Source of the DNA: Nitrospinae bacterium AH_259_B05_G02_I21
GTDB taxonomy: Bacteria; JADFOP01
Direction: 5' to 3'
DNA: 64,000 nt
Assembly: GCA_027717595.1 (NCBI GenBank)
Contig: JALLOF010000002.1
Location: forward strand, 29,324 to 93,323
Positions within the stretch are counted from its first letter, which is position 1. Each line of letters starts with the position of its first letter. This document shows, piece after piece, positions 1 through 64,000 of the stretch. Under the pieces are notes generated by a model that saw only the letters and a program-made list of their open reading frames with translations, searched no databases and had not been told where the DNA came from. A program made the position numbers and the translations under genes.

Positions 1-112
1 ACTCGAATAGCTTAGCCTCGCAAGCCGGGGATGGATGAATGAGCACATGAGTCTGCAACTCAAAGGAAGCCAGGGCCTCGGCGAGAGCCCAGCTCTTGTA
101 GAGAGCCCCCAT
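1..112 (-). CDS. possible 5' end of a further minus-strand gene running off the window (partial, unassigned)
   Basis: ATG at 112..110 (minus strand) opens a frame MGALYKSWALAEALASFELQ... that stays open to position 1. It lies 44 bp downstream of the neuB-like stop. Only 37 aa are visible and no domain is recognisable. Confidence 0.2.
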   Translation of the reverse strand, partial: MGALYKSWALAEALASFELQTHVLIHPSPACEAKLFE

Positions 113-156
113 TCCCAAGTCTTTCGAGCCTTCGGTCCTAATGACCACCGGGGTGG

Positions 157-1200
157 TCACGCGAGGTCTTCCCAGTGTAAAGGTTCTTCTGCTTCCAGAT
201 TGCGCGAAGCTCGCCATCCCAGAACCTCGTCCCAGTGCTTAGGAGCTATACCGTTTCCCGGCCGGCGAACGTCGACCATCTCCTCCGTAATAATGGTCCC
301 CGCCGGAATATCTACTAAGGTAACGATGCCAACCCGGTTGGTAAGTCGATGCTCTTCCTCCGAGGACGACGGGACCTTCCGGCCATGGCCCAGGGCTGGC
401 TCGACGGCGCGAACGGTCTCAATGAGCTGACGATACTCCTCCTCGGTCAGAGAGAGGATGTGGTCTGGGCCGTCGGCCGTCTTGTCGTAGGTGAAGTGCC
501 GCTCGACCATGTTGGCCCCCAACGCCACGGCGGCTAAGGAGACCTCGGTGCCAAGGGTGTGGTCCGACCAGCCCACAGGAAGCCCGAAGGCCTCCTTCAT
601 GGTGGGAATGACCCGCAGGTTGGCCTCATGGTGCTTGGTGGGGTAGTTCGACACGCAGTGCAGCATAATGAGCCGGTCGCCCGCCCCGGCGGTGTCGATG
701 GTCTCCACCGACTCTTGAACCTCCTCAAGGGTGCACATCCCTGTGGAGAGAATGATGGGTTTGCCTGTCTGGGCCACCTCCCGGAGCAAAGGGATGTGGC
801 AGGCCAGGTCGGAGCCAATCTTGTAAATAGGAACCCCAAGCTCTTCCATGAACTCCAGGTCTTTCATGTGGCTGGGGGCCGAGTAGATGGTCACTCCTTT
901 AGAGCGGGCGTGCTCGAAAACGGCCCGCTGGAGCTCCTTGGGTGGCTCGCTCTTCTTGAAGACCTCGTACTGAGGTACGTAGCCCGTCACCTCGAGATTA
1001 AACATGGCCTTCTTTGTCGTGATGGTCTCGGCCTCAAACGTTTGAAGTTTGACTGCGTCCAGGCCGACTCGAACAGCCGCATCGATTAGCCAAACCCCTT
1101 TCTCCACAGTCTTGAAATTCCCGCCAATCTCGGCCACAAAGTAAACTGGGGTTTTATCGCCAACCCACTTGTCTCCCAGCTTCACTTGCTTCATCGTCAC
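157..1200 (-). CDS. neuB: N-acetylneuraminate / nonulosonic acid synthase (NeuB/PseI/LegI family) with C-terminal SAF domain
   Basis: 347 aa ORF. The TIM-barrel region (VYFVAEIGGNF...DAVKLQTF...SAPSHMKDLEFMEELGVPIYKIGS...MLHCVSNYPT) and the C-terminal SAF/antifreeze-like domain (VRRPGNGIAPKHWDEVLG) are typical of sialic acid synthases. Confidence 0.8.
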   Translation of the reverse strand: MTMKQVKLGDKWVGDKTPVYFVAEIGGNFKTVEKGVWLIDAAVRVGLDAVKLQTFEAETITTKKAMFNLEVTGYVPQYEVFKKSEPPKELQRAVFEHARSKGVTIYSAPSHMKDLEFMEELGVPIYKIGSDLACHIPLLREVAQTGKPIILSTGMCTLEEVQESVETIDTAGAGDRLIMLHCVSNYPTKHHEANLRVIPTMKEAFGLPVGWSDHTLGTEVSLAAVALGANMVERHFTYDKTADGPDHILSLTEEEYRQLIETVRAVEPALGHGRKVPSSSEEEHRLTNRVGIVTLVDIPAGTIITEEMVDVRRPGNGIAPKHWDEVLGWRASRNLEAEEPLHWEDLA

Positions 1201-1218
1201 AGCTTCTCCCCATCTACT

Positions 1219-2289
1219 CTATTGGCCAATAACCTCCGTCCGCTTCGTGTAGGCCTCCAGCTGGATAACCCTCCCATCCACTTCGAAGCGTCGTACCTCG
1301 GTCTTTCGCGGAAGGTGGCAGGCCTTGCAGGGTGTGAGAAGCTCCACCCCACGCCGTTGCCTGTGGATTGCCCGAGCCTCGGTGAGCCGCTCCCCATGCC
1401 ATATTTCATAGAGGGACTGGGTGTTCACGTCTCCCACGATGTGACGGCCGAGCTCATCGTTGATACAGAGGAGCACCTTCCCGTCAGAGCCGATGACGAG
1501 CCGCTGGTAGAGCACGGGGCAAGAGAACCCTTCCTCGTACTCGATATCCGTATCGAGGTGGAGGTAGTCCATCAGAGGGTTGGTAGAGACCTGATCCACG
1601 ATGGGCTCGAAGAGATCGTAGAAGGCCTGGGGGTCATCCTTGATAGCGGGCCAGACCGTCTGGACTTTGATGACCGGCTTGGCTGACCCCCGGCGCTCCT
1701 TGATTGCCTTGTAGGTGCGAATCTTCTCCACCGCCTCGTCGAACTTGGCTGGCCGGCGGATTTTCTCGTACGTCTCACCCACGCCGTCAAAGGAGATGGT
1801 TAGCCAGTCGAGGCCCGCATCAAGCATCTCCTCAAACTGGGTCGGGTTGAGACGCAGGCCGTTGGTCAGGGTGGAGACTTCCTTGATTCCCTTTTCCTTC
1901 GCGTAGCGGGTAAGCTCGACAATCTTCCGATGAAGGAACGGTTCGCCCCGGAAAGAGAGACGGATGGAGTAGGTCCCGTAGTGTGCGCACTCATCGACAA
2001 TCTTCCGAAAGAGATCGGGATCAATATTCTTGTGAGTGACCATCTTTTTGAAGTCGTCGCTGACCGTGTAGCACATGGGACAAACCATATCGCAGGCGCT
2101 GGAGAGCTCTATGTCTACGTGGTCGGGAAAGCGGCTCACCCTGCCGAGACGAGGATAGATGTGCCACCGGAACCGGTTCGTCAGGTAGCGCACGAAATGG
2201 CCCCGGCCGCGCCCCAGGTTAAACTTCAGCCACTGCAAGGGAGTGCTGAGAGTGAATTGGCCTTTGTTGATTTTCATAGAACCCCCCAA
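1219..2289 (-). CDS. radical SAM protein with C-terminal Cys-rich (SPASM/twitch-like) extension
   Basis: Cx3Cx2C motif (SSACDMVCPMC) near the N-terminus; further Cys pairs near the C-terminus (SCPV...LLCIND...TPCKACH). The start is more likely the internal MKINKGQF (~2277). Confidence 0.75.
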   Translation of the reverse strand: MGGSMKINKGQFTLSTPLQWLKFNLGRGRGHFVRYLTNRFRWHIYPRLGRVSRFPDHVDIELSSACDMVCPMCYTVSDDFKKMVTHKNIDPDLFRKIVDECAHYGTYSIRLSFRGEPFLHRKIVELTRYAKEKGIKEVSTLTNGLRLNPTQFEEMLDAGLDWLTISFDGVGETYEKIRRPAKFDEAVEKIRTYKAIKERRGSAKPVIKVQTVWPAIKDDPQAFYDLFEPIVDQVSTNPLMDYLHLDTDIEYEEGFSCPVLYQRLVIGSDGKVLLCINDELGRHIVGDVNTQSLYEIWHGERLTEARAIHRQRRGVELLTPCKACHLPRKTEVRRFEVDGRVIQLEAYTKRTEVIGQ

Positions 2290-2319
2290 ACCTTTAACAG
2301 AGTAATGAAACTTACCTCC

Positions 2320-3342
2320 TCACTCGACCGGCTTCTCGGCAAAGAGACGGAGGTTGTTGCCCCTCCCTGCCCGATTGATGACGTTTTGCAACTCGTTGAT
2401 GTTCGCCTTTACGAATTGCCTCGCCTCGGTATGGTACATTCCAAAGACTTTCCACGCTTCTTCGCCAAAAACGGAGAGAATTTTTTCCACATCGAGGCCG
2501 TGGGTTTCCTGATGCCGGGTCACAAAGCTAGCCTTTTCAACCATCTTTTGAAGCGTCGCGGGCGTGAAGTAGAGGATATGCAGTTCCCCTTGAAAGAACG
2601 GCGCGTGGACGCTCAGGAAGAGAACCTCCACGCTGTCGAAATTGGGCACATAGATGAACACCATACCTCCCAGCTTCAGTACCCTCCACACTTCGCACAA
2701 CGTTGCCATAGGCCTGGGGAGGTGTTCAAGAACATCCCACATAACCACGACATCGAAGGCCTCGGATGGGAAATTGGCGTCAAGGAGGTCACAGTTGTGA
2801 ATGTTGTCAAGCCCCAGGGCGTCCCGGGCGTACTCGCACCCGAAGCGGTTAATCTCAACCCCCGTAACGTTCCAGCCCAACGCACGGGCTGAGTCCAGGA
2901 AATGGCCGTTGGCTGAACCGACTTCGAGAAGGGTGCCAGGTGTCGGCCTATACGCAGCTATATAGCGCAGGCGCTCTCGGTACAACCGTTCCTGGCGATA
3001 TTTCGCGCTCTTGAGCAGAAGCTCCCGTGCCATGAAATTGTACCGTTCATCGTTGTAAAGCGAGGGAATCACTTGGTCTTTGACACGGGGGTTGATGTAG
3101 ATGAGGCCGCAACGCTTACAGCGGACAAAACGAAATCCATCCCTGAAGAAAAGTTCTTCCTCGTGATCCTTCGCCTCACAGAGATAACAGGGTACGTCCT
3201 CAGCTAAATCGTCCTTAAGGCACCCAGTCTGGTCGTCCACCAAGGACTCCAGCACCTGGCGACGCATGTCCCTGAGAGCATCCATCACGCCCTCGGGATG
3301 AAGTTCAGACATATCAATAGGATCCTGTTTAGTCGGCTTCAT
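2320..3342 (-). CDS. class I SAM-dependent methyltransferase with N-terminal zinc-ribbon
   Basis: N-terminal CxxC...CxxC (CYLCEAK...CKRCGLIYINPR) followed by SAM motif I (LLEVGSANGHF) and post-I/II motifs (VTGVE, FDVVVMWDVLEHL). Confidence 0.75.
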   Translation of the reverse strand: MKPTKQDPIDMSELHPEGVMDALRDMRRQVLESLVDDQTGCLKDDLAEDVPCYLCEAKDHEEELFFRDGFRFVRCKRCGLIYINPRVKDQVIPSLYNDERYNFMARELLLKSAKYRQERLYRERLRYIAAYRPTPGTLLEVGSANGHFLDSARALGWNVTGVEINRFGCEYARDALGLDNIHNCDLLDANFPSEAFDVVVMWDVLEHLPRPMATLCEVWRVLKLGGMVFIYVPNFDSVEVLFLSVHAPFFQGELHILYFTPATLQKMVEKASFVTRHQETHGLDVEKILSVFGEEAWKVFGMYHTEARQFVKANINELQNVINRAGRGNNLRLFAEKPVE

Positions 3343-5563
3343 GCATCACCTTTGCCATCGATATCAGCTTAGCTGAGAGGAGGCTCTGCAGTGTCTCGGC
3401 CACCCTGTCCGCAGCCCAACCATCGTGAGAGGCTGCATTTTTGTATCGATATTGGTCCTGACATTCCCCGAGGGCTGACCGGAGGGCTTCATCCGTCAAA
3501 AGGCGCTCCAGCGCCCCCGCTAGCCCCATTGGTGTATCCACATCCAACGCCACCCCTGCTGCTGCGTAGCTCTGAGTTTTAGGATAATAGTCCAGGTACA
3601 GGTTGATGAACGGCCTGCCCATGAGGATGGCCTCTAGGCCGATGGTGGAAGGCGCTGTGACTACCACGTCGCTCACAGCCATCCACTCGTAGAGCATCTC
3701 GTCGGTCACGACCACATCACCCATCCCTCGGGCCGCCAAGGCTCGCTCATACCAAGCTTTAGGCACCCCTGGAGGGGCCTTCAAGACCCATTGGACGGAA
3801 GGCAAGGAGTCCCGGGCCTGCAGGAGGCTCTCAAGATAGGGCCCAATGGTGGCTCGATCGACGGTGGCAAAGCCCCGTGGCGGACAAAAGAGCACCACGG
3901 GGCGCTCGGGGCTGAGGCCCCGGCGGGCTAGGATCTCTTCCTTCCGGAAGAGTTCGCCCGTGCGCCGCAGCACGTCGAAGCGAGGGCAACCCGTCACCAC
4001 CACTCGTTCGGCGGGGTAAGTGCTCCTAGTAGTGAGAAGCGTCTTGGTAGCCTCATCGAACACGGCTATCACGTCCGGCAGCAGGTCGAGGTCCCGCGGT
4101 CCATACCGCTTCATATAATCCGAATTCACTGGACCAATCTCCCCGTGCTGCAGCCCGAGGGTGGGAACCCCAGCAGCACGGCAGGCCACGATCAAGGCTC
4201 GTCCCAGAGGCCCGGTCTCATAGCTGATAGCGCAGGCTCTCGGGCGCCATGCCGCAACGAGGGCGTGGGCGGCCTCGATCCATCCGATGATCCCTGTGAG
4301 GTAGTCCTCCGCCAGGAACTGAAACCGCGGCGCCAGAGCCGGCCAGAGATCGAGGCCATCGAAGCGAAAGGCCGAGGACATGGGTGGCGAGGGACTGTTC
4401 CAGAGGGACCGCCGCGCTCGGGCCCACCGCAACCCGCAAACGATCCCTCGGAGAGTAAAGAAGCGATCCATAACCGACCAAGGGACGGTCCGCTCGGCCC
4501 ACAGCCGATGGATGGTCTCCCGCCACCCCCTGCGAACGGAGTACGGCATATCAACTGCCAGCACGGGACCCTGGCCACGGGCCAAAAGCTCTGCAATAAC
4601 TGGGTAGCAAACCGGGTCGGTCCAGGTGAAGGCTCGGGCCATCGGGTCGTAGTCCTTCCGCCAATAGCTGCTTGCCGAGCAAAAGATAATCGGCCGCCTT
4701 TTCGACCACCGGCGACGGACACGCAAGGCTGCCAACCGAGCCAGAGTGCTTCGGAGCCGAGCGGCTCCCCACATCGCCCACATCCCAACGCGCAACCGAT
4801 GGAGAAGCGAGACCAGCCGACCGAGCCAGCGGGAACGCCACGACTTCCACACATTCGGCTTCACCCTCTGGACGGGAATCCCTCTCTTCTCGCTCTCCGC
4901 ACAGAAAACCCGAGCAAAGAGCCACGGGTCTTCTAGAAGCCCAAAGAGGGGCGCCCACTCCGACGAGAACTCCTCCGGGTCGATGATGGCGCACCAATCG
5001 GGCTTCTCTCTCTCAAGGAGGGCTTCGATTTTGGAGCGAACGATCACTAGGTTTTCCAGATCCACAAAGAGGGCCGGAGCTAAAAACTCCCAAAGGGGTA
5101 TGCTCTCGTACTCTATTAACTGACCCAACGCTTGCCCTTCTTCCATGGAACGGCATGGGAGGTCATTAATCCACTCAATAGTAGCGGCTCTATAGTTGGG
5201 CAACCCTCCTTCGTTCAGACCATTATCTATAAATTCCTCACAGAATCCATGAGCCTCTAAAGAGCGCAGTCCCTCGACTCTCCAGGCCAGTGCCTGAAGT
5301 TTTCCCCTGCGACGGCCCTCCGCCACGAGCCTTGACAGCGCTTCCGGATCCTCCGCCCCCGAGACCATGAGTAACCCTCGGGAACCCCAGGAGCTCTCGG
5401 AAAGAGAGGTTCGTGCCCTGTCCTTTCCCAACGAGGAAACGACCTTGGCGCTACGACAAACCATCTCGCTCCATGACCTTTTCGTAAATGTCCTTTTCAA
5501 GCCTCCTCCCACTGACGGCCATCGAATACGGCGGCCCGTTCCCAGCCAAACTGGCCCAGGCAC
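3329..5563 (-). CDS. TagF/TagB-like CDP-glycerol glycerophosphotransferase-family protein with a large N-terminal extension (possible capsule/teichoic-like polymerase)
   Basis: The C-terminal half carries family-like motifs VLFCPPRG (cf. LYaPTwR), WVLKAPPG (cf. KpHP) and VVVTDEMLYEWMAVSDVVVTAPSTIGLEAILMGRPFINLYLDYY (cf. ITDYSS...kP...Dxe.Y). The real start is probably the internal MVSGAEDPE (~5368), which has a GAGGG SD. Confidence 0.5.
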   Translation of the reverse strand: MPGPVWLGTGRRIRWPSVGGGLKRTFTKRSWSEMVCRSAKVVSSLGKDRARTSLSESSWGSRGLLMVSGAEDPEALSRLVAEGRRRGKLQALAWRVEGLRSLEAHGFCEEFIDNGLNEGGLPNYRAATIEWINDLPCRSMEEGQALGQLIEYESIPLWEFLAPALFVDLENLVIVRSKIEALLEREKPDWCAIIDPEEFSSEWAPLFGLLEDPWLFARVFCAESEKRGIPVQRVKPNVWKSWRSRWLGRLVSLLHRLRVGMWAMWGAARLRSTLARLAALRVRRRWSKRRPIIFCSASSYWRKDYDPMARAFTWTDPVCYPVIAELLARGQGPVLAVDMPYSVRRGWRETIHRLWAERTVPWSVMDRFFTLRGIVCGLRWARARRSLWNSPSPPMSSAFRFDGLDLWPALAPRFQFLAEDYLTGIIGWIEAAHALVAAWRPRACAISYETGPLGRALIVACRAAGVPTLGLQHGEIGPVNSDYMKRYGPRDLDLLPDVIAVFDEATKTLLTTRSTYPAERVVVTGCPRFDVLRRTGELFRKEEILARRGLSPERPVVLFCPPRGFATVDRATIGPYLESLLQARDSLPSVQWVLKAPPGVPKAWYERALAARGMGDVVVTDEMLYEWMAVSDVVVTAPSTIGLEAILMGRPFINLYLDYYPKTQSYAAAGVALDVDTPMGLAGALERLLTDEALRSALGECQDQYRYKNAASHDGWAADRVAETLQSLLSAKLISMAKVMHEAD

Positions 5564-5602
5564 CCGCGCAAAGTAGAATCAGCCAAGAACTTCTCGATCG
5601 CC

Positions 5603-7471
5603 TCACGAAAGGGATTGCTGGACAACTCTCCGCTCCACGTAACCTGTCTTGCCTGGAAAAGCCAGCTTCGTTTCCAAAATGGGTAGGGTCCAAGAATGCG
5701 CCTTCGCCCCATTTGTGGGAAGGCGGTAAAGCTTAATAGAATTGTTCCATATAACCTCCTCGGAGATCTCGCGCTCTCGACGGACTCTATCCGCCGGACA
5801 AGGAAGGGCGAGGTTGGTGCAAACCTTTAAGGCTAGGTCTAACAGTTCCATCCGCTTAGCGGTGAAAGGATCGGTGTTTGGAAAAACGGCAACAGGGTTT
5901 TGGCCGGGAAGATACGTCGCCATGAAGGCCAAGCGCTCCGGTTTACGATATTGGGTCTCGGAGGTGGCATAATAAAGCGGCAAGTCCAGCAACTCTACAC
6001 GCCTGGTCTGCCCCCACCGCTTCAAGTAGATAGCATTACGGTCGTTTGTGTGGTTCCGCGCTAAGGGGAGATAGGCCTTGGTGCCATGAGCCTCCCATAG
6101 AGCCGGCCTTCGGTGGGTTACGATGGCCTTTTCGCCACGCTCCCTCAGCCAGTGGGCCGCATCCTTGTAGCCAGAGCGAACCCGGTACAGGTAGCCGATA
6201 TGGGCCCCCTGGATTAAAAAGAAGGCCGCGAGAGCCAAAGCCAAAACGAAGGACCCAAGACGCCAGCGTCGGATAGCTTCGGCCGCCGCAATTCCTCCTG
6301 AAAGGGCTACGAAGATGGAGACATACGCCACGTTTCGTGGGTATGGAAGTTTGGAGGCGAAGACGAAGTAAAACAAAAAGGGGAAACCTAAACCGAACAA
6401 TACTAACAACTCTTCCGGCCTTCGGCCCTTCCACCAACGTCGGGCCACCATTGCCGTTCCAACGACCGCTAAAGCGGAGACCACCAGCCCCTCGCCGTAG
6501 AGGAAAGGCTGGATGCCGTAGGCCGAAATCTTGCTTCGAAAACCGTAGAAGAAACCTGAAGGGGACAGACTCCTGTGGCGGACCTTCCAAAGCTGTTCAA
6601 AAAATGTCATAAAGGGTCTGTCGTCGGTAAAAAGCCAAGAGAGATTATCACCCAAGACAACCAGAAAGTATGTAAGGGACGCCTCCACAATCACCAGGCA
6701 AATCAGCGCTCCCCCCAGCAGGGGGATCATTTGCCTTGCTAACGCCCGCCATTTGCCTTGCTTCAAAAAAGCGTAGATGGCCACAAAGCCCACGACGAGC
6801 AGATATGGGACGGAGCTTGGATGGATGGCAAAGGTAGCCCCGAGGCCGAATCCCGTCACCCAACCGAGAAAGCGCTTGGAGCGACCATCGGGAAAGCGCA
6901 AACTCGAAAGATAAGCAATCAAAGTCAAACAAAATACAAACATGGCGGCAGTTTGAGCGTAACCGCTACGCGACCAAATGATGTGATAACCCGAGGCGGC
7001 CATGAAAAGGGCGGCCGCCAACGCAGCCAATTCGTCCTCCCAGAGCTGGCGAGCGAGGAGAAACATAGTCAACACCGTAGCGCTTCCAAAAAGTGCGCTC
7101 CAGTAGAGAAGTCCATTGTATCCGGCATTGGGAACAACCAAGTAGAAGGCGCTTAAAAGGGCGTGATAAAGAGGCTTGTAGTAATAATTGCTTATGGGAA
7201 AAACATGGCGCGTTTCCAAGAACTGGATCACGTCTGTCCGTGTCTCCGATGAAAAGCCCGGCCCCTCAAAGGAGCGATCACTTAGCCAGGTAAGAAGAAG
7301 GGCAGTAGTCTTGGGGGAGAAATAATAAGCCGCCTCATTGTCATACTTCAGGCCCCGAACGTCTAGCTTGTAGACCCTAAGACCTAGGCCGAGCATTACG
7401 ATGAGGGCAAGACAAAGGGTAACCCATGGTCTAAGCCCATGCCTGTGGGGCGACTGAAAGGGAGAACTCAC
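5603..7471 (-). CDS. GT-C fold polytopic membrane glycosyltransferase (ArnT/PMT_2-like, putative)
   Basis: 622 aa with more than 10 hydrophobic helices. An acidic-dyad/aromatic motif (KYDNEAAYYF) sits in the first extracytoplasmic loop, as in ArnT/PMT-type GT-C enzymes. Confidence 0.5.
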   Translation of the reverse strand: MSSPFQSPHRHGLRPWVTLCLALIVMLGLGLRVYKLDVRGLKYDNEAAYYFSPKTTALLLTWLSDRSFEGPGFSSETRTDVIQFLETRHVFPISNYYYKPLYHALLSAFYLVVPNAGYNGLLYWSALFGSATVLTMFLLARQLWEDELAALAAALFMAASGYHIIWSRSGYAQTAAMFVFCLTLIAYLSSLRFPDGRSKRFLGWVTGFGLGATFAIHPSSVPYLLVVGFVAIYAFLKQGKWRALARQMIPLLGGALICLVIVEASLTYFLVVLGDNLSWLFTDDRPFMTFFEQLWKVRHRSLSPSGFFYGFRSKISAYGIQPFLYGEGLVVSALAVVGTAMVARRWWKGRRPEELLVLFGLGFPFLFYFVFASKLPYPRNVAYVSIFVALSGGIAAAEAIRRWRLGSFVLALALAAFFLIQGAHIGYLYRVRSGYKDAAHWLRERGEKAIVTHRRPALWEAHGTKAYLPLARNHTNDRNAIYLKRWGQTRRVELLDLPLYYATSETQYRKPERLAFMATYLPGQNPVAVFPNTDPFTAKRMELLDLALKVCTNLALPCPADRVRREREISEEVIWNNSIKLYRLPTNGAKAHSWTLPILETKLAFPGKTGYVERRVVQQSLS

Positions 7472-7495
7472 CTGCTGAATTCTTTTGTGGTTGTA

Positions 7496-8614
7496 TTAGG
7501 GGATACGGTTAAACAGTACTGTGGTTTCCAGGTTGCAAGAGTGAAAGCATTCGCGGCATGCGGACAGCTCGCCTCGAAGTTGTCGATATTCCTCGGATAC
7601 CCATATTTCCTTGAGGTTTTTCTCCTGGATATTACCGATGCTTCGTCTTAGCCCCATATATGTCACGCAGGGGAAAACACTCCCAAAGCAGTCGACGAAA
7701 CAAGTCGTGTAACCTGCATAGCATTGGATGGGAAGCTCCTCACCCCTCAAAGACCGTTTCAGCAGCTTTAGATAGCTCTCGGAATTCCCGATTATGCCAT
7801 TCGAGCGCTTTATCTCCAAAAGCTCATCTATAACACGATCGAGTTTTTCAGCATCGGAGACCTTGTGACGCGCCACGTATGAACGCTCAAGCCCCCCAGG
7901 AGAATAGTCATTATGGTAGTTATGGAGTGCCTCAAAGTACACTTGGTCAACCCCCACCTTCTCCGCAAGCTCCACCATGGGGATAACCTCGTCGAGGTTG
8001 GTCTCACTGACGCACATCCCTACGGACAACGCTACATGAGGGAAGGAACTCTCCCTGAGGGCCCTAAGATTGGCTATAGCATCAGTGGCCCGTTTGAAGG
8101 AACCCTTGCTTCCCCGAAGTCTGTCATGGGTCTCTGCGTCCACGCTGTCCAAGGATATTCCAACGGATTGAATCCCCGATTTGAGGAACTCCTTGGTGGT
8201 TGGTCGGTCAAGAAAATGGCCATTAGTAAAAACAGATACAGGAAGCCCCCTTTCGTCGCTATACTTGATTATTTCAAAAAAATCCTTCCTAAGCAGAGGT
8301 TCTCCACCCATAAAACCAATACCGGTGGTACCTATGCTGACGAACTCGTCCACCACCTTAAGCATTTGAGCCGTATCGAATTCCACCCTTTTTTGTTTCT
8401 TAAAGCGCACTGCCCTTTGAGGCAAATCGCACATAAAACAGCCAGCGTCGCACCCATAAGTGAGCACGAACCCTCCTAATATGGGCCCATGGAGGGGCTT
8501 GCCAAGCTGATGGGAAAGGGGTACCCCAACGTACTTCCAAGCCTGCTGTAAAAACCACCAAAAATCCAGCCTCTGAAGTCTTACTTTAGTTACATGCCAA
8601 TAGTATTTCTTCAC
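7496..8614 (-). CDS. radical SAM/SPASM-domain protein
   Basis: Cx3Cx2C (YGCDAGCFMCD). The C-terminal cysteine cluster (CYAGYTTCFVDCFGSVFPC...CRECFHSC) is typical of SPASM auxiliary Fe-S domains. The gene is visibly AT-richer than its neighbours. Confidence 0.75.
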   Translation of the reverse strand: MKKYYWHVTKVRLQRLDFWWFLQQAWKYVGVPLSHQLGKPLHGPILGGFVLTYGCDAGCFMCDLPQRAVRFKKQKRVEFDTAQMLKVVDEFVSIGTTGIGFMGGEPLLRKDFFEIIKYSDERGLPVSVFTNGHFLDRPTTKEFLKSGIQSVGISLDSVDAETHDRLRGSKGSFKRATDAIANLRALRESSFPHVALSVGMCVSETNLDEVIPMVELAEKVGVDQVYFEALHNYHNDYSPGGLERSYVARHKVSDAEKLDRVIDELLEIKRSNGIIGNSESYLKLLKRSLRGEELPIQCYAGYTTCFVDCFGSVFPCVTYMGLRRSIGNIQEKNLKEIWVSEEYRQLRGELSACRECFHSCNLETTVLFNRIP

Positions 8615-8654
8615 ATATATTTCCTCTCACTTTTCCTTCGAGAAGCTCCTGAGC

Positions 8655-9470
8655 CTAGCCCTTTTCTGCCACCAACAACAGGCCGCTTCCCTCTTCTTCG
8701 CAAACCGAAGCGGCCCTTCCAATCCACGGGCCGTGGAGGTATTTGACCAGCCTCCTCGGCAAAAGACCCGGGCGACCAAGGATCCTCTCAATCTTAGCGC
8801 TAAGCCACCTGGAAGGAAGAAGTAACTCGAACAACCTGTGGCTTCGTTTATCAACGTAGTAGCGATGTAAAACTACATGAAGACCCACCTTCCTTAACTT
8901 TTCCTGCCACTCCTCTAACGAAAGAACATGAAGATGGGCGAATTTAGAATTTACCCACTGAGCCGACCAGCGTCCCAGCGATGCGAGTCCTAACGCCTCA
9001 AGGAAGTTCCTCACCAAAAGCCAATCCCCAAAGGCGGGATTCGGCACAGTCATAATTAGCCTGCCCCCTGGCTCCAAGACCCGGACGACCTCTCCCAACG
9101 TTTCATCCAGAGGCTCTACATGCTCAAGGACGCTGTTGGAAAAGACCGTCTTAAAAGATTCATCAAAGAAGGCCAAGGCGCTACTATCTCCCTTGACGAG
9201 ACCCCGGTAATTGGCCCTAGCCTTCGCCCGGTTAAGGTGAGAGGCAGCCAAATCGAGCCCTACTCCCACGGGTCTATCCACCAGGATTGAGGTGACCAAC
9301 CCATCACCACAGCCCAAATCCAAAAGGGGCTCTTCAAGGGTCACATCGGAGAGGGCCCGGATCTCGTGGGTCCTCCAGAGGGCGACGGCTACTGAATATT
9401 CCTCTAGAAACTTGAAGGGAACCCCATCGGCATTCACAATAATAACTCCTTTATAAGCCAAAATCAGCAT
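8655..9470 (-). CDS. class I SAM-dependent methyltransferase
   Basis: Motif I (LLDLGCGDGLVTS); motifs II/III (FDESFKTVFSNSVLEHV, VLEPGGRLIMTVPN). Confidence 0.7.
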   Translation of the reverse strand: MLILAYKGVIIVNADGVPFKFLEEYSVAVALWRTHEIRALSDVTLEEPLLDLGCGDGLVTSILVDRPVGVGLDLAASHLNRAKARANYRGLVKGDSSALAFFDESFKTVFSNSVLEHVEPLDETLGEVVRVLEPGGRLIMTVPNPAFGDWLLVRNFLEALGLASLGRWSAQWVNSKFAHLHVLSLEEWQEKLRKVGLHVVLHRYYVDKRSHRLFELLLPSRWLSAKIERILGRPGLLPRRLVKYLHGPWIGRAASVCEEEGSGLLLVAEKG

Positions 9471-9900
9471 CTCGTCAAGGCAAAGTGAAAGGCCTTATTG
9501 GAAAAGGGTACAGCATGCTCAACACCTACCACCTTCAATCCACGACTCCTAGCAGCCTCGAGAAAGTGGCCATAAGCACACCCTACTTCCAGAAGCCGCC
9601 CCTTGGCTTTCCAGCCCTCTACAGTATCCAGCACGGCTTCAAAAAAGCGGATCTTCACCGGCATGTGGTCTAAATAACCCTGATAGCCCCCCCCCTAACT
9701 TCACTCCGATTGTAAAAGTACCCGGGCCTGTACCGGCCTTGGGCAGTGTGAGGCTGTATCCGTGGGCTTACGTAAACAAGGCCGCATCCCCTGCACCAGA
9801 CTATCCGCTCCAAGCCTTTGCTAACCAAAACTCTACTGCTGTCCACACCACAGATGGAACACAGGACAGCTTCATATTTGTTAAAGATGTTAGGTGCCAT
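9464..9900 (-). pseudogene. remnant of a zinc-ribbon methyltransferase (paralog of 2320..3342): zinc-ribbon ORF 9670..9900 plus motif-I fragment 9464..9664, separated by a frameshift at a C9/G9 tract
   Basis: 9670..9900 encodes CSICG...CRGCGLVYVSPR (zinc ribbon). 9464..9664 encodes LLEVGCAYGHFLEAARSRGLKVVGVE (motifs I/post-I) and then stops. The two frames differ by +1 across the homopolymer 9687..9695. Even when fused the product would be only ~150 aa. Confidence 0.5.
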
Positions 9901-9909
9901 GAAAGGGAA

Positions 9910-10629
9910 TTACTTCACGAAGAACAGATACTTTAGCCAAGCATAAACGAATCGATAACCATCTCTCCAAATGTTTATCTTGGAATCCCCGTGCTTTCTT
10001 CGAAACTCATGGGTGGGGACCTCCACGTATCGATACCCCCTCCGTAGGGTCTTGATAATCATTTCTTCCTCAATGGTAGCCATGTTTTCCTGCAGCTCCA
10101 AGCCCAAAGCCACATCGCGCCTTATAGCCCGGAAGCCGTTTTGGCTGTCGGTTATGTGAACCTTGCAGACCCAGTTGATACCGATGGTTATGACGGCGTT
10201 TCCGGCCTGTCGCGCAAAAAGCTCTAACTTACCAAACAGCTCCTCGCTCCCTCCTAACATTCGAGAACCGCCCACATGATCCGCCTGGTCCTCCAGAATG
10301 GGACCAATGAGCTTAGGAATATCTCTTGGATCATGGGAACCATCGGCATCTATAAAGACCAATACATCGCCCGTAGCTTCTTTGACCCCGAGCCTTATAG
10401 CATCGCCCTTGCCCTTTCCATTATCCAGAGTAACCCAGACCCCGTAACTCTTAGCGATGTCTCGCGTCTTATCGGTCGAATGGCCGTCCACTACCAATAT
10501 TTCATCGGCGAACGGCTTCACCCCTTCAATAACCTCACCAACCGTTTTTTCTTCATTCTTGGTAGGAATGACAACGGAAATATTCACAGGGCTACGCACC
10601 CCTGAAACCCTCACCCTGGGGAACCCCAA
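9910..10629 (-). CDS. GT2 glycosyltransferase, dolichyl/polyprenyl-phosphate sugar synthase (DPM1-like)
   Basis: ISVVIPTKNEE...VVDGHSTD...DADGSHD, a GT-A DxD architecture typical of Dol-P-Man/Glc synthases. Confidence 0.75.
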   Translation of the reverse strand: MGFPRVRVSGVRSPVNISVVIPTKNEEKTVGEVIEGVKPFADEILVVDGHSTDKTRDIAKSYGVWVTLDNGKGKGDAIRLGVKEATGDVLVFIDADGSHDPRDIPKLIGPILEDQADHVGGSRMLGGSEELFGKLELFARQAGNAVITIGINWVCKVHITDSQNGFRAIRRDVALGLELQENMATIEEEMIIKTLRRGYRYVEVPTHEFRRKHGDSKINIWRDGYRFVYAWLKYLFFVK

Positions 10630-10700
10630 CGGCCATCACCGCCACGCTGGATGTCCCGGGAGGCGCGAGGCTCCACTTCCACAAGAAGTCTCCTCTTGAC

Positions 10701-11918
10701 CTAAGGCTCCACGGTTGAAGTGGGCACCTTGTGCCGCCCCTCTGGGCTGAGTTGAGCGCAGCCACGGAACCTTTCGTCCATGCGGCTACTGCTGGGTCCC
10801 GGCGCCCGAGGCACCTCGCGCCCTAAAAGTTCTTCATAGACGCCGGCCTCCCGGGCCTCCCAGATGGGCGCGTCGAACCGCCGGGCTTCCAGCAGTCCTT
10901 GCTTCGCACATCGGCGTGCCTCCCCGGGGTGGTCCAGAAGCCATTGAATAGCTCCTCTGAAGCCCTCTACCGTAGGAGCAACCCTGACCGCTGCTTGTCC
11001 GCCAATCTCTTGAAGGATCGGAATGTCTGATACTACGACGGGCAGACCGGCCGCCATTGCCTCAGCCACAGGCATGCAAAACCCTTCCAACAAAGTGGGC
11101 AGAGCGAAGAGGTCGGCGCGATGATAGGCACGATGAATCGCCGTATGGGGGATACGCTCGGTCAGCGCCAGTCGATCAGTCATTCCAAGACGGCGCGCAA
11201 GAGTCTCCAGGCGACCCCGCTCGGGCCCGCTACCAATGAAGTGAACTGCTACTTCCAGGGGAGCAACAGCTTCGAGCAGGCATGCCAGATTCTTTGAGGG
11301 GATGAAACGACTGACGGCCAAGATGGAGGGTGGGTCGTTTCGCGGCCACTGTTCCCCGTGCTCCGCCGTCGGAGCGAACCGGTCACATTCTATACGATTG
11401 TAAAGCAATTCGGGTCGTTGAGCGCCCATAGCCTGGGCATAACGCAGGACGTGTTCGCTAACGCAGAGTACCCGGTCAGCGCGCCGCAAGGTGTATTGTT
11501 CGAGAGCCCGCTCCACCGGCCCGAAACGGTTGCCCATCACTCGGCGCTTGTCACCAAAGTGAGTGTGGATGGATACCACAATTGGCCGTTTCCATCGCTG
11601 GGCTACGGCCACGGCTAGCGCGCCGCACCAGGACGGATCGTACGCCCTGATGACATCAGGCCGGACGGTTTTCACCACCCTGTTTAGCTCTCGCCAGACG
11701 GATGGCAGTGCCGTGGGCGACATGGCGCCAACGGGATGTACGGTGAGCCTCGCCTTGCCAAACGCCATATCCATGGGAGAAGGGTCTGATGGCTCCACCG
11801 TAAACTCGACCACATGTACCTCCTCGAAGGCATTCAGGGAGTTGTAGTAGCGATGTTTCAACTCACCCTTGGCATGATAGACCCTCAAAGGGCTAGCGAG
11901 GAAAACGCACAGCTTCAT
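10701..11918 (-). CDS. GT4 (GT-B) glycosyltransferase
   Basis: C-terminal glycos_transf_1 signature EGFCMPVAEAMAAGLPVVVSDIP; N-terminal GT4 donor-binding half. Confidence 0.8.
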   Translation of the reverse strand: MKLCVFLASPLRVYHAKGELKHRYYNSLNAFEEVHVVEFTVEPSDPSPMDMAFGKARLTVHPVGAMSPTALPSVWRELNRVVKTVRPDVIRAYDPSWCGALAVAVAQRWKRPIVVSIHTHFGDKRRVMGNRFGPVERALEQYTLRRADRVLCVSEHVLRYAQAMGAQRPELLYNRIECDRFAPTAEHGEQWPRNDPPSILAVSRFIPSKNLACLLEAVAPLEVAVHFIGSGPERGRLETLARRLGMTDRLALTERIPHTAIHRAYHRADLFALPTLLEGFCMPVAEAMAAGLPVVVSDIPILQEIGGQAAVRVAPTVEGFRGAIQWLLDHPGEARRCAKQGLLEARRFDAPIWEAREAGVYEELLGREVPRAPGPSSSRMDERFRGCAQLSPEGRHKVPTSTVEP

Positions 11919-12703
11919 TGCGCCTTACTGAAAGCTTGAGGATTTAGCACAACGGCCCCGCTCTTTCGCGGCGGGAGCAACCCAAGCCACCGGCGCACCT
12001 CATATTTCAGTCTAGGCCAAGGTTGCTGGATGGGCCCCCGAGACCACCCCACGTCGGGCCTCAATCCCACTAGTCCGACGAAGTAGCGGCGGTAAGGAAG
12101 TCCCTTTATTTCTGGTTGGTTGGGCGCAAGCGCTGCAATAGTGGGATCGGCAGCTATCTCCTCCCAGGAGGCCAGCCGGCCCTCCGGGTGCCGGAAGGCA
12201 TTTCTATAATAGGGATCGAATAAGTGCCACCGGCCATCCACATTTATGGCCGTAAGATAAAGCTTACCTTTCCTGGCCGGATCCTGCAGATAAAACCAAG
12301 TGCTGTTAAAGCCGGCATAGGTCGCTAGAGTACTCAAGACATCGTTGACTTGGTCTCCCGTGCCATAGCCCCGCACAATAATATGCCAAACGTGGTCATC
12401 CACTACTGGAAGTCCGGAGGGTTGGGGCTGGATATTTCGGACGGTCCAGTCAAAAAGAGCCATGACCCGCTCCTCATGGCTTCTTCGGCCCTCGAGAATT
12501 TCTCTTACCAGCTGCTTATAGTGCCAATGTCGAGTGATGAAACTCCCCACCTTTAGGTACAAAGGCAAGATTTTTTCCTGGAGTTCATAGTTTACCGCAA
12601 AGCGGGTGGCAACGGGTATTTGTCCGACCATAGCAGCCAAAATGGATATCAAAAAAAGGAGAACGAAGCCCCCGACGAGCGATTGTCGAGCTTTCCACCT
12701 CAT
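11915..12703 (-). CDS. membrane-anchored transglutaminase-like domain protein lacking the catalytic Cys and His (probably inactive paralog of 38624..39874)
   Basis: N-terminal TM helix. The core region GYGTGDQ...YLTAINVDGRWHLFDP aligns with GVGWCDQ...HTLLLVKHHGAWRVYDP of 38624..39874 but reads Cys->Gly/Thr and His->Tyr. The 4-bp overlap with the upstream GT4 start suggests co-translation. Confidence 0.45.
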   Translation of the reverse strand: MRWKARQSLVGGFVLLFLISILAAMVGQIPVATRFAVNYELQEKILPLYLKVGSFITRHWHYKQLVREILEGRRSHEERVMALFDWTVRNIQPQPSGLPVVDDHVWHIIVRGYGTGDQVNDVLSTLATYAGFNSTWFYLQDPARKGKLYLTAINVDGRWHLFDPYYRNAFRHPEGRLASWEEIAADPTIAALAPNQPEIKGLPYRRYFVGLVGLRPDVGWSRGPIQQPWPRLKYEVRRWLGLLPPRKSGAVVLNPQAFSKAQ

Positions 12704-12707
12704 ATAA

Positions 12708-14078
12708 TTAAGAATAATCCCTTAGCCTGGCTAAAAGCTCTGGTTCTCTTAGGAAATGGAAGACCCCAACTACGGCAAACATGAGGCAAAAGGGGATAAT
12801 CCAGTCCCTGTGGCGGAAGGCTTCTCCTATGTTGCCGCTAGTCAAAGCCAGAATTGACGGCAAGCTAATTACATACACTATCAACGGCAGAACCTGTTGG
12901 CGTCTCACCTTTAGCAAAATCCACGCTCCGTAGAGGACAAAAGGAAATAACCCGTACCAGAGGAGAATCTGAGGATAGGCCACAAGCTGACCCATGGACT
13001 TAATGGCCCAGGGGAAGGGGCTAAAGAGAAAATACCCTAACCCTTTTAGCCAGGAGCCTACCCACCCGAACCAGTAAATCTTATTCGGTCCCACATGGTA
13101 AGGAAACACGTTCCTAAAGGAGTCGTGGAAATAGAGGGAATAGCCGGCTAAATCGGACTTGACCACACCCAACTGGTAGTAGATCACCCGTTTGACGAGA
13201 AACTCCCTGACCATTGCCGCGACGGGCCCATTAGTCCAGTACAGCCAGGCCCCTCCTGCGAGGGTTGAGGCCGAGGCCAGGGCCACCTGCTTTGGATGCC
13301 TCCCCAATAACCACCCGAAAGCCACGGCGAACGCAAGGACGGCAGAGAGGTATGGGTTATAAGTCCCCAATATTGCTACTACCCCTCCGGCCGCCACAGC
13401 CCATAAAGCCCAGAACCTCCCATCACCGCAGAGGCGATAGGCGATCCAAAGCCCCACCATCAGGATGAAAATCATATGAGGCTCTTTGAGACCGGTTATT
13501 GACCAATATTGAAGGGAAGGATAGAAGGCGATAAGGCTCAAAACCAGAAGACCCGCCCTCCGGCCAAACTCGGACCTAGCCCAACGGTAAAAACCAAAGG
13601 TCGCGGCCAAACCCACACAGAGATTTAATACTTTGAGCAGAAAGAGGCTTGGGCGGGTCAATGCTATAACGACGCCGGAGAAATAGGTGTAGGCGTTAAC
13701 ACCGTGACGGAGGCTAAAGGGGACGTCCCTGTGCCCCCTCAAGTATTCGGAAAACTCTAACGCCCGCATGAAATAGAGCCCCTCGTCGCCAGACAAGAAA
13801 CCGTGGTAACCCTGGCCCTTCTTAACCAGATGTAAAGCGACGAGCAAGACCAGCCGAAAGGCCAGCGATAGACCAAGAACCCATAAGGCTACCCGTCGGT
13901 CCTCGGGAGGGGTCCAGCGGTACAATGCTAAACCTAAAAGGACCAAGGCCAAAGCCGCCAGGCTATAGGCGGGATCCAAAAGGACACATATTGTTCCCAC
14001 CCCCGCCAACACCAGCCCAAAGGCCAGCGGCATGTAATCCACCAAGCCCACCTCTTCTAGCGATAGCTTCACGGCCAA
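12708..14078 (-). CDS. GT-C fold polytopic membrane glycosyltransferase (ArnT/PMT_2-like, putative)
   Basis: 456 aa, multi-TM; first-loop motif FLSGDEGLYFMRALEF (DE-x-x-Y) is typical of polyprenyl-P-sugar dependent GT-C transferases. Confidence 0.5.
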   Translation of the reverse strand: MAVKLSLEEVGLVDYMPLAFGLVLAGVGTICVLLDPAYSLAALALVLLGLALYRWTPPEDRRVALWVLGLSLAFRLVLLVALHLVKKGQGYHGFLSGDEGLYFMRALEFSEYLRGHRDVPFSLRHGVNAYTYFSGVVIALTRPSLFLLKVLNLCVGLAATFGFYRWARSEFGRRAGLLVLSLIAFYPSLQYWSITGLKEPHMIFILMVGLWIAYRLCGDGRFWALWAVAAGGVVAILGTYNPYLSAVLAFAVAFGWLLGRHPKQVALASASTLAGGAWLYWTNGPVAAMVREFLVKRVIYYQLGVVKSDLAGYSLYFHDSFRNVFPYHVGPNKIYWFGWVGSWLKGLGYFLFSPFPWAIKSMGQLVAYPQILLWYGLFPFVLYGAWILLKVRRQQVLPLIVYVISLPSILALTSGNIGEAFRHRDWIIPFCLMFAVVGVFHFLREPELLARLRDYS

Positions 14079-15316
14079 CGCCCGTTCTGCGCCAAGGCTG
14101 AAGCAGCTGTCTTCAAGCCGTACCTAGCGTAAAGCCCCTCGTAGCGGCTCAACCCCACCTCTAGGGAGAAGTACCGAAGGGCCACCTCCCGGCACCGCTG
14201 CCTCAGGGAAGGACCCTCCTCCAGCAGGGCCAAGAGCTCCCGGGCCGCCTGGTCGTATGCCTCCTCGGTCCAGGCCGATACTATCACACCCACCCGCTCG
14301 CGGCGCACCAGGTCCTCCGTATCTCCTACTCCAGGATTAATAACAACAGGTAGCCCACAGGCCAGGGACTCCCCCATCTTGGTAGGGCAGGAGGCCCGCT
14401 TCGAAGAGACCGGTTTGATGAAAAATATCGAGGCATGGGCCTCCTGAGCGTTTTCAGGGACGGTTTCATAGGGAACTTCGCGCACCAGGAAAGCCGACTC
14501 ATCTATTCCTAGAGTCGATGCAACCCCATATATGGTCTCGGGTGGGCTTGGGGTGAGGAAGGTAAATCTGGCGTCGGGCCTAAGGCCGCGAAGAGCCTTG
14601 AAGAAGGATAGCATCTCGTCCAGCATGTACCAAGTGCCCACAGAGCCTAGGTAAAGGAGGTTCGGCCCTTCCGACCCCATCTCCGGTCCCTCGTTAGGCC
14701 TAAAGCGGTCGCAATCCACACAGGTGGGTATCACGTGAACAGGGGGAAGTTCATAACCACTCTTTTGGGCCCAATCCATCAGCACCGCTCGGCCGGCCTC
14801 TGAGAGGGAAACGATCTGGTCGGCCTCGGCAAGAAGCCGTCCCTCCATGAGCTTGGCAGCCCGGTATAGAATCCCTCCTTGTAGCCATAGGCCCCCCTCA
14901 ACCCGCTCGTCAGCGAAGAAACCCCGCATGTCGAAGATGAAAGGGACGCCACAGAGCCGCTTCAACAACCACGCCATGGTAGCGGCGACGTAACTTCTGG
15001 CATGGACCACTTGAAGGCGGTCCTCCCGGACCAGACGACTCGCCACCACGACGCCTCGGACCATGTCGTAAAGGGTGGCTGGAAGAGAAGGATGCTGATG
15101 GTACCGTAACGGGTACCAGCGAAGCCCCGCATCCTTGAGACTCTGCTCGAGCCTTTCCCGTCGCTTTAGGTCCGATAAGCGGCTTGGTTTCTCGAAAGAA
15201 AGGAGGCTCAATTGAAGGCCACGGCGTGCGAGGCCTGTTAGATACGGAACAACTTGAGACTGGCCCAAAGGGTCTAGGGCCCCGTCATAGCTAATATAAA
15301 GACTTCTTACTCCCAC
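14069..15316 (-). CDS. GT4 (GT-B) glycosyltransferase
   Basis: C-terminal KMGESLACGLPVVINPGVGD and the E-x7-E region; GT4 fold throughout. Confidence 0.8.
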   Translation of the reverse strand: MGVRSLYISYDGALDPLGQSQVVPYLTGLARRGLQLSLLSFEKPSRLSDLKRRERLEQSLKDAGLRWYPLRYHQHPSLPATLYDMVRGVVVASRLVREDRLQVVHARSYVAATMAWLLKRLCGVPFIFDMRGFFADERVEGGLWLQGGILYRAAKLMEGRLLAEADQIVSLSEAGRAVLMDWAQKSGYELPPVHVIPTCVDCDRFRPNEGPEMGSEGPNLLYLGSVGTWYMLDEMLSFFKALRGLRPDARFTFLTPSPPETIYGVASTLGIDESAFLVREVPYETVPENAQEAHASIFFIKPVSSKRASCPTKMGESLACGLPVVINPGVGDTEDLVRRERVGVIVSAWTEEAYDQAARELLALLEEGPSLRQRCREVALRYFSLEVGLSRYEGLYARYGLKTAASALAQNGRWP

Positions 15317-15392
15317 CGCTCAGATGTTAACGAAGGTCAGCTCGAAATACTGTTTCCTAGTGGGCGCTGGCTACACAAATGAACCGAATTCT

Positions 15393-17336
15393 TCAGGAAG
15401 GCTTCCTGATTTGGCCAAGCCACCGTTTGAGCGCTTGACATCCGTAAACAAAGCCGACGATTACACAAATATAGGCCAGAGGCGTTACCACACCCCGATG
15501 GCGAACGTTCTTTGCGGCAATCACGGCATAAAGGGAAAAGGTATAAAGGAGGTATGCTACCACAAGGCGGTGCTCTAATTGTTTCTGCCTGACTAAAATC
15601 CAGAAGCCTACAGCCAGCAGGGCATAGCCGTAAAGGTTGAGCGCAATGGGGTAGCGATACACGTAGCCACTGGAAGGATTGACTAGGAAGATGGGATCGA
15701 ATAGGCCGAAGTTAGGCTCGATGATGAAGCGCACCCCTCGTTTTACGAACCCCGAGGCCAAAAGGCTTAAAACCTGAAACGGTTCTTGCACAAGGACAAC
15801 GAGAGAGCGCAGAACATCCACGAAAGGGTTAAAACCCATAGCCACGAGTGCCTGATTCTCCGGCCCTCCATAAGGGCCCTCGAAGGTTACCGCCGCCTCG
15901 GCTGTGCCGAAGGTAAAGGCTCCATATAGCTGCCAGTTGTAGAGGCAGCCAAGCAGATAGATGGCGACGAAGCCCGCTAGGTAGCCGGCCGCTGCACCCA
16001 TCGCTCCGCGCAGTCCAAAGCGTCCTCGGCCCCAACATAGGAACACCAGGACTACCACCAGTGGAAAAAAAATAACCTCATTGCGCACGGCATAAGCAAC
16101 CCCCAGCATGCCACCCAATCCCAGGGCCACAAACAGGCGGCGGATGGCCTCTGTGCGGACCGCCCATACAACCAGCACCAAGTGAACCATCATGAAGGGG
16201 ATAAAAAGGGCCTCCATCCCGACAACGGCCGAAAGAAATGTGAGATTCATGCTGAGCACTGAAAGAAGCGCAGCACCTAGGGCCACGGTAGGTCCAGCGA
16301 GCCAGCGGCCTATAAGGAACGCACAAACGGGAACCACCGCCCCGAAAATGGCCTGGACAAATGCAACAGCCAGATAGTTGTTCAGGCCGAAGAGCCGATA
16401 GATAAAGCCAAGGAAGTGCCAGTAACCGAGCCCGCCCATGTAAAGGGCGCTACCCTTCGGGATGTTTTGGCCCTGGGCGATCATAGCGGCATAGCGCCCA
16501 TATGCTTGGCCGTCGTCGCTGGCCAGAAGAAAATCAGCACCAGTAAGGTGGACAATCCGCCAGGCAAAGGCAAGGCGCACGAAAAGAGCCAGGATGAAAA
16601 TGCCTCCCGCTACCAATGCCGGTCTCTCGACGACAAGCCGGGTGAGCCACTCACCTGTAACTCTCAAATTGGCCCACCTCAGGCGATCTCTCGTCGCCCA
16701 CCCGGCCAACCCACCGGCGGCCATAACACCCACCAATGGCCATAAGCCGACGAAGGCTAGAAGCAAAGCAGAGCCGCCCGCCGCAGCCCAGAGGAAGGGT
16801 GCCACGATGGCCCTAACCCAGTTGGACTCCATAGCGCTTCTTCGTGTAAGGCACCCTGCAGCGTATGCCACCGTCCCCAAGATAACCGCACCGTAGGCCA
16901 TTGCATACCATCCGAAAATTCGTCGCGCCTCGCGGAAGGGATGTTCAATAGCCGCGCCGTGGAAGAGTTCTGCTAACAACCCCACAAGCTGTGCCGCAAG
17001 CCCTACGATCACTACAAAACCCACCATGGCCCAGACTGATTTTCGAAGCATCCACGCCAGGGCCACCCCATAGAGCAAAAGGATAGCCACGCTCGGCAAC
17101 GGCATTATCAGGTGTACAGTATGTGTAGGCGCATACTTAGGGTAGACGGTGCTGAAATGGAACCGACCATCGAGACCCAAAGCGGTGACGGCCACTAAAG
17201 CGAGAACTGCCGCGGCAGTGAGTATCCAGACCCTCCCCTGGACCGCCGGGCTAGTTAGGCTTAGCTCGTCACCCATGTCCGTCTTGCCGCCCATCATCTG
17301 GCTCCTGAGGCGTTGCAAATAATACCAGCTCGTCAT
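15393..17336 (-). CDS. large polytopic membrane protein, GT-C-like glycosyltransferase (putative)
   Basis: 647 aa with more than 12 hydrophobic helices; loop motif LASDDGQAYGRYAAMIAQG (acidic dyad plus aromatic). The start is probably an internal Met. Confidence 0.45.
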   Translation of the reverse strand: MTSWYYLQRLRSQMMGGKTDMGDELSLTSPAVQGRVWILTAAAVLALVAVTALGLDGRFHFSTVYPKYAPTHTVHLIMPLPSVAILLLYGVALAWMLRKSVWAMVGFVVIVGLAAQLVGLLAELFHGAAIEHPFREARRIFGWYAMAYGAVILGTVAYAAGCLTRRSAMESNWVRAIVAPFLWAAAGGSALLLAFVGLWPLVGVMAAGGLAGWATRDRLRWANLRVTGEWLTRLVVERPALVAGGIFILALFVRLAFAWRIVHLTGADFLLASDDGQAYGRYAAMIAQGQNIPKGSALYMGGLGYWHFLGFIYRLFGLNNYLAVAFVQAIFGAVVPVCAFLIGRWLAGPTVALGAALLSVLSMNLTFLSAVVGMEALFIPFMMVHLVLVVWAVRTEAIRRLFVALGLGGMLGVAYAVRNEVIFFPLVVVLVFLCWGRGRFGLRGAMGAAAGYLAGFVAIYLLGCLYNWQLYGAFTFGTAEAAVTFEGPYGGPENQALVAMGFNPFVDVLRSLVVLVQEPFQVLSLLASGFVKRGVRFIIEPNFGLFDPIFLVNPSSGYVYRYPIALNLYGYALLAVGFWILVRQKQLEHRLVVAYLLYTFSLYAVIAAKNVRHRGVVTPLAYICVIVGFVYGCQALKRWLGQIRKPS

Positions 17337-18333
17337 ACCTGCCTACCCATCTCCCTACCAGTTGGGCACACCGCACGCCCTCCTGAATAAAGATATCAGC
17401 GAGCCGATTTCTCCTCATGCGGTGAGCGACGGCCTGTCTGAGGTCGAGGGCATCTATCTCGACAACCTCCTGTCCGTAGACGTGTACTACTCGATAGCCG
17501 GCCTTTGTTAGGGCCCGCCGTATAGCCGTCTCGCTGAACTGATAGAGATGCATAGAAGGACTATCAGTTTGAAAAAGAACCTCCAAAGGCCAGGTCAGCT
17601 TGTTGGCAGAAAGCCAGTGGGCCCAGTAGGTGAGGCGGTGGATTAGGCCGTCGACATTGGGCACTATCACGACGAGGAGGCCATTCGCCGCCAATCGGCT
17701 CTGGAGGCGACGCAGATTGTCAAATGGGTTGGGAAGGTGCTCTAATACGTTCGCCAAGAGGATGATGTCGTACAGGCCCGGGAGCTCTTCGGCCGAGGCG
17801 ACATCCCCCTCACGCACGTTAAGGCCGCGTTTGTCGCGGGCGATGGCCACCACCTCCTTTGACGGCTCCAAGCCCAAAACCTCAAAACCGGCCTTTGCTG
17901 CCACCTCCAGAAACCACCCAAAGGAGCAGCCGATATCGAGGACTCGCCCTGTCTGGAGAAATCGCTGGATTTCCTTCACCAGCCGGGTGAATGTCCGGCG
18001 CCGAAAGGGCCCATAATACTCCTCGAAGAGGCCCAGCTCAATCGGGTCATAGTAACGCTCAGGGAAGGAGGCACCCTTCTTGACCTGAAAGGAAACTAGG
18101 CGACAGGTCAAGCACTGATCGGCGTGCCCTCGATCTAGTGCCGCCACGGTCCGGTGCCGCACACCGTCGCATACAGGACAACTGGACGAGTCCTGGTGGG
18201 CCTGCAAAGTCTGCTGTTGAGCAAACCGCCGTCCCATCCCATCACCTGTTAAATCCAGCAGCAGCAATCCAGCCAAAAACCCCCAAATTCTTGAACTCCT
18301 CCACCACAACGCGGCCAAAGCCGACCTTTTCAA
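17269..18333 (-). CDS. class I SAM-dependent methyltransferase with N-terminal zinc-ribbon
   Basis: CPVCDG...CLTCRLVSF zinc ribbon; motif I VLDIGCSFGWF; VLGLEPS; IILLANVLEHL. The real start is probably near 18237 (MGRRF...). Confidence 0.7.
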   Translation of the reverse strand: MKRSALAALWWRSSRIWGFLAGLLLLDLTGDGMGRRFAQQQTLQAHQDSSSCPVCDGVRHRTVAALDRGHADQCLTCRLVSFQVKKGASFPERYYDPIELGLFEEYYGPFRRRTFTRLVKEIQRFLQTGRVLDIGCSFGWFLEVAAKAGFEVLGLEPSKEVVAIARDKRGLNVREGDVASAEELPGLYDIILLANVLEHLPNPFDNLRRLQSRLAANGLLVVIVPNVDGLIHRLTYWAHWLSANKLTWPLEVLFQTDSPSMHLYQFSETAIRRALTKAGYRVVHVYGQEVVEIDALDLRQAVAHRMRRNRLADIFIQEGVRCAQLVGRWVGRYDELVLFATPQEPDDGRQDGHG

Positions 18334-19636
18334 ACACCTCGCGCAGCTCCTTAGTCCGGTAGAGCTTGTAATAGCCCTCTTCGTTAAAATAGGACTCGAT
18401 CCTGGGCCCTAACAGGCGTACAGTCTCGAGCAAAGCCTTCCACGCCCACCCGTCATCTGGAACTATGGCTATGGTTACGCGAGCAACCCGCTTCATCTCC
18501 TTGACCACACTAACTGGGTCTTCAAAATGCTCCAGCGTCCCAGCGTTCCAGCACAAATCGAATTTCTTATCCTCGAACGGCATCTGCAGAATCGATTCCT
18601 GATGAACGGTTATGGGTGCGCTGGCGAGTTCGGCCTGGCGTTTCGCTAAGGCAATAGCGTCGGGAGATATGTCAAGCGCAGCGATGCTATCCCCACGCTT
18701 TTTGTGCAACATGATGGACGCCAGGGCCGAGCCACATCCCGCCTCAAGGATCCTGCCCGGCTCGGTGTGCTTCATTGCAAATTTGACAAAGTTCCTAACC
18801 CAATAGTGTTTCCTGAAAAGCAGGAGAAACTTTCCAAAGAGAGTCTGTCTCTGGACAACCCAGTGGGGACCCCAGTCCCTGGTCCGGCTTGCGGCCCCCC
18901 CGGAGACATTTTCCATGGAGGATTTCGCGAACGAGCGCCGATGGATGAAAAGGTGCAGGACTGTCTGGAGGTACTGGCGGCTCATGCGGGCAATGGACAG
19001 CTTGCTTACCCCGCTTTCTCGACCATACCAGCGCACTGGAATCTGGACCATGGAAAAACCGAGCAGGTGGGCCTTTATGGGCAGCTCCACGGTGATGTTG
19101 AAGTAGTCGGACTCGACGGGCTCGATGGCCCGAATAGCTCGCATGCTGTACGCTTTGAAAGCGTTGGTAATATCGTTGGACTTCACACCAAAGAGCCATT
19201 TAATGCCCCAGTTTGCCAGCCTGTTGACAATGAGTTTCAAGTGAGGGTAGTCCTTGTGCGAGCCACCCGGGATGAAGCGGGAGCCGTAGACGACATCGTA
19301 TCCCTCGTGAATTTTACGGGCCATGGCGACGACATCTTCGGAGTCGTCGGAGTGATCGCCCATTACGAAACATATGGCGTCGCCCGTCGACGCCTCAATA
19401 CCCGCCCGCAGGGCTTTCCCGAAACCCGGTTCGCTCGCCCTGTGAACGGCTCTGACCTCAGGGTACTGCGCGGTCAACTCCTCCATAATAACCCTTGTTC
19501 CGTCGGTACTGTTGTCCTGAATCACGATTACTTCATAGAAAATATCCACACGCTTGAAGGCCTCGATTAGCTCCTCCACCACTTGGCGGATAGTGTCTTC
19601 TTCGTTGTGAGCCGGGATAATTATGGAAAATTTCAT
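18242..19636 (-). CDS. bifunctional fusion: N-terminal DPM1-like GT2 + C-terminal SAM methyltransferase
   Basis: N-terminus FSIIIPAHNEEDTI...DNSTDGT...MGDHSDD (GT2); C-terminus ILEAGCGSALASIM...ALDISPDAIALA...WNAGTLEHF (methyltransferase motifs I-III). Confidence 0.75.
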   Translation of the reverse strand: MKFSIIIPAHNEEDTIRQVVEELIEAFKRVDIFYEVIVIQDNSTDGTRVIMEELTAQYPEVRAVHRASEPGFGKALRAGIEASTGDAICFVMGDHSDDSEDVVAMARKIHEGYDVVYGSRFIPGGSHKDYPHLKLIVNRLANWGIKWLFGVKSNDITNAFKAYSMRAIRAIEPVESDYFNITVELPIKAHLLGFSMVQIPVRWYGRESGVSKLSIARMSRQYLQTVLHLFIHRRSFAKSSMENVSGGAASRTRDWGPHWVVQRQTLFGKFLLLFRKHYWVRNFVKFAMKHTEPGRILEAGCGSALASIMLHKKRGDSIAALDISPDAIALAKRQAELASAPITVHQESILQMPFEDKKFDLCWNAGTLEHFEDPVSVVKEMKRVARVTIAIVPDDGWAWKALLETVRLLGPRIESYFNEEGYYKLYRTKELREVFEKVGFGRVVVEEFKNLGVFGWIAAAGFNR

Positions 19637-19800
19637 GACAAACTAGATTCTCAGACCTTTAGGCGTTGGGGATTGTATTAAGGAAGCTTTGGCCTCCAAG
19701 GGAGGGGGCCCGCCTTCCACTTCAGCCTGGTTCACCCTTAGAGACTGCGAGGCTATCACTTTTTCCTCTTCGCACTGATAGCGTCCGTTCAATGACACTT

Positions 19801-20793
19801 TCACCCTTTGGCCGTACCGCGAGATGGAGAGAATCTAGATAAAAATCGATCGCGCCAAAGCCAGTGGAAGAGGCCGGAGAACATGGCGCTATCCACCGTG
19901 AACAAAACCAAAGCGACCCCTCCGACAAGCAAAGGGTTTAGCACCTTCAACCACCTACGGGTCTCGCTTTTTAACCAGACGTTTTTGGCGGCCCTAATAA
20001 CGTAAAAGAGGGGCAACCCCAAGAACCACGTTTTTTTATGAATGAAGCCCAAGACCGTCACTGGGGCCAATAGGACGTATAGGCGAAGGACCGGTAAGTG
20101 CCAGTCTCTTGCCAAGCCCGCAATGAGGTCGTGGCGAGAGTAAAGCGCGTACTTGCGGAAGGTCTTGCCGAAGCTTGAGGGAATCTCCCACTGAACCATC
20201 GCTCTTGGGGCGTAGGCAATTTTGTAACGGCCCGCCTTCCTTATTCTGCCCATGAAAATCCTGTCCTCGCCAGCCCTAAGGTCGGGAAAGCCGCCGACCT
20301 CCTTCCAGACCTTCCTCTTCATCAGACTGGAGGCGATGAAGTGGGTCCTGGTAGGAATTCCCTCCACCAGGGATTTTGGCTTGACATGGGCGTATGCCGC
20401 ACATCTTAGATAGAAGCTACTAGTCACCGGCTCAAAGGCCCCATAGACCACGTCTACCTCTGGGTCCTTCTCCATGGGCTCTAGGAGCCTTTTCATCCAG
20501 TCTGGGTGATGTCGGACACCGGCGTCGGTAAAAGCGAGAATTTCGCATTCCGTGGCCTCTGCCGCCAGGTTCCTGCCCGTCCCAGGAAACGCGTGATCCG
20601 CTAGGACCACGGTCAACGGTAAGCCACGCTCTTTCCACACCATTAACCGCTCCACCGTCCCGTCCGTAGAGCCACCGTCGGTGACCACAATCTCTGCAGG
20701 GGATAGGGTCTGCGCAAGGAGGCTCTCCATGAGCTGATCAATGGCCGCGCCCTCGTTCTTGACCGGGATGATGACGGCGACCTTACAATCCAT
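19801..20793 (-). CDS. GT2 glycosyltransferase with C-terminal membrane anchor
   Basis: VAVIIPVKNEGAAI...TDGGSTDGT...FTDAG (GT-A), then C-terminal hydrophobic helices. The start is taken at MDCKV (20793); the listed longer ORF is an upstream read-through. Confidence 0.7.
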   Translation of the reverse strand: MDCKVAVIIPVKNEGAAIDQLMESLLAQTLSPAEIVVTDGGSTDGTVERLMVWKERGLPLTVVLADHAFPGTGRNLAAEATECEILAFTDAGVRHHPDWMKRLLEPMEKDPEVDVVYGAFEPVTSSFYLRCAAYAHVKPKSLVEGIPTRTHFIASSLMKRKVWKEVGGFPDLRAGEDRIFMGRIRKAGRYKIAYAPRAMVQWEIPSSFGKTFRKYALYSRHDLIAGLARDWHLPVLRLYVLLAPVTVLGFIHKKTWFLGLPLFYVIRAAKNVWLKSETRRWLKVLNPLLVGGVALVLFTVDSAMFSGLFHWLWRDRFLSRFSPSRGTAKG

Positions 20794-22267
20794 CAGATGA
20801 GAACGCCTCTTGAGACGGGGGTGACGCCAGCCATCCTCGAACCATAGCGAAGGCCTCACGGAGCTCACGCTTTTCCACCACGATCGCTGCCCAGAGGCCC
20901 AAGAGGGCCAGGGGTACCACAATGGTGAAGACCGATCCTCCGGGCATGAGGGCCATCGCAACCAATACCGCCAAGGACCAGCTCAGAGCCTGGCGGTTTT
21001 TGGACTCCAGGCGCAGTCCCAAAACTTTGACGTGATAGGCGTAATTAAACGCAGCAAAGACCACATAGCTGACCAGGTAAGCTCCCACTAACCCTAATAT
21101 TCCGAAGCGGGGCATGAACAACCAGAAGACCGCAACCCACATAAGGTTCTGACACACCGCGAAGCTTATATATGCCCGCAGCGCCCCCAGGGCCAGCAGT
21201 GAGCCGTTTAAGATATAGGCGACGAGAAAAAAGCCGTCGCCCAAAAGCTGGAGAGGAAAGAGGCGTGTAGCCGGCAGGAATTCGCTGGAATAAACCAGGT
21301 AGACGATAGGCTGGCGAAAGGCCATCAAACCCGCAACGATAGGGATGAAGCAGAGGAGGCTGAACCGAACCGCCCTGTTGATCTCCGCTACTCGCTCGGT
21401 ATTGTCGACCGCCTGGCACATGGCGGGATAGTAGTGGCCCCACAACCCGTTGGTCAACAGCACCAAATAGAGGTTGTGAATAGCATAAACCACCTGGTAG
21501 TATCCGTTGGCTTCTAGCCCCAGGTCCCGGACCACGAGGGAACGCATATAAAGCAAGGCCAATAGCCCCATTACACCACCGGCAAATCCCGCCGCCCCAT
21601 ACGAGAGCAAGCCTTTTACCTCCCGCGTGACGAGTCGGAGACGAAACAGGGGACGGAAAGGGATCCGCCGGTGGAGGTACCAGAGGTTGACCCCCGCCCC
21701 CCAGCAAGCGACAACCACCAGGGAGATGAAGGCGCCCCGGACTCCCAGAAAGGCGATGAGGAGCACGAAGGGGACCAGCCCTCCCACCGCCGTCATGATG
21801 GCCACCCGGGTATAGGTGCCGTATTCGAGGAAGCCGTAGAATAGGGGTCCCCCTAAGCCGGAGGCCAGCACCATGAGCGGGATGGCGAGGGCCACCAGAG
21901 CTACCCATGGAGCGTACGCGACCGAAGCGAAGAGGAAGTGGGACAGCGGCCGAACGGCGACGAGCACCCCCGCCACCAAAATAACCGCCAGACCAATCTG
22001 GAGGGTGATAGAGCTGTGGATGACGTCGCCCAATCGGCTCTCCTCGCCCGTGCTCTGGTACTGCGACACGTACCTGATAATGCCCGTGCCCATCGAAAGG
22101 GTCGCCACGGTGGTTGCTAGGCTGAGGAACATGGTCGCCTGGGCCAGGAGGCCTACGCCGTCGGGTCCAAGCATGAAGGCTGCGTACTTGCCCCGCACCA
22201 ATGCCACTACAATGTTGACGAGGGAGAATGTCCCGATGACTGCCGCGGCGGTGGCTAAGCGTCGCAT
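20783..22267 (-). CDS. wzx: MOP-superfamily polysaccharide/oligosaccharide flippase (Wzx-like)
   Basis: 494 aa with ~12-14 TM helices. The N-terminal pattern (FSLVNIVVALVRGKYAAFMLGPDGVGLL) is typical of polysaccharide biosynthesis (Wzx/MATE-like) exporters. Confidence 0.65.
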   Translation of the reverse strand: MRRLATAAAVIGTFSLVNIVVALVRGKYAAFMLGPDGVGLLAQATMFLSLATTVATLSMGTGIIRYVSQYQSTGEESRLGDVIHSSITLQIGLAVILVAGVLVAVRPLSHFLFASVAYAPWVALVALAIPLMVLASGLGGPLFYGFLEYGTYTRVAIMTAVGGLVPFVLLIAFLGVRGAFISLVVVACWGAGVNLWYLHRRIPFRPLFRLRLVTREVKGLLSYGAAGFAGGVMGLLALLYMRSLVVRDLGLEANGYYQVVYAIHNLYLVLLTNGLWGHYYPAMCQAVDNTERVAEINRAVRFSLLCFIPIVAGLMAFRQPIVYLVYSSEFLPATRLFPLQLLGDGFFLVAYILNGSLLALGALRAYISFAVCQNLMWVAVFWLFMPRFGILGLVGAYLVSYVVFAAFNYAYHVKVLGLRLESKNRQALSWSLAVLVAMALMPGGSVFTIVVPLALLGLWAAIVVEKRELREAFAMVRGWLASPPSQEAFSSDGL

Positions 22268-22374
22268 GGGACTCCATCGCCGTTAGGCCAACCTCTACAG
22301 GGCTTCCGTAAAATCAAGAGCACGGTCAGCATTCCGGTTTTCCCAAAGGCGATTTTGGGTAACGAGGAGATACC

Positions 22375-22390
22375 TCTTCCCATGGGAAGA
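22375..22390. promoter_or_regulatory. 16-bp perfect palindrome TCTTCCCATGGGAAGA in the wzx upstream region (candidate operator)
   Basis: Read directly: tcttccca|tgggaaga is its own reverse complement. It lies ~110 bp upstream of the wzx start in a 236-bp intergenic gap. Confidence 0.35.
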
Positions 22391-22503
22391 AGGAAATCCC
22401 TGGGTTGACGATGCGTTTTTCGTCATGCCACCAGGCCACCCCCATCATAAAACGCAAGGCGATGTTTTCATCGGGCTGGTTTCGGCCTCCCCTCTCTGCT
22501 TGT

Positions 22504-23901
22504 CTAGACGGTGGTCGAGCGATAGAGGGTAGAGAAGAAACGCTCGCAAATTCGATACTCGATGCGCTGGGCCATCTCCTTCGAGTAGTGCTCTAAGGCA
22601 TAGGCCCGAGCTTTCGCCCCGAGTGACTTTCCGAACTCCGGATCCTCAAGGAGTCGCACGACAGCCCGAGCCATTGCCGCGGCGTCACGGAACGGTACAA
22701 CCAGGCCCCGTTCATCGCAGCCCAACAACTCGCTGTGCCAATCGTGATCGTAGGCCACAATGGGCGTGGCCGAAAGCGCTGCCTCGCTCAGAGCGACACC
22801 CATATGGGCGACCACAATCACATCCGCTGTAACAAACAGATCAAGGAGCTCTTCCTGTGACCGCCAGCCAAGAAACCGAACCGACTCCTCCAGCCCGCGG
22901 GCGTGGGCCTCTCGTTCGAGCTGTGGGCGAAGTTCTCCCTGGCCCACCATCAGGAGCACTGCTCTGGGATAATCGGCTATTACGTGTGTCATCATTGCCA
23001 GAAGGTCACCCGGATACTTTACAGGATGCAAGCGCCCCACACTGAGCAGGATAGGCCGACCCTCGAGGCCCAAAGTGGCTTGGAGATTTTTCCGTTCACC
23101 GGGATCGACCCTATGTAAACTGCTCGGATAGAACCGATAGGCGAAGCTCTTTTCAAGAGAAGCCCCGTGGGCCAGGGCGTAATCCTTGTAATGTTCCCAG
23201 TTGCCAATGACCAAATCAGCGCTGCCAAAGAGGAAGCGCTCCACCAGCCGTTCCACCATGGGCCATCGAAAGGGCGGAAAGGCCACCCGACCGACGCTCC
23301 GAGCCGAGGCGTCATAGTTCTGAACAACATGGATGCCAAAGGGAACTCCCGCCAAACGGGCGACGAACCACCCAAGGCATCCCAGAAGGTGTGGGTCCTG
23401 TGCTATGACCAAGCCGACGTGCTCTTGGCGACACACATCCACGAGGCGGCGGGCCAACCGCACCGCAGCCCACCATCCATTGATGGTAGAAAGTCCAATC
23501 TGCTCCAGCCAGCTAGGAGGGTGCTGACTCACTTGTATGACAGAAACTTGGTCACTGAATGTCCGCTGCTGTTCCGTCCCAGGTTGGGGAACGAAGGCGA
23601 CCTGCAGGGTCCGCAGAAAGAATGGGTTGGGATTGGGAGCAATATGCTCTTCCACCTGATAGCGGTCCACAACCTCAAGGTTCATCGGTTCCAATCGCAG
23701 CAAGGTTCGCTGCCGAGGGTTAGCCACGTGCTGCCTCCGAAGCGGAGCGGTGACCCCGACGATCAATGCCGCCAGCCCGCTTACTAACCAGGTTCCCACC
23801 GTCAGCAGCCGATCGGCCAAAGCGACCCATAACGGACGGTGCCTAGCTTTTCTAGTCATTTCCAAGGGATGCACTCCTTGGGCCGTTTTCCTGGAGACCA
23901 C
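22504..23901 (-). CDS. GT4 (GT-B) glycosyltransferase with N-terminal membrane anchor
   Basis: N-terminal TM (LLTVGTWLVSGLAALIVGV); C-terminal glycos_transf_1 region (RFLGWRSQEELLDLF...PIVAYD). Confidence 0.75.
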   Translation of the reverse strand: MVSRKTAQGVHPLEMTRKARHRPLWVALADRLLTVGTWLVSGLAALIVGVTAPLRRQHVANPRQRTLLRLEPMNLEVVDRYQVEEHIAPNPNPFFLRTLQVAFVPQPGTEQQRTFSDQVSVIQVSQHPPSWLEQIGLSTINGWWAAVRLARRLVDVCRQEHVGLVIAQDPHLLGCLGWFVARLAGVPFGIHVVQNYDASARSVGRVAFPPFRWPMVERLVERFLFGSADLVIGNWEHYKDYALAHGASLEKSFAYRFYPSSLHRVDPGERKNLQATLGLEGRPILLSVGRLHPVKYPGDLLAMMTHVIADYPRAVLLMVGQGELRPQLEREAHARGLEESVRFLGWRSQEELLDLFVTADVIVVAHMGVALSEAALSATPIVAYDHDWHSELLGCDERGLVVPFRDAAAMARAVVRLLEDPEFGKSLGAKARAYALEHYSKEMAQRIEYRICERFFSTLYRSTTV

Positions 23902-24271
23902 TAATGCTCCAAGTCCCCGTTGAAGAACTGGGTGGGTCGGCGAAGGACAGCATTTCTAACAAAGGTCACCATTCTGTGCCTTAGGTGCCCCCCGTAAGTG
24001 AAGGGCCACCTGCAAACCCGCACAATAGGCCTGAGCGTCAGCTGCGGGTAGATTCACCGCCACAACCTCGGTCACCAAGAGCAAGAGGTACACGGCGAGG
24101 AATCCTTTGCCGCTCCCAAGCTCCAGCTGCCGCTCCACCTTTGAAATGGGTAGTTCGATCCACAATAGCCAATTACAGGGTCCACAGCCTGTAATGAGGC
24201 CACGGCTGAGCCACAGGTGTAGTCCTGGCACAACGCCCTATGAGAGTCTCCAACCAGCCGGCAAGGATCCA

Positions 24272-25246
24272 TCACCACACCGCCTCCGGCTCCTGCGCCG
24301 CCATAGCCTCCAGAGGCATCCAACGAAACACATCCGGGTAGCTGGACCAGCACGATACGTGAGCTTCCACCTCTCGGCGAAAAGCAGGCAGGTCGTAGTC
24401 ATGAAAATGGAGCAGGCCCACCCGGGGGGCATGATGTGCCAGTTGAGCCAGGGCCGTCATCTTGGGGACCACCCGCAATGGGCTGACTGTGGCACCGACC
24501 AAATTCGGGAGCGAGACGAGATGGGTCGCAGGGGGCACGCGGACTGGGAGGCCGGGAGGGGGTGGCTGGGCGAGGGTGGTACCGCCAAAAGTGTTCCGCC
24601 CATCGAACCTGAGACTACAATCTATGACCACGCCATTCGCCTCTAACGTCTTAACGACCACAGGGGGAAGAAACCACCAACCCGCCGTGTAGGCCGTAAC
24701 CTTGAATCCCTTCTCAGCAAACCAGGCCAACTCCTCGAGCATCTGTGCCCGCACCACGGCCTCTCTTCCCAAGAGGGTGCGCGGGCCTATGGGTACTAGA
24801 TCGGGCTCCCACAACGCCCGCATAGGGCCGGCGGAGAAACGTTCCCGCTCTGCCACCATCGCTCTGTCGTCCACAGAAATGGTATCGAAGAAGTGACCGT
24901 GGTAGGCTAGGTCTGCCTCATCCGCTATTCTCTTCACCCGACCGGCGAAGGTTGTCTCTTCGGTCCCTACGGTCGCCATCAACCGGGCTGTCTGAGGACA
25001 GCGGGGAGTGGTCACCCCAACCACCGCTCGCACACCCGCAGTTCGTCGGAACCACCCGACTAAGGCCAGCAGCGCCTCAAAAGTGGTTTCCTGGGCGACG
25101 GCCTCGGCGTGAACACAAAAATTGAGGTCCACCGGACCCATCCCTGGCGAGAAGACCGGGGGTCTCAGTCGGCGCCATAGCTCCAAAAGGGCATGCACCA
25201 CCCGCTGGCGAGTCGAGCGGGGCGTGGCCAGCAATGCTCGGTTCAT
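24272..25246 (-). CDS. hypothetical protein (no confident family assignment)
   Basis: 324 aa ORF co-oriented with the operon and with a coding-like composition; no motif I can name with confidence. Confidence 0.4.
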   Translation of the reverse strand: MNRALLATPRSTRQRVVHALLELWRRLRPPVFSPGMGPVDLNFCVHAEAVAQETTFEALLALVGWFRRTAGVRAVVGVTTPRCPQTARLMATVGTEETTFAGRVKRIADEADLAYHGHFFDTISVDDRAMVAERERFSAGPMRALWEPDLVPIGPRTLLGREAVVRAQMLEELAWFAEKGFKVTAYTAGWWFLPPVVVKTLEANGVVIDCSLRFDGRNTFGGTTLAQPPPPGLPVRVPPATHLVSLPNLVGATVSPLRVVPKMTALAQLAHHAPRVGLLHFHDYDLPAFRREVEAHVSCWSSYPDVFRWMPLEAMAAQEPEAVW

Positions 25247-25267
25247 CCGCCCGACAGCCCTTTCAAG

Positions 25268-25859
25268 CTACCGGACCTCCACGAGGCGCTTGATGTTTTT
25301 GTAAGTCTTCGGGCAGAAGAGACCCACCGTCCTCGTAAGCCGATGGAAATCCTCGGGGTCGTGGCCGTTGATGAAAACGACGATGCCGTCTAAGGAGCTC
25401 TGGACGATCGGCTCAATATATCGCTCAAGCATCATTCCATTGGAAAAGGTTTTCACGATCATCCGCTTGTGAACGGCTGCGTCCTTGACCATGCAGAAGA
25501 GGTCTTTATTGAGCAACGGCTCCCCGGAGCCGATGACATTGATGCAAATAGTTCGGTCGAAACGATCGAAAGTGTACTTGAAGGTTTCAAAGTTGATATC
25601 CTCGGTCGTCCGTTGATTCCAATCGAAATCATCAGGGGATGATGTGGAATTGGATCGGACACATGGAGCAGGCAAGATCGCATCTACTGGTGGTGACGAT
25701 GGAGAGAGTCACCGGTCGGTGTGCAACCACTTTACCCCGTCGTGCAAATCTCGCGTGGAGACAATTAATCTTCTAATCTTCTAACCCCAAGTAAAGGGCC
25801 ACCGCCAGGCGCCAGCCACCAGCCACCCCCCAGACATCGCGGGCCGTGAGCACTTTCAT
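25268..25859 (-). pseudogene. degraded partial duplicate of the radical SAM gene 31466..32548 (N-terminal ~195 codons, multiple frameshifts/stops)
   Basis: DNA and protein similarity to 31960..32548 is visible from the start codon (…atcgcgggccgtgagcactttcat vs …atcgctggccgtgagcattttcat). The Cx3Cx2C region reads TTSRCDLACSMCP but is interrupted by stops and frame changes. The in-frame fragment 25268..25675 matches EDIDFETFKRTVDRFDR...NIIGAGEPLLNK of the intact gene. Confidence 0.65.
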
Positions 25860-26002
25860 AGTATCGGCGAAACCATCTTTTGCAAGCCGAGCAACCAAAC
25901 CGTCATGGCCCACACAGCTTCCAGCGAGGGATTGCCCGGGAAAACCAGGGCAACAAGAGTGAGAAACCATGCGGAGGGAAACCGGCCAAGAACTTCATAT
26001 TG

Positions 26003-26923
26003 TTAACACCGCCGTCCCTGAAGGGCCACCAAATCGGCCCCGAGAAGCTGAAGCTCCTCCAGGCCAGCTTCCTGAAACCAGGAAAAGACCTCGGGATAGG
26101 TATGATAGCTCTGGTATATCGACGAGTAGAAGTCGAATGTCTCGAGCACCCGGCGGCGCCAGTTTGGGTACATAGCAATGGGAAATAAGTACAACGTGAT
26201 TCCGCGAATCATCGGAATCTGATGGAGGTAGTAAATGGGCACGGCTAAGTGGCACAATGCGTACAAAAGACGTGGTGGCAAGCGAGAGGTCCACTGGCGG
26301 TACTTCTCCAACACGTAATTTGGCGGCCAACGGTACACACCTACAGCAATCCTGCCACCCCGCTTGAGCAACAGTGGCAACTCCAGGAAGGCCCGGTGAG
26401 GGTCGGGGGTGTGTTGGAGGACATAAATACTGAAGAGGCTATCAAAGGTCGAAGGAGCAAACGGCATCTGGAACACGCTCGCCTGCAGAAGGTGAACGTT
26501 TGGGCGACGACCGATGGCCTCAAAAGCAACATCCACCGAAGAACTGATATCGAATCCCACCACGGTCCCTCCAGCATCGTTGACCAATTTGGAGAAGCGC
26601 CCTGCTCCACACCCGACGTCTAGAACGAGCTGGCCCTTGAGGTCCTCCGGCAAAAACCCTGTGTTGCTACTGAACCGTTCCAAGGTTTCTTCGGCCCCAT
26701 CCTCCATGATCGTCCGCCTGTACTCTTTCCATAACAGGCTAAAATTGCTCGCGTAGGGGTCCACATCGACGAAACGGGGAATGTATTGGGTAATTGGATA
26801 AGCATGGTCTCCGCAGAATAGCGAACCCCTTTTCACCTCCTCACCATCCCACTCTAAAGCATCTAATCGGAACGGCTTCTTGCATTGGGGACAGACTAAG
26901 TAGTCCAGCAATCCGACCTTCAT
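26003..26923 (-). CDS. SAM-dependent methyltransferase with N-terminal Trm112-like zinc-ribbon
   Basis: YLVCPQCKKPF...LFCGDHAYPI (Trm112-like ribbon); motif I VLDVGCGAGRF; VVGFDIS; SIYVLQHTPDP. Confidence 0.75.
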   Translation of the reverse strand: MKVGLLDYLVCPQCKKPFRLDALEWDGEEVKRGSLFCGDHAYPITQYIPRFVDVDPYASNFSLLWKEYRRTIMEDGAEETLERFSSNTGFLPEDLKGQLVLDVGCGAGRFSKLVNDAGGTVVGFDISSSVDVAFEAIGRRPNVHLLQASVFQMPFAPSTFDSLFSIYVLQHTPDPHRAFLELPLLLKRGGRIAVGVYRWPPNYVLEKYRQWTSRLPPRLLYALCHLAVPIYYLHQIPMIRGITLYLFPIAMYPNWRRRVLETFDFYSSIYQSYHTYPEVFSWFQEAGLEELQLLGADLVALQGRRC

Positions 26924-27055
26924 CCCCTACCCCTTCGTGCACTCAACGCGAGAAGCCTGAGCCCTCAGCTTAGCCTGTCGAGCAGTCCCAGTAAGACACC
27001 GACCGCCTTTAAGATATCGCTTATTATTTATCGAGCGGACTCAAAAGTCCATCAG

Positions 27056-28600
27056 TTACCCGGTGTAACTAGCTACATCTTTCAAGTCTATGACGATTGG
27101 ATCTTCGATCGGCTGGAGGCGATCATACTTGCCAAGACCCCATGTGCCGTCCGGTACGCGCGCCAGACGGAGCCCCCTATTAAGGTTTATTTTGTCCACG
27201 TTTTTATCATAATTAAGACGGTAGTGTATGGAACGGCGAATGTGGCGGAAAACATTTTTAGCATCGTAACGCAGTACCAGAAGCCACTTCATGATGCGAT
27301 GGGCATTAGGGCTCAAGCTTGAATCGTTGTAGGTTCCTGCCTTAATGCTAATTATTTTCCTGGCCAGCTTCCTCTCCTCGGCGGTAAACTCGGGAGTTTC
27401 GTAAGCTACCTCGTCATACTTGTCTCCGATGGAGGACATGGAATATGAATCGGAAAGGGTGTTGACGTCGTCGTTGTTAAGCACCCAGTCCGCTAGGGGT
27501 GTTCCCGTCATGTGTGTCGCCGTGGAATAAGCAAGCACATCGAAGCCCATTTTTTGAGCCTTTTCGAAGGAAGTGACAGTTTTCTTCAGCGTGTCGCCGG
27601 GGAGTCCTATGATCATGTACCCAAAAATCTCCCAATCATACTTCCGCATCTTCTTCACACTTTCGATTATTTCCTCCATCGTCTCGCCCTTGTTAATCTG
27701 GGCGTACACTTCCTCGTCTAAGGATTCCACTCCGACCCAAATACGCTTGCATTTGGCACGATACATCTTTTCCAAAAGATCCTCAGGCGCCCTGTCAGCC
27801 CTGAACCCTTGTATAACCCAGGGCAGGTCTATGTTTTCTTCAATAAGAAGATCGCAGAATTCAACTATCCGCCTTGGCCTCATATTGAACGAAGCATCAA
27901 CAATATGGAAAAGGCTAATATTGTACTTCTCCTTGGCCATTTTAAGTTCTTCGATTATATTCTCCGGGCTGCGGGCCCTCCATTTCTTCACAGGCATAAA
28001 ACAGAATGAGCAGCTGTAAGGACAGCCACGGCTTGTATTAATTGGATACACATCCATTCCCTGACCGCCGTAAATTTCATAGTCAGGGAAGAGTAACTTA
28101 TCAACATTTTTATCGTTCACCCTTGCCATGTTCTCCACAAGGCGGTCTCCATCCCACCACACCAAACCAGCTATCCCTTCCAACTCCTTTTTACCGTTTT
28201 TCCTTTCTAGGGCGTCAACCAATTCGACCATGGTCACCTCGCCCTCTCCTAGAACAGCAAAGTCTGCGCCCGTCATATCCTCCAACGATTTAGCACCTAG
28301 TCCCAGTATCTCGGGGCCACCTACCACAATTTTCCCGCTGTAATATTTCCTGAGCTTTTCAATATACTCTTTGGCTGATTTATACGTTATGTTATAGACA
28401 GGGAACCCTATGAGACCGGGGTTATAACCACCCACAGCTTTTTTAATCCGCTCATCGACAGGACCTGTCCTGATGTTTACCGTATCAAGCAAGCTGACCT
28501 GGTGGCCGGCCGCCCTCAGATGGGCCGAAAGATAACCTAATCCCAGGTTAATACCGGTACTCTCCGTGGCACCAAAAAGATCAACCAATAATATTTTCAT
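27056..28600 (-). CDS. B12-binding (cobalamin) radical SAM protein (class B radical SAM, putative C-/P-methyltransferase-type)
   Basis: N-terminal B12-binding Rossmann-like domain (MKILLVDL...), radical SAM Cx3Cx2C (TSRGCPYSCSFCFM), 514 aa. Visibly AT-richer than its flanks. Confidence 0.8.
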   Translation of the reverse strand: MKILLVDLFGATESTGINLGLGYLSAHLRAAGHQVSLLDTVNIRTGPVDERIKKAVGGYNPGLIGFPVYNITYKSAKEYIEKLRKYYSGKIVVGGPEILGLGAKSLEDMTGADFAVLGEGEVTMVELVDALERKNGKKELEGIAGLVWWDGDRLVENMARVNDKNVDKLLFPDYEIYGGQGMDVYPINTSRGCPYSCSFCFMPVKKWRARSPENIIEELKMAKEKYNISLFHIVDASFNMRPRRIVEFCDLLIEENIDLPWVIQGFRADRAPEDLLEKMYRAKCKRIWVGVESLDEEVYAQINKGETMEEIIESVKKMRKYDWEIFGYMIIGLPGDTLKKTVTSFEKAQKMGFDVLAYSTATHMTGTPLADWVLNNDDVNTLSDSYSMSSIGDKYDEVAYETPEFTAEERKLARKIISIKAGTYNDSSLSPNAHRIMKWLLVLRYDAKNVFRHIRRSIHYRLNYDKNVDKINLNRGLRLARVPDGTWGLGKYDRLQPIEDPIVIDLKDVASYTG

Positions 28601-28632
28601 CTCGACTGCCTCCCTTAGCAGTGGACGACCTT

Positions 28633-28668
28633 ATTACACCAAGCCACCCTATTACACCAAGCCACCCT
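28633..28668. repeat. 18-bp perfect tandem direct repeat x2 (ATTACACCAAGCCACCCT) in the upstream region of the B12-radical SAM gene
   Basis: Read directly at 28633..28650 and 28651..28668, 33-68 bp upstream of the minus-strand gene start (28600). Confidence 0.5.
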
Positions 28669-28930
28669 ACCCGTGTCAAGGTGTCCCCTTTCAAGCGGGG
28701 GCCAGTATGAACCTGAGGAGTCTGATAGGGCCGCAAAAATCTTCCATTGCCGCTGGCTTGAGCCTGAACATTGTCCGACGGGCTACTGCTATCCTAAAGA
28801 GCTGGCACGCATCTATTTAAACCAATTGAAACAGTGGATTTGGATTAAAGAACCAACCTGGGATTCATTCCCTCCAGCGACTCATCTACTTGAGAAGGAT
28901 TTTTCCCTATGCACTTTAAAAGCCCATCGA

Positions 28931-30127
28931 CTAAGATGGGCTCGCGTCCGCAGGTGAGTAGTACCCTGGCCTCGAGTTGAATGCCGCGGTTCGAACCCGC
29001 TGCACCCGCTCTCGCAATCCGCTCGAGTATGTTTTAACGGTCCGTTTGAACGCCTCGAAATCCCCGGGCGCCGGAACTCGCCTGAGCAGGAAGGGATCAG
29101 AACCCCGTACGTTTACTCCGCAGTCGTTAGTAATAGCCCCCTTGTACCCTAGCTGCTGTGCAAGTGAGATTAACAGCGAAGAATGCTCCCCGAAAGGCCA
29201 GCAGATGTATTTGCATGGTCGATCGAGGTATTCTTCGAGGAGGGCTTTCGAGCGCACCAATTCCTCGACGACTCTTCGGAGATACACCTCATGGTCCTCG
29301 TAGAAACCCGCTTGCCCGTGCTCTTTTCGATACTCTTCGACAATGCGCCAAAGCTTCGATTCCAATTCCGCCTGCACCTCAGTGGAGGTTCCAGGGCATG
29401 AGTTCGTCGCGAATTCCACCAAGCGTTCTACCAAGCGTTCATCATCAATGTAACGTCTGGCAACAAGGGCGGAGCGCCAGGGGTGGAGGGGTAATCCAGA
29501 CCTGAGATCGCCTCTTGTAGAGGCAACGGCTTCCCAGGGCGGGGTCGAATCGAGCAGGAAGCCAGTGATCGTCTCATCATAGAAACATGGACTGTGGGTA
29601 TGAGTGTGGGAATAGATATCGATGAGCCCGCTCTTCACCATCTGTTTAACTTCTGACCAGTTTACGTGACCCCCACCGAAGCGCCCGCCTGAATACGCCC
29701 TAGCGTTTGCAACCTCATGGGTCGGGATGGAAGGAAGCTGGTCGAGGGTAACACGCCCTTCCCAGACATCATAAAGATTAGGTCTAGTCTCTCCTTCTCC
29801 CGCCTCCACCCGTTCTGTGATGAGGCATAGGGCGGCCTTCAACCCATACTTCTTCAGGATGGGATAAGCGTAGACCCAGTTATCCAGATAACCGTCGTCA
29901 AAGGTGATGACTACTGACGGCGAAGGAGGAGGACGGCGACCGTAAAGAAATCGTATGAGTTCAGAGATATGAAGAGTGTAGTAGCCCTTTTCGGCTAGAT
30001 ACCGCATCTGCTCCTCAAAGACCTCAGGGCTCATAGAGAAGCTCCGCCCACCGGTTTCGAAGTTCACGTGATGATAAGCAAGTATCGGGGTTCTGCTAAA
30101 AGCAAACAATAGATATCTCCTTGCCAC
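28931..30127 (-). CDS. polysaccharide deacetylase (CE4/NodB family)
   Basis: NodB motif 1 VITFDDGYLDNW; 398 aa with a CE4-like core and a C-terminal extension. Confidence 0.75.
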   Translation of the reverse strand: MARRYLLFAFSRTPILAYHHVNFETGGRSFSMSPEVFEEQMRYLAEKGYYTLHISELIRFLYGRRPPPSPSVVITFDDGYLDNWVYAYPILKKYGLKAALCLITERVEAGEGETRPNLYDVWEGRVTLDQLPSIPTHEVANARAYSGGRFGGGHVNWSEVKQMVKSGLIDIYSHTHTHSPCFYDETITGFLLDSTPPWEAVASTRGDLRSGLPLHPWRSALVARRYIDDERLVERLVEFATNSCPGTSTEVQAELESKLWRIVEEYRKEHGQAGFYEDHEVYLRRVVEELVRSKALLEEYLDRPCKYICWPFGEHSSLLISLAQQLGYKGAITNDCGVNVRGSDPFLLRRVPAPGDFEAFKRTVKTYSSGLRERVQRVRTAAFNSRPGYYSPADASPS

Positions 30128-30183
30128 GGGAGGCCTTTTTATTCATATCTCCATTGTGGTTTCATATTTTATTCCGATTCCAC

Positions 30184-31533
30184 CTAAGCGGCTAGCCGGT
30201 CGAGTAATTCCGCCAGAGCCGCGGTCGCAGCCTGCCGAGTGTAGTGGTTAACCACGGCGCCGTCCCCACCGTAAGGTAGGCGTCCTGTATGCTCGATGGC
30301 CGTTACCCATTTCAGGAGACAATCTTTGACCTCCGCGACAGAAGTCGTCAGCACGCCAGCACCGCTGGCGCGGATCAGCCGGCTCATCTCGCCTTCCATC
30401 GCATGCAGAAGCAGGATGGGTCGCCGGGCCCCCAGGTACTCGAAGAGCTTGGACGTGTGACAGCCCTCCCCGCGGGGCCCTGTCCATGGAACGGAGAGGA
30501 GCGCGGTGGTGGCCTGCTGGAGACCCAATGCCTCCTGATGGGAGACCGGTGCGCAGCGCTCTACACAGGCCGAAACACCGTATTCGGTCGCCAGGGCCTC
30601 GACATCGACCATCTCGAAACCCTCCATCAGATAAAATCGGCAGCGGACCTGCTCCGGCCGCAGGCGGCCCCCAGCGAGAAGCTCGGCCAGGGCCTGAAAG
30701 AGGACCGAGGGGTCCTGATGGCGGGGATGAAGCCTTCCCGTGTAAAGGAGCTCGAGCCGCTTGTGGCGAGTCGGCCCTGACGAGACCGGGTAGTCGGTCG
30801 GGTCGAACCCGTGAGGGATGACCATCACGCGGTCTGCCAGGTCTGGGTGAGAGCGGGCAAGGCCCTCCGCCCAGGTCTCGGACAGCGTCACGATGGCATC
30901 AGCATCGGACAGCACCCGTCCCTCTAGCCACCGAAGGGAGCGCCGCTTCCAAGTGGACCAGTCCCGGTAGTGGTCGTCGCTCCAGGGGTCCCGCAGGTCG
31001 GCGATCCATGGGACGCCAGCTTCCCGGGCGAGTCGGCGGGCGATGAGGTGGGCCGACTCGGGCGGAGAGGTAGAATAAACGGCCTCCACAGGCTCTTCGG
31101 CCAACAGCCGCCGACCAGCGGCCAGGGCGGGCTTGATCCACCCACGTTGATCGTCGGGAAACGTCAAGAGTTCCCGCACCGCCCGCCGGAGCCCCGACAC
31201 CGACCGAAGGGGGCCCTCCCCCACCCTCCCCGACACCTGAGGGATCAACGGCCGAGAGCGCCTGAAGAAGGCAAGGCAATCCCGCTCCCCCGTGGCGACG
31301 ACGCGGACGCCGACTCCCAGGGAATCTCGAACCGTGGGGGTGAGCACCACTGGATGCCAGCCGTGATCTGGCAGGTACTGGGCGAATTTCGACACCCGGA
31401 GGCCCCCCACGCCGTCCGCGTGGGTCCAGTGGTAGGTCACCACGAGCACGGACCGGGTAGTTGGCTCACCAAGGGTTAACGCCATAATTCTCTGGACAGA
31501 CCTTGCATGGGTCGAAAAGGACGCTTTTGTCAT
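30184..31533 (-). CDS. GT-B glycosyltransferase (GT4-like)
   Basis: N-terminal VLVVTYHW...GGLRVSKFAQYL (GT4 N-domain); C-terminal LYTGRLHPRHQD...SKLFEYLGARRPILL (glycos_transf_1-like). Confidence 0.65.
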   Translation of the reverse strand: MTKASFSTHARSVQRIMALTLGEPTTRSVLVVTYHWTHADGVGGLRVSKFAQYLPDHGWHPVVLTPTVRDSLGVGVRVVATGERDCLAFFRRSRPLIPQVSGRVGEGPLRSVSGLRRAVRELLTFPDDQRGWIKPALAAGRRLLAEEPVEAVYSTSPPESAHLIARRLAREAGVPWIADLRDPWSDDHYRDWSTWKRRSLRWLEGRVLSDADAIVTLSETWAEGLARSHPDLADRVMVIPHGFDPTDYPVSSGPTRHKRLELLYTGRLHPRHQDPSVLFQALAELLAGGRLRPEQVRCRFYLMEGFEMVDVEALATEYGVSACVERCAPVSHQEALGLQQATTALLSVPWTGPRGEGCHTSKLFEYLGARRPILLLHAMEGEMSRLIRASGAGVLTTSVAEVKDCLLKWVTAIEHTGRLPYGGDGAVVNHYTRQAATAALAELLDRLAA

Positions 31534-32548
31534 CCGTCAGGAAACGGGCCCGGCGGTTCTGAAAGAAAGTACTGTTCCAGACCTCAGCATCAGTAATCTT
31601 GCCGTTGCCTTCCATGTTGAGAAGCATGATGGAGCAGCTCGAGAAATTCTGCGCCCCGTCCACCCGCAGCTGGTCGAAGTGGCAGGAACACTGCTTGGTC
31701 GTCTGGGCAGGGTCGAGGAGGGTAGGCAAGACGACTTTGCCCTGCATGTTGGAGGGGACAACTGTCCGCAGGAACTCGACCATATCGGTGTCCTGGACGA
31801 AGAGGCTCCGCTCCTCGGCACGGAAACCATCGAAAGGAGCCGAGAGAAAGTTGCACAAGAAGACCTGGTCCACCCCAACCTCGTCGGCAACCCGGAGGAA
31901 CTCGGGAATCAGAGGCCAGTTCTGCTGATCAATAATGAAGGATGCTTTGATTTTGACGGGTGAGCCAAGGGCGTTGCGAGCCTCAACAAGACGTTTGACG
32001 TTTTTGTAAATCTTCGGGTAGAGAAGACCAGGCATGCCCGTGATTCGGTTAAACTCTTCGGAGTTGTGGGCGTTGATGGAAACGGTGATGCCGTCCAGGT
32101 GGCTGCGAACGATGGGCTCAATATAGCGCTCAAGCGTCGTTCCATTGGAGAAGGTTTTCACAACCATCTTCTTATGCACGGCGGCGTACTTGGCTATTCG
32201 GAAGAGGTTTTTATTCAGTAACGGCTCTCCCGCCCCGATGATGTTGACGTAGATAGCCCGGTCGAAACGATCGACGGTACGCTTGAACGTCTCGAAGTCG
32301 ATATCTTCGGCCATTTGCTGATTCCACTCGTAATCAACAGGGATGACGCTGGAGTGCGTTGGACACATGGTACAGGTGAGGTTGCACCGGCCAGTGGCAA
32401 CGATGGAGAGGGTCACCGGTTGGTGTGCAACCACCTTGCCCCTCCGAGCAAGCTTAGCGTGGAGGAAGTTTACCTTCTGTCTCCAGGTGAAGGGTCGCCG
32501 CCATACACTAGCCACTTCGCGGAGATCGCTGGCCGTGAGCATTTTCAT
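31466..32548 (-). CDS. radical SAM protein with C-terminal SPASM-like Cys cluster
   Basis: Cx3Cx2C (ATGRCNLTCTMCP); C-terminal CSCHFDQ...SSCS...CKVCPEN. This is the intact paralog of the pseudogene at 25268..25859. Confidence 0.75.
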   Translation of the reverse strand: MKMLTASDLREVASVWRRPFTWRQKVNFLHAKLARRGKVVAHQPVTLSIVATGRCNLTCTMCPTHSSVIPVDYEWNQQMAEDIDFETFKRTVDRFDRAIYVNIIGAGEPLLNKNLFRIAKYAAVHKKMVVKTFSNGTTLERYIEPIVRSHLDGITVSINAHNSEEFNRITGMPGLLYPKIYKNVKRLVEARNALGSPVKIKASFIIDQQNWPLIPEFLRVADEVGVDQVFLCNFLSAPFDGFRAEERSLFVQDTDMVEFLRTVVPSNMQGKVVLPTLLDPAQTTKQCSCHFDQLRVDGAQNFSSCSIMLLNMEGNGKITDAEVWNSTFFQNRRARFLTDDKSVLFDPCKVCPENYGVNPW

Positions 32549-34488
32549 AGCTTCGACTCTCCCTCCCGATCAATGAAAATCCGAAACCAAAGCTCCAGGT
32601 TGACCCAGGACCAAATGGTAAAGTCCAGATTGGCCTGACCAGAGCAGTGGGCTTGGAAGGCCGCTTGGCTCCGGCCCGGGTCGAGATAGCCCCTCTGGCT
32701 CAGCACCTTGGGGGCCAAGAGTTCAGCAATTCGCTGGCGAAGGTCGCTGCGAAACCAAGGCCCCATAGGGGTAACGAAGCCCATCTTATCAGGCCTCGCC
32801 AGCACCGTCTCTGGAACCACGCCGCGGCATGCCTCGCGCAAGATGCGCTTGGTGTATCCCTTTTGGATTTTTTGCTCAGGCGGCAGGCTGAAAAGAAACT
32901 CCACCAACCGATAGTCCATAAAGGGAGATCGGGCCTCCACTGAGTGGGCCATGCCGTTCCTATCCTCGATGCGAAGCAGCGAGGGCAATGGGGATATGGT
33001 AAACCCTCGGTAAAGGGCGTCGTTGAGGCAAGAAGAAAAGCGCCTCGGCGTCGGAGCAGTCGGTCTCATGCGGTCGGCAAAATTTCGGCTTAGATAGGGA
33101 GGTTGGCCACTAAGCTTCCGGGCCTTCCTCCTGGGCAACCAATGAGAAGCCAGAAGCCTTAGGGCTTGCCCTAGGGCCGGATAGACCGCCCCGCCCGTAA
33201 CCCGCCTGAAGTCCACCAGCTCCCGCAATAAAGTCACCCAACGTCCCGTCCTTATCGAGTCGGCGAAGAAGGCTGGATAGTATTTGTGGTAGCCCGCCAA
33301 GCCCTCGTCTCCCCCCTGGCCTGTCAGAATTACCTTGAAACCCTTCTGGTGGGCCGCCTCCATCACGAACCACTGAGCGTAAATGGAAAGCCCCGCGTAA
33401 GGTTCGTCCTGATGCCAGATGACCCGCTCTATGTTCTCAAAAAGGGAATCCCCCGAGGGAAAGACGAAGGTGGGGGAAACCGAAACCTCATCCAACACCC
33501 GATGGATGTACGGGCGCTCATCGTAGGCTGGCTCCTCGAAGCAAGAGGAGAAGGTGGCAACCCCCCCCTTGCAGGTTACCTGATCCGCCAGGCAGGTGAT
33601 GGCCGAAGAGTCCAATCCGCCGCTTAAGCTGATGGCCACAGGCACATCGCTCCTGAGCCTCAAAGCCACCGCCGAGCGCAGCAAATCGAGAAACTCCTCG
33701 GCTAGCCCGGTATCGCTTCGGCCCCGGCTCGCCACCTCCCGGGGCTCCAAATCCCAGTAGCGGTGCTCCCGAAGTCCCTCGGGTCCAACCTCCAAAACAT
33801 GGGCCGGCCTCACCTGGGTGATACCACGGAAGAAGGTCCGCTCCGAGAGGTCCACGTAGCCATAGCCCCTGGCCAGGTAGTCATATATAGCCTGGTCGTC
33901 GGGCTGGGGGCTAACCTGCGGATCAGCCAGAAGGGCTTTTATTTCAGAGGCGAAAAGGAGGCGGTTGCCTACCTCGGTATAGTAGAGGGGCTTGACCCCA
34001 AATCGGTCTCTGGAGAGGAGCAGCTTCCGCCGATGACCGTCCCATAGGCCGAGGGCCCACATGCCGTTGAACCTGCGGAAGCAGTCAAGACCCCACTGGC
34101 GGTAGGCCGCCAAGAGAACCTCGGTGTCGCTTGTGGAGCGGAAGCGATGGCCCAAGGCTTCCAGCTCCTGGCGAAGCTCGATGTAGTTATATATTTCGCC
34201 GTTATAGACCACCCAGCAGACGCCGTTTCGGCAGGGCATAGGCTGGTGGCCGCTTTCCGTAAGGTCTATGATAGCTAGCCGTCGGTGACCTAGTCCCAGG
34301 CTGTATCCCCTTTCCGGTGGCCATTCCTCACCGGGCCGCCAGGACCAATGCTGACCATTCCTGGGATGAACCATCCAATAGCCCTCACCGTCGGGACCTC
34401 GGTGAATGATCCCCGATGTCATCCGCCTAAGGAGGGAGAAATCGACTGGCTCTCCACCCAGTTCCCAAATGCCGGTAATACCGCACAC
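32545..34488 (-). CDS. asnB: asparagine synthase (glutamine-hydrolysing) family amidotransferase (AsnB/PseA-like)
   Basis: N-terminal MCGITGIW (class II GATase Cys2); synthetase domain with SGGLDSS PP-loop; 647 aa. The 4-bp overlap with the downstream radical SAM start suggests translational coupling. Confidence 0.85.
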   Translation of the reverse strand: MCGITGIWELGGEPVDFSLLRRMTSGIIHRGPDGEGYWMVHPRNGQHWSWRPGEEWPPERGYSLGLGHRRLAIIDLTESGHQPMPCRNGVCWVVYNGEIYNYIELRQELEALGHRFRSTSDTEVLLAAYRQWGLDCFRRFNGMWALGLWDGHRRKLLLSRDRFGVKPLYYTEVGNRLLFASEIKALLADPQVSPQPDDQAIYDYLARGYGYVDLSERTFFRGITQVRPAHVLEVGPEGLREHRYWDLEPREVASRGRSDTGLAEEFLDLLRSAVALRLRSDVPVAISLSGGLDSSAITCLADQVTCKGGVATFSSCFEEPAYDERPYIHRVLDEVSVSPTFVFPSGDSLFENIERVIWHQDEPYAGLSIYAQWFVMEAAHQKGFKVILTGQGGDEGLAGYHKYYPAFFADSIRTGRWVTLLRELVDFRRVTGGAVYPALGQALRLLASHWLPRRKARKLSGQPPYLSRNFADRMRPTAPTPRRFSSCLNDALYRGFTISPLPSLLRIEDRNGMAHSVEARSPFMDYRLVEFLFSLPPEQKIQKGYTKRILREACRGVVPETVLARPDKMGFVTPMGPWFRSDLRQRIAELLAPKVLSQRGYLDPGRSQAAFQAHCSGQANLDFTIWSWVNLELWFRIFIDREGESKL

Positions 34489-34524
34489 AGCCCGTCTTGC
34501 CCTCCTCTACAGCTACACCCCGCC

Positions 34525-35106
34525 TTATGACAGTCTGAAGACTTGCTCCTCGGGAATCCCCAAGGCCTTGATTTTACCTATAATCTCATCTTCGTGCCGA
34601 AAGGAGGTCACCACCACCCGGTCGAAATCTAGCTCCTTCAGCCTCTGGGAGGGCAAAATATCAAAGCCAAAGAACGACTCCCCCGCTCTATGGTCATCCA
34701 CCACGCCAGCCAAGGAGAGGTCCGTCTCGTGCAGGGATATGTATGCCACCTCGGCCACCTCGCCGGCCCCGTAAAAGGCCAACGAGCTTACCCCCTCCCT
34801 TCTGAGGGTGTGAAAGGCGGTGGCGATTTGCCCGCGGGCGTTGGAATAATACTTAAAGGAATGCTGGAGGTATTCGTAAGTAAGACGGGATTTTTCCATC
34901 AGTCCTGCGGGGGTTAAAAGGTAGCGGATGTCATTGGCGCTTGCCCGGTGAATCTTGACAAATCCCTTGTGGACGAACCGCTTCAGGTAGGCATTGGTCA
35001 AGCCAAGGGCGATACCCAGCTTCTTTGCGAGCGAGCGCTGGGTGAGCTTGACGCCGCTTTCAATCTCGGTCAGCAGCTGGAGGGTGCGTAAGAGGTCCTT
35101 TTCCAT
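34525..35106 (-). CDS. winged-helix transcriptional regulator with C-terminal Rossmann-like (Rex-like architecture) domain
   Basis: N-terminal wHTH (LTQRSLAKKLGIALGLTNAYLKRFVHKGFVKI); C-terminal glycine-rich FYGAGEVAEVAY. It is the first gene of the long minus-strand block and is preceded by a 700-bp non-coding region. Confidence 0.55.
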   Translation of the reverse strand: MEKDLLRTLQLLTEIESGVKLTQRSLAKKLGIALGLTNAYLKRFVHKGFVKIHRASANDIRYLLTPAGLMEKSRLTYEYLQHSFKYYSNARGQIATAFHTLRREGVSSLAFYGAGEVAEVAYISLHETDLSLAGVVDDHRAGESFFGFDILPSQRLKELDFDRVVVTSFRHEDEIIGKIKALGIPEEQVFRLS

Positions 35107-35305
35107 CGACCCTAGTGCTTGAGCCCTCTAGTGTGTCCCGAATGGAAGGAAAAACACCACGGATGAGAGGGTTAGGCTACGGCTTAAAGGTACGGCTCCG
35201 CCCCGTGGGTTACATTCGTATGTAACCGATAGGGGGATTGCTGGTGTGGGCTGGTCTCCGGCCACTAAAGACGAGGACTACAATATCCTCGACGGGCGGA
35301 GAAAC

Positions 35306-35346
35306 TTGAACGTCCCTAAATTGGCAAGGGCGTTCAATTATTGAAC
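35306..35346. promoter_or_regulatory. nested inverted repeats TTGAACG-N18-CGTTCAA-tta-TTGAAC upstream of the regulator gene (candidate operator)
   Basis: Read directly: TTGAACG 35306..35312, CGTTCAA 35331..35337, TTGAAC 35341..35346. GTTCAA-N3-TTGAAC is a perfect inverted repeat. It lies ~200-240 bp upstream of the regulator start (35106). Confidence 0.35.
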
Positions 35347-35807
35347 AATAATAGCTTTCCAGGAAAAGGTGTCAAGGGAAAAATGCAAAATCGGCTTCAT
35401 TCCCAACCGTTTGCAGGTGGATTATCCAACTGCGGAGTTCAAATAAGGCTCGGAACCCATTTATTCCGGGATTATTCCTTCCCTAAGAAAGTTGACCTCG
35501 TCATGTCCTTGCTCAGGTGACCCACCATCCATCTCTTTGCGCCCAAGACGCACGACGTCGTTCAGGATCGCCCCGTCAGGACGAGGTGGGGCTGCCCACT
35601 CACAAGCTCAGTGTGGGAACACCAGGAATAACTCTCGGGTTCACCCCCCTAGGCCGCCCTGCGCAAGCCATTCCTCGCAGGTCACCCCTCTCACCAGCGG
35701 TGACAATCGGAGCAGTGGGCGTACAGTTCACCAGCCAAGGCATGGGTGGCTAGCAGGCGACTAAGAAGGTTGCTAGGATAGTCCTTCTCACTGCCTAACT
35801 AACCCTG

Positions 35808-36425
35808 TTACAACCCCTTGCCCCGGAGCGCAGTGCGAAGGGTCTGGAGTAATAGATTCAGATCGTATCGAAGCCGTTGTCCTGGGCTCATGGTAGCGGC
35901 CTTACGGACATATTCGGCATCCAGACGCATGTTCTCATGCCGACTGGCACTCCGTCCCTTGTAGGCCTGGGTCAGTCCCGCCCATCCCGCCTTCACCCGT
36001 CGCTTACTGTCGGCCCCCTCGGACAACTCCAGTTCATATTCCCACGGTGGGACGGGCCGTGGCCCTACGAGCCGCATCTCCCCTCGCAAAACGTTGAAGA
36101 GTTGAGGAAGCTCATCGAGATACCACTTTAGCAAGAAGCGTCCTACTCGGGTGGCGTTAGGATTATCCTCGTAGGTGGTATACCGTTTACCGGGCTTGTC
36201 GTACTCATCGGGATGGCGATGGGCCAAAACAGTCCGAAACTTGAACATTCCAAAGCGCTCCCCTTGCGAGATGCGGGTCGTCGTCCAGATCGCTGGGCCC
36301 CTTGCCGCCGGATCGAAGAGACCCTCCACCTTGATGGCCAAAGCGATGACCCCTAGTAAGGGCGACAGGCAGAGCAAAATTGCACCTGCGGTAAGTTTAT
36401 CGACCGCTGTATTTATCCATGACAT
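35808..36425 (-). CDS. small monotopic phosphoglycosyl transferase (PglC/WbaP C-terminal 'bacterial sugar transferase' family)
   Basis: N-terminal re-entrant helix (AILLCLSPLLGVIALAIKV), RFLLKWYLDELPQLFNVLRGEMRLVGPRP catalytic motifs (DE dyad, PRP), 205 aa. Confidence 0.8.
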   Translation of the reverse strand: MSWINTAVDKLTAGAILLCLSPLLGVIALAIKVEGLFDPAARGPAIWTTTRISQGERFGMFKFRTVLAHRHPDEYDKPGKRYTTYEDNPNATRVGRFLLKWYLDELPQLFNVLRGEMRLVGPRPVPPWEYELELSEGADSKRRVKAGWAGLTQAYKGRSASRHENMRLDAEYVRKAATMSPGQRLRYDLNLLLQTLRTALRGKGL

Positions 36426-36518
36426 TGGTCCATCCAGCTTACGACCACATCAGGGGTTGCCAGCAGAAGGGTAAGGAGTGTCGTTAAGATAGCTCGTCTC
36501 ATCGTTTAACAAACCCTG

Positions 36519-37133
36519 TTATAACCCCTCGCCCCGCAGCACCGTTTGGAGGGTGCGAAGTGTCACTCGCAGGTCATACCGGAGCCGTTGCCACGAGCTC
36601 ATATTAGCAACCCGACGGACGTACCAGGCATCCAAGCGCCTGCTCTTGTACTCGCTGCCTGTGGCTCCCTTGGAAGACTGGGCAAGCCCTGCCCAACCAG
36701 CCTTTACAAGTCGTTTTGTGTCGGCCCCTAAAGACAACTCTCTTTCGTAATACCACGGTTGGACGGGCCGAGGCCCCACGAGTCGCATCTCCCCACGCAA
36801 GATGTTAAGGAGTTGAGGAAATTCATCGAGATACCATTTCAACAAGAAGCGTCCAACCCGCGTGGAATGGGGGTTGGTTTGGTATGTGTAGGCTTCGTCG
36901 ATTTTTTCGTAGCCATCGGGATGGCGATTGGCCTTAAGTGTCCGAAGCTTGAACATACCAAAGCGCTCCCCCTGTGAGATACGGGTTACAGTCCAGATGA
37001 CCGGGCCCCTTGCCGCCGGATCGAAAAGACCCTCCACCTTGATGGCCAAGGCGATGACCCCTAGCAAGGGCGACAGGCAGAGCAAAATTGCTCCTGCGAT
37101 GAGTTTATCTGCCGCTGTATTTATCCACGACAT
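36519..37133 (-). CDS. small monotopic phosphoglycosyl transferase, tandem paralog of 35808..36425
   Basis: Same motifs (RFLLKWYLDEFPQLLNILRGEMRLVGPRP). Roughly three-quarters identical to the neighbour by eye, with near-identical 5' DNA. Confidence 0.8.
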   Translation of the reverse strand: MSWINTAADKLIAGAILLCLSPLLGVIALAIKVEGLFDPAARGPVIWTVTRISQGERFGMFKLRTLKANRHPDGYEKIDEAYTYQTNPHSTRVGRFLLKWYLDEFPQLLNILRGEMRLVGPRPVQPWYYERELSLGADTKRLVKAGWAGLAQSSKGATGSEYKSRRLDAWYVRRVANMSSWQRLRYDLRVTLRTLQTVLRGEGL

Positions 37134-37597
37134 CGGTATATCCAGCCTACGTCCAAAGAAGGAGCAACCGACAAGAGGACCAGGTGGTGTATTATACGAG
37201 CGGATTTGGGTCTGTTCACACCCGCTACACTACCAGCCTCAAGGTACTCCTTCAATCTGAATGGACACTGAGGCAAAGTTCTGAGGATCGCGGCGACCCG
37301 AGAGGCATCTCTTTGATTATGCAACCTTTTGGAAATCACCAATGACGAATTCTCCAGAGGGGAGTTTCTCCTACCCCCATTATTTTGCTTTGAGGATACC
37401 TCACAATCACATTGAACACATCTCCAGTTATCGCGATGTGAATGAGAAACATAGAGTGATGGGACCAGGAATGCGGCTTTGGAGCCGTTGGTTGGTGGAG
37501 AGACCGGCTGCAGAACAAACCCGGCTGATTTTATCTCATTTTGCTCCGTCCTCGGATTGTGTCAGACCTCATAGCGCCGGCCCGTTATTCTATTCCT

Positions 37598-38605
37598 TTA
37601 ACGCCATTCCATTGCGAGAACCTTCATGACTGATGGGGTGGGGTCGTGCGGCAGCTCGGGAGTCAGAGCCTTGGCCTCGGCAGTCCTGCCCGCCTTCCAG
37701 TAGGCCCACGCTAGATACCTGCGGAGTCGCCACGAGACCGCCTCGGTCTGATTCCGGTCCGTGATTGACGCTGCTTTGGTCAAGGCCGGCTCCAATGTGG
37801 AGATGGCCCGCTCAGGCCTTCCCGCCCAAATGTTCAGCAGGGCCCGGTAGAAGAGCGCGTCTCCAGCATTCGTAAAACGACCTACCTCCTTCACAAGGCG
37901 TTCAGCCTCCACCATATCTTGCCGCTTCGCCGCAATGAGCATCAGCCCTAGGTAGGCACGGTGATCGGCGGGATCCGAGGAGAGGTATTGCTTCAAGATG
38001 ACCTCCGCCCGACGGATGTCACCCTCGTTGAGCAGGAGAAACCCCTTGTAGATGAGCATATCAATCCAGAACTTGCCGGGTTCTAGGCCGAAGGGCCATC
38101 TCAGGAGCCGGTGGACCGTTTCGAACTCCTGTAGGGCAAGAGAATAATCGCCTCTTTCAAGCGCGAAGGTGCCCAACTGGTAGTGAGCCTCAATATGGTC
38201 CGGCGCCTTGCGAAGAACCTCACGAAAATGGTGCTCACGTTTTTCCAACAGCCCCATCACTCGGTAGACTTCAGCCAGCCCCACATGGGCCTGGGTAAGT
38301 GTGGGGTCAATCTCCAGGGCCTTGAGGAAGAGGGGCTCCGCTCGGACCGGGTTCTTTTGGAAGTGTGAGATTCGGTAGCCTTCTTCATAGAGCCTGTGGG
38401 CTTCTTCGCGGCGACTGCAGCCAACCAGCAGCGGTGCAGCTACTAGGGTGATGGCCACAAGGCCCACTAAACACTGTTGGACACTAAGCGGTATGCGGAA
38501 AAGGCTTGACGTCATGGGGACACCTTGGGAGGGGTCCTGAGGTCCCCGGCCGGCAACACTTCGGCGGCTGGTGTCCGCAAATGGTGCCATCATGCGCATT
38601 GCCAC
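37598..38605 (-). CDS. TPR-repeat lipoprotein
   Basis: Signal/lipobox-like LLVGCS near the N-terminus (probable start at MTSSLFR); multiple TPR-like repeats (AHYQLGTFALERGDY, ALQEFETV...). Confidence 0.6.
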   Translation of the reverse strand: MAMRMMAPFADTSRRSVAGRGPQDPSQGVPMTSSLFRIPLSVQQCLVGLVAITLVAAPLLVGCSRREEAHRLYEEGYRISHFQKNPVRAEPLFLKALEIDPTLTQAHVGLAEVYRVMGLLEKREHHFREVLRKAPDHIEAHYQLGTFALERGDYSLALQEFETVHRLLRWPFGLEPGKFWIDMLIYKGFLLLNEGDIRRAEVILKQYLSSDPADHRAYLGLMLIAAKRQDMVEAERLVKEVGRFTNAGDALFYRALLNIWAGRPERAISTLEPALTKAASITDRNQTEAVSWRLRRYLAWAYWKAGRTAEAKALTPELPHDPTPSVMKVLAMEWR

Positions 38606-38623
38606 CCACAGAGGAATAGTATC

Positions 38624-39874
38624 CTATTGGTCATTTGAAGTTAAAGAGGGGTTTCGAGCTTGCATCATGGCGGATATCCGCTCGGGGGCATCTGAATATA
38701 GAGGGCTTGCAAGACTATAATACTTTATTGCTTCGACTTCGTCTCTAAGAAACTCCGCTGCTCGTCCTAGATAATAATGTGCAACCGGCTTCCATCCCGA
38801 AGAAGGGTTGTTATCTATGAATTCCGAAAGTAATCGGCGTCCACGATTGGAGTCCCCTTGCTTGACCTCCAAGATGCCCCAGAAGAGCCGGGCACGCGGG
38901 GCCATCTCACTCCGCGGATAATTTTGGACAATCTCCACGTAAGCCTTCCTTGCCAAACGAACGCGTCCGTATAAGTGATAGTTTCTAGCTTTGTAAAACC
39001 AGAGGAGATCAGGCCGCTCTCGCACTGCGAACCGCCGGGGCCGAGTTACCGACCCATCGATTTCGGTTAGGCTAGCCAACGTTGGCCCTAACCGAGCGAG
39101 GTAGTAGTCCTGAACGCTATTGGCCAAACCTGCCCCAAACCAACTAATCCCCAAACGAATACCTTGATTGACTAGCCTTCGAGAGATACTTGCGTTCTTC
39201 TTATCCAGCAAGGATTCCCAAACCTCAGGTGCCTTGGATCCCTCAGCCGGAAACATCGACCTATACCAAGCAATGCGGTTCTCCCGTATGTCTTTTTCAA
39301 TCTGTTGCAGCCGAGGCTGTTGATCGATAATGGAAGAATCTCGTGAAAGTTCTGTCAAAGTAACAGGTAACATAGAAGGGCTTCTGCGAAATGCAAAACC
39401 CAACAAAGGATCATAGACTCTCCAGGCACCATGGTGTTTCACCAATAAAAGGGTGTGGGGTGAGGATCCAATATCGTTGCGCATCATGGCCATTTTTGCA
39501 GCGACCCCTTTTTTGGCTAAGAGGGTAGCCGTCGTCCAGTCTGCTTGGTCGCACCACCCGACACCCCGGACCAAGTCATTCCAAGAAGTCTTGTCGATGA
39601 TTTCCTCTCCAGGTATCGGAGAGAGTTGTTCATGCACATATTTCATCACTCGCTTTGCTGCTACGGCTGCACTGTCATCCTTCCCGACTAACCGATCTGT
39701 GATCCACTGATAGCTGATTTCCCGGTACAGATAGGATCGAATCCCCGCACGAAATTCCAAGATAGCCATCAGGCCTAACACTCCCAAAAGGGCTCCAACG
39801 AATATTAGCACAGTCACCAGAAGTGTCAGCCGACGTAGTCTAGACGAAGTTGCGATCGGATTATTCAACATCAA
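38624..39874 (-). CDS. membrane-anchored transglutaminase-like (Cys-His-Asp) domain protein with C-terminal TPR-like region
   Basis: N-terminal TM; GVGWCDQADW (Cys), HTLLLVKHHGAWRVYDP (His/Asp); C-terminal helical repeats. Visibly AT-richer than the flanks. Confidence 0.6.
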   Translation of the reverse strand: MMLNNPIATSSRLRRLTLLVTVLIFVGALLGVLGLMAILEFRAGIRSYLYREISYQWITDRLVGKDDSAAVAAKRVMKYVHEQLSPIPGEEIIDKTSWNDLVRGVGWCDQADWTTATLLAKKGVAAKMAMMRNDIGSSPHTLLLVKHHGAWRVYDPLLGFAFRRSPSMLPVTLTELSRDSSIIDQQPRLQQIEKDIRENRIAWYRSMFPAEGSKAPEVWESLLDKKNASISRRLVNQGIRLGISWFGAGLANSVQDYYLARLGPTLASLTEIDGSVTRPRRFAVRERPDLLWFYKARNYHLYGRVRLARKAYVEIVQNYPRSEMAPRARLFWGILEVKQGDSNRGRRLLSEFIDNNPSSGWKPVAHYYLGRAAEFLRDEVEAIKYYSLASPLYSDAPERISAMMQARNPSLTSNDQ

Positions 39875-40194
39875 GCTCCTATAGGCCTTGGATACTCAAA
39901 ATTGTGTCCTCCACGGTCCTTCAACCAATCTCCGCGTAACCAAGAACACCAAAGTCCCCTTTTTCTACTCTTTCCCGCCTCCTTCTTCCTCTTTGCGGCC
40001 CTCTCATGCGCCCTGTGCGACAGATAGAGCCTGTAAGAGGGCGAGGAGTTCCTTCTCAACTCCCTCGATATGGTGCTCTTGGCACGTCCCAACGCCTCGG
40101 CAATCTCTCCCAGGCCGTCTCCTGATGCCCTCATCTCCGTTATCCTGTCCCTCTCCTCAAGACTCAGATGCCTGTATCTTCTCTCCATGAACAC
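39871..40194 (-). mobile_element. IS30-family transposase N-terminal (HTH) remnant, truncated
   Basis: RHLSLEERDRITEMRASGDGLGEIAEALGRAKSTISRELRRN matches the conserved N-terminal HTH of IS30 transposases. The ORF ends after 107 aa and no DDE catalytic domain follows. Confidence 0.6.
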
Positions 40195-40460
40195 TCAGAG
40201 TACCAGCCTCCCGGCCGCTTCCCCAAGTGTTGCACTTCCTCATTGAATCCACGATATCAAATACTAGAGGGAAAAGAAACCTTGTTGTAGACAACTCCTT
40301 CTTAAATAAGGCTTCAGGCCGAGGCCTATGGTAACGCATCAATAACCACTAACCATGCATAAGCAACCATCGTGATGACGGACGGTTGCCTAACGACAAA
40401 GGCAACTATAGCGTCTTTGGTTGGTCATTGGACCGCTCAAGGAACAACCCTGCTTTCCGA

Positions 40461-40490
40461 TTGACATGCTCTCAAGCTCTTTTGTATGAT
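40461..40490 (+). promoter_or_regulatory. sigma70-like promoter candidate (TTGACA-N18-TATGAT) for the first SDR gene
   Basis: TTGACA at 40461..40466 and TATGAT at 40485..40490; GGGAGA SD and the ATG at 40528 follow. Confidence 0.4.
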
Positions 40491-40527
40491 TGCCGCCCCA
40501 CAATCTCGCAAATCAGGGAGAACCTGC

Positions 40528-41568
40528 ATGAAGATTCTCGTAACCGGAGGAGCGGGTTTCATTGGCGTGAACACGGCTAAGGGCCTGCTAGAGGCAAAGC
40601 ACGATGTGGTAGTGCTGGACAACTGCTCGCGGCTTGGGGCTGAGGAGAACCTCGCCTGGCTCCAGGACCTCGGGGCGGTGGCCATTCACCGGGTCGATCT
40701 GCGCCACTGGGAGGCCCTACAGGCCGTCTTTGCCGAGCACGACGACCTGGCCGGGGTCATTCACCTTGCCGGGCAGGTGGCCGTGACTTCGAGCGTGGCT
40801 GACCCCCGCGAGGACTTCGAGTCCAACGCCCTCGGCACCTTCAACGTGCTAGAAGCCCTCCGGCTCCTCGACGGCGGCCAAGGCAGGCGCTTTTGCCTCT
40901 ACTCCTCAACCAACAAGGTCTATGGGACCCTGGATAGTATGGCGGTGAAGAAAGGGAAACACCGGTACGCTTACCGCGACCATCCCTTGGGCGTTGATGA
41001 GTCCGCCCCGCTTGACTTCCACTCTCCATACGGCTGCTCCAAGGGGGCGGCCGACCAGTATGTACGGGACTACGCCCGAGTGTTCGGCGTGCCAACGGTG
41101 GTGCTGCGCCAATCGTGCATCTATGGACCGCGCCAGTTTGGTGTTGAGGACCAAGGCTGGGTCGCTTGGTTCACCATCGCGGCGGTCTTGGGTAAGCCCA
41201 TCACCATCTTCGGCGATGGCAAGCAAGTGCGTGACGTTCTCCACGTAGACGATCTGGTGAAGCTCTTTCTCCGCTGCATTGAGGCAATACCCGCCTGCGC
41301 TGGCCGCATTTTCAACGTGGGCGGGGGCCCGGACCACACCCTTTCACTCCTAGAGCTCATTTCCCTGCTGGAGAAACGATTGGGAACCTCGATGCCCCTC
41401 ACCTTTGTCGACTGGCGTCCGGGCGACCAGCGTATCTATGTGAGCGACATTCGCCGGGCCCAGAAGGAGCTCGACTGGAAACCAACCATCGGAGTTTCGG
41501 AAGGCATCGAGCACTTGTGTTGCTGGGTCGTCGAGAACCAGCGCCTCCTAGAACAGCTCCTATCATGA
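40528..41568 (+). CDS. NAD-dependent sugar epimerase/dehydratase (extended SDR; CDP-tyvelose/paratose 2-epimerase-like)
   Basis: MKILVTGGAGFIGVN (GxxGxxG Rossmann), YxxxK region (SPYGCSKGAADQY), 346 aa. Start taken at the ATG at 40528, preceded by an SD. Confidence 0.8.
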   Translation: MKILVTGGAGFIGVNTAKGLLEAKHDVVVLDNCSRLGAEENLAWLQDLGAVAIHRVDLRHWEALQAVFAEHDDLAGVIHLAGQVAVTSSVADPREDFESNALGTFNVLEALRLLDGGQGRRFCLYSSTNKVYGTLDSMAVKKGKHRYAYRDHPLGVDESAPLDFHSPYGCSKGAADQYVRDYARVFGVPTVVLRQSCIYGPRQFGVEDQGWVAWFTIAAVLGKPITIFGDGKQVRDVLHVDDLVKLFLRCIEAIPACAGRIFNVGGGPDHTLSLLELISLLEKRLGTSMPLTFVDWRPGDQRIYVSDIRRAQKELDWKPTIGVSEGIEHLCCWVVENQRLLEQLLS

Positions 41569-41700
41569 CGGAGTGGTACCCCTGGCAACCCCTTTCCCAA
41601 TCACAATAGTTCTCGACCCCTGCTGCTGTTCTTCCCTCTGCTGGCAATCTACATCGGCGTGGTCCTTGAGGCGCCCGACTTGTACCCAACCGCTTCAAAC

Positions 41701-41738
41701 TTCCTGTAAAAGTAACTTCCTGTAAAAGTAACTTCCTG
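41701..41738. repeat. 16-bp tandem direct repeat (TTCCTGTAAAAGTAAC) x2 plus a partial third copy in the intergenic region between the two SDR genes
   Basis: Read directly: 41701..41716, 41717..41732, then ttcctg 41733..41738. Confidence 0.5.
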
Positions 41739-41890
41739 CGCAGTGCCATTTTTTTCGCCCTCCTGCCCTTCCGTTACGGCTTTCAGTATGTCCTCGTGAA
41801 TGCGGCTTATCTCTGGCCAGCTACCAGGGAGAAGCGGGCCCTGTTCAAAATACTCGAAGAGTTGCTAAACGAACCCGAGCCACTTCACCG

Positions 41891-41918
41891 TTGACTCACA
41901 AAGTGAGACCGCTACAAT
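41891..41918 (+). promoter_or_regulatory. sigma70-like promoter candidate TTGACT-N16-TACAAT with embedded palindrome CTCAC-aaa-GTGAG
   Basis: TTGACT 41891..41896, TACAAT 41913..41918; inverted repeat 41895..41907 inside the spacer; SD GAAGGAGGA 41936..41944; ATG 41953. Confidence 0.45.
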
Positions 41919-41952
41919 AGGCCGGGTTCCAACCTGAAGGAGGAAGCTATCC

Positions 41953-43089
41953 ATGGCATCCACCATCCTTGTTACCGGTGGAGCAGGTTTTATCGGCTCC
42001 CATCTTGTTGATGGCCTCCTGGAGCGCGGCGAGGCTGTTCGGGTTCTTGACATACTCGATCCCCAGGTTCACCCCAGCGGCTCCCTGCCCTCCTACATTC
42101 AGGGCCATGTGGATACCGGTCGTGTCGAGCTCCATGTGGGGGATGTGCGGGACCGTCCCACCTGGCGGAAGGCCCTGGATGGCGTTCGAGTAGTTGTTCA
42201 TCTCGCGGCAGCCGTCGGCGTGGGCCAAAGCATGTACGAAGTGGCCCGGTATGTAGAGATCAATACTCAAGGCACGGCAATCCTGCTTGACATTCTCGCG
42301 AACGAGGCCCACAGGGTGGAAAAGCTTATCGTGGCAAGCTCCATGTCTATCTACGGCGAGGGCTCCTCTACTTGCCCTGAGTGTGGGCCGTTCGTTCCAG
42401 AAATAAGGGAAGAAAAACAGTTACAGAAGGGTGACTATGAGGTCCATTGCCCTTCATGCGGTTCGTTGGCCAATCCCGCCCCAACGCCTGAGACAAAGCC
42501 TCCTGTGCCTACTTCCGTATACGCTGTCTCCAAAAGGGATCAGGAAGAGTTGTGCCTCACCATCGGTCGTGCTTATGATATCCCGACGGTGGCACTCCGT
42601 TATTTCAACGTATATGGACCCCGTCAGGCCCTAACGAACCCTTATGCTGGAGTGGCGGCCATATTTTCCTCACGTCTCCTCAATAACAACTCTCCTCTAA
42701 TCTTCGAGGACGGCGACCAGACTCGGGACTTCATCCACATCTCCGATATAGTACAGGCCAACCTTCTGGCCATGGATTGCTCCGAAGCAGCTGGCCAGGC
42801 ACTCAACATAGGAACCGGTCGACCAACGAGCGTCGCCCAGCTCGCAGGCCACATAGCCCAAGCCTTAGGTTCTGACATCGCCCCAACCGTTGTCGGTAAA
42901 TATCGCTCCGGCGACATCCGTCACTGCGTTGCCGATATCAGTCGAGCTAGGGAGGTGCTCGGCTTTGAGCCCCGCGTGCCCCTAGCCAATGGCGTCTCCG
43001 ACCTCGTGGACTGGGTTAGACAACAGGAGGCCGAAGACCGGGTCGATATCGCCGCCCGCGAGTTAGAGCAGAAGGGGCTTACCCGATAA
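41953..43089 (+). CDS. NAD-dependent sugar epimerase/dehydratase (extended SDR) with a zinc-ribbon insertion
   Basis: ILVTGGAGFIGSHL Rossmann; SVYAVSKRDQE (YxxxK); unusual insert CPECGPF...HCPSCGS (CxxC...CxxC) between the catalytic Ser region and the YxxxK. Confidence 0.8.
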   Translation: MASTILVTGGAGFIGSHLVDGLLERGEAVRVLDILDPQVHPSGSLPSYIQGHVDTGRVELHVGDVRDRPTWRKALDGVRVVVHLAAAVGVGQSMYEVARYVEINTQGTAILLDILANEAHRVEKLIVASSMSIYGEGSSTCPECGPFVPEIREEKQLQKGDYEVHCPSCGSLANPAPTPETKPPVPTSVYAVSKRDQEELCLTIGRAYDIPTVALRYFNVYGPRQALTNPYAGVAAIFSSRLLNNNSPLIFEDGDQTRDFIHISDIVQANLLAMDCSEAAGQALNIGTGRPTSVAQLAGHIAQALGSDIAPTVVGKYRSGDIRHCVADISRAREVLGFEPRVPLANGVSDLVDWVRQQEAEDRVDIAARELEQKGLTR

Positions 43090-43091
43090 AG

Positions 43092-45560
43092 GTGAGGAGG
43101 ACCGCCTCGTCAATGGCGTACGCCACCAGATATCGCGCCCTCTTTTTCTTCCTGGCGCTGCTCGTCTTGATAGCGCTGCCGTCCCGCCCCGTGGGCGTGG
43201 CCGACGGGCTGCCGGCCGACCACCCCCTCGACCTGTGGATCGTGCTGGTGCTTGTCGGGGGGTTTTTCGTCCTTCCCTGGCGGATCGAGCGGCACCGGGC
43301 CACGCGGCTGGCTCTGGCCCTGCTCGCCGTGGCATTAGGCAAGCTCGCTCTGGCCACCACCAGCCTCCCCCACGGCCTCGTGGCCCGCTACTACGCCAAC
43401 GCCGAGCTCAAGGGACCACCTGAGGCCTCCATAAAGTACCGCCTGGACGGAGCCACACGAATAGACCGCTCCCTCGATTTCGCATCCGTGGGTTTCGCCT
43501 GGGGTGCCACGCCCTTCCCCCTCTGGTTCTTCAACGACTCCCGCCGCTTCAACTTCTACAAGCCAGAGGAGCCCGACCGACGGCACCTGCCCTTCAGCGT
43601 GCGGTGGGACGGCTTCATCAGGGCCCCCACGACGGAGCCCTTCACCTGGAGGCTCCTCGCCGAGCAGGAGGCGAGCTTAAGCCTCCTCGGCCAGCCCATC
43701 GTCTCAACGACCGAGGGCGCACCAGAGGCCGCCGTCGCCCTCACGCCCGGCTGGCATCCCATAAGCGTAACCTACGCATACAGAGGCCAGGGCCCCCGGA
43801 GCCTGAGGCTTGAATGGGAAGGAAACGGCGCCTTTCGTCCCGTCCCTCCTTCAGCCCTGCTTCCCTTCCGTCCCTCGCCCGCCCAAGACCGATGGGACGA
43901 GCTTATCGTGATGCCCGGATGGATTCTCTTTTTCCTCCAGTTTCTAGTGGTAGGCTGGATTTTGTTAGAGGGTTTGTGGGGAGAGCCGAGCGAGAAGTTC
44001 CTTGCCGAGCGGACGGCCGTCTACCTGATGGTTGTAGTGATGGTCGCCGTCGGGACCATCTCGCTCTCTAAGCGGGGCCGGGCGCCGGAGTGGAACTTCT
44101 TAAACGGAGGAGACGACCCCCTCACCTACGAGACGGCAGCCAGACAGATTCTGCTAGAGAAAGACCTTCTAAACCGAATGATACCGAATAAACCCTTTTA
44201 CTTCATGGTGGGTTACCGCTACTTCCTGGCTGGAGCCCATGCCGTACTCGGCGAAAGCAAGGCCATGATCGTCCTGACACACTACATTCTGCTGGCAGTG
44301 GCCTGCGCCCTGCTCTACGGCTTGATTCGTTGCCTGGCTCCTCCCGGACCAGCCTTCTTTGCTTCCGCCCTTCTCTTTGCCGGCCAGGCCCACGGAACAG
44401 TCTACCGCTGGGCTACCGAGCTCTTCCCGACCATACTGGGCCTCGTCCTCATCGGGGCAGTCCTGCTCGGCCTCTCTCGCTGGGAAAAGAAACCCACTCT
44501 CTGGGGCGCAGCGGGAATCGGCGCCCTGGCAGGCCTCGCCACCATTGTGAGACCCAACATCTTGGCTTTCCTTCCCTTCGCCATCCTGTGGATGGTACTG
44601 GCACCACCCCTCCCTAGGGCTAAGCGGTGGCAAGGGGCGGCGGTTGCCCTTCTGGCAATGACCTTAACCATTGCACCGGTGACCTGGCGCAACTGGCATG
44701 TCTCAGGCCGCTTTGTCCTCCTCGTAGAGAGCGGTCCCACCATGCTTCTGCAGGGCAATAGCCCCCCACCCTCTGTGGACCTCTCGAGGGCTGTGACTTC
44801 GAGGAGCCTTAAGATTACATTGCGGCGAAGCCCCATTGGGCGGCCTGAGAAACACGAGAAGGCGCTGAGGGATCTATTCTATGACCCTACGGAGGAGAAG
44901 TTCCACCAGACAGTCATTAGAGAAGATACGCGTGAGATACGGGGGATGGTCAACAAGGTAATCCACATGGTTGATGTGGAGGTGTTAGACCCAGATCCTT
45001 CCTACGAGCAGTGGAACCTAAAACACCAAACCCGAGTTGTCCTGGAGTACCTCCGCCAGCAGCCTTGGGCCTTCCTTAAAGGGCTCGGTTGCAAGCTCCT
45101 CACAACCCTCGGAATCAGAAGCCCTTTCGTTCCCTCCCTCCTCCTGCTACACATAGGCTATATCGTTGGGGCCTTTCTTCTCTGGCGGGCAGATGTTGCT
45201 AGACGGCTGTCTATCCTACTACATAGCTTCGTTCTGTCCCAATGGTCGGTCCTGGTCATTTTAAAGCCCGGACCTCACTTGCCCAAAACCCAGTTGCCCA
45301 CCTTTATTGTGGCCTTTTCCTTTGCCGCCCTTCTTATCGTCTCGTGGATGTACGCCGCCGTCGAAGGCCACCCTCCACCAGGGTTCCTGCCACGAGGCCA
45401 GAGGTGGGGCCCCATTACACGCTTCCTCGGCGGAGCGGCAGCCCTGGGGTTGCTGGCAGCGATTACCTACCCACCACGCCTGCCTTTTCTTATCCCCTTG
45501 CTATTCGGGGTCATCTGGATGCTTCGCCGGAATCAACGCCCCCAGCTTCTTTCTCCATGA
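43092..45560 (+). CDS. PA14-like domain / GT-C fold membrane glycosyltransferase fusion protein (paralog 1 of 3)
   Basis: N-terminal TM helices; then the PA14-like pattern GLVARYYAN...FSVRWDGFIRAPTTEPFTWRL...SLSLLGQPIV...HPISVTYAY...LRLEW; then ~13 TM with the loop motif NGGDDPLTYETAARQ and a large second periplasmic loop. The ATG at 43113 (MAYATRYR), preceded by GAGGAGG, is the likelier start. Confidence 0.6.
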   Translation: MRRTASSMAYATRYRALFFFLALLVLIALPSRPVGVADGLPADHPLDLWIVLVLVGGFFVLPWRIERHRATRLALALLAVALGKLALATTSLPHGLVARYYANAELKGPPEASIKYRLDGATRIDRSLDFASVGFAWGATPFPLWFFNDSRRFNFYKPEEPDRRHLPFSVRWDGFIRAPTTEPFTWRLLAEQEASLSLLGQPIVSTTEGAPEAAVALTPGWHPISVTYAYRGQGPRSLRLEWEGNGAFRPVPPSALLPFRPSPAQDRWDELIVMPGWILFFLQFLVVGWILLEGLWGEPSEKFLAERTAVYLMVVVMVAVGTISLSKRGRAPEWNFLNGGDDPLTYETAARQILLEKDLLNRMIPNKPFYFMVGYRYFLAGAHAVLGESKAMIVLTHYILLAVACALLYGLIRCLAPPGPAFFASALLFAGQAHGTVYRWATELFPTILGLVLIGAVLLGLSRWEKKPTLWGAAGIGALAGLATIVRPNILAFLPFAILWMVLAPPLPRAKRWQGAAVALLAMTLTIAPVTWRNWHVSGRFVLLVESGPTMLLQGNSPPPSVDLSRAVTSRSLKITLRRSPIGRPEKHEKALRDLFYDPTEEKFHQTVIREDTREIRGMVNKVIHMVDVEVLDPDPSYEQWNLKHQTRVVLEYLRQQPWAFLKGLGCKLLTTLGIRSPFVPSLLLLHIGYIVGAFLLWRADVARRLSILLHSFVLSQWSVLVILKPGPHLPKTQLPTFIVAFSFAALLIVSWMYAAVEGHPPPGFLPRGQRWGPITRFLGGAAALGLLAAITYPPRLPFLIPLLFGVIWMLRRNQRPQLLSP

Positions 45561-45700
45561 CGGTTTCTAATGCCTGTCCCCGAGGGGACCAAGGTGGCCG
45601 AAGAGGGGTACTAGTATGATGACCGTTTTCTTGCTGGTGCCCTCGCGCGACGACCCCTCGAGGTATAGGGGCAACGGTGCAAGAGGAGAGATCCTCAAGG

Positions 45701-45992
45701 CGCCTCAGGGCCTGGCGAGACCTCAGCCCTCGCAAGAGCCTTGAGATTAATTCGTCGACCCGCCATGATCGATTCGGCCAAGAGACACCCGAGGCCCACA
45801 AAAACGATGGTCGTGAAGGTAGTGGCGTGGAGTGCAAAGGCTGCCGAGAGGGCCTGGGCACGGGGCAATCCATAAAGGAGAAACCCGCCCATGGCAGCGG
45901 CGTGGAAGGTCCCGACGAATCCGGGTGCCGAGGGCAGGGCGACCCCAAGGACTAGCAAGATCTGAAGGACGATGGCCGCCGAGAGCGGGAGG
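45701..45992. repeat. ~290-bp imperfect direct repeat: displaced copy of the 3' end of the flippase-like gene 51093..52145 (partner repeat 51099..51390)
   Basis: DNA identity of roughly 90% by eye over ~290 bp. The fragment translates to ...APGFVGTFHAAAMGG.LLYGLPRAQALSAAFALHAT.FTTIVFVGLGCLLAES..GRR..LKALARAEVSPGPEA, matching the C-terminus of the intact gene. Confidence 0.6.
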
Positions 45993-46172
45993 TGGCCTGA
46001 GATGCAACCATGGGTCGCTCCGAAAAATCAACTAAGAATGGCATTGACCCAGGCTTTAAGAAAGTAACGTTTAAGACAAGAAAGGCTTGGGGCCTTAGTC
46101 GCAAGGCAGGTTTCTCAGAACCGAAGGGTTATCTCATCCAAAATGCCCCTTATGAGCTAAGTCGCAGATCTA

Positions 46173-46487
46173 TTATGATTTCACTTTTGGAAATCTACTA
46201 AGTAACGATTTTGCAAAGCTCAGGCTCCCTGAGGCACCTTCCGTTGCTTCCAGCTTTATCAATCTTCGCTCTACTTGCTCGTGACAAGCCCAGCATAGCG
46301 TGATTAGGTTATCGATGTGGTCGGACCCGCCTTGGGATCGCTTAACTAGGTGATGGACGGTCAAGTTCCTCGGGCTTCGGCAGTAGGGATTCCGACACCG
46401 CCAGCGGTCACGTTGAAAGACTTTGGTCCGCAACCGTGCGAAGGCCTCCTTCTTTAGCCGCACTCGTCTCTTCTTCCACAGGCTCAT
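46173..46487 (-). CDS. HNH endonuclease
   Basis: CRNPYCRSPRNLTVHHLVKRSQGGSDHIDNLITLCWACH (HNH motif with flanking Cys pairs), 104 aa. Confidence 0.75.
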   Translation of the reverse strand: MSLWKKRRVRLKKEAFARLRTKVFQRDRWRCRNPYCRSPRNLTVHHLVKRSQGGSDHIDNLITLCWACHEQVERRLIKLEATEGASGSLSFAKSLLSRFPKVKS

Positions 46488-47016
46488 AGGTTGCTAAGAA
46501 CTCCGCCGCGATCATCTCGGCCTGATAGCCTCGACTCTCCGAGCCCGTCATCAGGCCAGCTAACTCAAGGGCCCTCTCAAACACCTCCCGTTGGGCCTGA
46601 TAGAAATAGACGGTGAAGGGCTTGGCCGCCTCTTCGTCCTTATTGCCTCGAATTAGCGTCTGAAGCTCCTGGGTAGTGAGCTGCTCGGCCCTGGCTAGCC
46701 ATACCGTCAAGTCCTCAGGTGTGGCTACCCTTACCACTTCCTTCATCTTGGTCCATCCGATTCGGCGCAGTTTCTTGGGGGGAATATTGAGTTCATTAAC
46801 CTTCTCCCAGATGGCTATCAGGTAAAAGGCCTTGCGGACACCGAACTCCAGGGTCTCTTGAAGGTAATCCTCAAAATGATCGTAACCGAGTTTTAGGTAA
46901 TGCTGGTGGTGGAAGATTTCTCTAAGCAGGCCCCCTAGCTCGTAGTAACACTCATCCAGCCGGGCCTTGAGCCGTACAATCCTATGGTGGATCTTCAAAT
47001 GCTCTGTTCGGGCCAC
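46408..47016 (-). CDS. hypothetical phage-associated protein
   Basis: 202 aa ORF co-oriented with the HNH and nuclease genes; no assignable motif. Confidence 0.4.
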   Translation of the reverse strand: MARTEHLKIHHRIVRLKARLDECYYELGGLLREIFHHQHYLKLGYDHFEDYLQETLEFGVRKAFYLIAIWEKVNELNIPPKKLRRIGWTKMKEVVRVATPEDLTVWLARAEQLTTQELQTLIRGNKDEEAAKPFTVYFYQAQREVFERALELAGLMTGSESRGYQAEMIAAEFLATYEPVEEETSAAKEGGLRTVADQSLST

Positions 47017-47055
47017 TGCAATTAATTGCAGCCGAGGCGCTGGTGAGTGAAGGAA

Positions 47056-47958
47056 CTATTCAAGATCAGGCTCCTGTCCGTTTTGCAACCTCTCCAGGGT
47101 CCGCTTGAGCTTTCCGTATATCGTCTGGGCCCTGGCTTTGCGAGTGATTTGAGCCTTCCGTCGGATGCCCGGAACGGCGGTACCGTCTTTCTTGGTGTAG
47201 CCACTGTGGGCCTCCAGGATCTCCCCGATGGCCTCGCCGGTGAGAAGCTGGATGGCCGCGAGGAGTTCATCAATCATTTTCCGGTACTCCCGAAGCCCGT
47301 AGCCCTTGGGCTCCCTGTCTTCCTTCTCAGGCTGGCCGTCTTTGGCTTGCCTATCCCCCTCCTCCTGACTCCTGTAACGGTCGATCCACTGTTTTAGGAG
47401 CGCCTGGGGCAAGAGCTGACGAATGGCATTTCGCTGGGCCTTACTGACAGCCTTGACATCAGCAAAGGAATCAATCTGGAGCTGCCCCGAGGGCAGACGC
47501 CGCATAAGCGCCTGGCGAGACCGCCCGACCCGAACACTTCCGGTCTTGATGTCCTTGGCCTCGACCGTCACCACGACATGGGTCTCCGTCTCCTGCTCCT
47601 CTAAAATCCGGCACTGAATGCCCCCGTACGCTCGGCTTGCCTCCTGGATGCCGATCCAGCTTAGCCCCACGATAGGACGACCACCGGAGTTCATCTCGTA
47701 GACGAACTCGTCAAGGTACATCCCTTCTAGTGTAGCCACAATCTGGGCCTCGTCCCGCTGGTCCATGAGCTGGTAGACATCTTGGGGTTCTTCTTCAGCG
47801 CTCTCTTTAGTCTTTGGCGGCTCTTCTTCTTTGACAGCGGTGATTTCTGGTACAGAAATGCCTTCCATGGGACTTTCGGTGTTTTTCATCGTTTCTCCCT
47901 CCCTTATAATCCACCATCCATGACTAAGATCTAACGACTCCTCCAAAGTCCTTCTCAC
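47056..47958 (-). CDS. hypothetical phage-associated protein (possible single-strand annealing/recombination protein; speculative)
   Basis: 300 aa with acidic N- and C-terminal regions (start probably MKNTESP at ~47889). It sits immediately downstream of the Cas4-like exonuclease, as in phage exo/SSAP pairs. No motif-level support. Confidence 0.35.
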   Translation of the reverse strand: MRRTLEESLDLSHGWWIIREGETMKNTESPMEGISVPEITAVKEEEPPKTKESAEEEPQDVYQLMDQRDEAQIVATLEGMYLDEFVYEMNSGGRPIVGLSWIGIQEASRAYGGIQCRILEEQETETHVVVTVEAKDIKTGSVRVGRSRQALMRRLPSGQLQIDSFADVKAVSKAQRNAIRQLLPQALLKQWIDRYRSQEEGDRQAKDGQPEKEDREPKGYGLREYRKMIDELLAAIQLLTGEAIGEILEAHSGYTKKDGTAVPGIRRKAQITRKARAQTIYGKLKRTLERLQNGQEPDLE

Positions 47959-48748
47959 ACTCCTCCCAGTAGCCGCAATGGCGGCGGGTGCAAAGATAGT
48001 TCTGGCGGTTGGGGGTAAAGATCAGGGCCTCAATCTGTCTCGCCACCAAGCCAATGAGGTTCTTATAGTAGGCCAGGTGCGAGGATGTGACTCGGAATGG
48101 GATCTGGACAAGCTTGGTGTTCTTGGTACGGACAAGATAATCCACGACACATCCCTCTTCGGCTCGTTCCTGGGTTGCCCGGTAGGCTAGGGCATAAGCC
48201 ACCATCTGGTCTTGATGTGCTGGGGCCAAAGCAGGGGCATTCTCCACCTTGGCCGGGCTCCGCTTGACCACCTTTGTGTCCCGAATGATGCTACCTCGCT
48301 CGACCACGTCGGGTACGACAACAAAACGATAGGCGAAGTTGGGCATATCTAGCTCCACTCTCTTCTGAACGGCTGTGGGCTGAACCGTAGGAGCCACATC
48401 ACCTTGGTAGAGGGATAGGACCCGGGCCCCGTCGTCTTTCACTTGACTAGGTTTCTCCTCGGGCCCCCAAAGGGTTTCACTCTTTCGGGCCTCGAAGTCG
48501 GTGGAGAAGGCATCGAGAACTTCGTCCAGGGCCAGATCTTGATGACTCTCGATCTTTTGCCGGTAGTTGTGGGTAATGCCGGAATCGACAGCGCTGCCCA
48601 ATGTGGCCGCACCCGAGGGGGGCCTCTTGAGCCCACGGACATATCGGTAGTACCACTGGGCCGGACAGCGCAGGAACATGTTGACCTGCGTTGGGCTTAG
48701 ATGGGGCTTGGATTCAGTGTTTCGGTTCGATAGTTTATTGTTTTTCAT
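47924..48748 (-). CDS. PD-(D/E)xK nuclease with C-terminal Cys cluster (Cas4-like / phage exonuclease family)
   Basis: D...E.K-type core (VVVPDVVERGSIIRDTKV); N-terminal Cys (RCPAQWYY) and C-terminal cluster YLCTRRHCGYWEEC, typical of Cas4/RecB-family Fe-S nucleases. Confidence 0.6.
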   Translation of the reverse strand: MKNNKLSNRNTESKPHLSPTQVNMFLRCPAQWYYRYVRGLKRPPSGAATLGSAVDSGITHNYRQKIESHQDLALDEVLDAFSTDFEARKSETLWGPEEKPSQVKDDGARVLSLYQGDVAPTVQPTAVQKRVELDMPNFAYRFVVVPDVVERGSIIRDTKVVKRSPAKVENAPALAPAHQDQMVAYALAYRATQERAEEGCVVDYLVRTKNTKLVQIPFRVTSSHLAYYKNLIGLVARQIEALIFTPNRQNYLCTRRHCGYWEECEKDFGGVVRS

Positions 48749-48831
48749 GATTTAAAACCTCTATTTCCTCTATCAGCGGGCACGAAATCTCGGGCCCCAA
48801 GGGAGTTTCTTGTAGGCGAATCCTCCCAATT

Positions 48832-49302
48832 ATGGTATTTTGCGAAGCTGAATGGATTATCGTTAGAATAGCCTATTCTGTTTATATTGTCAAGTCCAAT
48901 ATGGAGCTTCCGATGATGAAAAATCTACCACAAAATTTGGGCCAAAGGATCCGTCAATTTCGCGCAGAAAGAGGGCTCTCGCAGTCGAAGATGGCTCGAC
49001 GAATAGACGTCGCAGTCCAGCAGTATAATCGATATGAGCTAGGAAAAACAAAGATTCCTATCGATATCCTCGTGAGAGTAGCTGATATACTAGAGATAAG
49101 CACGGACGTCTTGTTGGGTCGCCAAGAGGCACGGAAAGATGGGGGGCTTTTGGAGGAGAACGTCTTCTATGATTTAGTTGAAAAAATCAAATCTTATCGT
49201 CTCGTAGACTACAAGAAGGAAGAGCGAGAAATTTTGAGAAGTGCAGCCAAGATGCTGGCGGACCGTCTAGAGGAGAAAAAGAAAAAGCGGAAGAAAAACT
49301 GA
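48832..49302 (+). CDS. XRE-family helix-turn-helix transcriptional regulator
   Basis: LGQRIRQFRAERGLSQSKMARRIDVAVQQYNRYELGKTKIPIDILVRVADILEIS is a canonical HTH_XRE; lysine-rich C-terminus. Confidence 0.7.
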   Translation: MVFCEAEWIIVRIAYSVYIVKSNMELPMMKNLPQNLGQRIRQFRAERGLSQSKMARRIDVAVQQYNRYELGKTKIPIDILVRVADILEISTDVLLGRQEARKDGGLLEENVFYDLVEKIKSYRLVDYKKEEREILRSAAKMLADRLEEKKKKRKKN

Positions 49303-49606
49303 TGATGTTGAGGGGATACCCAAGTTGATCATCGAGCGAGTGGAACAGCGGAAAACCCGTCCTCGGAGGAGGAGATAGAAGAGCACTTACACAAGAACCA
49401 TAGAATTTGATCAGGATCGGCGGAGGAATGGTTGCCGGCCGAGCTCTTCTAGAGCAAGGAGTCCCGAGAGAGGGCGAAAGTGAATTGTTGTAAAAGTACC
49501 GAAGCCTCGCGCCTCAAGTAGTGTTATGGAGAGAAATGTCTGAAGGACCTATCGCGCTACCTGGTACATTGATGTCTTACGGCACTAGCTATTAGCTTCA
49601 GGGTAG

Positions 49607-50278
49607 CTAGGCCCTGTTCAAAGATATATTCAACCCAATTTCCTCTATCAAATCCAACGCCTCGTCAGAGAGGTCAGATAGGTCAATTTTTGGCTTCTGT
49701 TGGCTATGAATAGGGCCGCCGTCTAGATCTTCAAGTTTGTCCAACACTTGGAAAAGTTTAGGAACGGCATTCGCGGGGATTTCGCCACTCATCAGCCTCT
49801 CAAGGATCTCAAGGGCGATTTTGCCCTTCTGATTGGTGGAAACCTCAAGGGCAGAGTCTGCAAGGGTAAAGGGCAAAGGCGCTTGGGATCCATACGCGTT
49901 AGTGGCCTTGAGGATTTCCACACAAGCCCGGAGGCGAATCTGTTCGCTGGAGGACCGGGCGAGATCTTTCAAGCCCTGAATAGCCTCGGGGACCAGACTT
50001 CGCAGCTGTCCCACGGCGGCTTGGAACTGCGATCGTTTGGCCCGTTCCAACTCCTCCTGAAAGGCGGGGATTTTGAGCCACTCATGCAGGGTGGAGCGGC
50101 TGACGCCGGCGTTCTTGCTCGCGGCTTCGATGGTGGGGCTCTCAAGAAGAGAAACAATTGCCCGCTGTTGGCGCGGAGTCAGTTTTCCATTGCTGCTCAT
50201 CGGTCTAACTCCTTTCAAAATGGTTGGGTTTATATGGTCTTTCCCTATTCCCCTGCTCCCACAGAACAACAGAGTCAC
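49607..50278 (-). CDS. HTH DNA-binding protein (phage regulatory / terminase-small-subunit-like, uncertain)
   Basis: LTPRQQRAIVSLLESPTIEAASKNAGVSRSTLHEWLK resembles an HTH module; the start is probably MSSNGKL (~50200). Confidence 0.45.
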   Translation of the reverse strand: MTLLFCGSRGIGKDHINPTILKGVRPMSSNGKLTPRQQRAIVSLLESPTIEAASKNAGVSRSTLHEWLKIPAFQEELERAKRSQFQAAVGQLRSLVPEAIQGLKDLARSSSEQIRLRACVEILKATNAYGSQAPLPFTLADSALEVSTNQKGKIALEILERLMSGEIPANAVPKLFQVLDKLEDLDGGPIHSQQKPKIDLSDLSDEALDLIEEIGLNISLNRA

Positions 50279-50508
50279 TCCCTCTTTGCAAGGGTAAAAT
50301 TGAAAAGGGAAGCGTAGGCATATAAGAGATGTTGGATTAGCTTACAAGTCCAGTAAAATAAGCCCCTTGCAGTCCCTACTAGGTGGCTTCTAGTGCCCTC
50401 ATGAGGGAATTGGACAAGGAGAACCTTCCAGCGGGAAATCAGACTCCCATAACATATTGATTATATGGTCATCATGGCGCTATTGTGCCATTGTATAGCT
50501 CTAAAAAG

Positions 50509-50533
50509 TGTCCGAAAATGTCCGATTTTGTCC
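50509..50533. repeat. three TGTCC motifs at exact 10-bp spacing (TGTCCGAAAA TGTCCGATTT TGTCC) in the non-coding part of the element
   Basis: Read directly: TGTCC at 50509, 50519 and 50529. Helical-turn periodicity suggests a protein-binding array (iteron/operator-like). Confidence 0.3.
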
Positions 50534-51092
50534 AGGACTAGCAATGGACGATACAGGTGGGAATAGCTGTACAAAATCAAGGGGATACCCAATATCTTCT
50601 TGATTGGAGAACAAATTCACTAGATTAATCCCCAGCATTCAAATGAGGAGAGGAACCATGATACTATCTAGCGGAGAAAGGTATCTGACGGACGGCTTTG
50701 TTGTGCAGAAGGAGTTAACGGCTATGCGGCTCTATCCGCCCATCGTCAACATGCTGTTCGGAGGCAGGCTTCAATACATGGCTGTACTTAGCGTAGAAGG
50801 GGCTTAATGCGCTCGGGTCCCCGCAAGGCTTCGATGCACGCCGACGATCCTTAGTGCCTCTTGCCTCTAGTCGTTTTAGCAAGGCTCTGTGAAAAACGGT
50901 TTAACAGGTATGCCCTCCTCCACAAACGTGTAAAACGCATAGCCCCGGGGGCCCAGCCATCGCCTCCAGGCCGATTGCTCCCCGCCCCACTCGATCATGA
51001 CAAGCCCAACACAATGTTAGGAAACTCTCCCTCTGATCCTCTCCCTCTGAGAGCGCCCCCCTAGGAGAGCTTCACTAAAGGAAAGGAAACGG

Positions 51093-52145
51093 TCAATTCG
51101 CCTCAGGGCCCGGCGAAACCTCAGCCCTCGCAAGAGCCTTGAGCCTAAGGCGTCGGCCAATCACCACCGACTCGGCCAAGAGACACCCGAGGCCCACAAA
51201 AACGATGGTCGTGAAGATAGTGGCGTGGAGTGCAAAGGCTGCGGAGAGGGCCTGGGCACGGGGTAATCCATAAAGGAGAAGCCCGCCCATGGCAGCGGCG
51301 TGGAAGGTCCCGACGAATCCAGGTGCCGAGGGCAGGACGACCCCAAGGACTATCAGGACCTGTAGGGTGATGACAGCCGAGGGCGGGAGGGTCATGTCAA
51401 AAGCCTTGAACAAGCAGAGGTTGGTAGCCAAAAAAATCCCCCAGATGGCCAGGGTCAAGGCGATGAAGGGTGGCAGGTCTCTACCAGTAGGTACACCCCG
51501 CAAGCCACCTACGAAAGCCTCCCCCCACCCAACCATTTTATCCACCCATGGGGTGGGAAGAAAGGTGAAGGCCCGGCGTAGGAAAGCCAGGGCACGTTCT
51601 GGGCTCCGAGCCAGCCCCCACAGGACCAGCCCACATACCACGGTGACGAGACCAAAGAGCCCCGCACCGATTTGTAGGGAAGCCTTCAAGGCGGGACCTG
51701 TCAGGGACGGCACAAACCATCCAAGAGCCAAGATCATCAGCGGCAGAAAAGAAAGGGCGTCAACAAGCCGCTCCATCACTATAGTGGCGAAGACGCTGCT
51801 AACCGGAACGTGGCCTCCCTCCCCTGCCACGACGGCCCGCACCACCTCGCCCGCCCGGACTGGAAGTAGCATATTGCCAAGGAACCCAATCCCCGTTGCT
51901 CGGATGCAAAGGCCAAGGCTCAAAGGATGAACCGGCTTTAAAAGATAGGTCCACCGCCAGGCGCGAAGGCCAATGACGGCTGCACTTAGGAGCGCTATTA
52001 GCCCAACCCACTCCAGTTTTACTTGAGCGAAGGCTAGGCGGACCTCGTGCCATCCAACCCCTCGAAGGACCCAGCCCAGCAGAAGGAGGCTCACTGCAAA
52101 TCCAGCAATGATGTAACTTCGCTTCACTCGCTGCCTCTCGACCAA
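51093..52145 (-). CDS. flippase-like / lysylphosphatidylglycerol-synthase-TM-region family membrane protein (UPF0104-like)
   Basis: 350 aa, ~8 TM; N-terminus RSYIIAGFAVSLLLLGWVLRGVGWHEV...LLSAAVIGLRAWRWTYLL is typical of this family, which is often partnered with GT2 enzymes. Its 3' ~290 bp is one of the direct repeats. Confidence 0.6.
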   Translation of the reverse strand: MVERQRVKRSYIIAGFAVSLLLLGWVLRGVGWHEVRLAFAQVKLEWVGLIALLSAAVIGLRAWRWTYLLKPVHPLSLGLCIRATGIGFLGNMLLPVRAGEVVRAVVAGEGGHVPVSSVFATIVMERLVDALSFLPLMILALGWFVPSLTGPALKASLQIGAGLFGLVTVVCGLVLWGLARSPERALAFLRRAFTFLPTPWVDKMVGWGEAFVGGLRGVPTGRDLPPFIALTLAIWGIFLATNLCLFKAFDMTLPPSAVITLQVLIVLGVVLPSAPGFVGTFHAAAMGGLLLYGLPRAQALSAAFALHATIFTTIVFVGLGCLLAESVVIGRRLRLKALARAEVSPGPEAN

Positions 52146-52428
52146 TCAAAGACCTCATATTGTACTGAACGAACTCCGTCAAGACAACGGTCCGACCACC
52201 GGGGGACGATCACCGCTGCACCTCTCCAAGCGACGGCCAGCGGGCGGGGCACTTCACAATTCCATATACTCTGCCTCAAGTGCCCCCGCATGGTTGCATC
52301 CGCCGCTTCAAGTGATACCATGGAAGCTAACTGTCCCCTCCCCGGGGACCCTGTTCGCACAAGCCCCCCCTTTTGGAAGCACGGGGCGGTGGCCTGAACA
52401 CGCCTCCTACACGTGCCGAGGGAGGACA

Positions 52429-53463
52429 ATGAGCCAGGAGACCCTGCTAGTCGTCGGCGGCGCCGGGTACATCGGCTCGCACTGTACGACTCTTTTGTTG
52501 GAGCACGGCTATAACGCCTTGGTCCTCGACGACCTCTCCACGGGCCACCGGGAGGCGGTCCCTGAGGAGGCTTCCCTCATAATCGGGGACCTCGGCGACG
52601 CCGCTCTACTGAACAACATATTTGAGCGGCACGATATTTCGGCTGTTTTCCACTTCGCCGCGCTCGCCATCGTCTCCGAATCGCCCCGCCAGCCATTGAC
52701 CTACTACGAAAACAACGTCGCCAAGACCGCCGTCTTGCTCCAGGCCATGGCGAGCCACGAGGTTCCTTGCTTCATCTTCTCCTCAACGGCGGCGGTCTAC
52801 GGAGAGCCGAGCGCCGACGTGCTGACCGAGGATCATCCGACTAGTCCGGTCAATCCGTACGGCCGCTCCAAGTTGATGGTTGAGGCGATGCTGTCCGACG
52901 CCGCCGAAGCCCTGGCGCTTCGCTACGCTTCGCTGCGCTATTTCAATGCCGCCGGCACCGACCCTTCAGGGCGGTGGGGTGAAGACCACCGCCCGGAGAC
53001 TCATCTCATCCCCCGAATCTTGTTGGGTACGCTGGCCCACCAAGGTGTGGCCATCCACCCGGCGGCCGATGTCCCGCCCTGGATCGAGGTCTACGGCACG
53101 GACTACGACACACCCGACGGGACATGCGTCCGCGACTTCATTCACGTCACCGACCTCGCCGAGGCCCACCTCCTGGCCCTCCGCCACCTCCGGCAGGAGG
53201 GGGAGAGCCTGGTCTGCAACCTGGGCTCTGAGACGGGCTTTTCCGTTCGCCAGGTCATCGAGGCGGCCGCCCGTGTGACGGGGACATCCCTGCCCGTCCA
53301 GGAAAAGCCACGACGTCCCAACGAGCCCTCCCGGCTGGTCGCCAGCGCGGCGTTCTCTCGTCGCCTCCTGGGGTGGAATCCCCGCTTCAGCGACCTGGAG
53401 ACCATCATTCAAACGTCATGGGAGTGGCACAAAGCACACCCCCGAGGGTACGCCCAGTCATAG
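52429..53463 (+). CDS. galE: UDP-glucose 4-epimerase
   Basis: LLVVGGAGYIGSH; SSTAAVYGEP; NPYGRSKLMVE (YxxxK); FNAAGTDPSGRWGED; VRDFIHVTDLAEAHL; C-terminal WEWHKAHPRGY. Clearly GalE-like. ATG at 52429 with a GGGAGGA SD. Confidence 0.85.
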   Translation: MSQETLLVVGGAGYIGSHCTTLLLEHGYNALVLDDLSTGHREAVPEEASLIIGDLGDAALLNNIFERHDISAVFHFAALAIVSESPRQPLTYYENNVAKTAVLLQAMASHEVPCFIFSSTAAVYGEPSADVLTEDHPTSPVNPYGRSKLMVEAMLSDAAEALALRYASLRYFNAAGTDPSGRWGEDHRPETHLIPRILLGTLAHQGVAIHPAADVPPWIEVYGTDYDTPDGTCVRDFIHVTDLAEAHLLALRHLRQEGESLVCNLGSETGFSVRQVIEAAARVTGTSLPVQEKPRRPNEPSRLVASAAFSRRLLGWNPRFSDLETIIQTSWEWHKAHPRGYAQS

Positions 53464-53586
53464 AGCCGCATAGAGAAGAACCGCAAGAGGCTCGGTACGC
53501 CCAAAGACGGTTGAGCATGTGAAGGGAGAGCGGGCTTGTGGGGTTAGGCGCCTTCCGCCCACGCCTGAACGGCTCGCACAACCCGG

Positions 53587-54654
53587 TCAACTTCCTCTTC
53601 CGTGAGCTCCGGGAACATGGGAAGGCTCAACACCTCGCGGGCTGCCCGATCGCTTTCCGGGAAGGCCCTTTCCATGTAGCCCCCCCCCTGCAAAAGCCTC
53701 CTGGGCCGGGAGCGACACGGGATAGTGTATTGCCGCTCCGATGCCCTGGTCGGCCAGATGGCGCTTCAGGTCGTCGCGTCGGGCCGCCCCGATGGTGTAC
53801 TGATGGTATACGTGATGGGACCCCGGGGCCTCCGTCGGGCACACCACGCCTGAGACCTTCTCGAGGCCAGCCGTGTAGGCTGCGGCGTGGCGACGGCGAG
53901 CATCGTTCCACCCCTCCAGGTGAGGGAGCTTGACCCGAAGGACGGCGGCCTGGAGAGTGTCCAGGCGGCTATTGTATCCCACCACCCTGTGCAGATAGCG
54001 CTCGGACGCCCCGTGAACGCGAAGCTGGCGGACCAGCTCGGCCAGGGCCGCATCGTCCGTGACCACCATCCCCCCGTCGCCGTAGGCCCCGAGGTTCTTC
54101 GTCGGAAAGAAGCTGAAACAACCGACATCCCCCAAAGATCCGACGACGCGCCCCTGGGAGCGGGCACCGAAGGCCTGTGCGGCATCCTCGATGACGGCCA
54201 AGCCGTGTCGAGCCGCCAGCGCGCTAATCGCCTCCATGGGGGCAGGATGGCCGAACAGGTGGACGGGAATAATGGCTTTGGTCCTCGAGGTGACGGCCGC
54301 TGCCGCCGCACCGGGGTCTAGGGCGTAAGCCTGCGGGTCAACATCCACAAAGACGGGCATGGCGCCACAGTAGATGACAACCTCCGCCGTTGCGATGAAA
54401 GTGAAGGCGGGCACGAGGACTTCATCGCCCGGACCGACGCCGAGAGCCAGCAGGGCCAAGTGGAGGGCGTCCGTGCCTGAGGCCACCCCGACGGCGTGGC
54501 TGGCTCCGCAAAAGGCGGCGACCTCCTCCTCCAGGGCCTCTACCTCGCGGCCCAAGACGAACTGGCCGCTCTCGATGACCCGTCGGATGGCTTCATCCAT
54601 CGCCTCGCGCAAGAAGGCGTATTGGCGCGTCAGGTCGAAAACCGGGATGGACAT
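53587..54654 (-). CDS. DegT/DnrJ/EryC1/StrS-family PLP-dependent sugar aminotransferase; 3' end frameshifted at a G9 homopolymer
   Basis: MSIPVFDL...SGQFVLGREVEALE...GTDALHLAL...FSFFPTKNLGAYGDGG...HYPVSLPAQEAF. After the G9 tract (53680..53688) the frame gives a non-homologous tail. The alternative frame encodes the conserved ...GYMERAFPESDRAAREVLSLPMFPELTEEEVDRVVRAVQAWAEGA* ending at 53544. Confidence 0.8.
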   Translation of the reverse strand: MSIPVFDLTRQYAFLREAMDEAIRRVIESGQFVLGREVEALEEEVAAFCGASHAVGVASGTDALHLALLALGVGPGDEVLVPAFTFIATAEVVIYCGAMPVFVDVDPQAYALDPGAAAAAVTSRTKAIIPVHLFGHPAPMEAISALAARHGLAVIEDAAQAFGARSQGRVVGSLGDVGCFSFFPTKNLGAYGDGGMVVTDDAALAELVRQLRVHGASERYLHRVVGYNSRLDTLQAAVLRVKLPHLEGWNDARRRHAAAYTAGLEKVSGVVCPTEAPGSHHVYHQYTIGAARRDDLKRHLADQGIGAAIHYPVSLPAQEAFAGGGLHGKGLPGKRSGSPRGVEPSHVPGAHGRGS

Positions 54655-54894
54655 CGCTTCCTCGGTGAGGGATGGCAAGGGGCCGTAAGGCCAGCGGCCA
54701 TTAAACCACCCCGGCCGGACACGGCGCAAGAGGGATGTGGAGGGGCACCAACTTCTTTCCAGCCATTTCCATCTGACTCGGACCATGGATGACGAACCGA
54801 TCGCTCCTCCTCGCGCCTTTCATCGTTGACTCCCACCGCGAAGCCGCTACAATTGCCTCGGCTGCACCTGGCTTAGAGGGATAACGGAGCTCCC

Positions 54895-57363
54895 GTGCCC
54901 ACGACGTCCGCCACCAGATACCGGGTCGTCTTTTTTCTCCTGGCGCTGCTCGTCCTGATAGCGCTGCCGTCCCGCCCCGTGGGCGTGGCCGATGGCTTGC
55001 CTGCCGACCACCCCCTCGACCTGTGGCTTGTGCTGGTGCTGGTCGGGGGATTTTTCGTCCTTCCCTGGCGGATCGAGCGGCACCGGGCCCCGCGGCTGGC
55101 CCTGGCCTTGCTCGCCGTGGCTATCGTCAAGCTCGCTCTGGCCACCACCAGCCTCCCCCACGGCCTGGCGGCCCGCTACTTCGCCAACGCCGCCTTCGAG
55201 GGGCCCCCCGAGGCCTCCCTCGAGTACCGCCTGCCCGGGGCCACCCGCCTCGACTCCACCATCGCCTTCGCCCCCGTGGGCTTCGCCTGGGGCGAAAAAC
55301 CTTTCCCCCTTTGGTTCTTCAACGACTCCCGCCGATTTAATTTCTACAAGCCCGGGGAGCCCAACCGCCGACGTCTGCCCTTCAGCGTGCGCTGGGACGG
55401 CTTCATAAGAGCCCCTTCTGCCGAGCCCCTTACCTGGAGGCTTGAGACCGACCAAGAGGCAACTCTAAGCCTCCTTGGCCAACCCATCGTCTCAACGACC
55501 GAGGGCCCGCCCGAGGCCTCAGTTACCCTCAGCCCAGGCTGGCACCCCATTAGCGTAACCTACGCATACAAAGGCCAGGGTGCGCGGAACCTGGAGCTCG
55601 AGTGGGAACGAAACGGCTCTTTTCGGCCCGTCCCTCCATCAGCCCTGATGCCCTTCCGGCCCTCGCCTCTTCAAGAGCGGTGGGACCAGCTGGTGGTTAC
55701 GCCCGGCTGGGTGCTCTTCGTCCTGCAATTTCTCGTCGTGGGATGGATCTTGTTGGAGGGTTTGTGGGGAGAGTCGAAGGAGCGGTTCCTAACTGAGCAG
55801 GCGGCCGTCTACTTGATGGTGGTAGTGCTGGTGGGTTTCGGGACCGTCTCGCTCGCCAAGCGGGGCCGATCATCGGATTGGAACTTCCTAAACGGAGGAG
55901 ACGACCCTCTTACCTACGAAACAGCCGCCAGGCAAATACTCATAGAACGAGATCCGCTAAACAGAATGATACCGAACAAGCCCTTTTACTATATGGTGGG
56001 TTACCGTTACTTCCTGGCTGGAACCCATGCTTTACTCGGCGAGAGCAAGGCGATGGTCGTCCTGACACACTACATTCTGCTGGCAGTGGCCTGCGCCCTG
56101 CTTTACTACCTGATACGAATCCTGGCTCCTCCCGGGCCGGCCTTATTTGCAGCCGCCCTTCTCTTTTCTGGTCAGGCTCATGGAACAGTCTACCGGTGGG
56201 CCACCGAGCTCTTCCCAACCATGCTAGGCCTCGCCCTAACCGGGGCAATGCTCCTAGCGCTGGCCCACTGGGAGCGGCAACCCACTCTCTGGGGTGCAGC
56301 AGGAAGCGGTGTCCTAGCGGGCCTAGCAACCATTGTACGGCCCAACTTCCTCGTGTTCCTCCCCTTCGCCATCCTGTGGATGGGGATAGCATTACCCCAT
56401 CCAAGGGCCAAACGGTGGCAAGGGGCGGCGGTTGCCCTTCTGGCAATGACCTTCACCATTGCACCGGTGACCTGGCGAAACTGGCACGTTTCGGAACGCT
56501 TCGTGCTCCTCGTTAATAGCGGCCCCACCATGCTACTGCAGGGAAACAATCCTCCGCCAACGGTGGACCTCTCGAGGACTGTGACATCGAGGAGTCTCAA
56601 GATTTCGCTACGCCAAAGCCCATCCGGGGAGCTTAAGAAACACACAAAGGTGCTGAGGGATCTATTCAATGACCCCTTGGCGGAGAAGACTCAAACGGGG
56701 GCCATTCGAAGAGATACGCTCGAGATTCAGGGGATGGTCAACAAGGTTATCCACTTAGTTGACGTGGAGGTAATAGACCCATATCCTTTATATCAGCAGT
56801 GGAACTTGGCCCCCCAAACCCGAGAGGTCCTGGAGTACCTCCGCCAGCAACCAGGAAATTTCATCAAGGGACTTGGCCGCAAGGCTCTCCAAACACTGGG
56901 ATTCGCCTATCCGTTCGCCCCAGCCCTTCTGCTGCTCCACCTCGCCTATCTCCTAGGAGCCGTTCTACTTTGGCGGGCCGGAGTGGCTCGACGCCTGGCC
57001 ATTCTGCTCCATGCCTTCGTTCTGTCGCAATGGTTGGTTCTCGTCATCGTGAAGCCCGGACCCCACTTGCCCAAAACCCAACTGCCAACGTTCTTCGTCG
57101 CCTTCGGGTTCGCAGCCCTCCTGATCGTCTCATGGACGGCCGCCGCCATCGAAGGCCGCCCCCCACCGAGCATAGTGCCAAGACGAAAGAAGTGGTCCCC
57201 ACGTGCGCGCATCCTCGGCGGGGCGGCAGCGATGGGGCTCCTTGGCGCGCTCACCTACCTTCCGCGCCTGCCTCTGCTCATCGCATTGCTCGCCGGAGCG
57301 GTCTGGAGCCTGCGGCACACACCACACCACACGGCTCTCGGCGCTTCAGCCTCCCCACCGTAA
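54895..57363 (+). CDS. PA14-like domain / GT-C fold membrane glycosyltransferase fusion protein (paralog 2 of 3)
   Basis: Same architecture as 43092..45560 (GLAARYFAN...FSVRWDGFIRAPSAEPLTWRL...; NGGDDPLTYETAARQ; multi-TM). GTG start at 54895 with a GGAG SD 5 nt upstream. Confidence 0.6.
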   Translation: MPTTSATRYRVVFFLLALLVLIALPSRPVGVADGLPADHPLDLWLVLVLVGGFFVLPWRIERHRAPRLALALLAVAIVKLALATTSLPHGLAARYFANAAFEGPPEASLEYRLPGATRLDSTIAFAPVGFAWGEKPFPLWFFNDSRRFNFYKPGEPNRRRLPFSVRWDGFIRAPSAEPLTWRLETDQEATLSLLGQPIVSTTEGPPEASVTLSPGWHPISVTYAYKGQGARNLELEWERNGSFRPVPPSALMPFRPSPLQERWDQLVVTPGWVLFVLQFLVVGWILLEGLWGESKERFLTEQAAVYLMVVVLVGFGTVSLAKRGRSSDWNFLNGGDDPLTYETAARQILIERDPLNRMIPNKPFYYMVGYRYFLAGTHALLGESKAMVVLTHYILLAVACALLYYLIRILAPPGPALFAAALLFSGQAHGTVYRWATELFPTMLGLALTGAMLLALAHWERQPTLWGAAGSGVLAGLATIVRPNFLVFLPFAILWMGIALPHPRAKRWQGAAVALLAMTFTIAPVTWRNWHVSERFVLLVNSGPTMLLQGNNPPPTVDLSRTVTSRSLKISLRQSPSGELKKHTKVLRDLFNDPLAEKTQTGAIRRDTLEIQGMVNKVIHLVDVEVIDPYPLYQQWNLAPQTREVLEYLRQQPGNFIKGLGRKALQTLGFAYPFAPALLLLHLAYLLGAVLLWRAGVARRLAILLHAFVLSQWLVLVIVKPGPHLPKTQLPTFFVAFGFAALLIVSWTAAAIEGRPPPSIVPRRKKWSPRARILGGAAAMGLLGALTYLPRLPLLIALLAGAVWSLRHTPHHTALGASASPP

Positions 57364-57457
57364 GGATTCTTCGGACCATCCGTCGCAAAGCAAGAGCGAA
57401 TGGGCCTGCGCCTCAACGATTTCGGACGTCTCGCCTGATATGCTATCCTTGTGGCCC

Positions 57458-59710
57458 ATGGCCCCCGCCACGCGATACCGGGTTGTCTTTTTTCTCCTGG
57501 CGCTGCTCGTTTTGATTGCGCTGCCGGCTCGTCCGGTGGGCGTGGCCGACGGGCTGCCGGCCGACCATCCCCTCGACCTCTGGATCGTGCTGGTGCTGGT
57601 CGGGGGGTTTTTCGTCCTTCCCTGGCGGATCGAGCGGCACCGGGCCCCGCGGCTGGCCCTGGCCCTGCTCGCCGTGGCTATCGTCCAGCTCGCCGTCGCC
57701 ACCACCAGCCTCCCCCACGGGCTGGCGGCCCGCTACTACGCCAACGCCGACTTCCAAGGCTCCCCCGAGGCCTCCATCGAGTACCGCCTGGCCGGGGCCA
57801 CCCGCATCGACCCCACCATTGCCTTCGCCCCCGTGGGCTTCGCCTGGGACGCCAAGCCCTTCCCCCTCTGGTTCTTCAACGATTCCCGCCGCTACAACTT
57901 CTACCGGCCCGATGAGCCCGACCGCCGCCACCTCCCCTTCAGCGTGCGGTGGGACGGCTTCATCCGCGCCCCCTCGAGCGAGCCTCTAGCCTGGCGGCTG
58001 GTGACCGAGCAGGAGGCGACCCTCGAGCTGTTCGGCCAACCCATCGCCTCGACCAGAGACGGGCCCTCCAAGGTCACGATCGCCCTCTCCCCCGGCTGGC
58101 ACCCCATCAGCCTCACCTACGTCTACCGGGGAGCCGGCCCCAAGAGCTTGCGCCTCGAATGGAACGACAACGGTCCCTTCCACCCCGTTCCTTCCTCGGC
58201 GCTGATGCCCTACCACACCTCCCCGCAGGCGGACCGGTGGGACGGGGCGACGGCTGGGGCGGCGCAGGTGCTCTTTGTCCTGCAATTTCTCGCCGTTGTG
58301 TGGGTCATGGCCTCGGGGCTGTGGGGTGAATCGAAGAAGCGGTTCCTGACAGAGCGGACGGCGGTCTACGCTCTGGTTGTCGTCATGGTCGCCTTCGGAA
58401 CCCTCTCGCTCGGAAAGCGAGGACGCTCGCCCCACTTGAACGTCTTAAACGGCGGCGACGACCCCCTCGTCTACGAGACCGCCGCAAGACAAATCCTGCT
58501 CGATCGAGACCCTCTCAACCGGATGCCCTCGACCCAGCCCTTTTACTTCACTGCCGGCTACCGTTACGTGCTCGCTACGGCCCACGCCCTCATGGGCCCC
58601 TCAAAGGCCATGGTCGTCCTGCTCCAGTATTGCTTCCTCGCCATCGCCTGCGCCCTGCTCTACTACCTAGCCAGGCGGCTCGCCCCGCCGGGTGTGGCGC
58701 TGCTCGCAGCGGCCCTTCTCTTCGCCGGCCAGGGGCGCGGAGCCCTCTACCGCTGGCCGACCGACCTCTTCCCCGCCGTTGCGGGCATTCTCATCGTAGC
58801 AGCCCTTCTCTTACAACTGACCGCCTGTTGGGAGCGGCCCTCCTGGCAGCGGGCGGCGGGAGCAGGCGTCCTCTTTGGCCTGGCCTGCATGGTCCGCTCG
58901 AATATCCTCGCCTTCGGCCCCATCGCCTTCCTCTGGCTCGCCTTGAGCCGAGCCCTCCCTCCGCGCCGGGCCGCCGCCACCGCCTGTGCCTTCGCCATCG
59001 CCGGGGCGCTCACCATCGCCCCCACGACGCTGCGCAACTGGCACGTCTCCGGGGAGTTCGTGCTCCTGAACAAGGGGGGAAGCATCAACTTCTGGCAGGG
59101 CAACCAACCCCCCGGGGACCTTGACCTCTCCCGGGTCGGAAAGTCCCCGCTCTATAGGCGCCTGGGCTTCGGGCACCGAACTCAGGAGGTCTTGGAATAC
59201 GCGCGCCAACGACCGGTGGCGTTCCTTGGAGGGCTGGGCAGCAAAGCGCTCCTCCTCATGGGCCTGCCGCCGCACTTCTCACTCAGCCTCCTCGCCCTGC
59301 ACATAAGCTATCTCATCGGAGCAAGCCTCCATTGGCGCTGGGGGCGAGACCGATGGCTGGCGGTGCTCCTCCACGGCTTTGTCGCCAGCCAATGGGCGCT
59401 CTTGATTCTCCTGAAGCCTTGGCCCCACGAGCCAAAAAACCAGCTCCCCACCTTCCTCGTCGCATTCGCCTTCGCAGCCCTGTTCCTCGCGTCGATGGCC
59501 GTCTACGCACTCGGGGGCCGGTCCCCACTGTCCCGTCCAGGGATGGCGACGACCCCCTCACCCATTCCCAGGCTCGCCTCCGGGGTCGCAGCGGCAGCAT
59601 TCCTTGCCGCCATTACCTACACCCCCCGCCTCCCTCTGCTCATCCCCTTGCTCATTTGGGTCGCCTGGAGGCTTCGGCGAGCCCCAAGCCCCCTTGCTCT
59701 TTCCCCTTGA
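57458..59710 (+). CDS. PA14-like domain / GT-C fold membrane glycosyltransferase fusion protein (paralog 3 of 3, shorter second periplasmic loop)
   Basis: MAPATRYRVVFFLLALL... aligns with the other two N-termini. PA14-like block GLAARYYANADFQGSPEASIEYRL...FSVRWDGFIRAPSSEPLAWRL; NGGDDPLVYETAARQ. The listed ORF start at 57203 is an out-of-context upstream extension overlapping paralog 2. Confidence 0.6.
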   Translation: MAPATRYRVVFFLLALLVLIALPARPVGVADGLPADHPLDLWIVLVLVGGFFVLPWRIERHRAPRLALALLAVAIVQLAVATTSLPHGLAARYYANADFQGSPEASIEYRLAGATRIDPTIAFAPVGFAWDAKPFPLWFFNDSRRYNFYRPDEPDRRHLPFSVRWDGFIRAPSSEPLAWRLVTEQEATLELFGQPIASTRDGPSKVTIALSPGWHPISLTYVYRGAGPKSLRLEWNDNGPFHPVPSSALMPYHTSPQADRWDGATAGAAQVLFVLQFLAVVWVMASGLWGESKKRFLTERTAVYALVVVMVAFGTLSLGKRGRSPHLNVLNGGDDPLVYETAARQILLDRDPLNRMPSTQPFYFTAGYRYVLATAHALMGPSKAMVVLLQYCFLAIACALLYYLARRLAPPGVALLAAALLFAGQGRGALYRWPTDLFPAVAGILIVAALLLQLTACWERPSWQRAAGAGVLFGLACMVRSNILAFGPIAFLWLALSRALPPRRAAATACAFAIAGALTIAPTTLRNWHVSGEFVLLNKGGSINFWQGNQPPGDLDLSRVGKSPLYRRLGFGHRTQEVLEYARQRPVAFLGGLGSKALLLMGLPPHFSLSLLALHISYLIGASLHWRWGRDRWLAVLLHGFVASQWALLILLKPWPHEPKNQLPTFLVAFAFAALFLASMAVYALGGRSPLSRPGMATTPSPIPRLASGVAAAAFLAAITYTPRLPLLIPLLIWVAWRLRRAPSPLALSP

Positions 59711-59788
59711 CCCTGGTGGCCGATCTTTTATGATGGCCGTTGGAAGGCGGTGTGACGCGAGAGGAACCCATTACCAGAATCGCCCACG

Positions 59789-60493
59789 GTGGAGGCTCTC
59801 GAAGCGATGAAGCTCTCCGTTATCGTCCCCGCATACAACGAGCGGCCGTTCATTGAAGAGATCCTTCGCCGCGTCGAGGCCGTACCCTTCGACAAGGAGA
59901 TCATCGTCGTAGATGACGGCTCCACCGACGGGACACGAGAGGTCCTGGAGAAGCTTGAGGCGGAGGGCGGAATCACGGTCCTCTACCATCCGCGAAACCG
60001 CGGAAAGGGCGCCGCCATCCGAACGGCCCTGCCCCACGTCAGCGGCGAGCTTGTCATCATCCAGGACGCCGACCTCGAGTACGACCCCGACGACTACCCA
60101 GACCTCATCGCGCCATTCGAGAAAGGCCTGTGCGACGTCGTCTACGGAACCCGGCTGGTGCGAGGCAAGGCCCAGCGGGTTCACCTCTTCTGGCACTACG
60201 TCGGCAACCGGTTCCTCACCCTCGTCACCAATCTTCTCTTCAACGCCACCCTCTCGGATATGGAGACCGGCTACAAGGTCTTCAAGACGGACCTCCTCAA
60301 GAGTCTCAAGCTCCAGGCCAACCGCTTCGACATCGAACCGGAACTGACGGCCAAGGTGCTGAAGCGCCGCTGCCGAGTCTTCGAGGTGCCCATCGCCTAC
60401 TACGGGCGCAATTACGACGAGGGAAAGAAAATCACCTGGCGTGACGGACTGGTGGCACTGTGGACGCTCCTGAAATATCGTCTGCGTGACTGA
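59789..60493 (+). CDS. GT2 glycosyltransferase, polyprenyl-phosphate sugar synthase (DPM1/GtrB-like)
   Basis: LSVIVPAYNERPFI...VVDDGSTDGT...IQDADLEYDP (GT-A, DxD), 234 aa, immediately downstream of the tandem PA14/GT-C genes. Confidence 0.75.
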   Translation: MEALEAMKLSVIVPAYNERPFIEEILRRVEAVPFDKEIIVVDDGSTDGTREVLEKLEAEGGITVLYHPRNRGKGAAIRTALPHVSGELVIIQDADLEYDPDDYPDLIAPFEKGLCDVVYGTRLVRGKAQRVHLFWHYVGNRFLTLVTNLLFNATLSDMETGYKVFKTDLLKSLKLQANRFDIEPELTAKVLKRRCRVFEVPIAYYGRNYDEGKKITWRDGLVALWTLLKYRLRD

Positions 60494-60672
60494 GACCCCA
60501 CGGCTGGCTTATCCCAACCGCTCCAATTTCAATCTTTTTCCTTGACCTTGCTCCCAAAGGTTGTTAATGTAAGGAGGTAGAGTCCTTACGAGCGTGCCAA
60601 TTACTGACTTTAAATTCAACGCGAGTTCGACCGACACTCGGTAGGTATCGCAAAAAAGAGGATGGGCAACGG

Positions 60673-61632
60673 ATGGCGGGCCCTGAGGCTCAACCGACCC
60701 CTCAGGATATGAAATCCATCTGGGCCATCGGCGGCGGTAAGGGAGGTACGGGCAAAAGCTTCATGACGGCCAGCCTGGGCATCCAACTTGCCCAGCTCGG
60801 CCGAAGGACCATTATCGTCGACGCCGACCTGGGGGCGGCCAATCTCCACACGTGCCTCGGGGTCAAATCGCCCAAAGTCACGCTGGCCGACTTTCTGTCC
60901 CGGACCGTCTCTTCCCTGGAAGACCTTCTGCTGGACACATCCGTCGAGGGCCTACAATTCATCAGCGCCGCCAGGGACTCATTTGAGCTCGCCAACCCTG
61001 CGTTCCAACAAAAGCAGCGCATGATCAACCACATCAAGAGACTGCCCGCCGAGTTCATCATCGTCGACATCGGCGGGGGGTCGGGCTTCAACGCCGTCGA
61101 CTTCTTCCTTTGCGCCACTACCGGGATCATGCTCGCCAACCCAGAGCCCACGAGCGTGGAGAACACCTACCGGTTCCTCAAGAGCGCCATCCTGCGTAAG
61201 CTCTACCGGGTGGCCGACGGACGCCAGCTGAAAGAAACCATCAGAGAGGCCCTGGCCCAGGCGGACGGGCAAGAAATCAAGACCATTCAAGACCTTATCC
61301 ATCAGGTCAGGCCGTACAACGGGGTGGTTGCCGAACGCCTGGAGGAGGCGCTCCGGGACTTCCGCCCGTTCCTAATCCTCAATCAAGCCCGCCGCAAAGA
61401 CGACGTCGATCTGGGCCGCTCCATCGAGGACATCGCACGGAAGTACCTCGGGGTGGAGGTACGCTACGTCGGCGCCGTTCCTTACGACGAGAAGGTCCAC
61501 TACGCGGTCAAACAATTCAAGCCCCTCCTTATCGAGTATCCGTCCAGCCAGGCGGCAGCCTCCATTGAGGCCATCACCCGGACGCTTCTAGGTATGACCG
61601 AGTCGAGAGCCGTCGCGGCCCAGGAGAGCTGA
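60673..61632 (+). CDS. MinD/ParA-family P-loop ATPase
   Basis: Deviant Walker A AIGGGKGGTGKS (start probably MKSIWAIGG at ~60709); Walker B-like IIVDADLG; ParA/MinD-like length. Confidence 0.7.
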   Translation: MAGPEAQPTPQDMKSIWAIGGGKGGTGKSFMTASLGIQLAQLGRRTIIVDADLGAANLHTCLGVKSPKVTLADFLSRTVSSLEDLLLDTSVEGLQFISAARDSFELANPAFQQKQRMINHIKRLPAEFIIVDIGGGSGFNAVDFFLCATTGIMLANPEPTSVENTYRFLKSAILRKLYRVADGRQLKETIREALAQADGQEIKTIQDLIHQVRPYNGVVAERLEEALRDFRPFLILNQARRKDDVDLGRSIEDIARKYLGVEVRYVGAVPYDEKVHYAVKQFKPLLIEYPSSQAAASIEAITRTLLGMTESRAVAAQES

Positions 61633-62177
61633 TGAAGCCGGTTGACGAACTCACACTGTACGAGTTGCTGAACGTCGAGCCGTGGGCCAGCTCGGGGGAG
61701 ATTCGGAAAGCCTACCACATGGGTCTGGCCACCTACGGGCCCAACTCCATCGCCGCCCACAACATCGTGGATGAGGATGAGCGGACGAACATGCGCCGGC
61801 GGCTGGATGCAACCTACCGCACCCTGATGGACCCGGAGGGGCGGGCCACGTACGACCGATCCCTAAGCGGTCATGCAGAAGAACCAGCGCCAGCAGCTCC
61901 CGCAGATACTACGGTGGGCAAAAGCGCCGCTGGTAAGGGGCCACGGAGCTTCCGCGGCCCGGATCTCAAGCGCTACCGCGAGGCGCTCGGCATCAGCCTG
62001 AAGAGCATCTCCTACGATACGAAGATCAAGGTCTCCCACCTCGAAGCCATCGAGACCGAGAATCTCGCTGACCTGCCCGGGCCCTTCTTTCTCCGAGGAT
62101 TTCTCAAGGCCTACGCCTCTTGCCTAAAGCTCGACCCCGACGAATTGACGAGAGAATACCTACAGTCCTCCACCTAG
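61632..62177 (+). CDS. J-domain-like (HPD-less) / RodZ-like HTH protein
   Basis: N-terminus LYELLNVEPWASSGEIRKAYH...RATYD resembles a J domain but reads YGPN where HPD is expected. The C-terminus LKRYREALGISLKSISYDTKIKVSHLEAIE resembles the RodZ/XRE-type HTH. The start shares the last base of the upstream stop. Confidence 0.4.
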   Translation: MKPVDELTLYELLNVEPWASSGEIRKAYHMGLATYGPNSIAAHNIVDEDERTNMRRRLDATYRTLMDPEGRATYDRSLSGHAEEPAPAAPADTTVGKSAAGKGPRSFRGPDLKRYREALGISLKSISYDTKIKVSHLEAIETENLADLPGPFFLRGFLKAYASCLKLDPDELTREYLQSST

Positions 62178-62385
62178 GACGCGCTCGTCCATCATTCCCT
62201 CCACTAAGCGCTTACCCGTTGCCCCACTAGGCATTGCGGGGCCTTTAGAGAATTGATTCGGATAGCAGAGGCGGGCGGGATGGATTCGCCTCGGTGGAAA
62301 AAGGGCGTGAATCAAATATATTGAATAGATACTGCCTGAGATACCGGGGCCTTGCCGGGGAACTGCTGAGATAGGGCTTTAATTG

Positions 62386-62712
62386 CTAAGCGACCTTGTC
62401 GAGGGACTTTTTTATCGTTCCTTTGGGCTGGGCGCCGACAATCTGCTCTTGGACCTCTCCGTTCTTAAAGATTAGCAGGGTCGGGATGCCTCGGATGGAA
62501 AATCGGGACGCGATTTTCGGGTTATCGTCTACATTGAGTTTGCCGACCCTGAGCTTGCCTGCGTACTCCTCAGCCAAATCTTCGATAACGGGTGCGATAG
62601 CCTTGCACGGCGCACACCACTCGGCCCAGAAATCGACCATTGAGGGCAGATCGTCCTGGGCGAGAAACTCGTCAAAGGTCTCGTCCGTCAAATCGCGAAT
62701 ATTGCCGCTCAT
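62386..62712 (-). CDS. trxA: thioredoxin
   Basis: 108 aa with the active site WCAPC (FWAEWCAPCKAIAPV) and a thioredoxin fold length. Confidence 0.85.
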   Translation of the reverse strand: MSGNIRDLTDETFDEFLAQDDLPSMVDFWAEWCAPCKAIAPVIEDLAEEYAGKLRVGKLNVDDNPKIASRFSIRGIPTLLIFKNGEVQEQIVGAQPKGTIKKSLDKVA

Positions 62713-62960
62713 TGCTGTAACGCTCCCTGGAGATCAACGGGCCTCGCTTGGCGTGGCCCGCCGACCGAGGCTTCACTTTGGCCTCCCCTTTCTATCAGCT
62801 TCAATCCCGCTTTGTCAAGGGACGACCAACGCCTTTGAGAGATACTCGTCTCTCGCGACACGCTGTGATGGGCGAGGGCTCGGAGCATACGACAGCCCTC
62901 CCGGACTCGCATGGCCATAACCTCTGATGCTTTGAAACTCAAGGGCTTACGCCCCTGGAC

Positions 62961-62989
62961 TTGCTTTTCGCTCGTCGGTCGCGTATCAT
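62961..62989 (+). promoter_or_regulatory. sigma70-like promoter candidate TTGCTT-N17-TATCAT for the fbp-like gene
   Basis: TTGCTT 62961..62966, TATCAT 62984..62989; SD AAGGAGG 63138..63144; ATG 63152. Confidence 0.4.
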
Positions 62990-63151
62990 GGGTGGTGTTC
63001 CCATTCCACAGGCTTTCAGGAATGGCGCAACCCATAACGCACCAATCCATCGGCCCAGGCAGGCTACGGTTTCCGGCTCCCCCGAGCAGCTGGCGGATGG
63101 CTGGCCGGCCCCTGGCCTCAGCCTGCCCTCACAACCTAAGGAGGCATCGCA

Positions 63152-64000
63152 ATGGCGGAAGGCAAAACCACCCTCAGCGTCATTAAAGCCGATGTCGGGA
63201 GCATCGGCGGCCACATAAAGCCCTCCCAGCGATTGCTTGACCGGGTGGCCGAGTTCATCGAGCAAGAGGGCCGAGGCCTGTTAACGGACTCCTTCATCTC
63301 CCACACGGGCGACGACATCGCCATCCTCATGGCCCACAACCGGGGCACGGACGACGAGGACATCCACAGGCTCGCCTGGGACGCCTTTTTGGCAGGCACC
63401 GAGACGGCCAAGGAGCAGGGCCTCTACGGGGCGGGCCAGGACCTGCTGAAAGACGCCTTCAGCGGCAACATCAAGGGAATGGGCCCTGCCGTGGCGGAAT
63501 TGGAGTTCGTCGAGCGGCCCAACGAGCCGTTCTTGTTCTTCGCCGCCGACAAGACCGACCCGGGCGCCTACAACCTCCCGCTTTACCTTGCCTTCGCCGA
63601 CCCCATGCACAACACGGGCCTGATGCTTTCGCCCTCGATGAGCGAGGGCTTTCAGTTCACCATCATGGACGTGACCCACACCGAGGGCGACCGCATCATC
63701 GAGCTGAACGCCCCCGAGGACCTCTACGACATTACGGCGCTGCTGCGCGACAACGAGCGTTTCGTGGTCGAGAGCATACATTCGCGCACCAACATGGAGG
63801 AGTGCGTCTCGGTCGCCACGAGTCGGCTCAGCCTCATCGCCGGCCGCTACACTGGAAAGGACGACCCGGTGATGCTCATCCGCACCCAAGGGGCCTTTCC
63901 CGCAACCGGTGAGATACTCAGCCCCTTCCGCCTCGGCCACTACGTGGCCGGCTACATGCGGGGCAGCCACACCGGGCCGCTTATGCCGGTGAAGCAAAAC
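63152..64000 (+). CDS. fbp: fructose-1,6-bisphosphate aldolase/phosphatase (class V FBPase, archaeal-type bifunctional), 3'-partial
   Basis: Not in the supplied ORF track because it runs off the window. It translates to MAEGKTTLSVIKADVGSIGGHIKPSQRLLDRVAEFIEQEG...DDIAILMAHNRGTDDEDIHRLAWDAF..., which matches the characteristic N-terminus of class V FBP aldolase/phosphatase. Confidence 0.8.
   Translation, partial: MAEGKTTLSVIKADVGSIGGHIKPSQRLLDRVAEFIEQEGRGLLTDSFISHTGDDIAILMAHNRGTDDEDIHRLAWDAFLAGTETAKEQGLYGAGQDLLKDAFSGNIKGMGPAVAELEFVERPNEPFLFFAADKTDPGAYNLPLYLAFADPMHNTGLMLSPSMSEGFQFTIMDVTHTEGDRIIELNAPEDLYDITALLRDNERFVVESIHSRTNMEECVSVATSRLSLIAGRYTGKDDPVMLIRTQGAFPATGEILSPFRLGHYVAGYMRGSHTGPLMPVKQN

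Follow-up and report, generated by a model that had tools for sequence, protein, structure and literature searches.

BtrN, the 2-deoxy-scyllo-inosamine dehydrogenase of butirosin synthesis, is the founding "twitch" radical SAM (rSAM) enzyme and is partnered in that pathway with a DegT-type aminotransferase. The substrates of BtrN, DesII, and BlsE are sugars or nucleotide-sugars. The moenomycin pathway reportedly pairs a B12-rSAM methylase with AsnB-like amidotransferases that act on a uronic acid unit; non-methylating B12-rSAM enzymes, such as BchE, HpnJ, and OxsB, also exist. GenK, GenD1, and MoeK5 are listed by reviews as Cbl-dependent sugar C-methylases (PMC9204698; PMC12931638).

Radical SAM genes of the locus

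We analyzed a surface-glycan locus of a Nitrospinae bacterium, contained in a 64,000-nucleotide stretch of DNA (the window). The four intact rSAM genes of the original prediction, here named RS1, RS2, RSB12, and RS4, proved to be intact ORFs on the minus strand, each containing CxxxCxxC and matching PF04055 above the Pfam cut-off. The dead copy, for which no coordinates had been given, was located as a paralog of RS4.

1219-2289, minus strand: RS1, twitch-type radical SAM enzyme (PF04055, 71 bits; SPASM PF13186, 48 bits)
7496-8614, minus strand: RS2, radical SAM/SPASM protein (PF04055, 80 bits; SPASM PF13186, 46 bits)
25271-25859, minus strand: rSAM pseudogene, RS4 paralog (residues 1-191), frameshifted, stop-interrupted, and 3'-truncated
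27056-28600, minus strand: RSB12, B12-binding (class B) radical SAM (PF02310, 57 bits; PF04055, 92 bits)
31466-32548, minus strand: RS4, twitch-type radical SAM enzyme (PF04055, 58 bits)

Four intact rSAM genes among the approximately 27 genes of the interval correspond to a binomial P of ~1e-4 under an assumed, estimated background of ~1% of genes; that these arrangements recur elsewhere is the stronger argument. What we observed directly are the domains of the proteins, their cofactor-binding cysteines, similarities in fold, gene fusions, and conserved synteny. Three of the four enzymes are members of uncharacterized families that recur beside sugar-building genes in many microbes, and a literature search found no paper on these rSAM families. 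The concentration is probably explained by the adjacency of two conserved glycan modules that each contain rSAMs of their own, with RS2 as an orphan between them.

Relationship of RS1 and RS4 to twitch-type enzymes

The database protein for RS1 starts at 2277 and comprises 352 aa. Its auxiliary-cluster domain (PF13186) had been left unlabeled in the original prediction. The invariant cysteines are C65/C69/C72 and C256-x17-C274-x45-C320-x2-C323 in RS1 and C54/C58/C61 and C286-x17-C304-x42-C347-x2-C350 in RS4. With only four conserved C-terminal cysteines in each, spaced in RS1 as in BtrN, both are twitch-type rather than full SPASM enzymes. The SPASM label thus held for RS2 (PF13186, seven cysteines) but not for RS4, which had been called SPASM-like, and the link from SPASM domains to peptide maturation is not applicable to either twitch-type enzyme.

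RS1 resembles BtrN in having one auxiliary cluster with the C-x17-C...C-x2-C spacing, and the BtrN twitch domain aligns to RS1 residues 254 to 325. BlsE, in first place, and BtrN were the best PDB sequence matches of RS1, and BtrN was the top Foldseek match of its AF2 model (pLDDT, 88.6; TM, 0.74 on the target). However, RS1 is only 17 to 18% identical to BtrN, carries ~50 additional conserved residues at its N terminus, and occurs in a primary cell-surface nonulosonic-acid (NulO) pathway rather than an aminoglycoside antibiotic pathway. The RS4 model (pLDDT, 92.4) matched DesII at rank 1, SuiB at ranks 2 and 3, and BlsE at rank 4, with viperin also among the top matches, and the sole PDB sequence match of RS4 was AbmM (8wm2). 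DesII, BlsE, AbmM, and viperin, which act on nucleotide-linked sugars or nucleotides, are among the matches of RS4 and RS1, but identities are 13 to 18%, the BlsE and viperin NCBIfam scores are far below cut-off, and their reactions (deamination, decarboxylation, dehydration, and sulfur swap) are not assignable here from sequence. Structural neighbors of RS1 and RS4 at similar scores include the peptide-modifying enzymes SkfB, SuiB, anSME, and EpeE, and the modeled fold by itself does not determine the substrate class of either protein.

RS1 and nonulosonic-acid genes

Module A spans 157-2289, extending past the left end of the window, and within the window pairs RS1 with one gene.

157-1200, minus strand: NeuB-family nonulosonic acid synthase, NeuB and SAF domains (PF03102, 271 bits)

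The RS1 family (~352 aa) shows 56 to 68% identity across Nitrospira, Thaumarchaeota, Sericytochromatia, and Patescibacteria and is carried by 528 species genomes of Bacteria and Archaea. NeuB was found near RS1 in 74/80 fetched loci, within 3 kb in 67 and on the same strand in 71. WbqC was present at 71 of the 80 loci, a PseG-like hydrolase at 58, an SDR in 56, DegT in 52, a CMP-synthetase in 51, a sugar-1-phosphate nucleotidyltransferase in 32, and a hexapeptide acetyltransferase in 16 (gene-called examples: L002-L005 and L076). PIG-L is a usual companion alongside WbqC, the PseG-like hydrolase, and the CMP-synthetase, and DegT, also usual, recalls the partner of BtrN. These neighborhoods indicate a tight and widespread linkage of RS1 to nonulosonic-acid genes of the NeuB type.

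To the left of the window, the source contig (L005) carries genes for a PseG-like hydrolase, DegT, WbqC, CMP-synthetase, PIG-L, an SDR, UGDH, a second PIG-L, and a FemAB-like protein. As in the Pse pathway (PseB, C, H, G, I, and F), SDR, DegT, PseG-like, NeuB-family, and CMP-synthetase genes are found in this contig and in most RS1 loci. Unlike in that pathway, WbqC, PIG-L, and RS1 are added, hexapeptide acetyltransferase and sugar-1-phosphate nucleotidyltransferase genes occur in only a minority of RS1 loci, and the PseI, PseG, PseC, and PseB models all score below their curated cut-offs. The NeuB protein of the locus reached 316 bits against NeuB_NnaB (curated cut-off, 400) and 292 bits against PseI (curated cut-off, 340). 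Because RS1-type clusters fall below the PseI, NeuB, PseG, and PseC cut-offs, their sugar product is uncertain.

RS4, RSB12, and a conserved glycan cassette

Module B extends from about 12.7 to 34.5 kb of the window. In addition to RS4 and RSB12, it spans the pseudogene and, among others, the following genes.

12708-14078, minus strand: GT-C, PMT_2-like (PF13231, weak)
14069-15316, minus strand: GT4b glycosyltransferase (PF13579/PF13439)
19801-20961, minus strand: GT2b glycosyltransferase (PF00535, 76 bits)
20783-22267, minus strand: Wzx-type flippase (PF13440, 59 bits), syntenic in Module B loci
22504-23901, minus strand: GT4c glycosyltransferase (PF00534, 97 bits), with 31 to 39% identical syntenic homologs
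24272-25246, minus strand: 324-aa protein, no assigned family (no Pfam or NCBIfam match)
28931-30127, minus strand: CE4 polysaccharide deacetylase (PF01522, 78 bits)
30184-31533, minus strand: GT4d glycosyltransferase, conserved downstream partner of RS4 (PF13579/PF13439); translation probably begins downstream of 31533
32545-34488, minus strand: AsnB-family glutamine-dependent amidotransferase (PF00733, 284 bits; TIGR01536, 457 bits)

The cassette recurs in the order AsnB, RS4, B12-rSAM, GT4, GT4, flippase, GT2, GT-C on contigs from Omnitrophota and from metagenomes, typically with two to four rSAM genes per contig. The RS4-family synteny scan comprised tblastn matches in 38 fetched metagenome loci, which lie on short contigs from possibly related taxa and are thus not fully independent. 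AsnB homologs (44 to 49% identity) were upstream of RS4 in 15 of the approximately 17 loci with enough sequence, and a GT4d homolog followed RS4 in 13 loci; the L107 contig ends at the intervening B12-rSAM. The AsnB-RS4-GT4 triad, of which AsnB is the first gene, was also present in the gene calls of an Omnitrophota contig (L091), and the 4-nt overlap of the RS4 start with the AsnB stop is shared with the homologous Omnitrophota locus. Homologs of GT4c, the flippase, GT2b, and PMT456 elsewhere keep the gene order of the window. Those of GT2b (35 to 45%) follow the flippase in L091, L094, L095, L098, L102, and L105, and those of GT4b (33 to 36%) lie immediately after a B12-rSAM segment in L091, L095, L098, and L102 and are elsewhere fused to a B12-radical SAM domain. 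The GT-C at 12708-14078 has homologs at the equivalent cassette position in L102 and L105, and the 324-aa protein has one 27% homolog at the equivalent position in L101.

The NeuB, amidotransferase, and CE4 neighbors of the original prediction are all present, although NeuB and AsnB fall slightly beyond the interval in which they had been placed. The amidotransferase had been described as AsnB/PseA-like; the AsnB assignment is borne out (TIGR01536 cut-off, 267 bits), but no PseA-type model matched. NeuB was matched in 0/38 of the fetched RS4-family loci, so RS4 and RSB12 more likely act on a different glycan sugar than on a nonulosonic acid. The pseudogene is 64% identical to RS4 over 128 aa and 53% over 183 aa in two reading frames (53 to 55% by tblastn in the two frames). 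A TAG replaces Gln23, which is invariant in the RS4 family, the CDLACSMC motif of the pseudogene is out of frame with the remainder, and the entire C-terminal half is missing.

The B12-binding assignment of RSB12 is upheld by its PF02310 domain. Like the class B C-methyltransferases GenK, GenD1, Fms7, MoeK5, Fom3, and QCMT, RSB12 has an N-terminal B12-binding domain and an rSAM core, and its best PDB match was the B12-dependent C-methyltransferase QCMT (9CCB; E, 1.5e-14). The best family scores were 127 bits for PhpK (cut-off, 600) and 82 bits for the QCMT family (cut-off, 360), and to our knowledge the RSB12 clade has no characterized member. RSB12 homologs (48 to 51%), probable orthologs, directly follow RS4 in four loci (L098, L101, L105, and L107), and a 44% homolog adjoins a flippase and a methyltransferase. 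The closest relatives of RSB12 include natural B12-rSAM::GT4 and GT2::B12-rSAM fusions, B12-rSAM::methyltransferase fusions also occur among its homologs, and L091 holds a B12-rSAM+GT4/GT1 gene; for known class B C-methylases, we found no description of glycosyltransferase fusions. The B12-rSAM and AsnB-like pairing of the moenomycin pathway is paralleled by AsnB and RSB12 in Module B, but the context of RSB12, unlike that of GenK/GenD1/MoeK5-type enzymes, is a Wzx-type surface glycan rather than an antibiotic. We consider RSB12 a candidate glycan C-methyltransferase.

RS2 and the remaining genes of the locus

RS2, which has a full SPASM C-terminal region, had only six homologs (34 to 41% identity) among 5.8 billion proteins. 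Their contexts were inconsistent, with other rSAMs and GT9 or with JmjC/cupin hydroxylases, the latter a non-glycan setting for at least one homolog, and no conserved glycan context was found among the homolog loci compared. RS2 has a GC content of 0.49, among the lowest values in the locus. It represents a rare orphan family and is positioned between Modules A and B. Gene-neighborhood comparison, as suggested with the original prediction, thus returned glycan loci of unrelated taxa for RS1, RS4, and RSB12 but not for RS2.

The remaining genes are as follows.

2320-3342, minus strand: MT1, class I SAM methyltransferase (PF13489, 82 bits)
3329-5563, minus strand: 744-aa protein, C terminus weakly similar to "surface carbohydrate biosynthesis"/BFO_1060-type transferases (sub-threshold NF046086 and TIGR04396)
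5603-7471, minus strand: GT-C, PMT-like membrane glycosyltransferase (PF02366, 27.5 bits)
8655-9470, minus strand: MT2, class I SAM methyltransferase (PF08241, 67 bits)
9464-9900, minus strand: probable frameshifted methyltransferase remnant, two small ORFs
9910-10629, minus strand: GT2 glycosyltransferase (PF00535, 104 bits)
10701-11918, minus strand: GT4 glycosyltransferase (PF00534, 93 bits)
15393-17336, minus strand: GT-C, PMT_2-like glycosyltransferase (PF13231, 33 bits)
17269-18333, minus strand: MT3, class I SAM methyltransferase (PF13489, 93 bits)
18242-19636, minus strand: GT2 (polyprenyl-phosphate sugar synthase-like)::class I methyltransferase fusion (PF00535, 96 bits; PF08241, 68 bits), with AglJ/ArnC-type sub-threshold matches
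26003-26923, minus strand: MT5, class I methyltransferase, N terminus Trm112-like (PF08241, 70 bits; Trm112_arch match at residues 1-50)

The 744-aa protein had no Pfam match and, over 643 aa, shares 26% identity with an Epimerase_2+Glyphos_transf protein of the NulO cluster of L004; it is a candidate nonulosonic-acid or teichoic-type transferase. One ORF at 9464-9900 has a CxxC...CxxC N terminus and the other an "LLEVGCAYG" SAM-binding motif, suggesting the remains of a further methyltransferase. About seven methyltransferases had been predicted; the count was revised to five intact class I domains, one of them fused to GT2, and one frameshifted remnant.

Alternative explanations

Some or all of the SPASM/twitch enzymes could instead mature peptides or proteins, as RiPP-type cross-linkers, epimerases, or anSME-like activators, with a small peptide or a glycan-processing protein rather than a sugar as the substrate. 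The seven-cysteine SPASM domain of RS2, its sub-threshold NCBIfam matches, which include mycofactocin, PqqE, and sactipeptide maturases, the RS2 homolog adjoining two JmjC/cupin hydroxylases, and the peptide-modifying enzymes among the RS1 and RS4 fold matches are consistent with such a role. However, no candidate precursor ORF was seen, the sole sizeable gap near RS2 being the methyltransferase remnant, and a Pfam scan of the window detected no sulfatase or RiPP-recognition element. The single auxiliary cluster of RS1 and RS4, as in BtrN, and their strongly conserved synteny with sugar genes also make this explanation unlikely. That RSB12, and perhaps RS4, modifies a lipid carrier or membrane lipid (polyprenyl or hopanoid-like methylation) rather than the glycan is quite unlikely. 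The sub-threshold NCBIfam matches of RSB12 include a ladderane-lipid B12-rSAM (121 bits), HpnJ, and HpnR, and the locus encodes multiple GT-C enzymes as well as a GT2 resembling polyprenyl-phosphate sugar synthases, but all of these scores are far below cut-off, the RSB12 relatives are fused to soluble GT4/GT2 domains and not to lipid enzymes, and we saw no genes for isoprenoids or hopanoids in the Module B cassette.

The locus might also be a decaying mosaic in which rSAM genes are heading for loss and their concentration has no functional meaning, as the rSAM pseudogene, the methyltransferase remnant, and the atypically low GC of RS2 and RSB12 could suggest. Against this, the other four rSAM ORFs are full length, all family-invariant cysteines and motifs are intact in RS1 and RS4, and the RS4/AsnB overlap is retained in Omnitrophota, so that decay is very improbable. 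Finally, the rSAMs could be housekeeping cofactor-maturation enzymes (MoaA, heme/NirJ/AhbD, PQQ, or tungsten-cofactor maturase) that simply happen to lie here, and the top NCBIfam names were indeed W_rSAM_matur, AhbD, MoaA, and NirJ. HMM classification had been put forward with the original prediction as the means of refuting it; none of the four intact rSAMs reached the curated NCBIfam cut-off of a housekeeping, cofactor, or peptide-maturase family. The best scores were 95 to 131 bits against cut-offs of 380 to 600, three- to 10-fold too low (e.g., 95.5 versus 380 and 131 versus 500), partner genes of those cofactor pathways were not found, and the synteny with glycan genes extends across phyla. 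A housekeeping identity is effectively refuted by these scores and by the synteny.

Proposed mechanism and implications

Under the two-module reading, we infer the substrates and every chemical step of these rSAMs as follows. Module A would be a Pse-like NulO pathway (SDR dehydratase, DegT, PseG-like hydrolase, NeuB-type synthase, CMP-synthetase, WbqC, and PIG-L) to which RS1 is added as a BtrN-like twitch enzyme. RS1 would bind a nucleotide-linked sugar intermediate, or CMP-NulO, and abstract a sugar C-H hydrogen via the 5'-deoxyadenosyl radical, and its one auxiliary [4Fe-4S] cluster would take up the electron. The resulting keto intermediate could be converted to an amine or an epimer by the neighboring aminotransferase or SDR; alternatively, RS1 may carry out a DesII-type deamination or deoxygenation. 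Module B would be a Wzx-dependent oligosaccharide assembly cassette (AsnB, RS4, GT4d, [CE4], RSB12, GT4c, flippase, GT2b, GT-C, and GT4b) in which AsnB amidates a uronic-acid carboxylate and RSB12, like GenK, GenD1, and MoeK5, uses methylcobalamin to C-methylate an unactivated carbon of a sugar. RS4 would subject this sugar, linked to a nucleotide or a lipid, to a second radical step (oxidation, epimerization, or deoxygenation). C-methylation or epimerization, the chemistry originally named, may accordingly be read only as a conjectured outcome.

The uncharacterized TIGR04321 family ("spiro-SPASM protein") aligns through its N-terminal region to the CMP-synthetase of the locus and through its C-terminal rSAM region to RS1, and we interpret it as a fusion of a cytidylyltransferase-like domain with an rSAM/SPASM domain. 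The scores are 61 and 47 bits (cut-off, 250), and the two activities are encoded here by separate genes. The fusion supports a functional link between the CMP-synthetase and RS1 activities. Coupling to a sialic-like pathway, predicted for the rSAMs together, holds for RS1 (NeuB, 74/80) but not for RS2 or for RS4 and RSB12, which belong to a separate cassette. Unusual sugar tailoring is supported, except for RS2, by recurrent synteny, GT4/GT2 gene fusions, and BtrN/DesII/BlsE-like folds. RS1, RS4, and RSB12 most likely carry out unusual radical chemistry on cell-surface sugars.

Radical SAM genes of the glycan locus

From position 157 to ~37,100, every gene of the window lies on the minus strand, and the gaps between neighboring genes are short or overlapping. 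Within the interval singled out by the original prediction (positions 1219 to 32548), Pfam assigned four intact radical SAM (rSAM) proteins alongside a NeuB-family synthase and five domains of class I methyltransferases. The glycosyltransferases are of types GT2 (three), GT4 (four), and GT-C (three, PMT-like), and further genes encode a CE4 deacetylase, an AsnB amidotransferase, and a flippase of the Wzx type. Immediately upstream, two sugar transferases of the Bac_transf family are encoded. The proteins of the window are also present on contig JALLOI010000002.1 of assembly GCA_027717765.1.

Features of the locus
1219-2289, minus strand: RS1, rSAM gene
7496-8614, minus strand: RS2, rSAM gene
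9464-9900, minus strand: frameshifted class I methyltransferase remnant in two short ORFs, as read from the sequence
25271-25859: decayed tandem paralog of RS4
27056-28600, minus strand: RSB12, B12-binding rSAM gene
31466-32548, minus strand: RS4, rSAM gene
35808-39874, minus strand: a tandem pair of initiating sugar transferases (Bac_transf) and two TPR proteins, upstream of the glycan locus

The four predicted rSAM ORFs are real, each encoding a CxxxCxxC motif (RS1, C66-C70-C73; RS2, C55-C59-C62; RSB12, C193-C197-C200; RS4, C55-C59-C62) and a PF04055 domain scoring 58 to 92 bits against a gathering cut-off of 29.5. The dead rSAM copy also exists. In tblastn with RS4, residues 1 to 70 aligned in one frame and residues 12 to 191 in another; the CDLACSMC motif lies in another frame than the part downstream of it, a family-invariant Gln is replaced by a TAG, and the C-terminal half is absent. 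The methyltransferase remnant comprises a 76-aa ORF with a CxxC...CxxC N terminus and a 66-aa ORF with the SAM-binding motif LLEVGCAYG. Four intact rSAM genes in ~27 genes are far above the 1% background that we assumed; that the same arrangements recur elsewhere is a better argument than this density.

The possibility that the rSAM genes serve housekeeping functions was weighed against the NCBIfam equivalogs MoaA, PqqE, AhbD/NirJ, mycofactocin maturase, W-cofactor maturase, BchE, PhpK, HpnJ/HpnR, viperin, and BlsE. Every equivalog cut-off was missed, and no rSAM protein came near any curated cut-off (best score versus cut-off: RS1, 95.5/380; RS2, 130.9/500; RSB12, 127.3/600; RS4, 83/380). Because all scores fall so far below, the housekeeping subgroups, which would have refuted the original prediction, do not apply by NCBIfam, and this explanation was dropped. 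A RiPP explanation, in which a precursor-like ORF was sought and not found, was set aside as well.

Two subclasses were considered for the C-terminal regions, namely, SPASM, defined by ~seven conserved Cys residues (two auxiliary clusters) and a PF13186 match, and twitch, a truncated SPASM with one fully Cys-ligated auxiliary [4Fe-4S] cluster and a BtrN-like fold. RS2 (PF13186, 46 bits) has seven C-terminal Cys residues, at positions 298, 305, 309, 316, 353, 356, and 360, a number consistent with SPASM but with a spacing that departs from the textbook pattern. RS1 also matches PF13186 (48 bits). Across an alignment of 19 RS1 homologs, the invariant residues include the three Cys of the core and, in the C-terminal region, precisely four (C256-x17-C274-x45-C320-x2-C323), with the spacing of the BtrN auxiliary cluster. 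The best PDB sequence matches of RS1 are BlsE and BtrN, and BtrN is also the closest PDB fold to its AlphaFold model (pLDDT 88.6; TM 0.74 on target). For RS4, PF13186 has no match, Pfam finds the rSAM core only, and the sole PDB sequence match is AbmM. The invariant C-terminal Cys of its family are C286-x17-C304-x42-C347-x2-C350, and the fold closest to its model (pLDDT 92.4) is DesII, with SuiB (peptide modifying), BlsE, and viperin next; BtrN appears only at rank 37, below DesII and BlsE. Cysteine patterns and models thus place RS1 and RS4 in the twitch subclass, with a single auxiliary cluster predicted for each.

The amidotransferase had been described as AsnB/PseA-like, and only the first half of that description holds. 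Its Asn_synthase (PF00733, 284 bits) and GATase_7 (PF13537, 161 bits) domains are clear, and TIGR01536 (457 versus a cut-off of 267.1) assigns it to the asparagine synthase B family, and the 647-aa protein matched nine NCBIfam families, none of them with a model of PseA/WbuX type. Its match to the XrtA/PEP-CTERM amidotransferase model is strong but subthreshold (426 versus 817 bits), and the Bac_transf/TPR group at 35808-39874 (minus strand) resembles exopolysaccharide (PEP-CTERM-type) loci.

Scans of the window for Rfam families and tRNAs gave no matches, and promoter and terminator scans gave numbers near the shuffled expectation. An 822-aa ORF at 43092-45560 (plus strand) combines a PMT_2 (GT-C) region with a Ribosomal_L30 match (residues 573 to 627, 42 bits), an odd pairing that may reflect a misjoined ORF. 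A PD-(D/E)XK nuclease and an LPG_synthase_TM-family membrane protein (47924-48748 and 51093-52145, both minus strand) lie downstream of the glycan region and are unrelated to the rSAM finding.

RS1 accompanies a Pse-like nonulosonic acid pathway

RS1 is a member of a sharply delimited family of ~352 aa, conserved at ~50 to 68% identity from Archaea to Proteobacteria; proteins from Nitrospira, Thaumarchaeota, Sericytochromatia, Patescibacteria, and Deltaproteobacteria share 56 to 68% identity with RS1. When one genome per species was scanned, relatives were found in 528 species. The best 80 of these cover over a dozen bacterial and archaeal phyla and include the cultured genera Azospirillum, Herbaspirillum, Aquabacterium, Neorhizobium, Ferrovibrio, and Desulfovibrio. 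The loci of these best 80 were fetched and searched by tblastn with the proteins of the window locus and its continuation.

Genes near RS1 in the 80 fetched loci (tblastn)
NeuB: 74/80 (67 within 3 kb, 71 codirectional)
WbqC: 71/80
PseG-like hydrolase: 58/80
SDR dehydratase/epimerase: 56/80
DegT aminotransferase: 52/80
CMP-synthetase: 51/80
PIG-L (PIGL2 type): 39/80
Hexapeptide acetyltransferase: 16/80
NeuC/LegG-type 2-epimerase: 5/80

The same pattern was seen in gene-called loci from a thaumarchaeon (L002), a member of the Sericytochromatia (L003), a 3-Mb ENA contig (L004), and Neorhizobium (L076). On the source contig, the genes left of the window encode a PseG-like hydrolase, DegT, WbqC, CMP-synthetase, PIG-L, SDR, UGDH, a second PIG-L, and a FemAB-like protein. 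The window NeuB, an ORF at 157-1200 for which the database gene has a different start codon, has clear Pfam NeuB and SAF domains and falls below the curated cut-offs for NeuB_NnaB (315.9 versus 399.65) and PseI (292.5 versus 340.25), and all Pse-type components of the source contig likewise score under their NCBIfam cut-offs. The PseG-like protein, a subthreshold PseG in NCBIfam, has weak GT-B matches only in the PDB, where a sequence search with WbqC gave no match. Taken together, the family scores describe a putative nonulosonic acid (NulO) pathway that is Pse-like yet distinct.

A further indication of the setting in which RS1 works comes from the "spiro-SPASM" family (TIGR04321), whose N-terminal half aligns to the CMP-synthetase of the locus and whose rSAM half aligns to RS1. 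We read this family as a probable natural fusion of CMP-synthetase-like and rSAM halves, which would make nucleotide-activated sugars the working context of RS1. The FemAB-like protein (aminoacyl-tRNA-dependent transferase family; source contig positions 18550 to 19287) was recognized by faint or subthreshold matches only and is accompanied, among the NulO genes, by the two PIG-L deacetylases; this combination hints that N-acyl groups of the sugar may be exchanged, possibly for an aminoacyl group.

A second, separate cassette contains RS4 and RSB12

The RS4 family comprises ~106 proteins at 40 to 56% identity, mostly from Omnitrophota, with others from Kiritimatiellae and Thiomargarita. An Omnitrophota contig (L091) carries AsnB, an RS4 homolog, and a GT4 gene in the order of the window, together with a B12-rSAM, another rSAM/SPASM gene, a GT-C gene, and a gene (18806-21068) in which a B12-rSAM is fused with GT4/GT1 glycosyltransferase domains. 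Alignment of the RS4 family was used to fetch 38 metagenome loci, in which the recurring order is SDR, SDR, DegT, AsnB, [B12-rSAM], RS4, [RSB12 homolog], GT4d, GT4c, flippase, GT2b, PMT456, B12-rSAM::GT4b. AsnB is upstream of RS4 in 15 of the ~17 loci with enough upstream sequence, and GT4d is downstream in 13 loci; one further contig (L107) stops at the intervening B12-rSAM. In four loci, an RSB12 homolog (48 to 51%), probably an ortholog, directly follows RS4. The window, read from 34.5 kb down to 12.7 kb, follows this order, with CE4, MT5, the RS4 pseudogene, GT2MT (a GT2-methyltransferase fusion gene), MT3, and PMT647 interspersed.

The original prediction coupled the rSAM genes to a sialic-like sugar pathway. 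A NeuB match was found in none of the 38 RS4-family loci, and a single NulO cluster spanning the whole region was therefore rejected. The original interpretation is upheld in part, in that radical tailoring of a glycan is still likely, with the NulO link applying to RS1 only.

RSB12 combines a PF02310 B12-binding domain (57 bits, residues 12 to 127) with PF04055 (92 bits), the architecture of a class B cobalamin-dependent rSAM enzyme, for which methyl transfer is predicted. Its best PDB match is 9CCB, which a 2026 review assigns to the B12-dependent C-methyltransferase QCMT; BchE, HpnJ, and OxsB are nonmethylating B12-rSAM enzymes (PMC12931638). Next to the nearest RSB12 homolog (44%) are a flippase gene and a methyltransferase gene. 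When metagenomes were scanned with RSB12 as the only query, no relative was returned; relatives came from a representative-library search and the RS4-family loci. Among the top 150 representatives were B12-rSAM::GT4 fusions (P0403, P0423, P0443), GT2::B12-rSAM fusions (P0397, P0468), and a fusion to a class I methyltransferase (B12-rSAM::methyltransferase, P0408). The same 150 also include multimodule homologs of 1,500 to 2,300 aa, which hold three or four B12-rSAM modules per polypeptide; giant B12-rSAM proteins include P0353 (2331 aa), P0362 (2279 aa), P0363 (2096 aa), P0364, P0369, P0412, P0430, and P0473.

RS2 has only six relatives (34 to 41% identity), which neighbor paralogous rSAM genes and GT9 on two contigs, another rSAM on a third, and two JmjC/cupin hydroxylases on a fourth. 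Because these contexts disagree, RS2 could not be placed by neighborhood. The GC contents of RS2 (0.49), RSB12 (0.47), and GT2a (0.50) lie below the window average of 0.57, with neighbors reaching 0.60 to 0.66. Low GC hints at a mosaic in which RS2 and RSB12 may have been acquired separately; for RS2, whose GC is, with that of RSB12, among the lowest in the locus, separate acquisition is suggested.

This genome is not alone in its concentration of rSAM genes. Since extra rSAM genes are present in 18/80 RS1 loci and most RS4-family loci hold further ones, the pattern is a recurring, uncharacterized theme and not an oddity. One RS1-type NulO locus, from Candidatus Anammoxibacter (L022), has five further distant RS1-like paralogs, and another, from Omnitrophota (L017), has three B12-rSAM genes and one more rSAM gene.

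Proposed chemistry and implications

Radical SAM tailoring of sugars is established in antibiotics (butirosin, gentamicin, desosamine, blasticidin, and moenomycin). The window proteins would work like these enzymes but fall outside every characterized NCBIfam family. The chemistry that we infer from the observed cofactor-binding motifs, folds, conserved operon partners, and domain fusions would, for RS1, resemble that of BtrN or DesII: a C-H bond of a nucleotide-linked intermediate in the Pse-like NulO pathway would undergo abstraction, giving a keto sugar that the colocated DegT or SDR could convert to an amine or epimer. A step before condensation is favored because RS1 usually sits between the early SDR/DegT genes and NeuB. 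In the second cassette, AsnB may amidate a uronic acid, RSB12 may C-methylate a sugar carbon, and RS4 may perform a further radical step. The closest chemical precedent is the moenomycin pathway, in which a uronic acid unit is handled by AsnB-like amidotransferases together with MoeK5, a B12-rSAM.

GenK, GenD1, Fms7, and MoeK5 have been reviewed as cobalamin-dependent C-methylases of sugar-containing antibiotics (PMC9204698, PMC12931638). In the literature searched, which excluded most subscription journals, no rSAM enzymes were described for NulO/sialic-acid-like sugars or Wzx-type surface-glycan loci. The sole item found was a table for Campylobacter fetus in which phase-variable rSAM genes are listed, without annotation, in a region rich in methyltransferase, SDR, and formyltransferase genes (PMC6321876). 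The class of enzymology is familiar, but the families, pathway context, and fused architectures appear new.

We tentatively propose, at a little short of even weight, that RS1 is the first rSAM step in NulO biosynthesis, marking a structurally new class of sialic-acid-like sugars, and that the cassette of AsnB, twitch-rSAM, and B12-rSAM (fused to a glycosyltransferase or not) makes C-methylated or otherwise radical-modified surface sugars. To our knowledge, such sugar chemistry has so far been known from antibiotic pathways only. The glycosyltransferase-fused B12-rSAM and ~2,000-aa multimodule B12-rSAM proteins would be new architectures for biocatalytic C-methylation. The question is directly testable because cultured carriers of RS1 exist (among them Neorhizobium sp. 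LjRoot104, Azospirillum doebereinerae, Herbaspirillum sp. 3R11, and Ferrovibrio xuzhouensis).

If the proposal is true, the new NulO class would occur in hundreds of species, including Nitrosopumilus, Nitrospira, anammox bacteria, Pelagibacteraceae, SAR202, and Omnitrophota. Because the RS1 family is well conserved, nearly always beside a NeuB-type synthase, and found in nitrifiers that abound in the sea and in fresh water, it could yield a surface sugar that is widespread yet undescribed and that influences recognition by phages and grazers.

Follow-up and report, generated by a model that had tools for sequence, protein, structure and literature searches.

Do the many large membrane glycosyltransferases clustered on one contig of an uncultured, Nitrospinota-type deep-sea sediment bacterium belong to a single periplasmic glycosylation system of unusual size, and what do they do? 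Within the window, meaning the whole analysed stretch of 64,000 nucleotides, the open-reading-frame map reproduced the gene inventory of a preliminary description at the same or nearby coordinates: six GT-C-type membrane proteins, three DPM1-like family 2 glycosyltransferases (GT2s), a Wzx flippase, two PglC-like transferases and a UPF0104 protein. The single large system proposed from this inventory was overstated, as the 55 kb comprise two adjacent surface-sugar or glycan loci with an IS30 fragment as the boundary between them and a phage-derived element inside the second. Locus 1 (157–39874, minus strand, ~40 kb) is a Wzx-type glycan operon, and locus 2 (40486–60493, plus strand, ~20 kb) is the interrupted PA14-GT-C locus. 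The map shows tight packing and shared orientation of genes within each locus, and GC content runs from 0.50 to 0.66 over the whole region.

The phage-derived element (45993–51092, no strand assigned, 5.4 kb) encodes an HNH endonuclease, a PD-(D/E)XK exonuclease, an XRE repressor and a small-terminase-like protein (PHROGs, Pfam), has a GC content of 0.51–0.54 compared to 0.59–0.64 in its flanks, and lies between direct repeats of 298 nt with 90% identity. The left repeat copy (45695–45992, minus strand) is an orphan UPF0104 3′ end that matches Pfam LPG_synthase_TM positions 249–302 and is 88% identical in amino acid sequence to the C-terminus of the UPF0104 protein encoded at 51093–52145. The element is outside the glycosylation machinery.

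Locus 1, with all genes on the minus strand, begins at its left edge with a NeuB-type nonulosonic acid synthase (157–1200; Pfam NeuB, 270 bits, and SAF), which scored 316 bits for NeuB and 292 bits for PseI on NCBIfam, both under the equivalog cutoffs. A radical SAM/SPASM enzyme (1219–2289), a SAM methyltransferase (2320–3342) and a soluble 744-aa protein without a family (3329–5563) follow, as judged by Pfam; this block (1219–5563) had no PHROG match and no transmembrane (TM) helices by hydropathy. The first GT-C (GT-C 1, 5603–7471, 622 aa) precedes a radical SAM/SPASM enzyme (7496–8614) and a methyltransferase (8655–9470), both assigned by Pfam, a DPM1/AglJ-like GT2 of 239 aa (GT2 1, 9910–10629; NCBIfam AglJ, 152 bits) and a GT4 glycosyltransferase (10701–11918; Pfam). 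GT-C 2 (12708–14078) is accompanied by a single-TM protein of 262 aa (11915–12703), and in the comparison sequence L008 the next gene after the GT-C homolog encodes 263 aa; GT4 and methyltransferase neighbours of GT-C 2 homologs are kept in L008–L010. Another GT4 (14069–15316; Pfam), GT-C 3 (15393–17336) and a methyltransferase (17269–18333; Pfam) lead to a GT2–methyltransferase fusion (18242–19636; Pfam, NCBIfam), whose N-domain is DPM1/PgfS/ArnC-like (GT2 2). The neighbouring GT2 with C-terminal TM helices (19801–20961) was ruled out as a fourth DPM1-like enzyme by NCBIfam, where it is MftF/EpsD-like. The remainder of the locus consists of the Wzx-type flippase (20783–22267; Pfam Polysacc_synt_3 and Polysacc_synt, 14 hydrophobic spans), a GT4 (22504–23901; Pfam), a glycan-tailoring block (26003–34488; Pfam, NCBIfam) with a methyltransferase, a B12-radical SAM enzyme, a polysaccharide deacetylase, a GT4-N protein, a radical SAM enzyme and an AsnB-type amidotransferase, two PglC-like monotopic phosphoglycosyltransferases of 205 and 204 aa (35808–37133; Bac_transf, 128 and 119 bits), and, at the operon head, two TPR proteins with a single N-terminal TM helix each (37598–39874; Pfam TPR families, hydropathy). 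Each PglC-like protein has one N-terminal hydrophobic span by hydropathy, and the match to NCBIfam WbaP/WcaJ models is limited to their C-terminal catalytic part. Pfam profiles found no Wzy, Wzz or WaaL in the window; Wzy is often missed by profiles and could lie outside it.

Locus 2 starts with two SDR sugar-nucleotide epimerases/dehydratases (40486–43089, plus strand; Pfam Epimerase/GDP_Man_Dehyd, NCBIfam) 5′ of PA14-GT-C paralog A (43092–45560, plus strand, 822 aa); an SDR homolog of 378 aa adjoins the PA14-GT-C in L006 and L007. Paralog A consists, in order, of three N-terminal TM helices, a PA14 domain (~nt 43365–43877), the GT-C core and an insert derived from ribosomal protein L30. The profile of the PA14-GT-C alignment (A1) matched the PA14 structure 6qdi at 3.7e-11, and a structure search with the AF2 model of paralog A returned the PA14 fold. 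Beyond the phage-derived element lie the UPF0104/LPG_synthase_TM flippase-like membrane protein (51093–52145, minus strand; PF03706, 157.5 bits; TIGR00374 'flippase-like domain', 52 bits, cutoff 43.2), a GalE UDP-glucose 4-epimerase (52294–53463, plus strand; TIGR01179, 395.8 bits, cutoff 262), a DegT/PseC/ArnB-like sugar aminotransferase (53587–54786, minus strand; DegT, 390 bits) and, all on the plus strand, paralog B (54895–57363, 822 aa, with an L30-derived insert), paralog C (57458–59710, 750 aa, without the insert) and a DPM1/ArnC-like GT2 of 234 aa (GT2 3, 59789–60493).

All six GT-C candidates are polytopic, with ~10–19 hydrophobic spans each by hydropathy, and in all six sequences the loop that follows the first core helix contains D-[DE]. 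Their Pfam PMT/PMT_2 scores sit close to threshold: GT-C 1 matched PMT at 27.5 bits (GA 22.7), GT-C 3 and paralogs B and C matched PMT_2 at 32.8, 27.1 and 33.2 bits, respectively, and two proteins fell under GA, namely GT-C 2 (22.3 bits; PMT_2 GA 26.1) and paralog A (24.3 bits, in addition to 42 bits for Ribosomal_L30). Paralog A was accepted because it is 77% identical to paralog B, and GT-C 2 was accepted because its AF2 model (pLDDT 76) matches GT-C enzymes; its 28 best PDB matches in Foldseek were all of this class, including STT3, PglB, AglB, ArnT, AftA and ALG9; most had a probability of 1.00, and the weakest lay at 0.80–0.99. GT-C 2 is also 100% identical to a protein of Nitrospinae bacterium AH_259_B05_G02_I21, a single-cell genome whose plate label, AH-259, agrees with that of the Atlantis Massif sediment study. 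GT-C 1 has ~11 hydrophobic spans, a soluble C-terminal part of ~200 aa by hydropathy and the motif 'KYDNEAAYY' after TM1; GT-C 2 is compact (456 aa), has no large periplasmic domain and carries 'SGDEGLYF'; GT-C 3 (647 aa) has extra N-terminal TM helices (~240 aa) and the motif 'SDDGQAYGRYAAMI', and aligned by hhalign to the PA14-GT-C profile over 229 columns with an E-value of 8.5e-4; paralog A carries 'GGDDPLTYETAARQIL'. None of the GT-Cs reached equivalog level on NCBIfam, and PDB sequence searches with them found no GT-C. As the preliminary description had proposed, classification by Pfam, and by AF2/Foldseek for GT-C 2, makes these membrane proteins GT-Cs and not transporters or ligases.

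The GT2 assignments also held. The matches of GT2 1 and GT2 3 to the Pyrococcus dolichol-phosphate-mannose synthase (5mlz) and to ArnC span the entire catalytic domain, GT2 1 at 1.2e-18 for 5mlz (residues 14–218) and GT2 3 at 3.8e-21 for 5mlz and 1.6e-19 for ArnC (residues 4–213). AglJ was the best NCBIfam match for all three enzymes, with ArnC, dolichyl-P-hexose transferase and PpgS also among the matches; the N-domain of the fusion (residues 1–224) scored 79.7 bits for AglJ, 70.9 for PgfS, the second match, and 58.2 for ArnC. None of the three has a TM helix by hydropathy. These NCBIfam and PDB matches identify small DPM1/ArnC-like enzymes rather than processive synthases, and GT2 1 is a candidate polyprenyl-phosphate sugar synthase.

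To what extent is the number of GT-Cs unusual? In the relatives L005 and L006, a GT2 of 228–234 aa lies directly downstream of the PA14-GT-C and the order [DegT or SDR]-[PA14-GT-C]-[GT2] recurs, with DegT in the equivalent position in L005; on these short contigs the module is single copy, and ParA and DnaJ-type genes adjoin it. Paralog C is 63–64% identical to A and B, and dN/dS for paralog B compared to A is 0.22 overall. Judged by sequence, paralogs A, B and C are lineage-specific copies of one module and account for three of the six GT-Cs, which undercuts the argument from size. The suggestion that such a neighbourhood is unusual outside actinobacteria fared no better: four consecutive GT-C-type genes lie within 10.4 kb of a Chloroflexota MAG (L001), the PA14-GT-C family numbers 84 representative clusters at E<=1e-30, and three-component GT-C systems, loci with several GT-Cs included, are described as widespread (PMC11127046).

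On balance, we think it probable that the two loci jointly hold several copies of this known three-component extracytoplasmic scheme. Polyprenyl-phosphate-sugar chemistry stands as the best reading, given the classes of the parts, the pairing of GT-C and GT2 in L005 and L006, and a UPF0104 gene that also lies convergent to an L30-bearing GT-C in the independent metagenome L011; the lipid-linked sugar would be made inside, flipped, and transferred by a GT-C outside. In locus 1, the PglC-like transferases would start an undecaprenyl-diphosphate-linked oligosaccharide that GT4 and GT2 enzymes extend, methyltransferases, radical-SAM enzymes, the deacetylase, the amidotransferase and the NeuB-type synthase would supply or tailor unusual sugars, and Wzx would flip the product; this locus also houses three GT-Cs and two DPM1-like synthases. 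Locus 2 combines GalE, SDR enzymes, an aminotransferase, one DPM1-like GT2, the UPF0104 protein and three PA14-bearing GT-Cs. At the inner face of the membrane, a soluble GT2 would charge polyprenyl phosphate with a single sugar taken from a nucleotide sugar, the UPF0104 protein is a candidate flippase for the lipid-linked sugar, and each GT-C would move the sugar onto a specific position of an already exported glycan, held in the periplasm by the PA14 carbohydrate-binding domain where present. Acceptor binding by a carbohydrate-binding module on a GT-C has been demonstrated experimentally (PMC11127046), and Makarova et al. 2015 proposed from comparative genomics that UPF0104 is a flippase, predicting a glycosylation/flippase system for its archaeal and bacterial neighbourhood with PMT/STT3-like proteins and AglD-like GT2s (PMC5898192). 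The same three families occur together here, but with GT2 and UPF0104 encoded as distinct proteins and PA14 added to the GT-C. Several points count against the mechanism: the GT-Cs score near the Pfam threshold and below NCBIfam equivalog level, no GtrA/SMR-type flippase turned up and UPF0104 proteins are otherwise tied to phospholipid flipping (PMC12713373), the six GT-Cs are matched by three donor synthases, and Pfam gave no Wzy, Wzz or WaaL to handle the Wzx substrate.

The closest models, as cited in PMC11127046, are GtrA/GtrB/Gtr* of Shigella and Salmonella, ORF12–15 of Citrobacter youngae, and the scheme of Mann & Whitfield. As there, a GT2-type synthase and a GT-C are encoded adjacently, within or next to a locus for a Wzx-type glycan; the GT-C can have a further domain for carbohydrate binding, of which ORF12 is an example, and loci with several GT-Cs are reported. 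The loci analysed here differ in that Pfam profile searches found no GtrA/SMR-type flippase in the window, there is no dedicated MATE flippase and UPF0104 is the sole candidate, the GT2s have no C-terminal TM helices like those of GtrB, carbohydrate binding would fall to an N-terminal PA14 domain inserted between TM helices, six GT-Cs share three synthases, and two GT-Cs have an L30-derived domain.

Among alternatives, locus 2 could be an Arn-like envelope-charge system, in which the aminotransferase would make an amino sugar, the GT2 would place it on undecaprenyl phosphate and the GT-Cs would transfer it to lipid A or LPS core, on the model of ArnB/ArnC/ArnT or of Rhizobium, which has several ArnT-like Rgt enzymes. 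In Rhizobium, several GT-Cs are served by one donor synthase, and locus 2 likewise joins an aminotransferase (214 bits on the ArnB model), a GT2 that matches ArnC structures, and PMT_2-type GT-Cs whose acidic first-loop motif, 'DDPLTYETAARQIL...NKPFYF', we take to resemble the ArnT signature. However, the PseC and LegC models gave the aminotransferase equal or higher scores, and it stayed under every cutoff, no protein reached an Arn equivalog score, the ArnT NCBIfam model did not match the GT-Cs, and Pfam found no adjoining ArnA-type formyltransferase/decarboxylase or ArnD; the locus has GalE and generic SDR enzymes in place of ArnA, ArnD and ArnE/F, and its lectin-type PA14 domain makes polysaccharide a likelier acceptor than lipid A. 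We regard an Arn-like role as unlikely. Quite unlikely, too, is that some or all GT-Cs are PMT-like protein O-glycosyltransferases acting in the periplasm, with polyprenyl-phosphate-sugar as donor, on secreted, S-layer or lipoproteins. GT-C 1 does match the PMT family itself, NCBI names GT-C 2 and other GT-Cs 'glycosyltransferase family 39 protein', and AglJ is an enzyme of an S-layer glycoprotein pathway; yet Pfam and sequence inspection found no MIR, PMT_4TMC, STT3-type C-terminal domain or WWD motif in the GT-Cs, the window has no candidate target protein, and the genes sit among those for polysaccharide assembly, with a carbohydrate-binding domain.

Very unlikely, in our analysis, is that the GT-Cs replace the missing Wzy as chain builders, polymerising or branching a lipid-anchored glycan from polyprenyl-phosphate-sugars in the manner of actinobacterial lipomannan, lipoarabinomannan and arabinogalactan. 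In its favour, the Pfam profiles show neither Wzy nor a WaaL-type protein in the window, and the juxtaposition of several different GT-Cs, proposed to use lipid-linked monosaccharide donors, with TM-less synthase domains recalls the Ppm1, PimE, MptA–D, Emb and Aft enzymes of LM/LAM/AG synthesis (PMC3485146). Against this reading, Wzx and two PglC-like initiators indicate a repeat-unit pathway, the caveat on Wzy profiles applies, the resemblance to Emb, Aft and Mpt stops at superfamily and fold, and half of the GT-C number stems from recent paralogy. The source organism, unlike actinobacterial hosts, is presumably also diderm. Least probable of all is that the six GT-Cs come from unrelated pathways in a recombination-prone surface-glycan region, a reading favoured by the IS30 fragment, the phage-derived insertion, the GC range and the ParA and DnaJ-type neighbours in relatives but opposed by the packing within each locus and the conserved GT-C/GT2 adjacency, and one that concerns how far the system extends, not how the modules work.

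The surprise of the region lies elsewhere: by sequence comparison, the entire ribosomal protein L30 is built into paralogs A and B as one of their internal domains. The in-frame copy in paralog A (residues 567–633; 44790–44990, plus strand) scored 49.8 bits on TIGR01308 (cutoff 44.65), aligned over the whole of L30 (residues 3–57 of 59 of B. subtilis uL30) and was 79% identical to a Nitrospinota L30 (P0030), and the insert in paralog B (56578–56778, plus strand) scored 25.7 bits. Of the 13 sequences in the alignment, 10 lack the insert at this position. Compared to bacterial uL30 (rpmD), it is internal to a membrane glycosyltransferase, an acidic stretch, 4 residues longer, replaces the GLGL loop, its net charge is ~0 whereas real L30 is net basic, and it is probably placed in a periplasmic loop. 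Its dN/dS of 0.38 for paralog B compared to A points to purifying selection. The design of the system is otherwise ordinary, as the three-component periplasmic scheme is already known and widespread, and the glycans made by the two loci may differ.

The region that a preliminary description had treated as one polyprenyl-phosphate-sugar-dependent periplasmic glycosylation system is two loci. We mapped 48 probable genes in the window and searched every one against Pfam; searches across the window for tRNA genes and Rfam families found none. Locus 1 (157-39874, entirely on the minus strand) reads as a Wzx-type glycan assembly operon. It encodes Wzx, two TPR proteins, a pair of PglC-like initiators, a NeuB-type synthase, a deacetylase, and an AsnB-type amidotransferase. 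Among its other genes are five for GT4-type proteins, six or more for SAM methyltransferases, and four for radical-SAM enzymes, of which one depends on B12. Embedded in this operon are three mutually distant GT-C membrane proteins, which we name by start coordinate (5603, 12708, and 15393), and two DPM1-like GT2s. The operon also encodes a 744-aa soluble protein (3329-5563, minus strand) that matched no family in Pfam, NCBIfam, or PHROG, with only a trace of Glyphos_transf (E 0.014). At two places short reading frames adjoin on the minus strand. In one, a 324-aa ORF without a family (24272-25246) is immediately preceded by a 135-aa radical-SAM-fragment ORF (25268-25675); in the other, a methyltransferase gene (8655-9470) is preceded by ORFs 9464-9664 and 9670-9900, of which one carries a Zn-ribbon-like CxxC pair. 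The genes at 24272-25675 and 8655-9900 may be broken, by frameshifts, as pseudogenes, or through single-cell sequencing errors.

An IS30-type transposase fragment (39871-40194, minus strand), a 107-aa ORF matching HTH_38 at 63.7 bits and having no catalytic domain, is placed exactly between this minus-strand operon and the plus-strand locus that follows. Locus 2 (40486-60493) encodes two SDR sugar-nucleotide enzymes, a UPF0104 membrane protein (51093-52145, minus strand), GalE (395.8 bits, above the cutoff), a DegT aminotransferase, a DPM1-like GT2 (59789), and three GT-C proteins with a PA14 domain, paralogs A (43092-45560), B (54895-57363), and C (57458-59710), all on the plus strand. It also contains a 5.4-kb phage-derived element (45695-51390), lower in GC than its flanks, with genes for an HNH endonuclease, a PD-(D/E)XK exonuclease, an XRE repressor, and a small-terminase-like protein; no integrase was seen within it. 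The 3' end of the UPF0104 gene is present twice (88% protein identity; Pfam positions 249-302), as a 298-nt direct repeat with copies at 45695-45992 and 51093-51390 (90% identity) that flank the element's genes. The element looks to have integrated at this 3' end and restored the gene, leaving the repeats as its footprint, and locus 2 would have been contiguous beforehand. GC content varies as a pronounced mosaic over the window (1-64000), from 0.50-0.51 at 8-10 kb and 26-30 kb to 0.63-0.66 at 52-60 kb, a pattern consistent with a surface-glycan region built from parts of differing origins. The same or near-identical genes occur in the single-cell genome AH-259-F20, and the nearest relatives beyond the AH-259 genomes are Tectimicrobiota and Nitrospinota metagenome bins. 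The AH-259 plate label denotes single-cell genomes from Atlantis Massif sediment (PMC8406227), in a paper that mentions neither of these two genomes nor glycosylation.

All six GT-C-like proteins that had been listed are present, and none falls outside the glycosyltransferases, as each matched PMT or PMT_2 in Pfam (E 1e-4 to 1e-8); every one has 10-19 hydrophobic spans, in line with the 8-13 or more TM helices of the GT-C superfamily. Pfam gathering scores were reached or exceeded by four of the six. The two below threshold are GT-Cs as well, 43092 (paralog A) because it is 77% identical to 54895 (paralog B), and 12708, which NCBI names 'glycosyltransferase family 39 protein' of Nitrospinae bacterium AH_259_B05_G02_I21 (100% identity), because its fold matches GT-C enzymes; NCBI lists 54895 for this bacterium as well. 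A model of 12708 built from eight homologs (pLDDT 76) had exclusively GT-C enzymes among its 28 best PDB matches, comprising STT3, AglB, PglB, ArnT, GPI mannosyltransferase, AftA, ALG9, WaaL, and ALG6, with TMq mostly 0.3-0.47; the match probability was 1.00 in most cases and 0.80-0.99 in the weakest. The model of 43092 was poor (pLDDT 49), PDB sequence searches with 5603, 15393, and 12708 returned no GT-C match, and the profile of the PA14-GT-C family matched only PA14 domains in the PDB. The catalytic acidic residues of GT-C enzymes sit just after the first core helix, and in all six proteins D-[DE] motifs (DNE, GDE, SDD, GGDD) directly follow that helix; the loop carrying them would lie on the extracytoplasmic side. 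Alignment of the PA14-GT-C profile with the three other GT-Cs by hhalign gave weak E-values (8.5e-4, 0.085, and 0.076), and thus the six are not close paralogs, the PA14 trio excepted. A scan of genome contigs yielded two distant loci only. We rejected assignment of the GT-Cs as Wzy or WaaL, since they match PMT/PMT_2 and not Wzy_C, and since STT3 and ArnT are their fold matches, WaaL appearing only at rank 25.

The three GT2s described as DPM1-like (9910, 59789, and the N-terminal domain of 18242) were likewise found, as were Wzx, the UPF0104 protein, and the two initiating transferases (Bac_transf proteins of 204/205 aa), all clearly. The best PDB matches of 9910 and 59789 were a Pyrococcus dolichol-phosphate-mannose synthase (5mlz) and ArnC, over residues ~5-215, and 59789 has a 'QDADL' motif (DXD). 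Among NCBIfam models, AglJ was the top match for all three GT2s, with ArnC, dolichyl-P-hexose transferase, and PpgS also matching and PgfS ranking second for the 18242 domain. None of the three reached an equivalog cutoff, all scoring far below (e.g. AglJ 152 versus 325), and thus the sugar specificity cannot be named. Matches to processive synthases (PgaC, NodC) spanned just the first ~100 residues, whereas the DPMS/ArnC match of 9910 and 59789 extends over the whole catalytic domain, which argues against processive synthases. By hydropathy, 9910, 59789, and the 18242 GT2 have no TM helices, as is also the case for PpgS and type-II DPM1. A fourth GT2 (19801) is not DPM1-like. The gene at 18242-19636 (minus strand) encodes a fusion of a DPM1/PgfS/ArnC-like GT2 domain with a SAM methyltransferase domain, which hints at one polypeptide also methylating the lipid-linked sugar or its product.

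The best-supported reading of the locus is a three-component glycosylation scheme of the kind known for O-antigen and other glycan modification (PMC11127046, citing Mann & Whitfield 2016); the mechanism put forward in the preliminary description is reasonable and matches a known, widespread scheme. A GT2 polyprenyl-phosphate sugar synthase would act at the cytoplasmic face, loading a nucleotide sugar plausibly supplied by GalE, the SDR enzymes, and the aminotransferase; a flippase would carry the lipid-linked sugar across the membrane, with UPF0104 as the only candidate; and a GT-C would attach the sugar to an exported acceptor. In this scheme the sugar donated, its acceptor, and the place where the enzymes act are inferred. 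Synthase and GT-C are adjacent and conserved in three-component systems, as they are here. Such systems have a dedicated flippase of the GtrA/SMR or MATE type, whereas the window offers only UPF0104 and Wzx, and a search of its ORFs, including small ORFs in gaps, found no GtrA/SMR protein. UPF0104 has been predicted to be a flippase in a neighborhood of UPF0104, AglD-like GT2, and PMT/STT3-like genes (PMC5898192), and on an independent contig (L011) a UPF0104 gene is convergent to a PA14-GT-C gene. Homologs of UPF0104 are otherwise tied to phospholipids (MprF; GpgF, PMC12713373), and the flippase step is thus a putative one. The PA14 domain, assigned from PDB 6qdi (3.7e-11 with the profile) and from PA14 fold matches, lies between TM3 and TM4 and, by helix count, shares its side of the membrane with the DD loop. 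An additional carbohydrate-binding module of a GT-C binds the acceptor glycan (PMC11127046), and the PA14 domain would be its obvious analogue.

Three other roles for the GT-Cs have to be weighed against this scheme. The first, modification of lipid A or core in the manner of Arn or Rgt, has in its favor the ArnC match of the GT2 59789; we consider it unlikely, as ArnA, ArnD, ArnE, and ArnF were not found in the window and the GT-Cs have no match to the ArnT (GT83) NCBIfam model. Marginally less likely again is protein O-glycosylation, to which the PMT match of 5603, the family 39 naming, and the AglJ matches of the GT2s could point. The MIR domains (loop 5) and PMT_4TMC C-terminal module of PMT (GT39) are absent from all six, however, and unlike STT3, PglB, and AglB these proteins have no STT3 Pfam match and no WWD motif (reference motif WWDYG), while 12708 lacks the soluble C-terminal domain that is periplasmic in those enzymes. 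That the GT-Cs build the chain in place of Wzy is the least credible of the three; no Wzy, Wzz, or WaaL was detected in locus 1.

The three-component scheme also draws on recurrence of its parts in relatives. The adjacent GT-C/synthase pair 57458/59789 has counterparts in two contigs of relatives, L005 and L006, and is thus a conserved unit. The gene order in both contigs is a DegT or SDR gene, one PA14-GT-C, a GT2 of 228-234 aa, a ParA-like gene, and a DnaJ/HTH_25 gene; at 7.5-9.5 kb these contigs are short, and the single-copy count covers them alone. The ParA/CbiA-type ATPase and DnaJ/HTH_25 protein lie directly 3' of the GT-C/GT2 genes in the window (60673-62177, plus strand), in L005 (4932-6400), and in L006 (4782-6292), a right-hand boundary common to all three. 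A further contig, L007, has the order PMT_2, SDR, PA14-GT-C. In locus 1, the compact 450-aa GT-C 12708 is followed by a ~262-aa single-TM protein without a known family (11915-14078, minus strand). This type of GT-C and a ~263-aa partner also occur in L008 (2944-5087), and the neighbors kept across L008-L010 are a GT4, a methyltransferase, and the partner gene; GT-C and partner may form a conserved two-gene unit.

From their sequences, the three PA14-GT-Cs of the window are best read as lineage-specific paralogs. The A and B genes differ by a dS of about 0.65, C is 63-64% identical to either (dS about 1.0), and dN/dS among the three is 0.2-0.3 throughout. With protein A as query, an exhaustive search of representatives recovered 1,940 related clusters at E<=1e-3, including 84 at E<=1e-30, with Pfam PA14 and PMT_2 in distant members. 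A Chloroflexota MAG (JBBQBU010000002.1, contig L001, 5817-16263) has four consecutive GT-C-type genes within 10.4 kb, encoding in order PMT_2 (1331 aa), PA14-PMT_2 (732 aa), DUF2079 (688 aa), and PA14-PMT_2 (764 aa) proteins, of which we count DUF2079 as GT-C-type by its Pfam clan. This row, which adjoins a GT4-family MraY/WecA-type transferase and an SDR enzyme, is denser in GT-Cs than anything in the window. Actinobacteria are thus not alone in having dense GT-C clusters, and the unusual size and the rarity outside actinobacteria that had been claimed for this neighborhood were not borne out, because recent paralogy and the adjacency of two loci inflate the GT-C count.

Paralogs A and B each contain a 67-residue in-frame insert (A, nt 44790-44990, residues 567-633; B, nt 56578-56778) that matches ribosomal protein L30 (Pfam, 42 bits; TIGR01308, 49.8 for A, above the equivalog cutoff of 44.65, and 25.7 for B, below it). 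The insert aligns with residues 3-57 of the 59-residue B. subtilis uL30, and the A copy shares 79% identity with bona fide L30 proteins (62 aa) from Nitrospinota bins. The insert covers L30 from residue 2 to the last, the whole rpmD frame minus start and stop, and in insert-free homologs its site falls precisely at the junction of 'DLSR' and '(I)D(T)DPLYERW'. Ten of 13 aligned family members lack the insert, and in the exhaustive search nearly all alignments broke at query residue ~560-570. The only other carrier found was P0054, a 286-aa C-terminal gene fragment (L011, 2349-3209) from the unrelated run SRR29093009. We rejected an assembly or MDA chimera, as two diverged paralogs and the fragment from that unrelated run all carry the insert in frame; its occurrence in a separate sequencing run rules out a single-cell amplification chimera.

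The insert has departed from its source in several respects. uL30 proper is a stand-alone, basic, ~60-aa protein of a ribosomal operon, and all 24 database relatives of the insert stand alone (39-77 aa), whereas the insert sits in an 822-aa membrane protein. The 'GLGL(K/T)KLH' loop of L30 is replaced in all three inserts by an acidic stretch four residues longer, and by residue count the insert has a net charge of 0 (13 K/R, 13 D/E) compared to the clearly basic database protein P0030. Between A and B, dN/dS is 0.38 for the insert and 0.20 for the rest (dS ~0.6), indicating that the insert has been kept under selection since the duplication. Using ArnT motifs (the PL1 signature and the cytoplasmic 'KRW' loop), we take the insert to follow TM7, in the loop equivalent to PL4. 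In ArnT, the PL4 loop is periplasmic and becomes ordered on donor binding. The positive-inside count weakly favors a periplasmic L30 loop (13.7 in/4.1 out versus 12.6/6.2), and by analogy with ArnT the insert is probably located in the periplasm; that it binds an acceptor or partner is a guess. Taken as a whole, the reading that the complete coding sequence for the lineage's own L30 was captured in frame into a probably periplasmic post-TM7 loop of a GT-C and kept as a working accessory domain is one we hold tentatively, at slightly less than an even chance. We know of no earlier case in which a membrane glycosyltransferase recruited a ribosomal protein for an extracytoplasmic domain, and this would be the first if true.

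The locus is a further example of a known strategy and not a new one; what is new is the uncharacterised PA14-GT-C family, and especially its L30-derived domain. As a catalogue, the locus adds two uncharacterised GT-C subfamilies to the candidate enzymes for decorating periplasmic glycans in little-known phyla, the compact 450-aa type with its conserved 260-aa partner and the PA14-fused type with at least 84 representative clusters, and it supports UPF0104 as the flippase partner where GtrA is missing. The L30 insertion is of wider interest, as a clean, datable instance in which an unrelated membrane enzyme has re-used a universal ribosomal protein as one of its domains. Because the insert-free ancestral state can still be seen, as can the donor gene family, the early stages of domain exaptation, including charge loss and loop remodelling, are directly observable.

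Follow-up and report, generated by a model that had tools for sequence, protein, structure and literature searches.

The segment 25268..25859 of the window (by which we mean the whole stretch of 64,000 nucleotides which was analysed) is a pseudogene: it combines a clear homology to the intact radical SAM gene of the same cluster with several disabling lesions, and only the front half of the gene is left. We shall call it the stub. We consider, with a probability of about 0.6, that the stub is a scar at the edge of a 4.94-kb block which was inserted in the 3' end of a GT4 glycosyltransferase gene in the lineage of the window. Very probably it is the remnant of an old dead gene and not a recent duplicate. 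Judged from its sequence, the stub is very probably without function today.

Between 35106 and 20783, every gene is on the minus strand; together these genes make up a polysaccharide-type cluster, whose order is: HTH regulator, AsnB, radical SAM, GT4, deacetylase, B12 radical SAM, methyltransferase, stub, hyp324, GT1 and Wzx-like flippase (Table 1). The stub lies 143 nt downstream of the methyltransferase gene, which is annotated with 234 or with 277 aa in the two assemblies described below; the 306-aa frame adds the Trm112-like zinc ribbon. A scan of the full window against Rfam gave no match, and a scan for promoters and terminators around the stub gave the same counts as shuffled sequence, with none inside the stub. 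The 330-nt spacer between the deacetylase and B12 radical SAM genes contains two 18-bp units in tandem, which are 94% identical (ACCTTATTACACCAAGCC / ACCCTATTACACCAAGCC, positions 28628..28663).

Table 1. Features of the radical SAM stub and of its surroundings in the window
Feature	Positions	Strand	Evidence or remark
AsnB-type amidotransferase	32545..34488	-	
Intact radical SAM gene, 360 aa, in the AsnB - radical SAM - GT4 trio	31466..32548	-	profile match, alignment
GT4 glycosyltransferase; last codons LDRLAA*, unlike the L005 tail	30184..31533	-	block starts there
Block absent from L005/L012, 4,937 nt (new GT4 tail, deacetylase, B12-radical SAM, methyltransferase, stub)	25268..30204	-	
Polysaccharide deacetylase, in block	28931..30127	-	
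B12-binding radical SAM, in block; lowest-GC stretch of the window	27056..28600	-	
Class I methyltransferase with N-terminal Trm112-like zinc ribbon, in block	26003..26923	-	PF03966, NF038101
Radical SAM stub (second copy), codons 1-191 of ~360	25268..25859	-	alignment; ends with TAG at 25268..25270
7-bp perfect tandem duplication GGTGGCT x2, first frameshift	25814..25827	-	gaps in pairwise alignment
8-bp perfect tandem duplication TTAGAAGA x2, which contains the CAG->TAG stop	25769..25784	-	CAG (Q24) in both relatives
C-run lengthened by one C (+1 frameshift), 8 codons past CX3CX2C	25634..25637	-	alignment
Orphaned GT4 end, last 7 codons + TGA, LERAVGG* after removal of one extra G	25243..25267	-	LNRAVGG* in L005
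hyp324, orphan 324-aa gene directly downstream of the stub	24272..25246	-	
Second remnant: ~102 frameshifted 5' methyltransferase codons, in-frame stop, no start codon	23971..24268	-	intact in L005 (9138..10127)

In local alignment and blastn, positions 25276..25861 pair with 31981..32550, both on the minus strand, with 73.9% DNA identity over 586 columns (E = 9e-102); overall, the DNA identity between the stub and the intact gene is about 74-75%. The same pairing, between copies 6.7 kb apart, is recovered by a repeat finder (repeats D1-D3). This confirms the original prediction, according to which the stub reproduces the gene 31466..32548 from its start codon onwards; a short chance similarity, which would have spoken against it, is not what the pairwise nucleotide alignment gives. 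The stub is also, as had been claimed, a partial copy of the front of the gene, but the number of codons is 191 and not about 195. After removal of 7, 8 and 1 nt, the repaired stub aligns with the intact copy over these 191 codons without any gap, with 65-66% protein identity. No trace of residues 192-360 of the radical SAM protein was detected by tblastn across the 64-kb window. In GenBank, the tail of the stub (25268..25516, minus strand) appears as an 82-aa hypothetical protein, MYX64_00800.

Four disabling lesions, namely three indels and one nonsense codon, are present in the stub (Table 1), in addition to the loss of codons 192-360. Read from the ATG at 25859, the unrepaired frame is open for 28 codons and then meets a stop at 25773..25775. 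Even after removal of the indels, one in-frame TAG persists where the intact gene and its L005 ortholog (see below) have CAG (Gln24). The stop and the frameshifts which had been noticed beforehand are thus real, the frame changes being three indels rather than "at least two". On the other hand the CX3CX2C motif, which had been taken as interrupted, is whole: it reads CDLACSMC in frame 2, the +1 shift comes 8 codons after it, and it is the upstream lesions which sever it from any start codon. Programmed frameshifting of the stub is ruled out by the in-frame stop, by the three separate indels and by the missing half of the gene.

Since the DNA comes from amplified single cells and one of the lesions is the addition of one nucleotide in a homopolymer, one can ask if the gene is in truth intact, or if the block is a chimera of single-cell genome amplification. 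The window proteins are present in two deposited assemblies: the three-cell co-assembly AH_259_B05_G02_I21 (contig of 104,786 bp) and the single cell AH-259-F20 (GCA_027717765.1, contig of 27,979 bp). This second contig is 100% identical to positions 21466..39323 of the window (17,858 nt), stub included. As the same sequence is found in two independent single-cell assemblies, the lesions of the stub are not sequencing errors. Moreover, duplications of 7 and 8 bp, a nonsense codon and a missing 3' half are atypical of read errors, and a chimera would not rejoin the cluster within 9 nt of its exit point. With two separately assembled genomes identical over 17.9 kb, we give almost no credence to an artefact.

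A single related lineage was found. It is represented by a contig of 17 kb (JGI 3300037247, hereafter L005), which was reached through its homolog of hyp324; an identical, independent contig (L012) comes from SRR11832551. The protein hyp324 matches no Pfam or NCBIfam profile, and among 5.8 billion protein clusters it has one other homolog cluster, that of L005/L012 (73% identity), where its position after GT4 is conserved. The order in L005 is HTH - AsnB - radical SAM - GT4 - hyp324 - methyltransferase - GT1 - methyltransferase - flippase, and GT4 overlaps hyp324 (GTGA). The DNA alignment of the window with L005 runs from 35376 to 30212, breaks, and then runs from 25267 to 24005. Both L005 and L012 join window position 30212 to 25267 within 8 nt, with conserved flanks, so that a block of 4,937 nt is absent from them, and the point where the stub is truncated is the exact right end of this block. 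Just beyond this end lies the orphaned end of GT4: most of its differences from the L005 tail are synonymous, and the old TGA has kept its overlap with the hyp324 ATG. Another candidate relative, L011, proved spurious (it had been recruited by a 41-aa GT4 cluster mate and has no nucleotide similarity to the window).

The block differs from its surroundings in several ways. Its GC content is 0.512, compared to a window mean of 0.571 (SD 0.047, in 1-kb windows) and to 0.62-0.66 in the two flanking genes, while its GC3 is 0.55-0.65, compared to 0.69-0.75 in the flanking genes. Its intergenic gaps are long (330, 132 and 143 nt), unlike the overlapping genes of the core. It is bounded by an imperfect 9-nt direct repeat, 6/9 identical: CTCGACCGG (30196..30204) and CTTGAAAGG (25259..25267). 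No open reading frame for a transposase or integrase was found in the block, a clean target-site duplication is absent, and no remnant of AsnB was found upstream of the stub. Scans of genomes and metagenomes with the intact protein, with a three-sequence alignment (twice) and with the B12-radical SAM protein found no relatives, and in particular no donor cluster of the order deacetylase - B12 radical SAM - methyltransferase - full-length radical SAM. The closest homolog of the methyltransferase of the block is 49% identical; beside the methyltransferase homologs, no donor-like gene order was seen in the contexts inspected, the radical SAM gene of one of them (L007) being of a different, B12-like type.

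We then come to the age of the stub. Between the repaired stub and the intact gene, dS is 0.93 and dN 0.19 (Nei-Gojobori), which gives a dN/dS of 0.20, and the differences at codon positions 1, 2 and 3 number 44, 28 and 73. Neutral drift since a recent duplication would give equal counts of changes at all three positions. Because of this low ratio and of the 44/28/73 bias, we concluded that most of the divergence between the stub and the intact gene arose while both genes were under purifying selection. The L005 radical SAM gene is much closer to the intact gene (87.5% protein identity, dS 0.40) and has a dS of 1.26 to the stub; in the gene tree, the L005 gene and the intact gene are paired, and the stub falls outside them on a branch about twice as long. 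Of the changes found in the stub only, 57 are at positions 1 and 2 and 52 at position 3, whereas pure neutrality predicts a ratio of 2:1. From this split we can roughly estimate that the neutral phase of the stub would amount to about 0.05 substitutions per site, a phase which would be short relative to the divergence between the window and L005; the estimate fits the mere four disabling lesions. The similarity of the stub to the intact gene ends within about 8 nt upstream of the ATG. In the 150 nt upstream, the two copies align no better than shuffled sequences (225 out of 500 reach the observed score), and downstream of the stub the two copies have nothing in common either. As the similarity stops at the ATG, the ancestor of the stub was a whole gene with an upstream region of its own, not an arbitrary duplicated piece.

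These results bear on the original prediction, which saw in the stub a dead segmental duplicate recording a recent rearrangement. That the copy is non-functional, frameshifted and truncated, and that it marks a rearrangement, stands; the recent segmental origin has to be given up, with a dS of 0.93. It could still be argued, in favor of a recent duplication of the 5' half of the resident gene, now decaying and usable as a recombination partner, that the two copies are each other's closest relatives among known sequences, the L005 ortholog aside, and that they are located in one cluster and on the same strand. Nevertheless, the third-position excess together with the dN/dS of 0.20 is incompatible with a neutral fresh copy, the identity of 74-75% is low, and the edge of the homology is the start codon: the ends are not arbitrary, no flanks are included and no near-neutral pattern of substitution is seen. 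The position of the stub in the gene tree, outside the intact and L005 genes, points in the same direction, and a recent duplication is hardly credible.

The longest identical run between the stub and the intact gene is 16 nt, which is about as long as chance alone would produce in 576 nt at 75% identity, while RecA-dependent recombination usually needs roughly 20-30 nt of identity. Because this run is so short, the stub is a poor recombination partner for the intact gene, contrary to what had been proposed, and no conversion tract was seen. Gene conversion between the two copies was therefore rejected, and the excess of L005-specific changes is accounted for by the lower GC3 of L005 (0.58, compared to 0.68) together with a group of changes within the first 21 nt.

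What the stub has lost can be read from the intact gene. Seven cysteines of the latter, C55/59/62 and C287/305/348/351, do not vary in the family (11 of 11 relatives), and the last four of them belong to the half which is missing in the stub. The intact gene matches PF04055 with 58.1 bits, above the gathering threshold of 29.5, while the 135-aa open frame of the stub has 23.6 bits, below this threshold, as expected of a fragment. With a CX3CX2C motif, the binding site of the [4Fe-4S] cluster in the superfamily, and four invariant C-terminal cysteines, the intact gene resembles the SPASM/twitch radical SAM enzymes, and its best NCBIfam profiles are of this type; its C-terminus probably holds a predicted auxiliary Fe-S cluster. 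It differs from these enzymes in that it has no match to the SPASM model of Pfam (PF13186) and in that every NCBIfam score is far under the curated cut-off (the best match, TIGR04317, has 83 bits for a cut-off of 380). The sole PDB match of the protein is weak (8wm2_A, E 2e-4). As the SPASM model and the curated cut-offs failed and the PDB match is weak, we regard this radical SAM subfamily as uncharacterised.

The family is also rare: a search of 1.84 billion proteins yielded 77 representatives at E < 1e-30, the best outside match being 55% identical. What distinguishes the family is the AsnB - radical SAM - GT4 neighbourhood, often with overlapping stop and start codons (L002, L003, L005). 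The original prediction had pointed to related genomes as the place where an intact second copy might be found; a single radical SAM gene is present in each of those compared, L005/L012 and the distant relatives L002 and L003, which in the latter belongs to the AsnB - radical SAM - GT4 trio. In the search for an intact second copy elsewhere, the repaired stub protein retrieved only a 48%-identical protein, which has the AsnB - radical SAM - GT4 context; the word-index search with the repaired stub missed the intact copy and the L005 gene and is thus not exhaustive. In the exhaustive search with the intact protein, no representative was nearer to the stub than the intact copy is, it being understood that an ortholog of the stub could go unseen among representatives if it fell into the same 50% cluster as the intact gene. 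Two radical SAM-like genes of the window, 1369..2169 and 7544..8572 (both on the minus strand), are 21-28% identical to the intact gene or to L005 14060..15139, which is a separate radical SAM/SPASM gene; they are unrelated to the stub.

The locus bears other marks of exchange. Next to hyp324, at another junction of the cluster, lies a second remnant, that of a methyltransferase gene (Table 1), whose remainder is missing, as in the stub; the GT1 gene downstream of it shares only 45% identity with that of L005, and the second methyltransferase of L005 (250 aa) is absent from the window. This points to another cassette replacement. In addition, the window has not diverged evenly from L005. A tract from about 30850 to 32527 (minus strand; L005 5820..~7500), which covers the intact radical SAM gene and GT4 in its 5' half, has a dS of 0.28-0.65, compared to 0.8-1.4 in HTH, AsnB, hyp324, the flippase and GT4 in its 3' half. 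On the left the tract ends sharply, about 22 nt inside the radical SAM gene. This suggests a more recent homologous exchange, either between both lineages or from a third one. As the uneven divergence points to further exchange, simple clock arguments across the locus are unsafe.

Our preferred reading is then the following. The parent of the stub would have been a once-functional second radical SAM gene of the same rare family, long diverged from 31466..32548, which may have been a paralog or a homolog from a related lineage. A block from another cluster would have been inserted 21 nt before the end of GT4, at a late date when measured against the split from L005. The radical SAM gene which came with it would have been cut at the right-hand junction, at codon 191, either at the time of the insertion or by one later deletion, and would have lost with its C-terminal half the four invariant cysteines. 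Being incomplete and redundant with the resident copy, it would then have decayed through the nonsense codon, the duplications of 7 and 8 bp by slippage and the additional nucleotide in the C-run. As for the mechanism, we infer that the block would have been joined by illegitimate recombination, or by homology-facilitated illegitimate recombination anchored in a shared region of GT4; the new tail LDRLAA*, which is like LNRAVGG*, and the imperfect 9-nt repeat fit either process. The polarity of the event rests on the orphaned GT4 tail, on the base composition and on the low degree of decay, with one related lineage compared, and the recombination tracts found elsewhere in the locus complicate the dating of the insertion. 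We also looked at the GT4 C-termini of the distant relatives for polarising the indel, and these are too divergent to help.

Two lineages cannot formally polarise an indel, and one can imagine instead an ancestor with GT4 - deacetylase - B12 radical SAM - methyltransferase - full-length second radical SAM - hyp324, from which L005 lost the block while the lineage of the window separately lost the 3' half of the second radical SAM gene. The divergence of the stub from the intact gene does predate that of the intact gene from L005, and the direct repeat flanking the block could mediate a deletion. This history nevertheless needs two independent deletions ending at one nucleotide (+/-3) just upstream of hyp324. 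It also leaves the 21 nt which follow the stub to be explained, as a conserved GT4 C-terminus with its stop over the start of hyp324 is unexpected in a spacer. Four lesions and about 0.05 neutral substitutions per site are too few for a death before the split, the GC content of the block is deviant and the more distant relatives are single-copy. We hence regard an ancestral block as unlikely. The uneven divergence of the locus invites still another history, in which the stub would be the original gene and the intact gene a newcomer, the tract of low divergence being a recently imported allele; the dS of 1.26 between the stub and L005 is indeed in line with the background divergence. However, the stub is not at the syntenic site after AsnB, it has its own unrelated upstream region of 143 nt and it lies inside the compositionally deviant block. 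As a simple allelic replacement leaves no remnant, extra events would be required as well, and a resident stub seems to us very unlikely.

All these histories take the stub for dead. Its residual frame, of 135 aa from a TTG or 82 aa from an ATG, could yet be useful, or its translation could shield hyp324 from polarity: the open frame reaches 21 nt before the start of hyp324, the stub is within a string of co-oriented genes and GenBank lists the 82-aa protein. But the open frame contains neither the CX3CX2C motif nor the four C-terminal cysteines and stays below the Pfam threshold (23.6 for 29.5), the short form has no homologs besides itself in 1.8 billion representative proteins, and L005 does without the stub. 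A working remnant thus appears highly improbable. It is just as improbable, to our mind, that the stub would be kept as a translational bridge, whose residual frame would hold ribosomes on the mRNA and spare the downstream operon Rho-dependent polarity after the insertion.

The preferred reading, an insertion with the stub as its scar, has several known parallels. In homology-facilitated illegitimate recombination, as in Acinetobacter and Streptococcus pneumoniae, foreign DNA finds its anchor in a single homologous flank, and its other end is joined illegitimately. Here a possible anchor would be the GT4 tail, and the other end of the block is an abrupt intragenic junction with only short imperfect repeats; the difference is that in our case the process is purely inferred, the donor and the left crossover point being not identifiable. 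With duplicated (non-processed) pseudogenes, the stub shares its homology to a functional gene of the same genome, its frameshifts, its nonsense codon and its truncation, but the pattern of its divergence rules out that it originated as a recent duplicate of the resident gene. It is more aptly called what is left of an old paralog, or of a homolog which came from another lineage. In its setting, the stub resembles the gene remnants known at the junctions of O-antigen and capsule clusters, for example the wzy remnants in Salmonella groups B1 and D1 (PMC3715488). As in Salmonella, a truncated and decayed biosynthesis gene sits in a working cluster, at the boundary of blocks with different histories and divergence, with a functional counterpart elsewhere, and several remnants are found in one locus. 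Unlike the Salmonella remnants (PMC3715488), the stub derives from a radical SAM gene and not from a polymerase or transferase gene, its junction has no insertion sequence or H-repeat element, and its host is an uncultured Nitrospinae.

The value of the stub thus lies mainly in annotation and in the history of the locus, which is the ordinary mosaic evolution of a polysaccharide locus. Since gene remnants at junctions are well known, specialists will find nothing surprising in it: it is an ordinary phenomenon in a new place. As regards annotation, MYX64_00800 deserves a pseudogene flag and not the label of a hypothetical protein. The stub also brings to notice a radical SAM family which is rare and uncharacterised and which always adjoins an AsnB-type amidotransferase and a GT4 glycosyltransferase. 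Finally, the stub, the orphaned GT4 tail and the methyltransferase remnant together pinpoint where cassettes were exchanged within this polysaccharide cluster of an uncultured Nitrospinae lineage. These three features mark the trio of deacetylase, B12-radical SAM and methyltransferase genes as a probable late addition, which would probably alter the decoration of the polymer.
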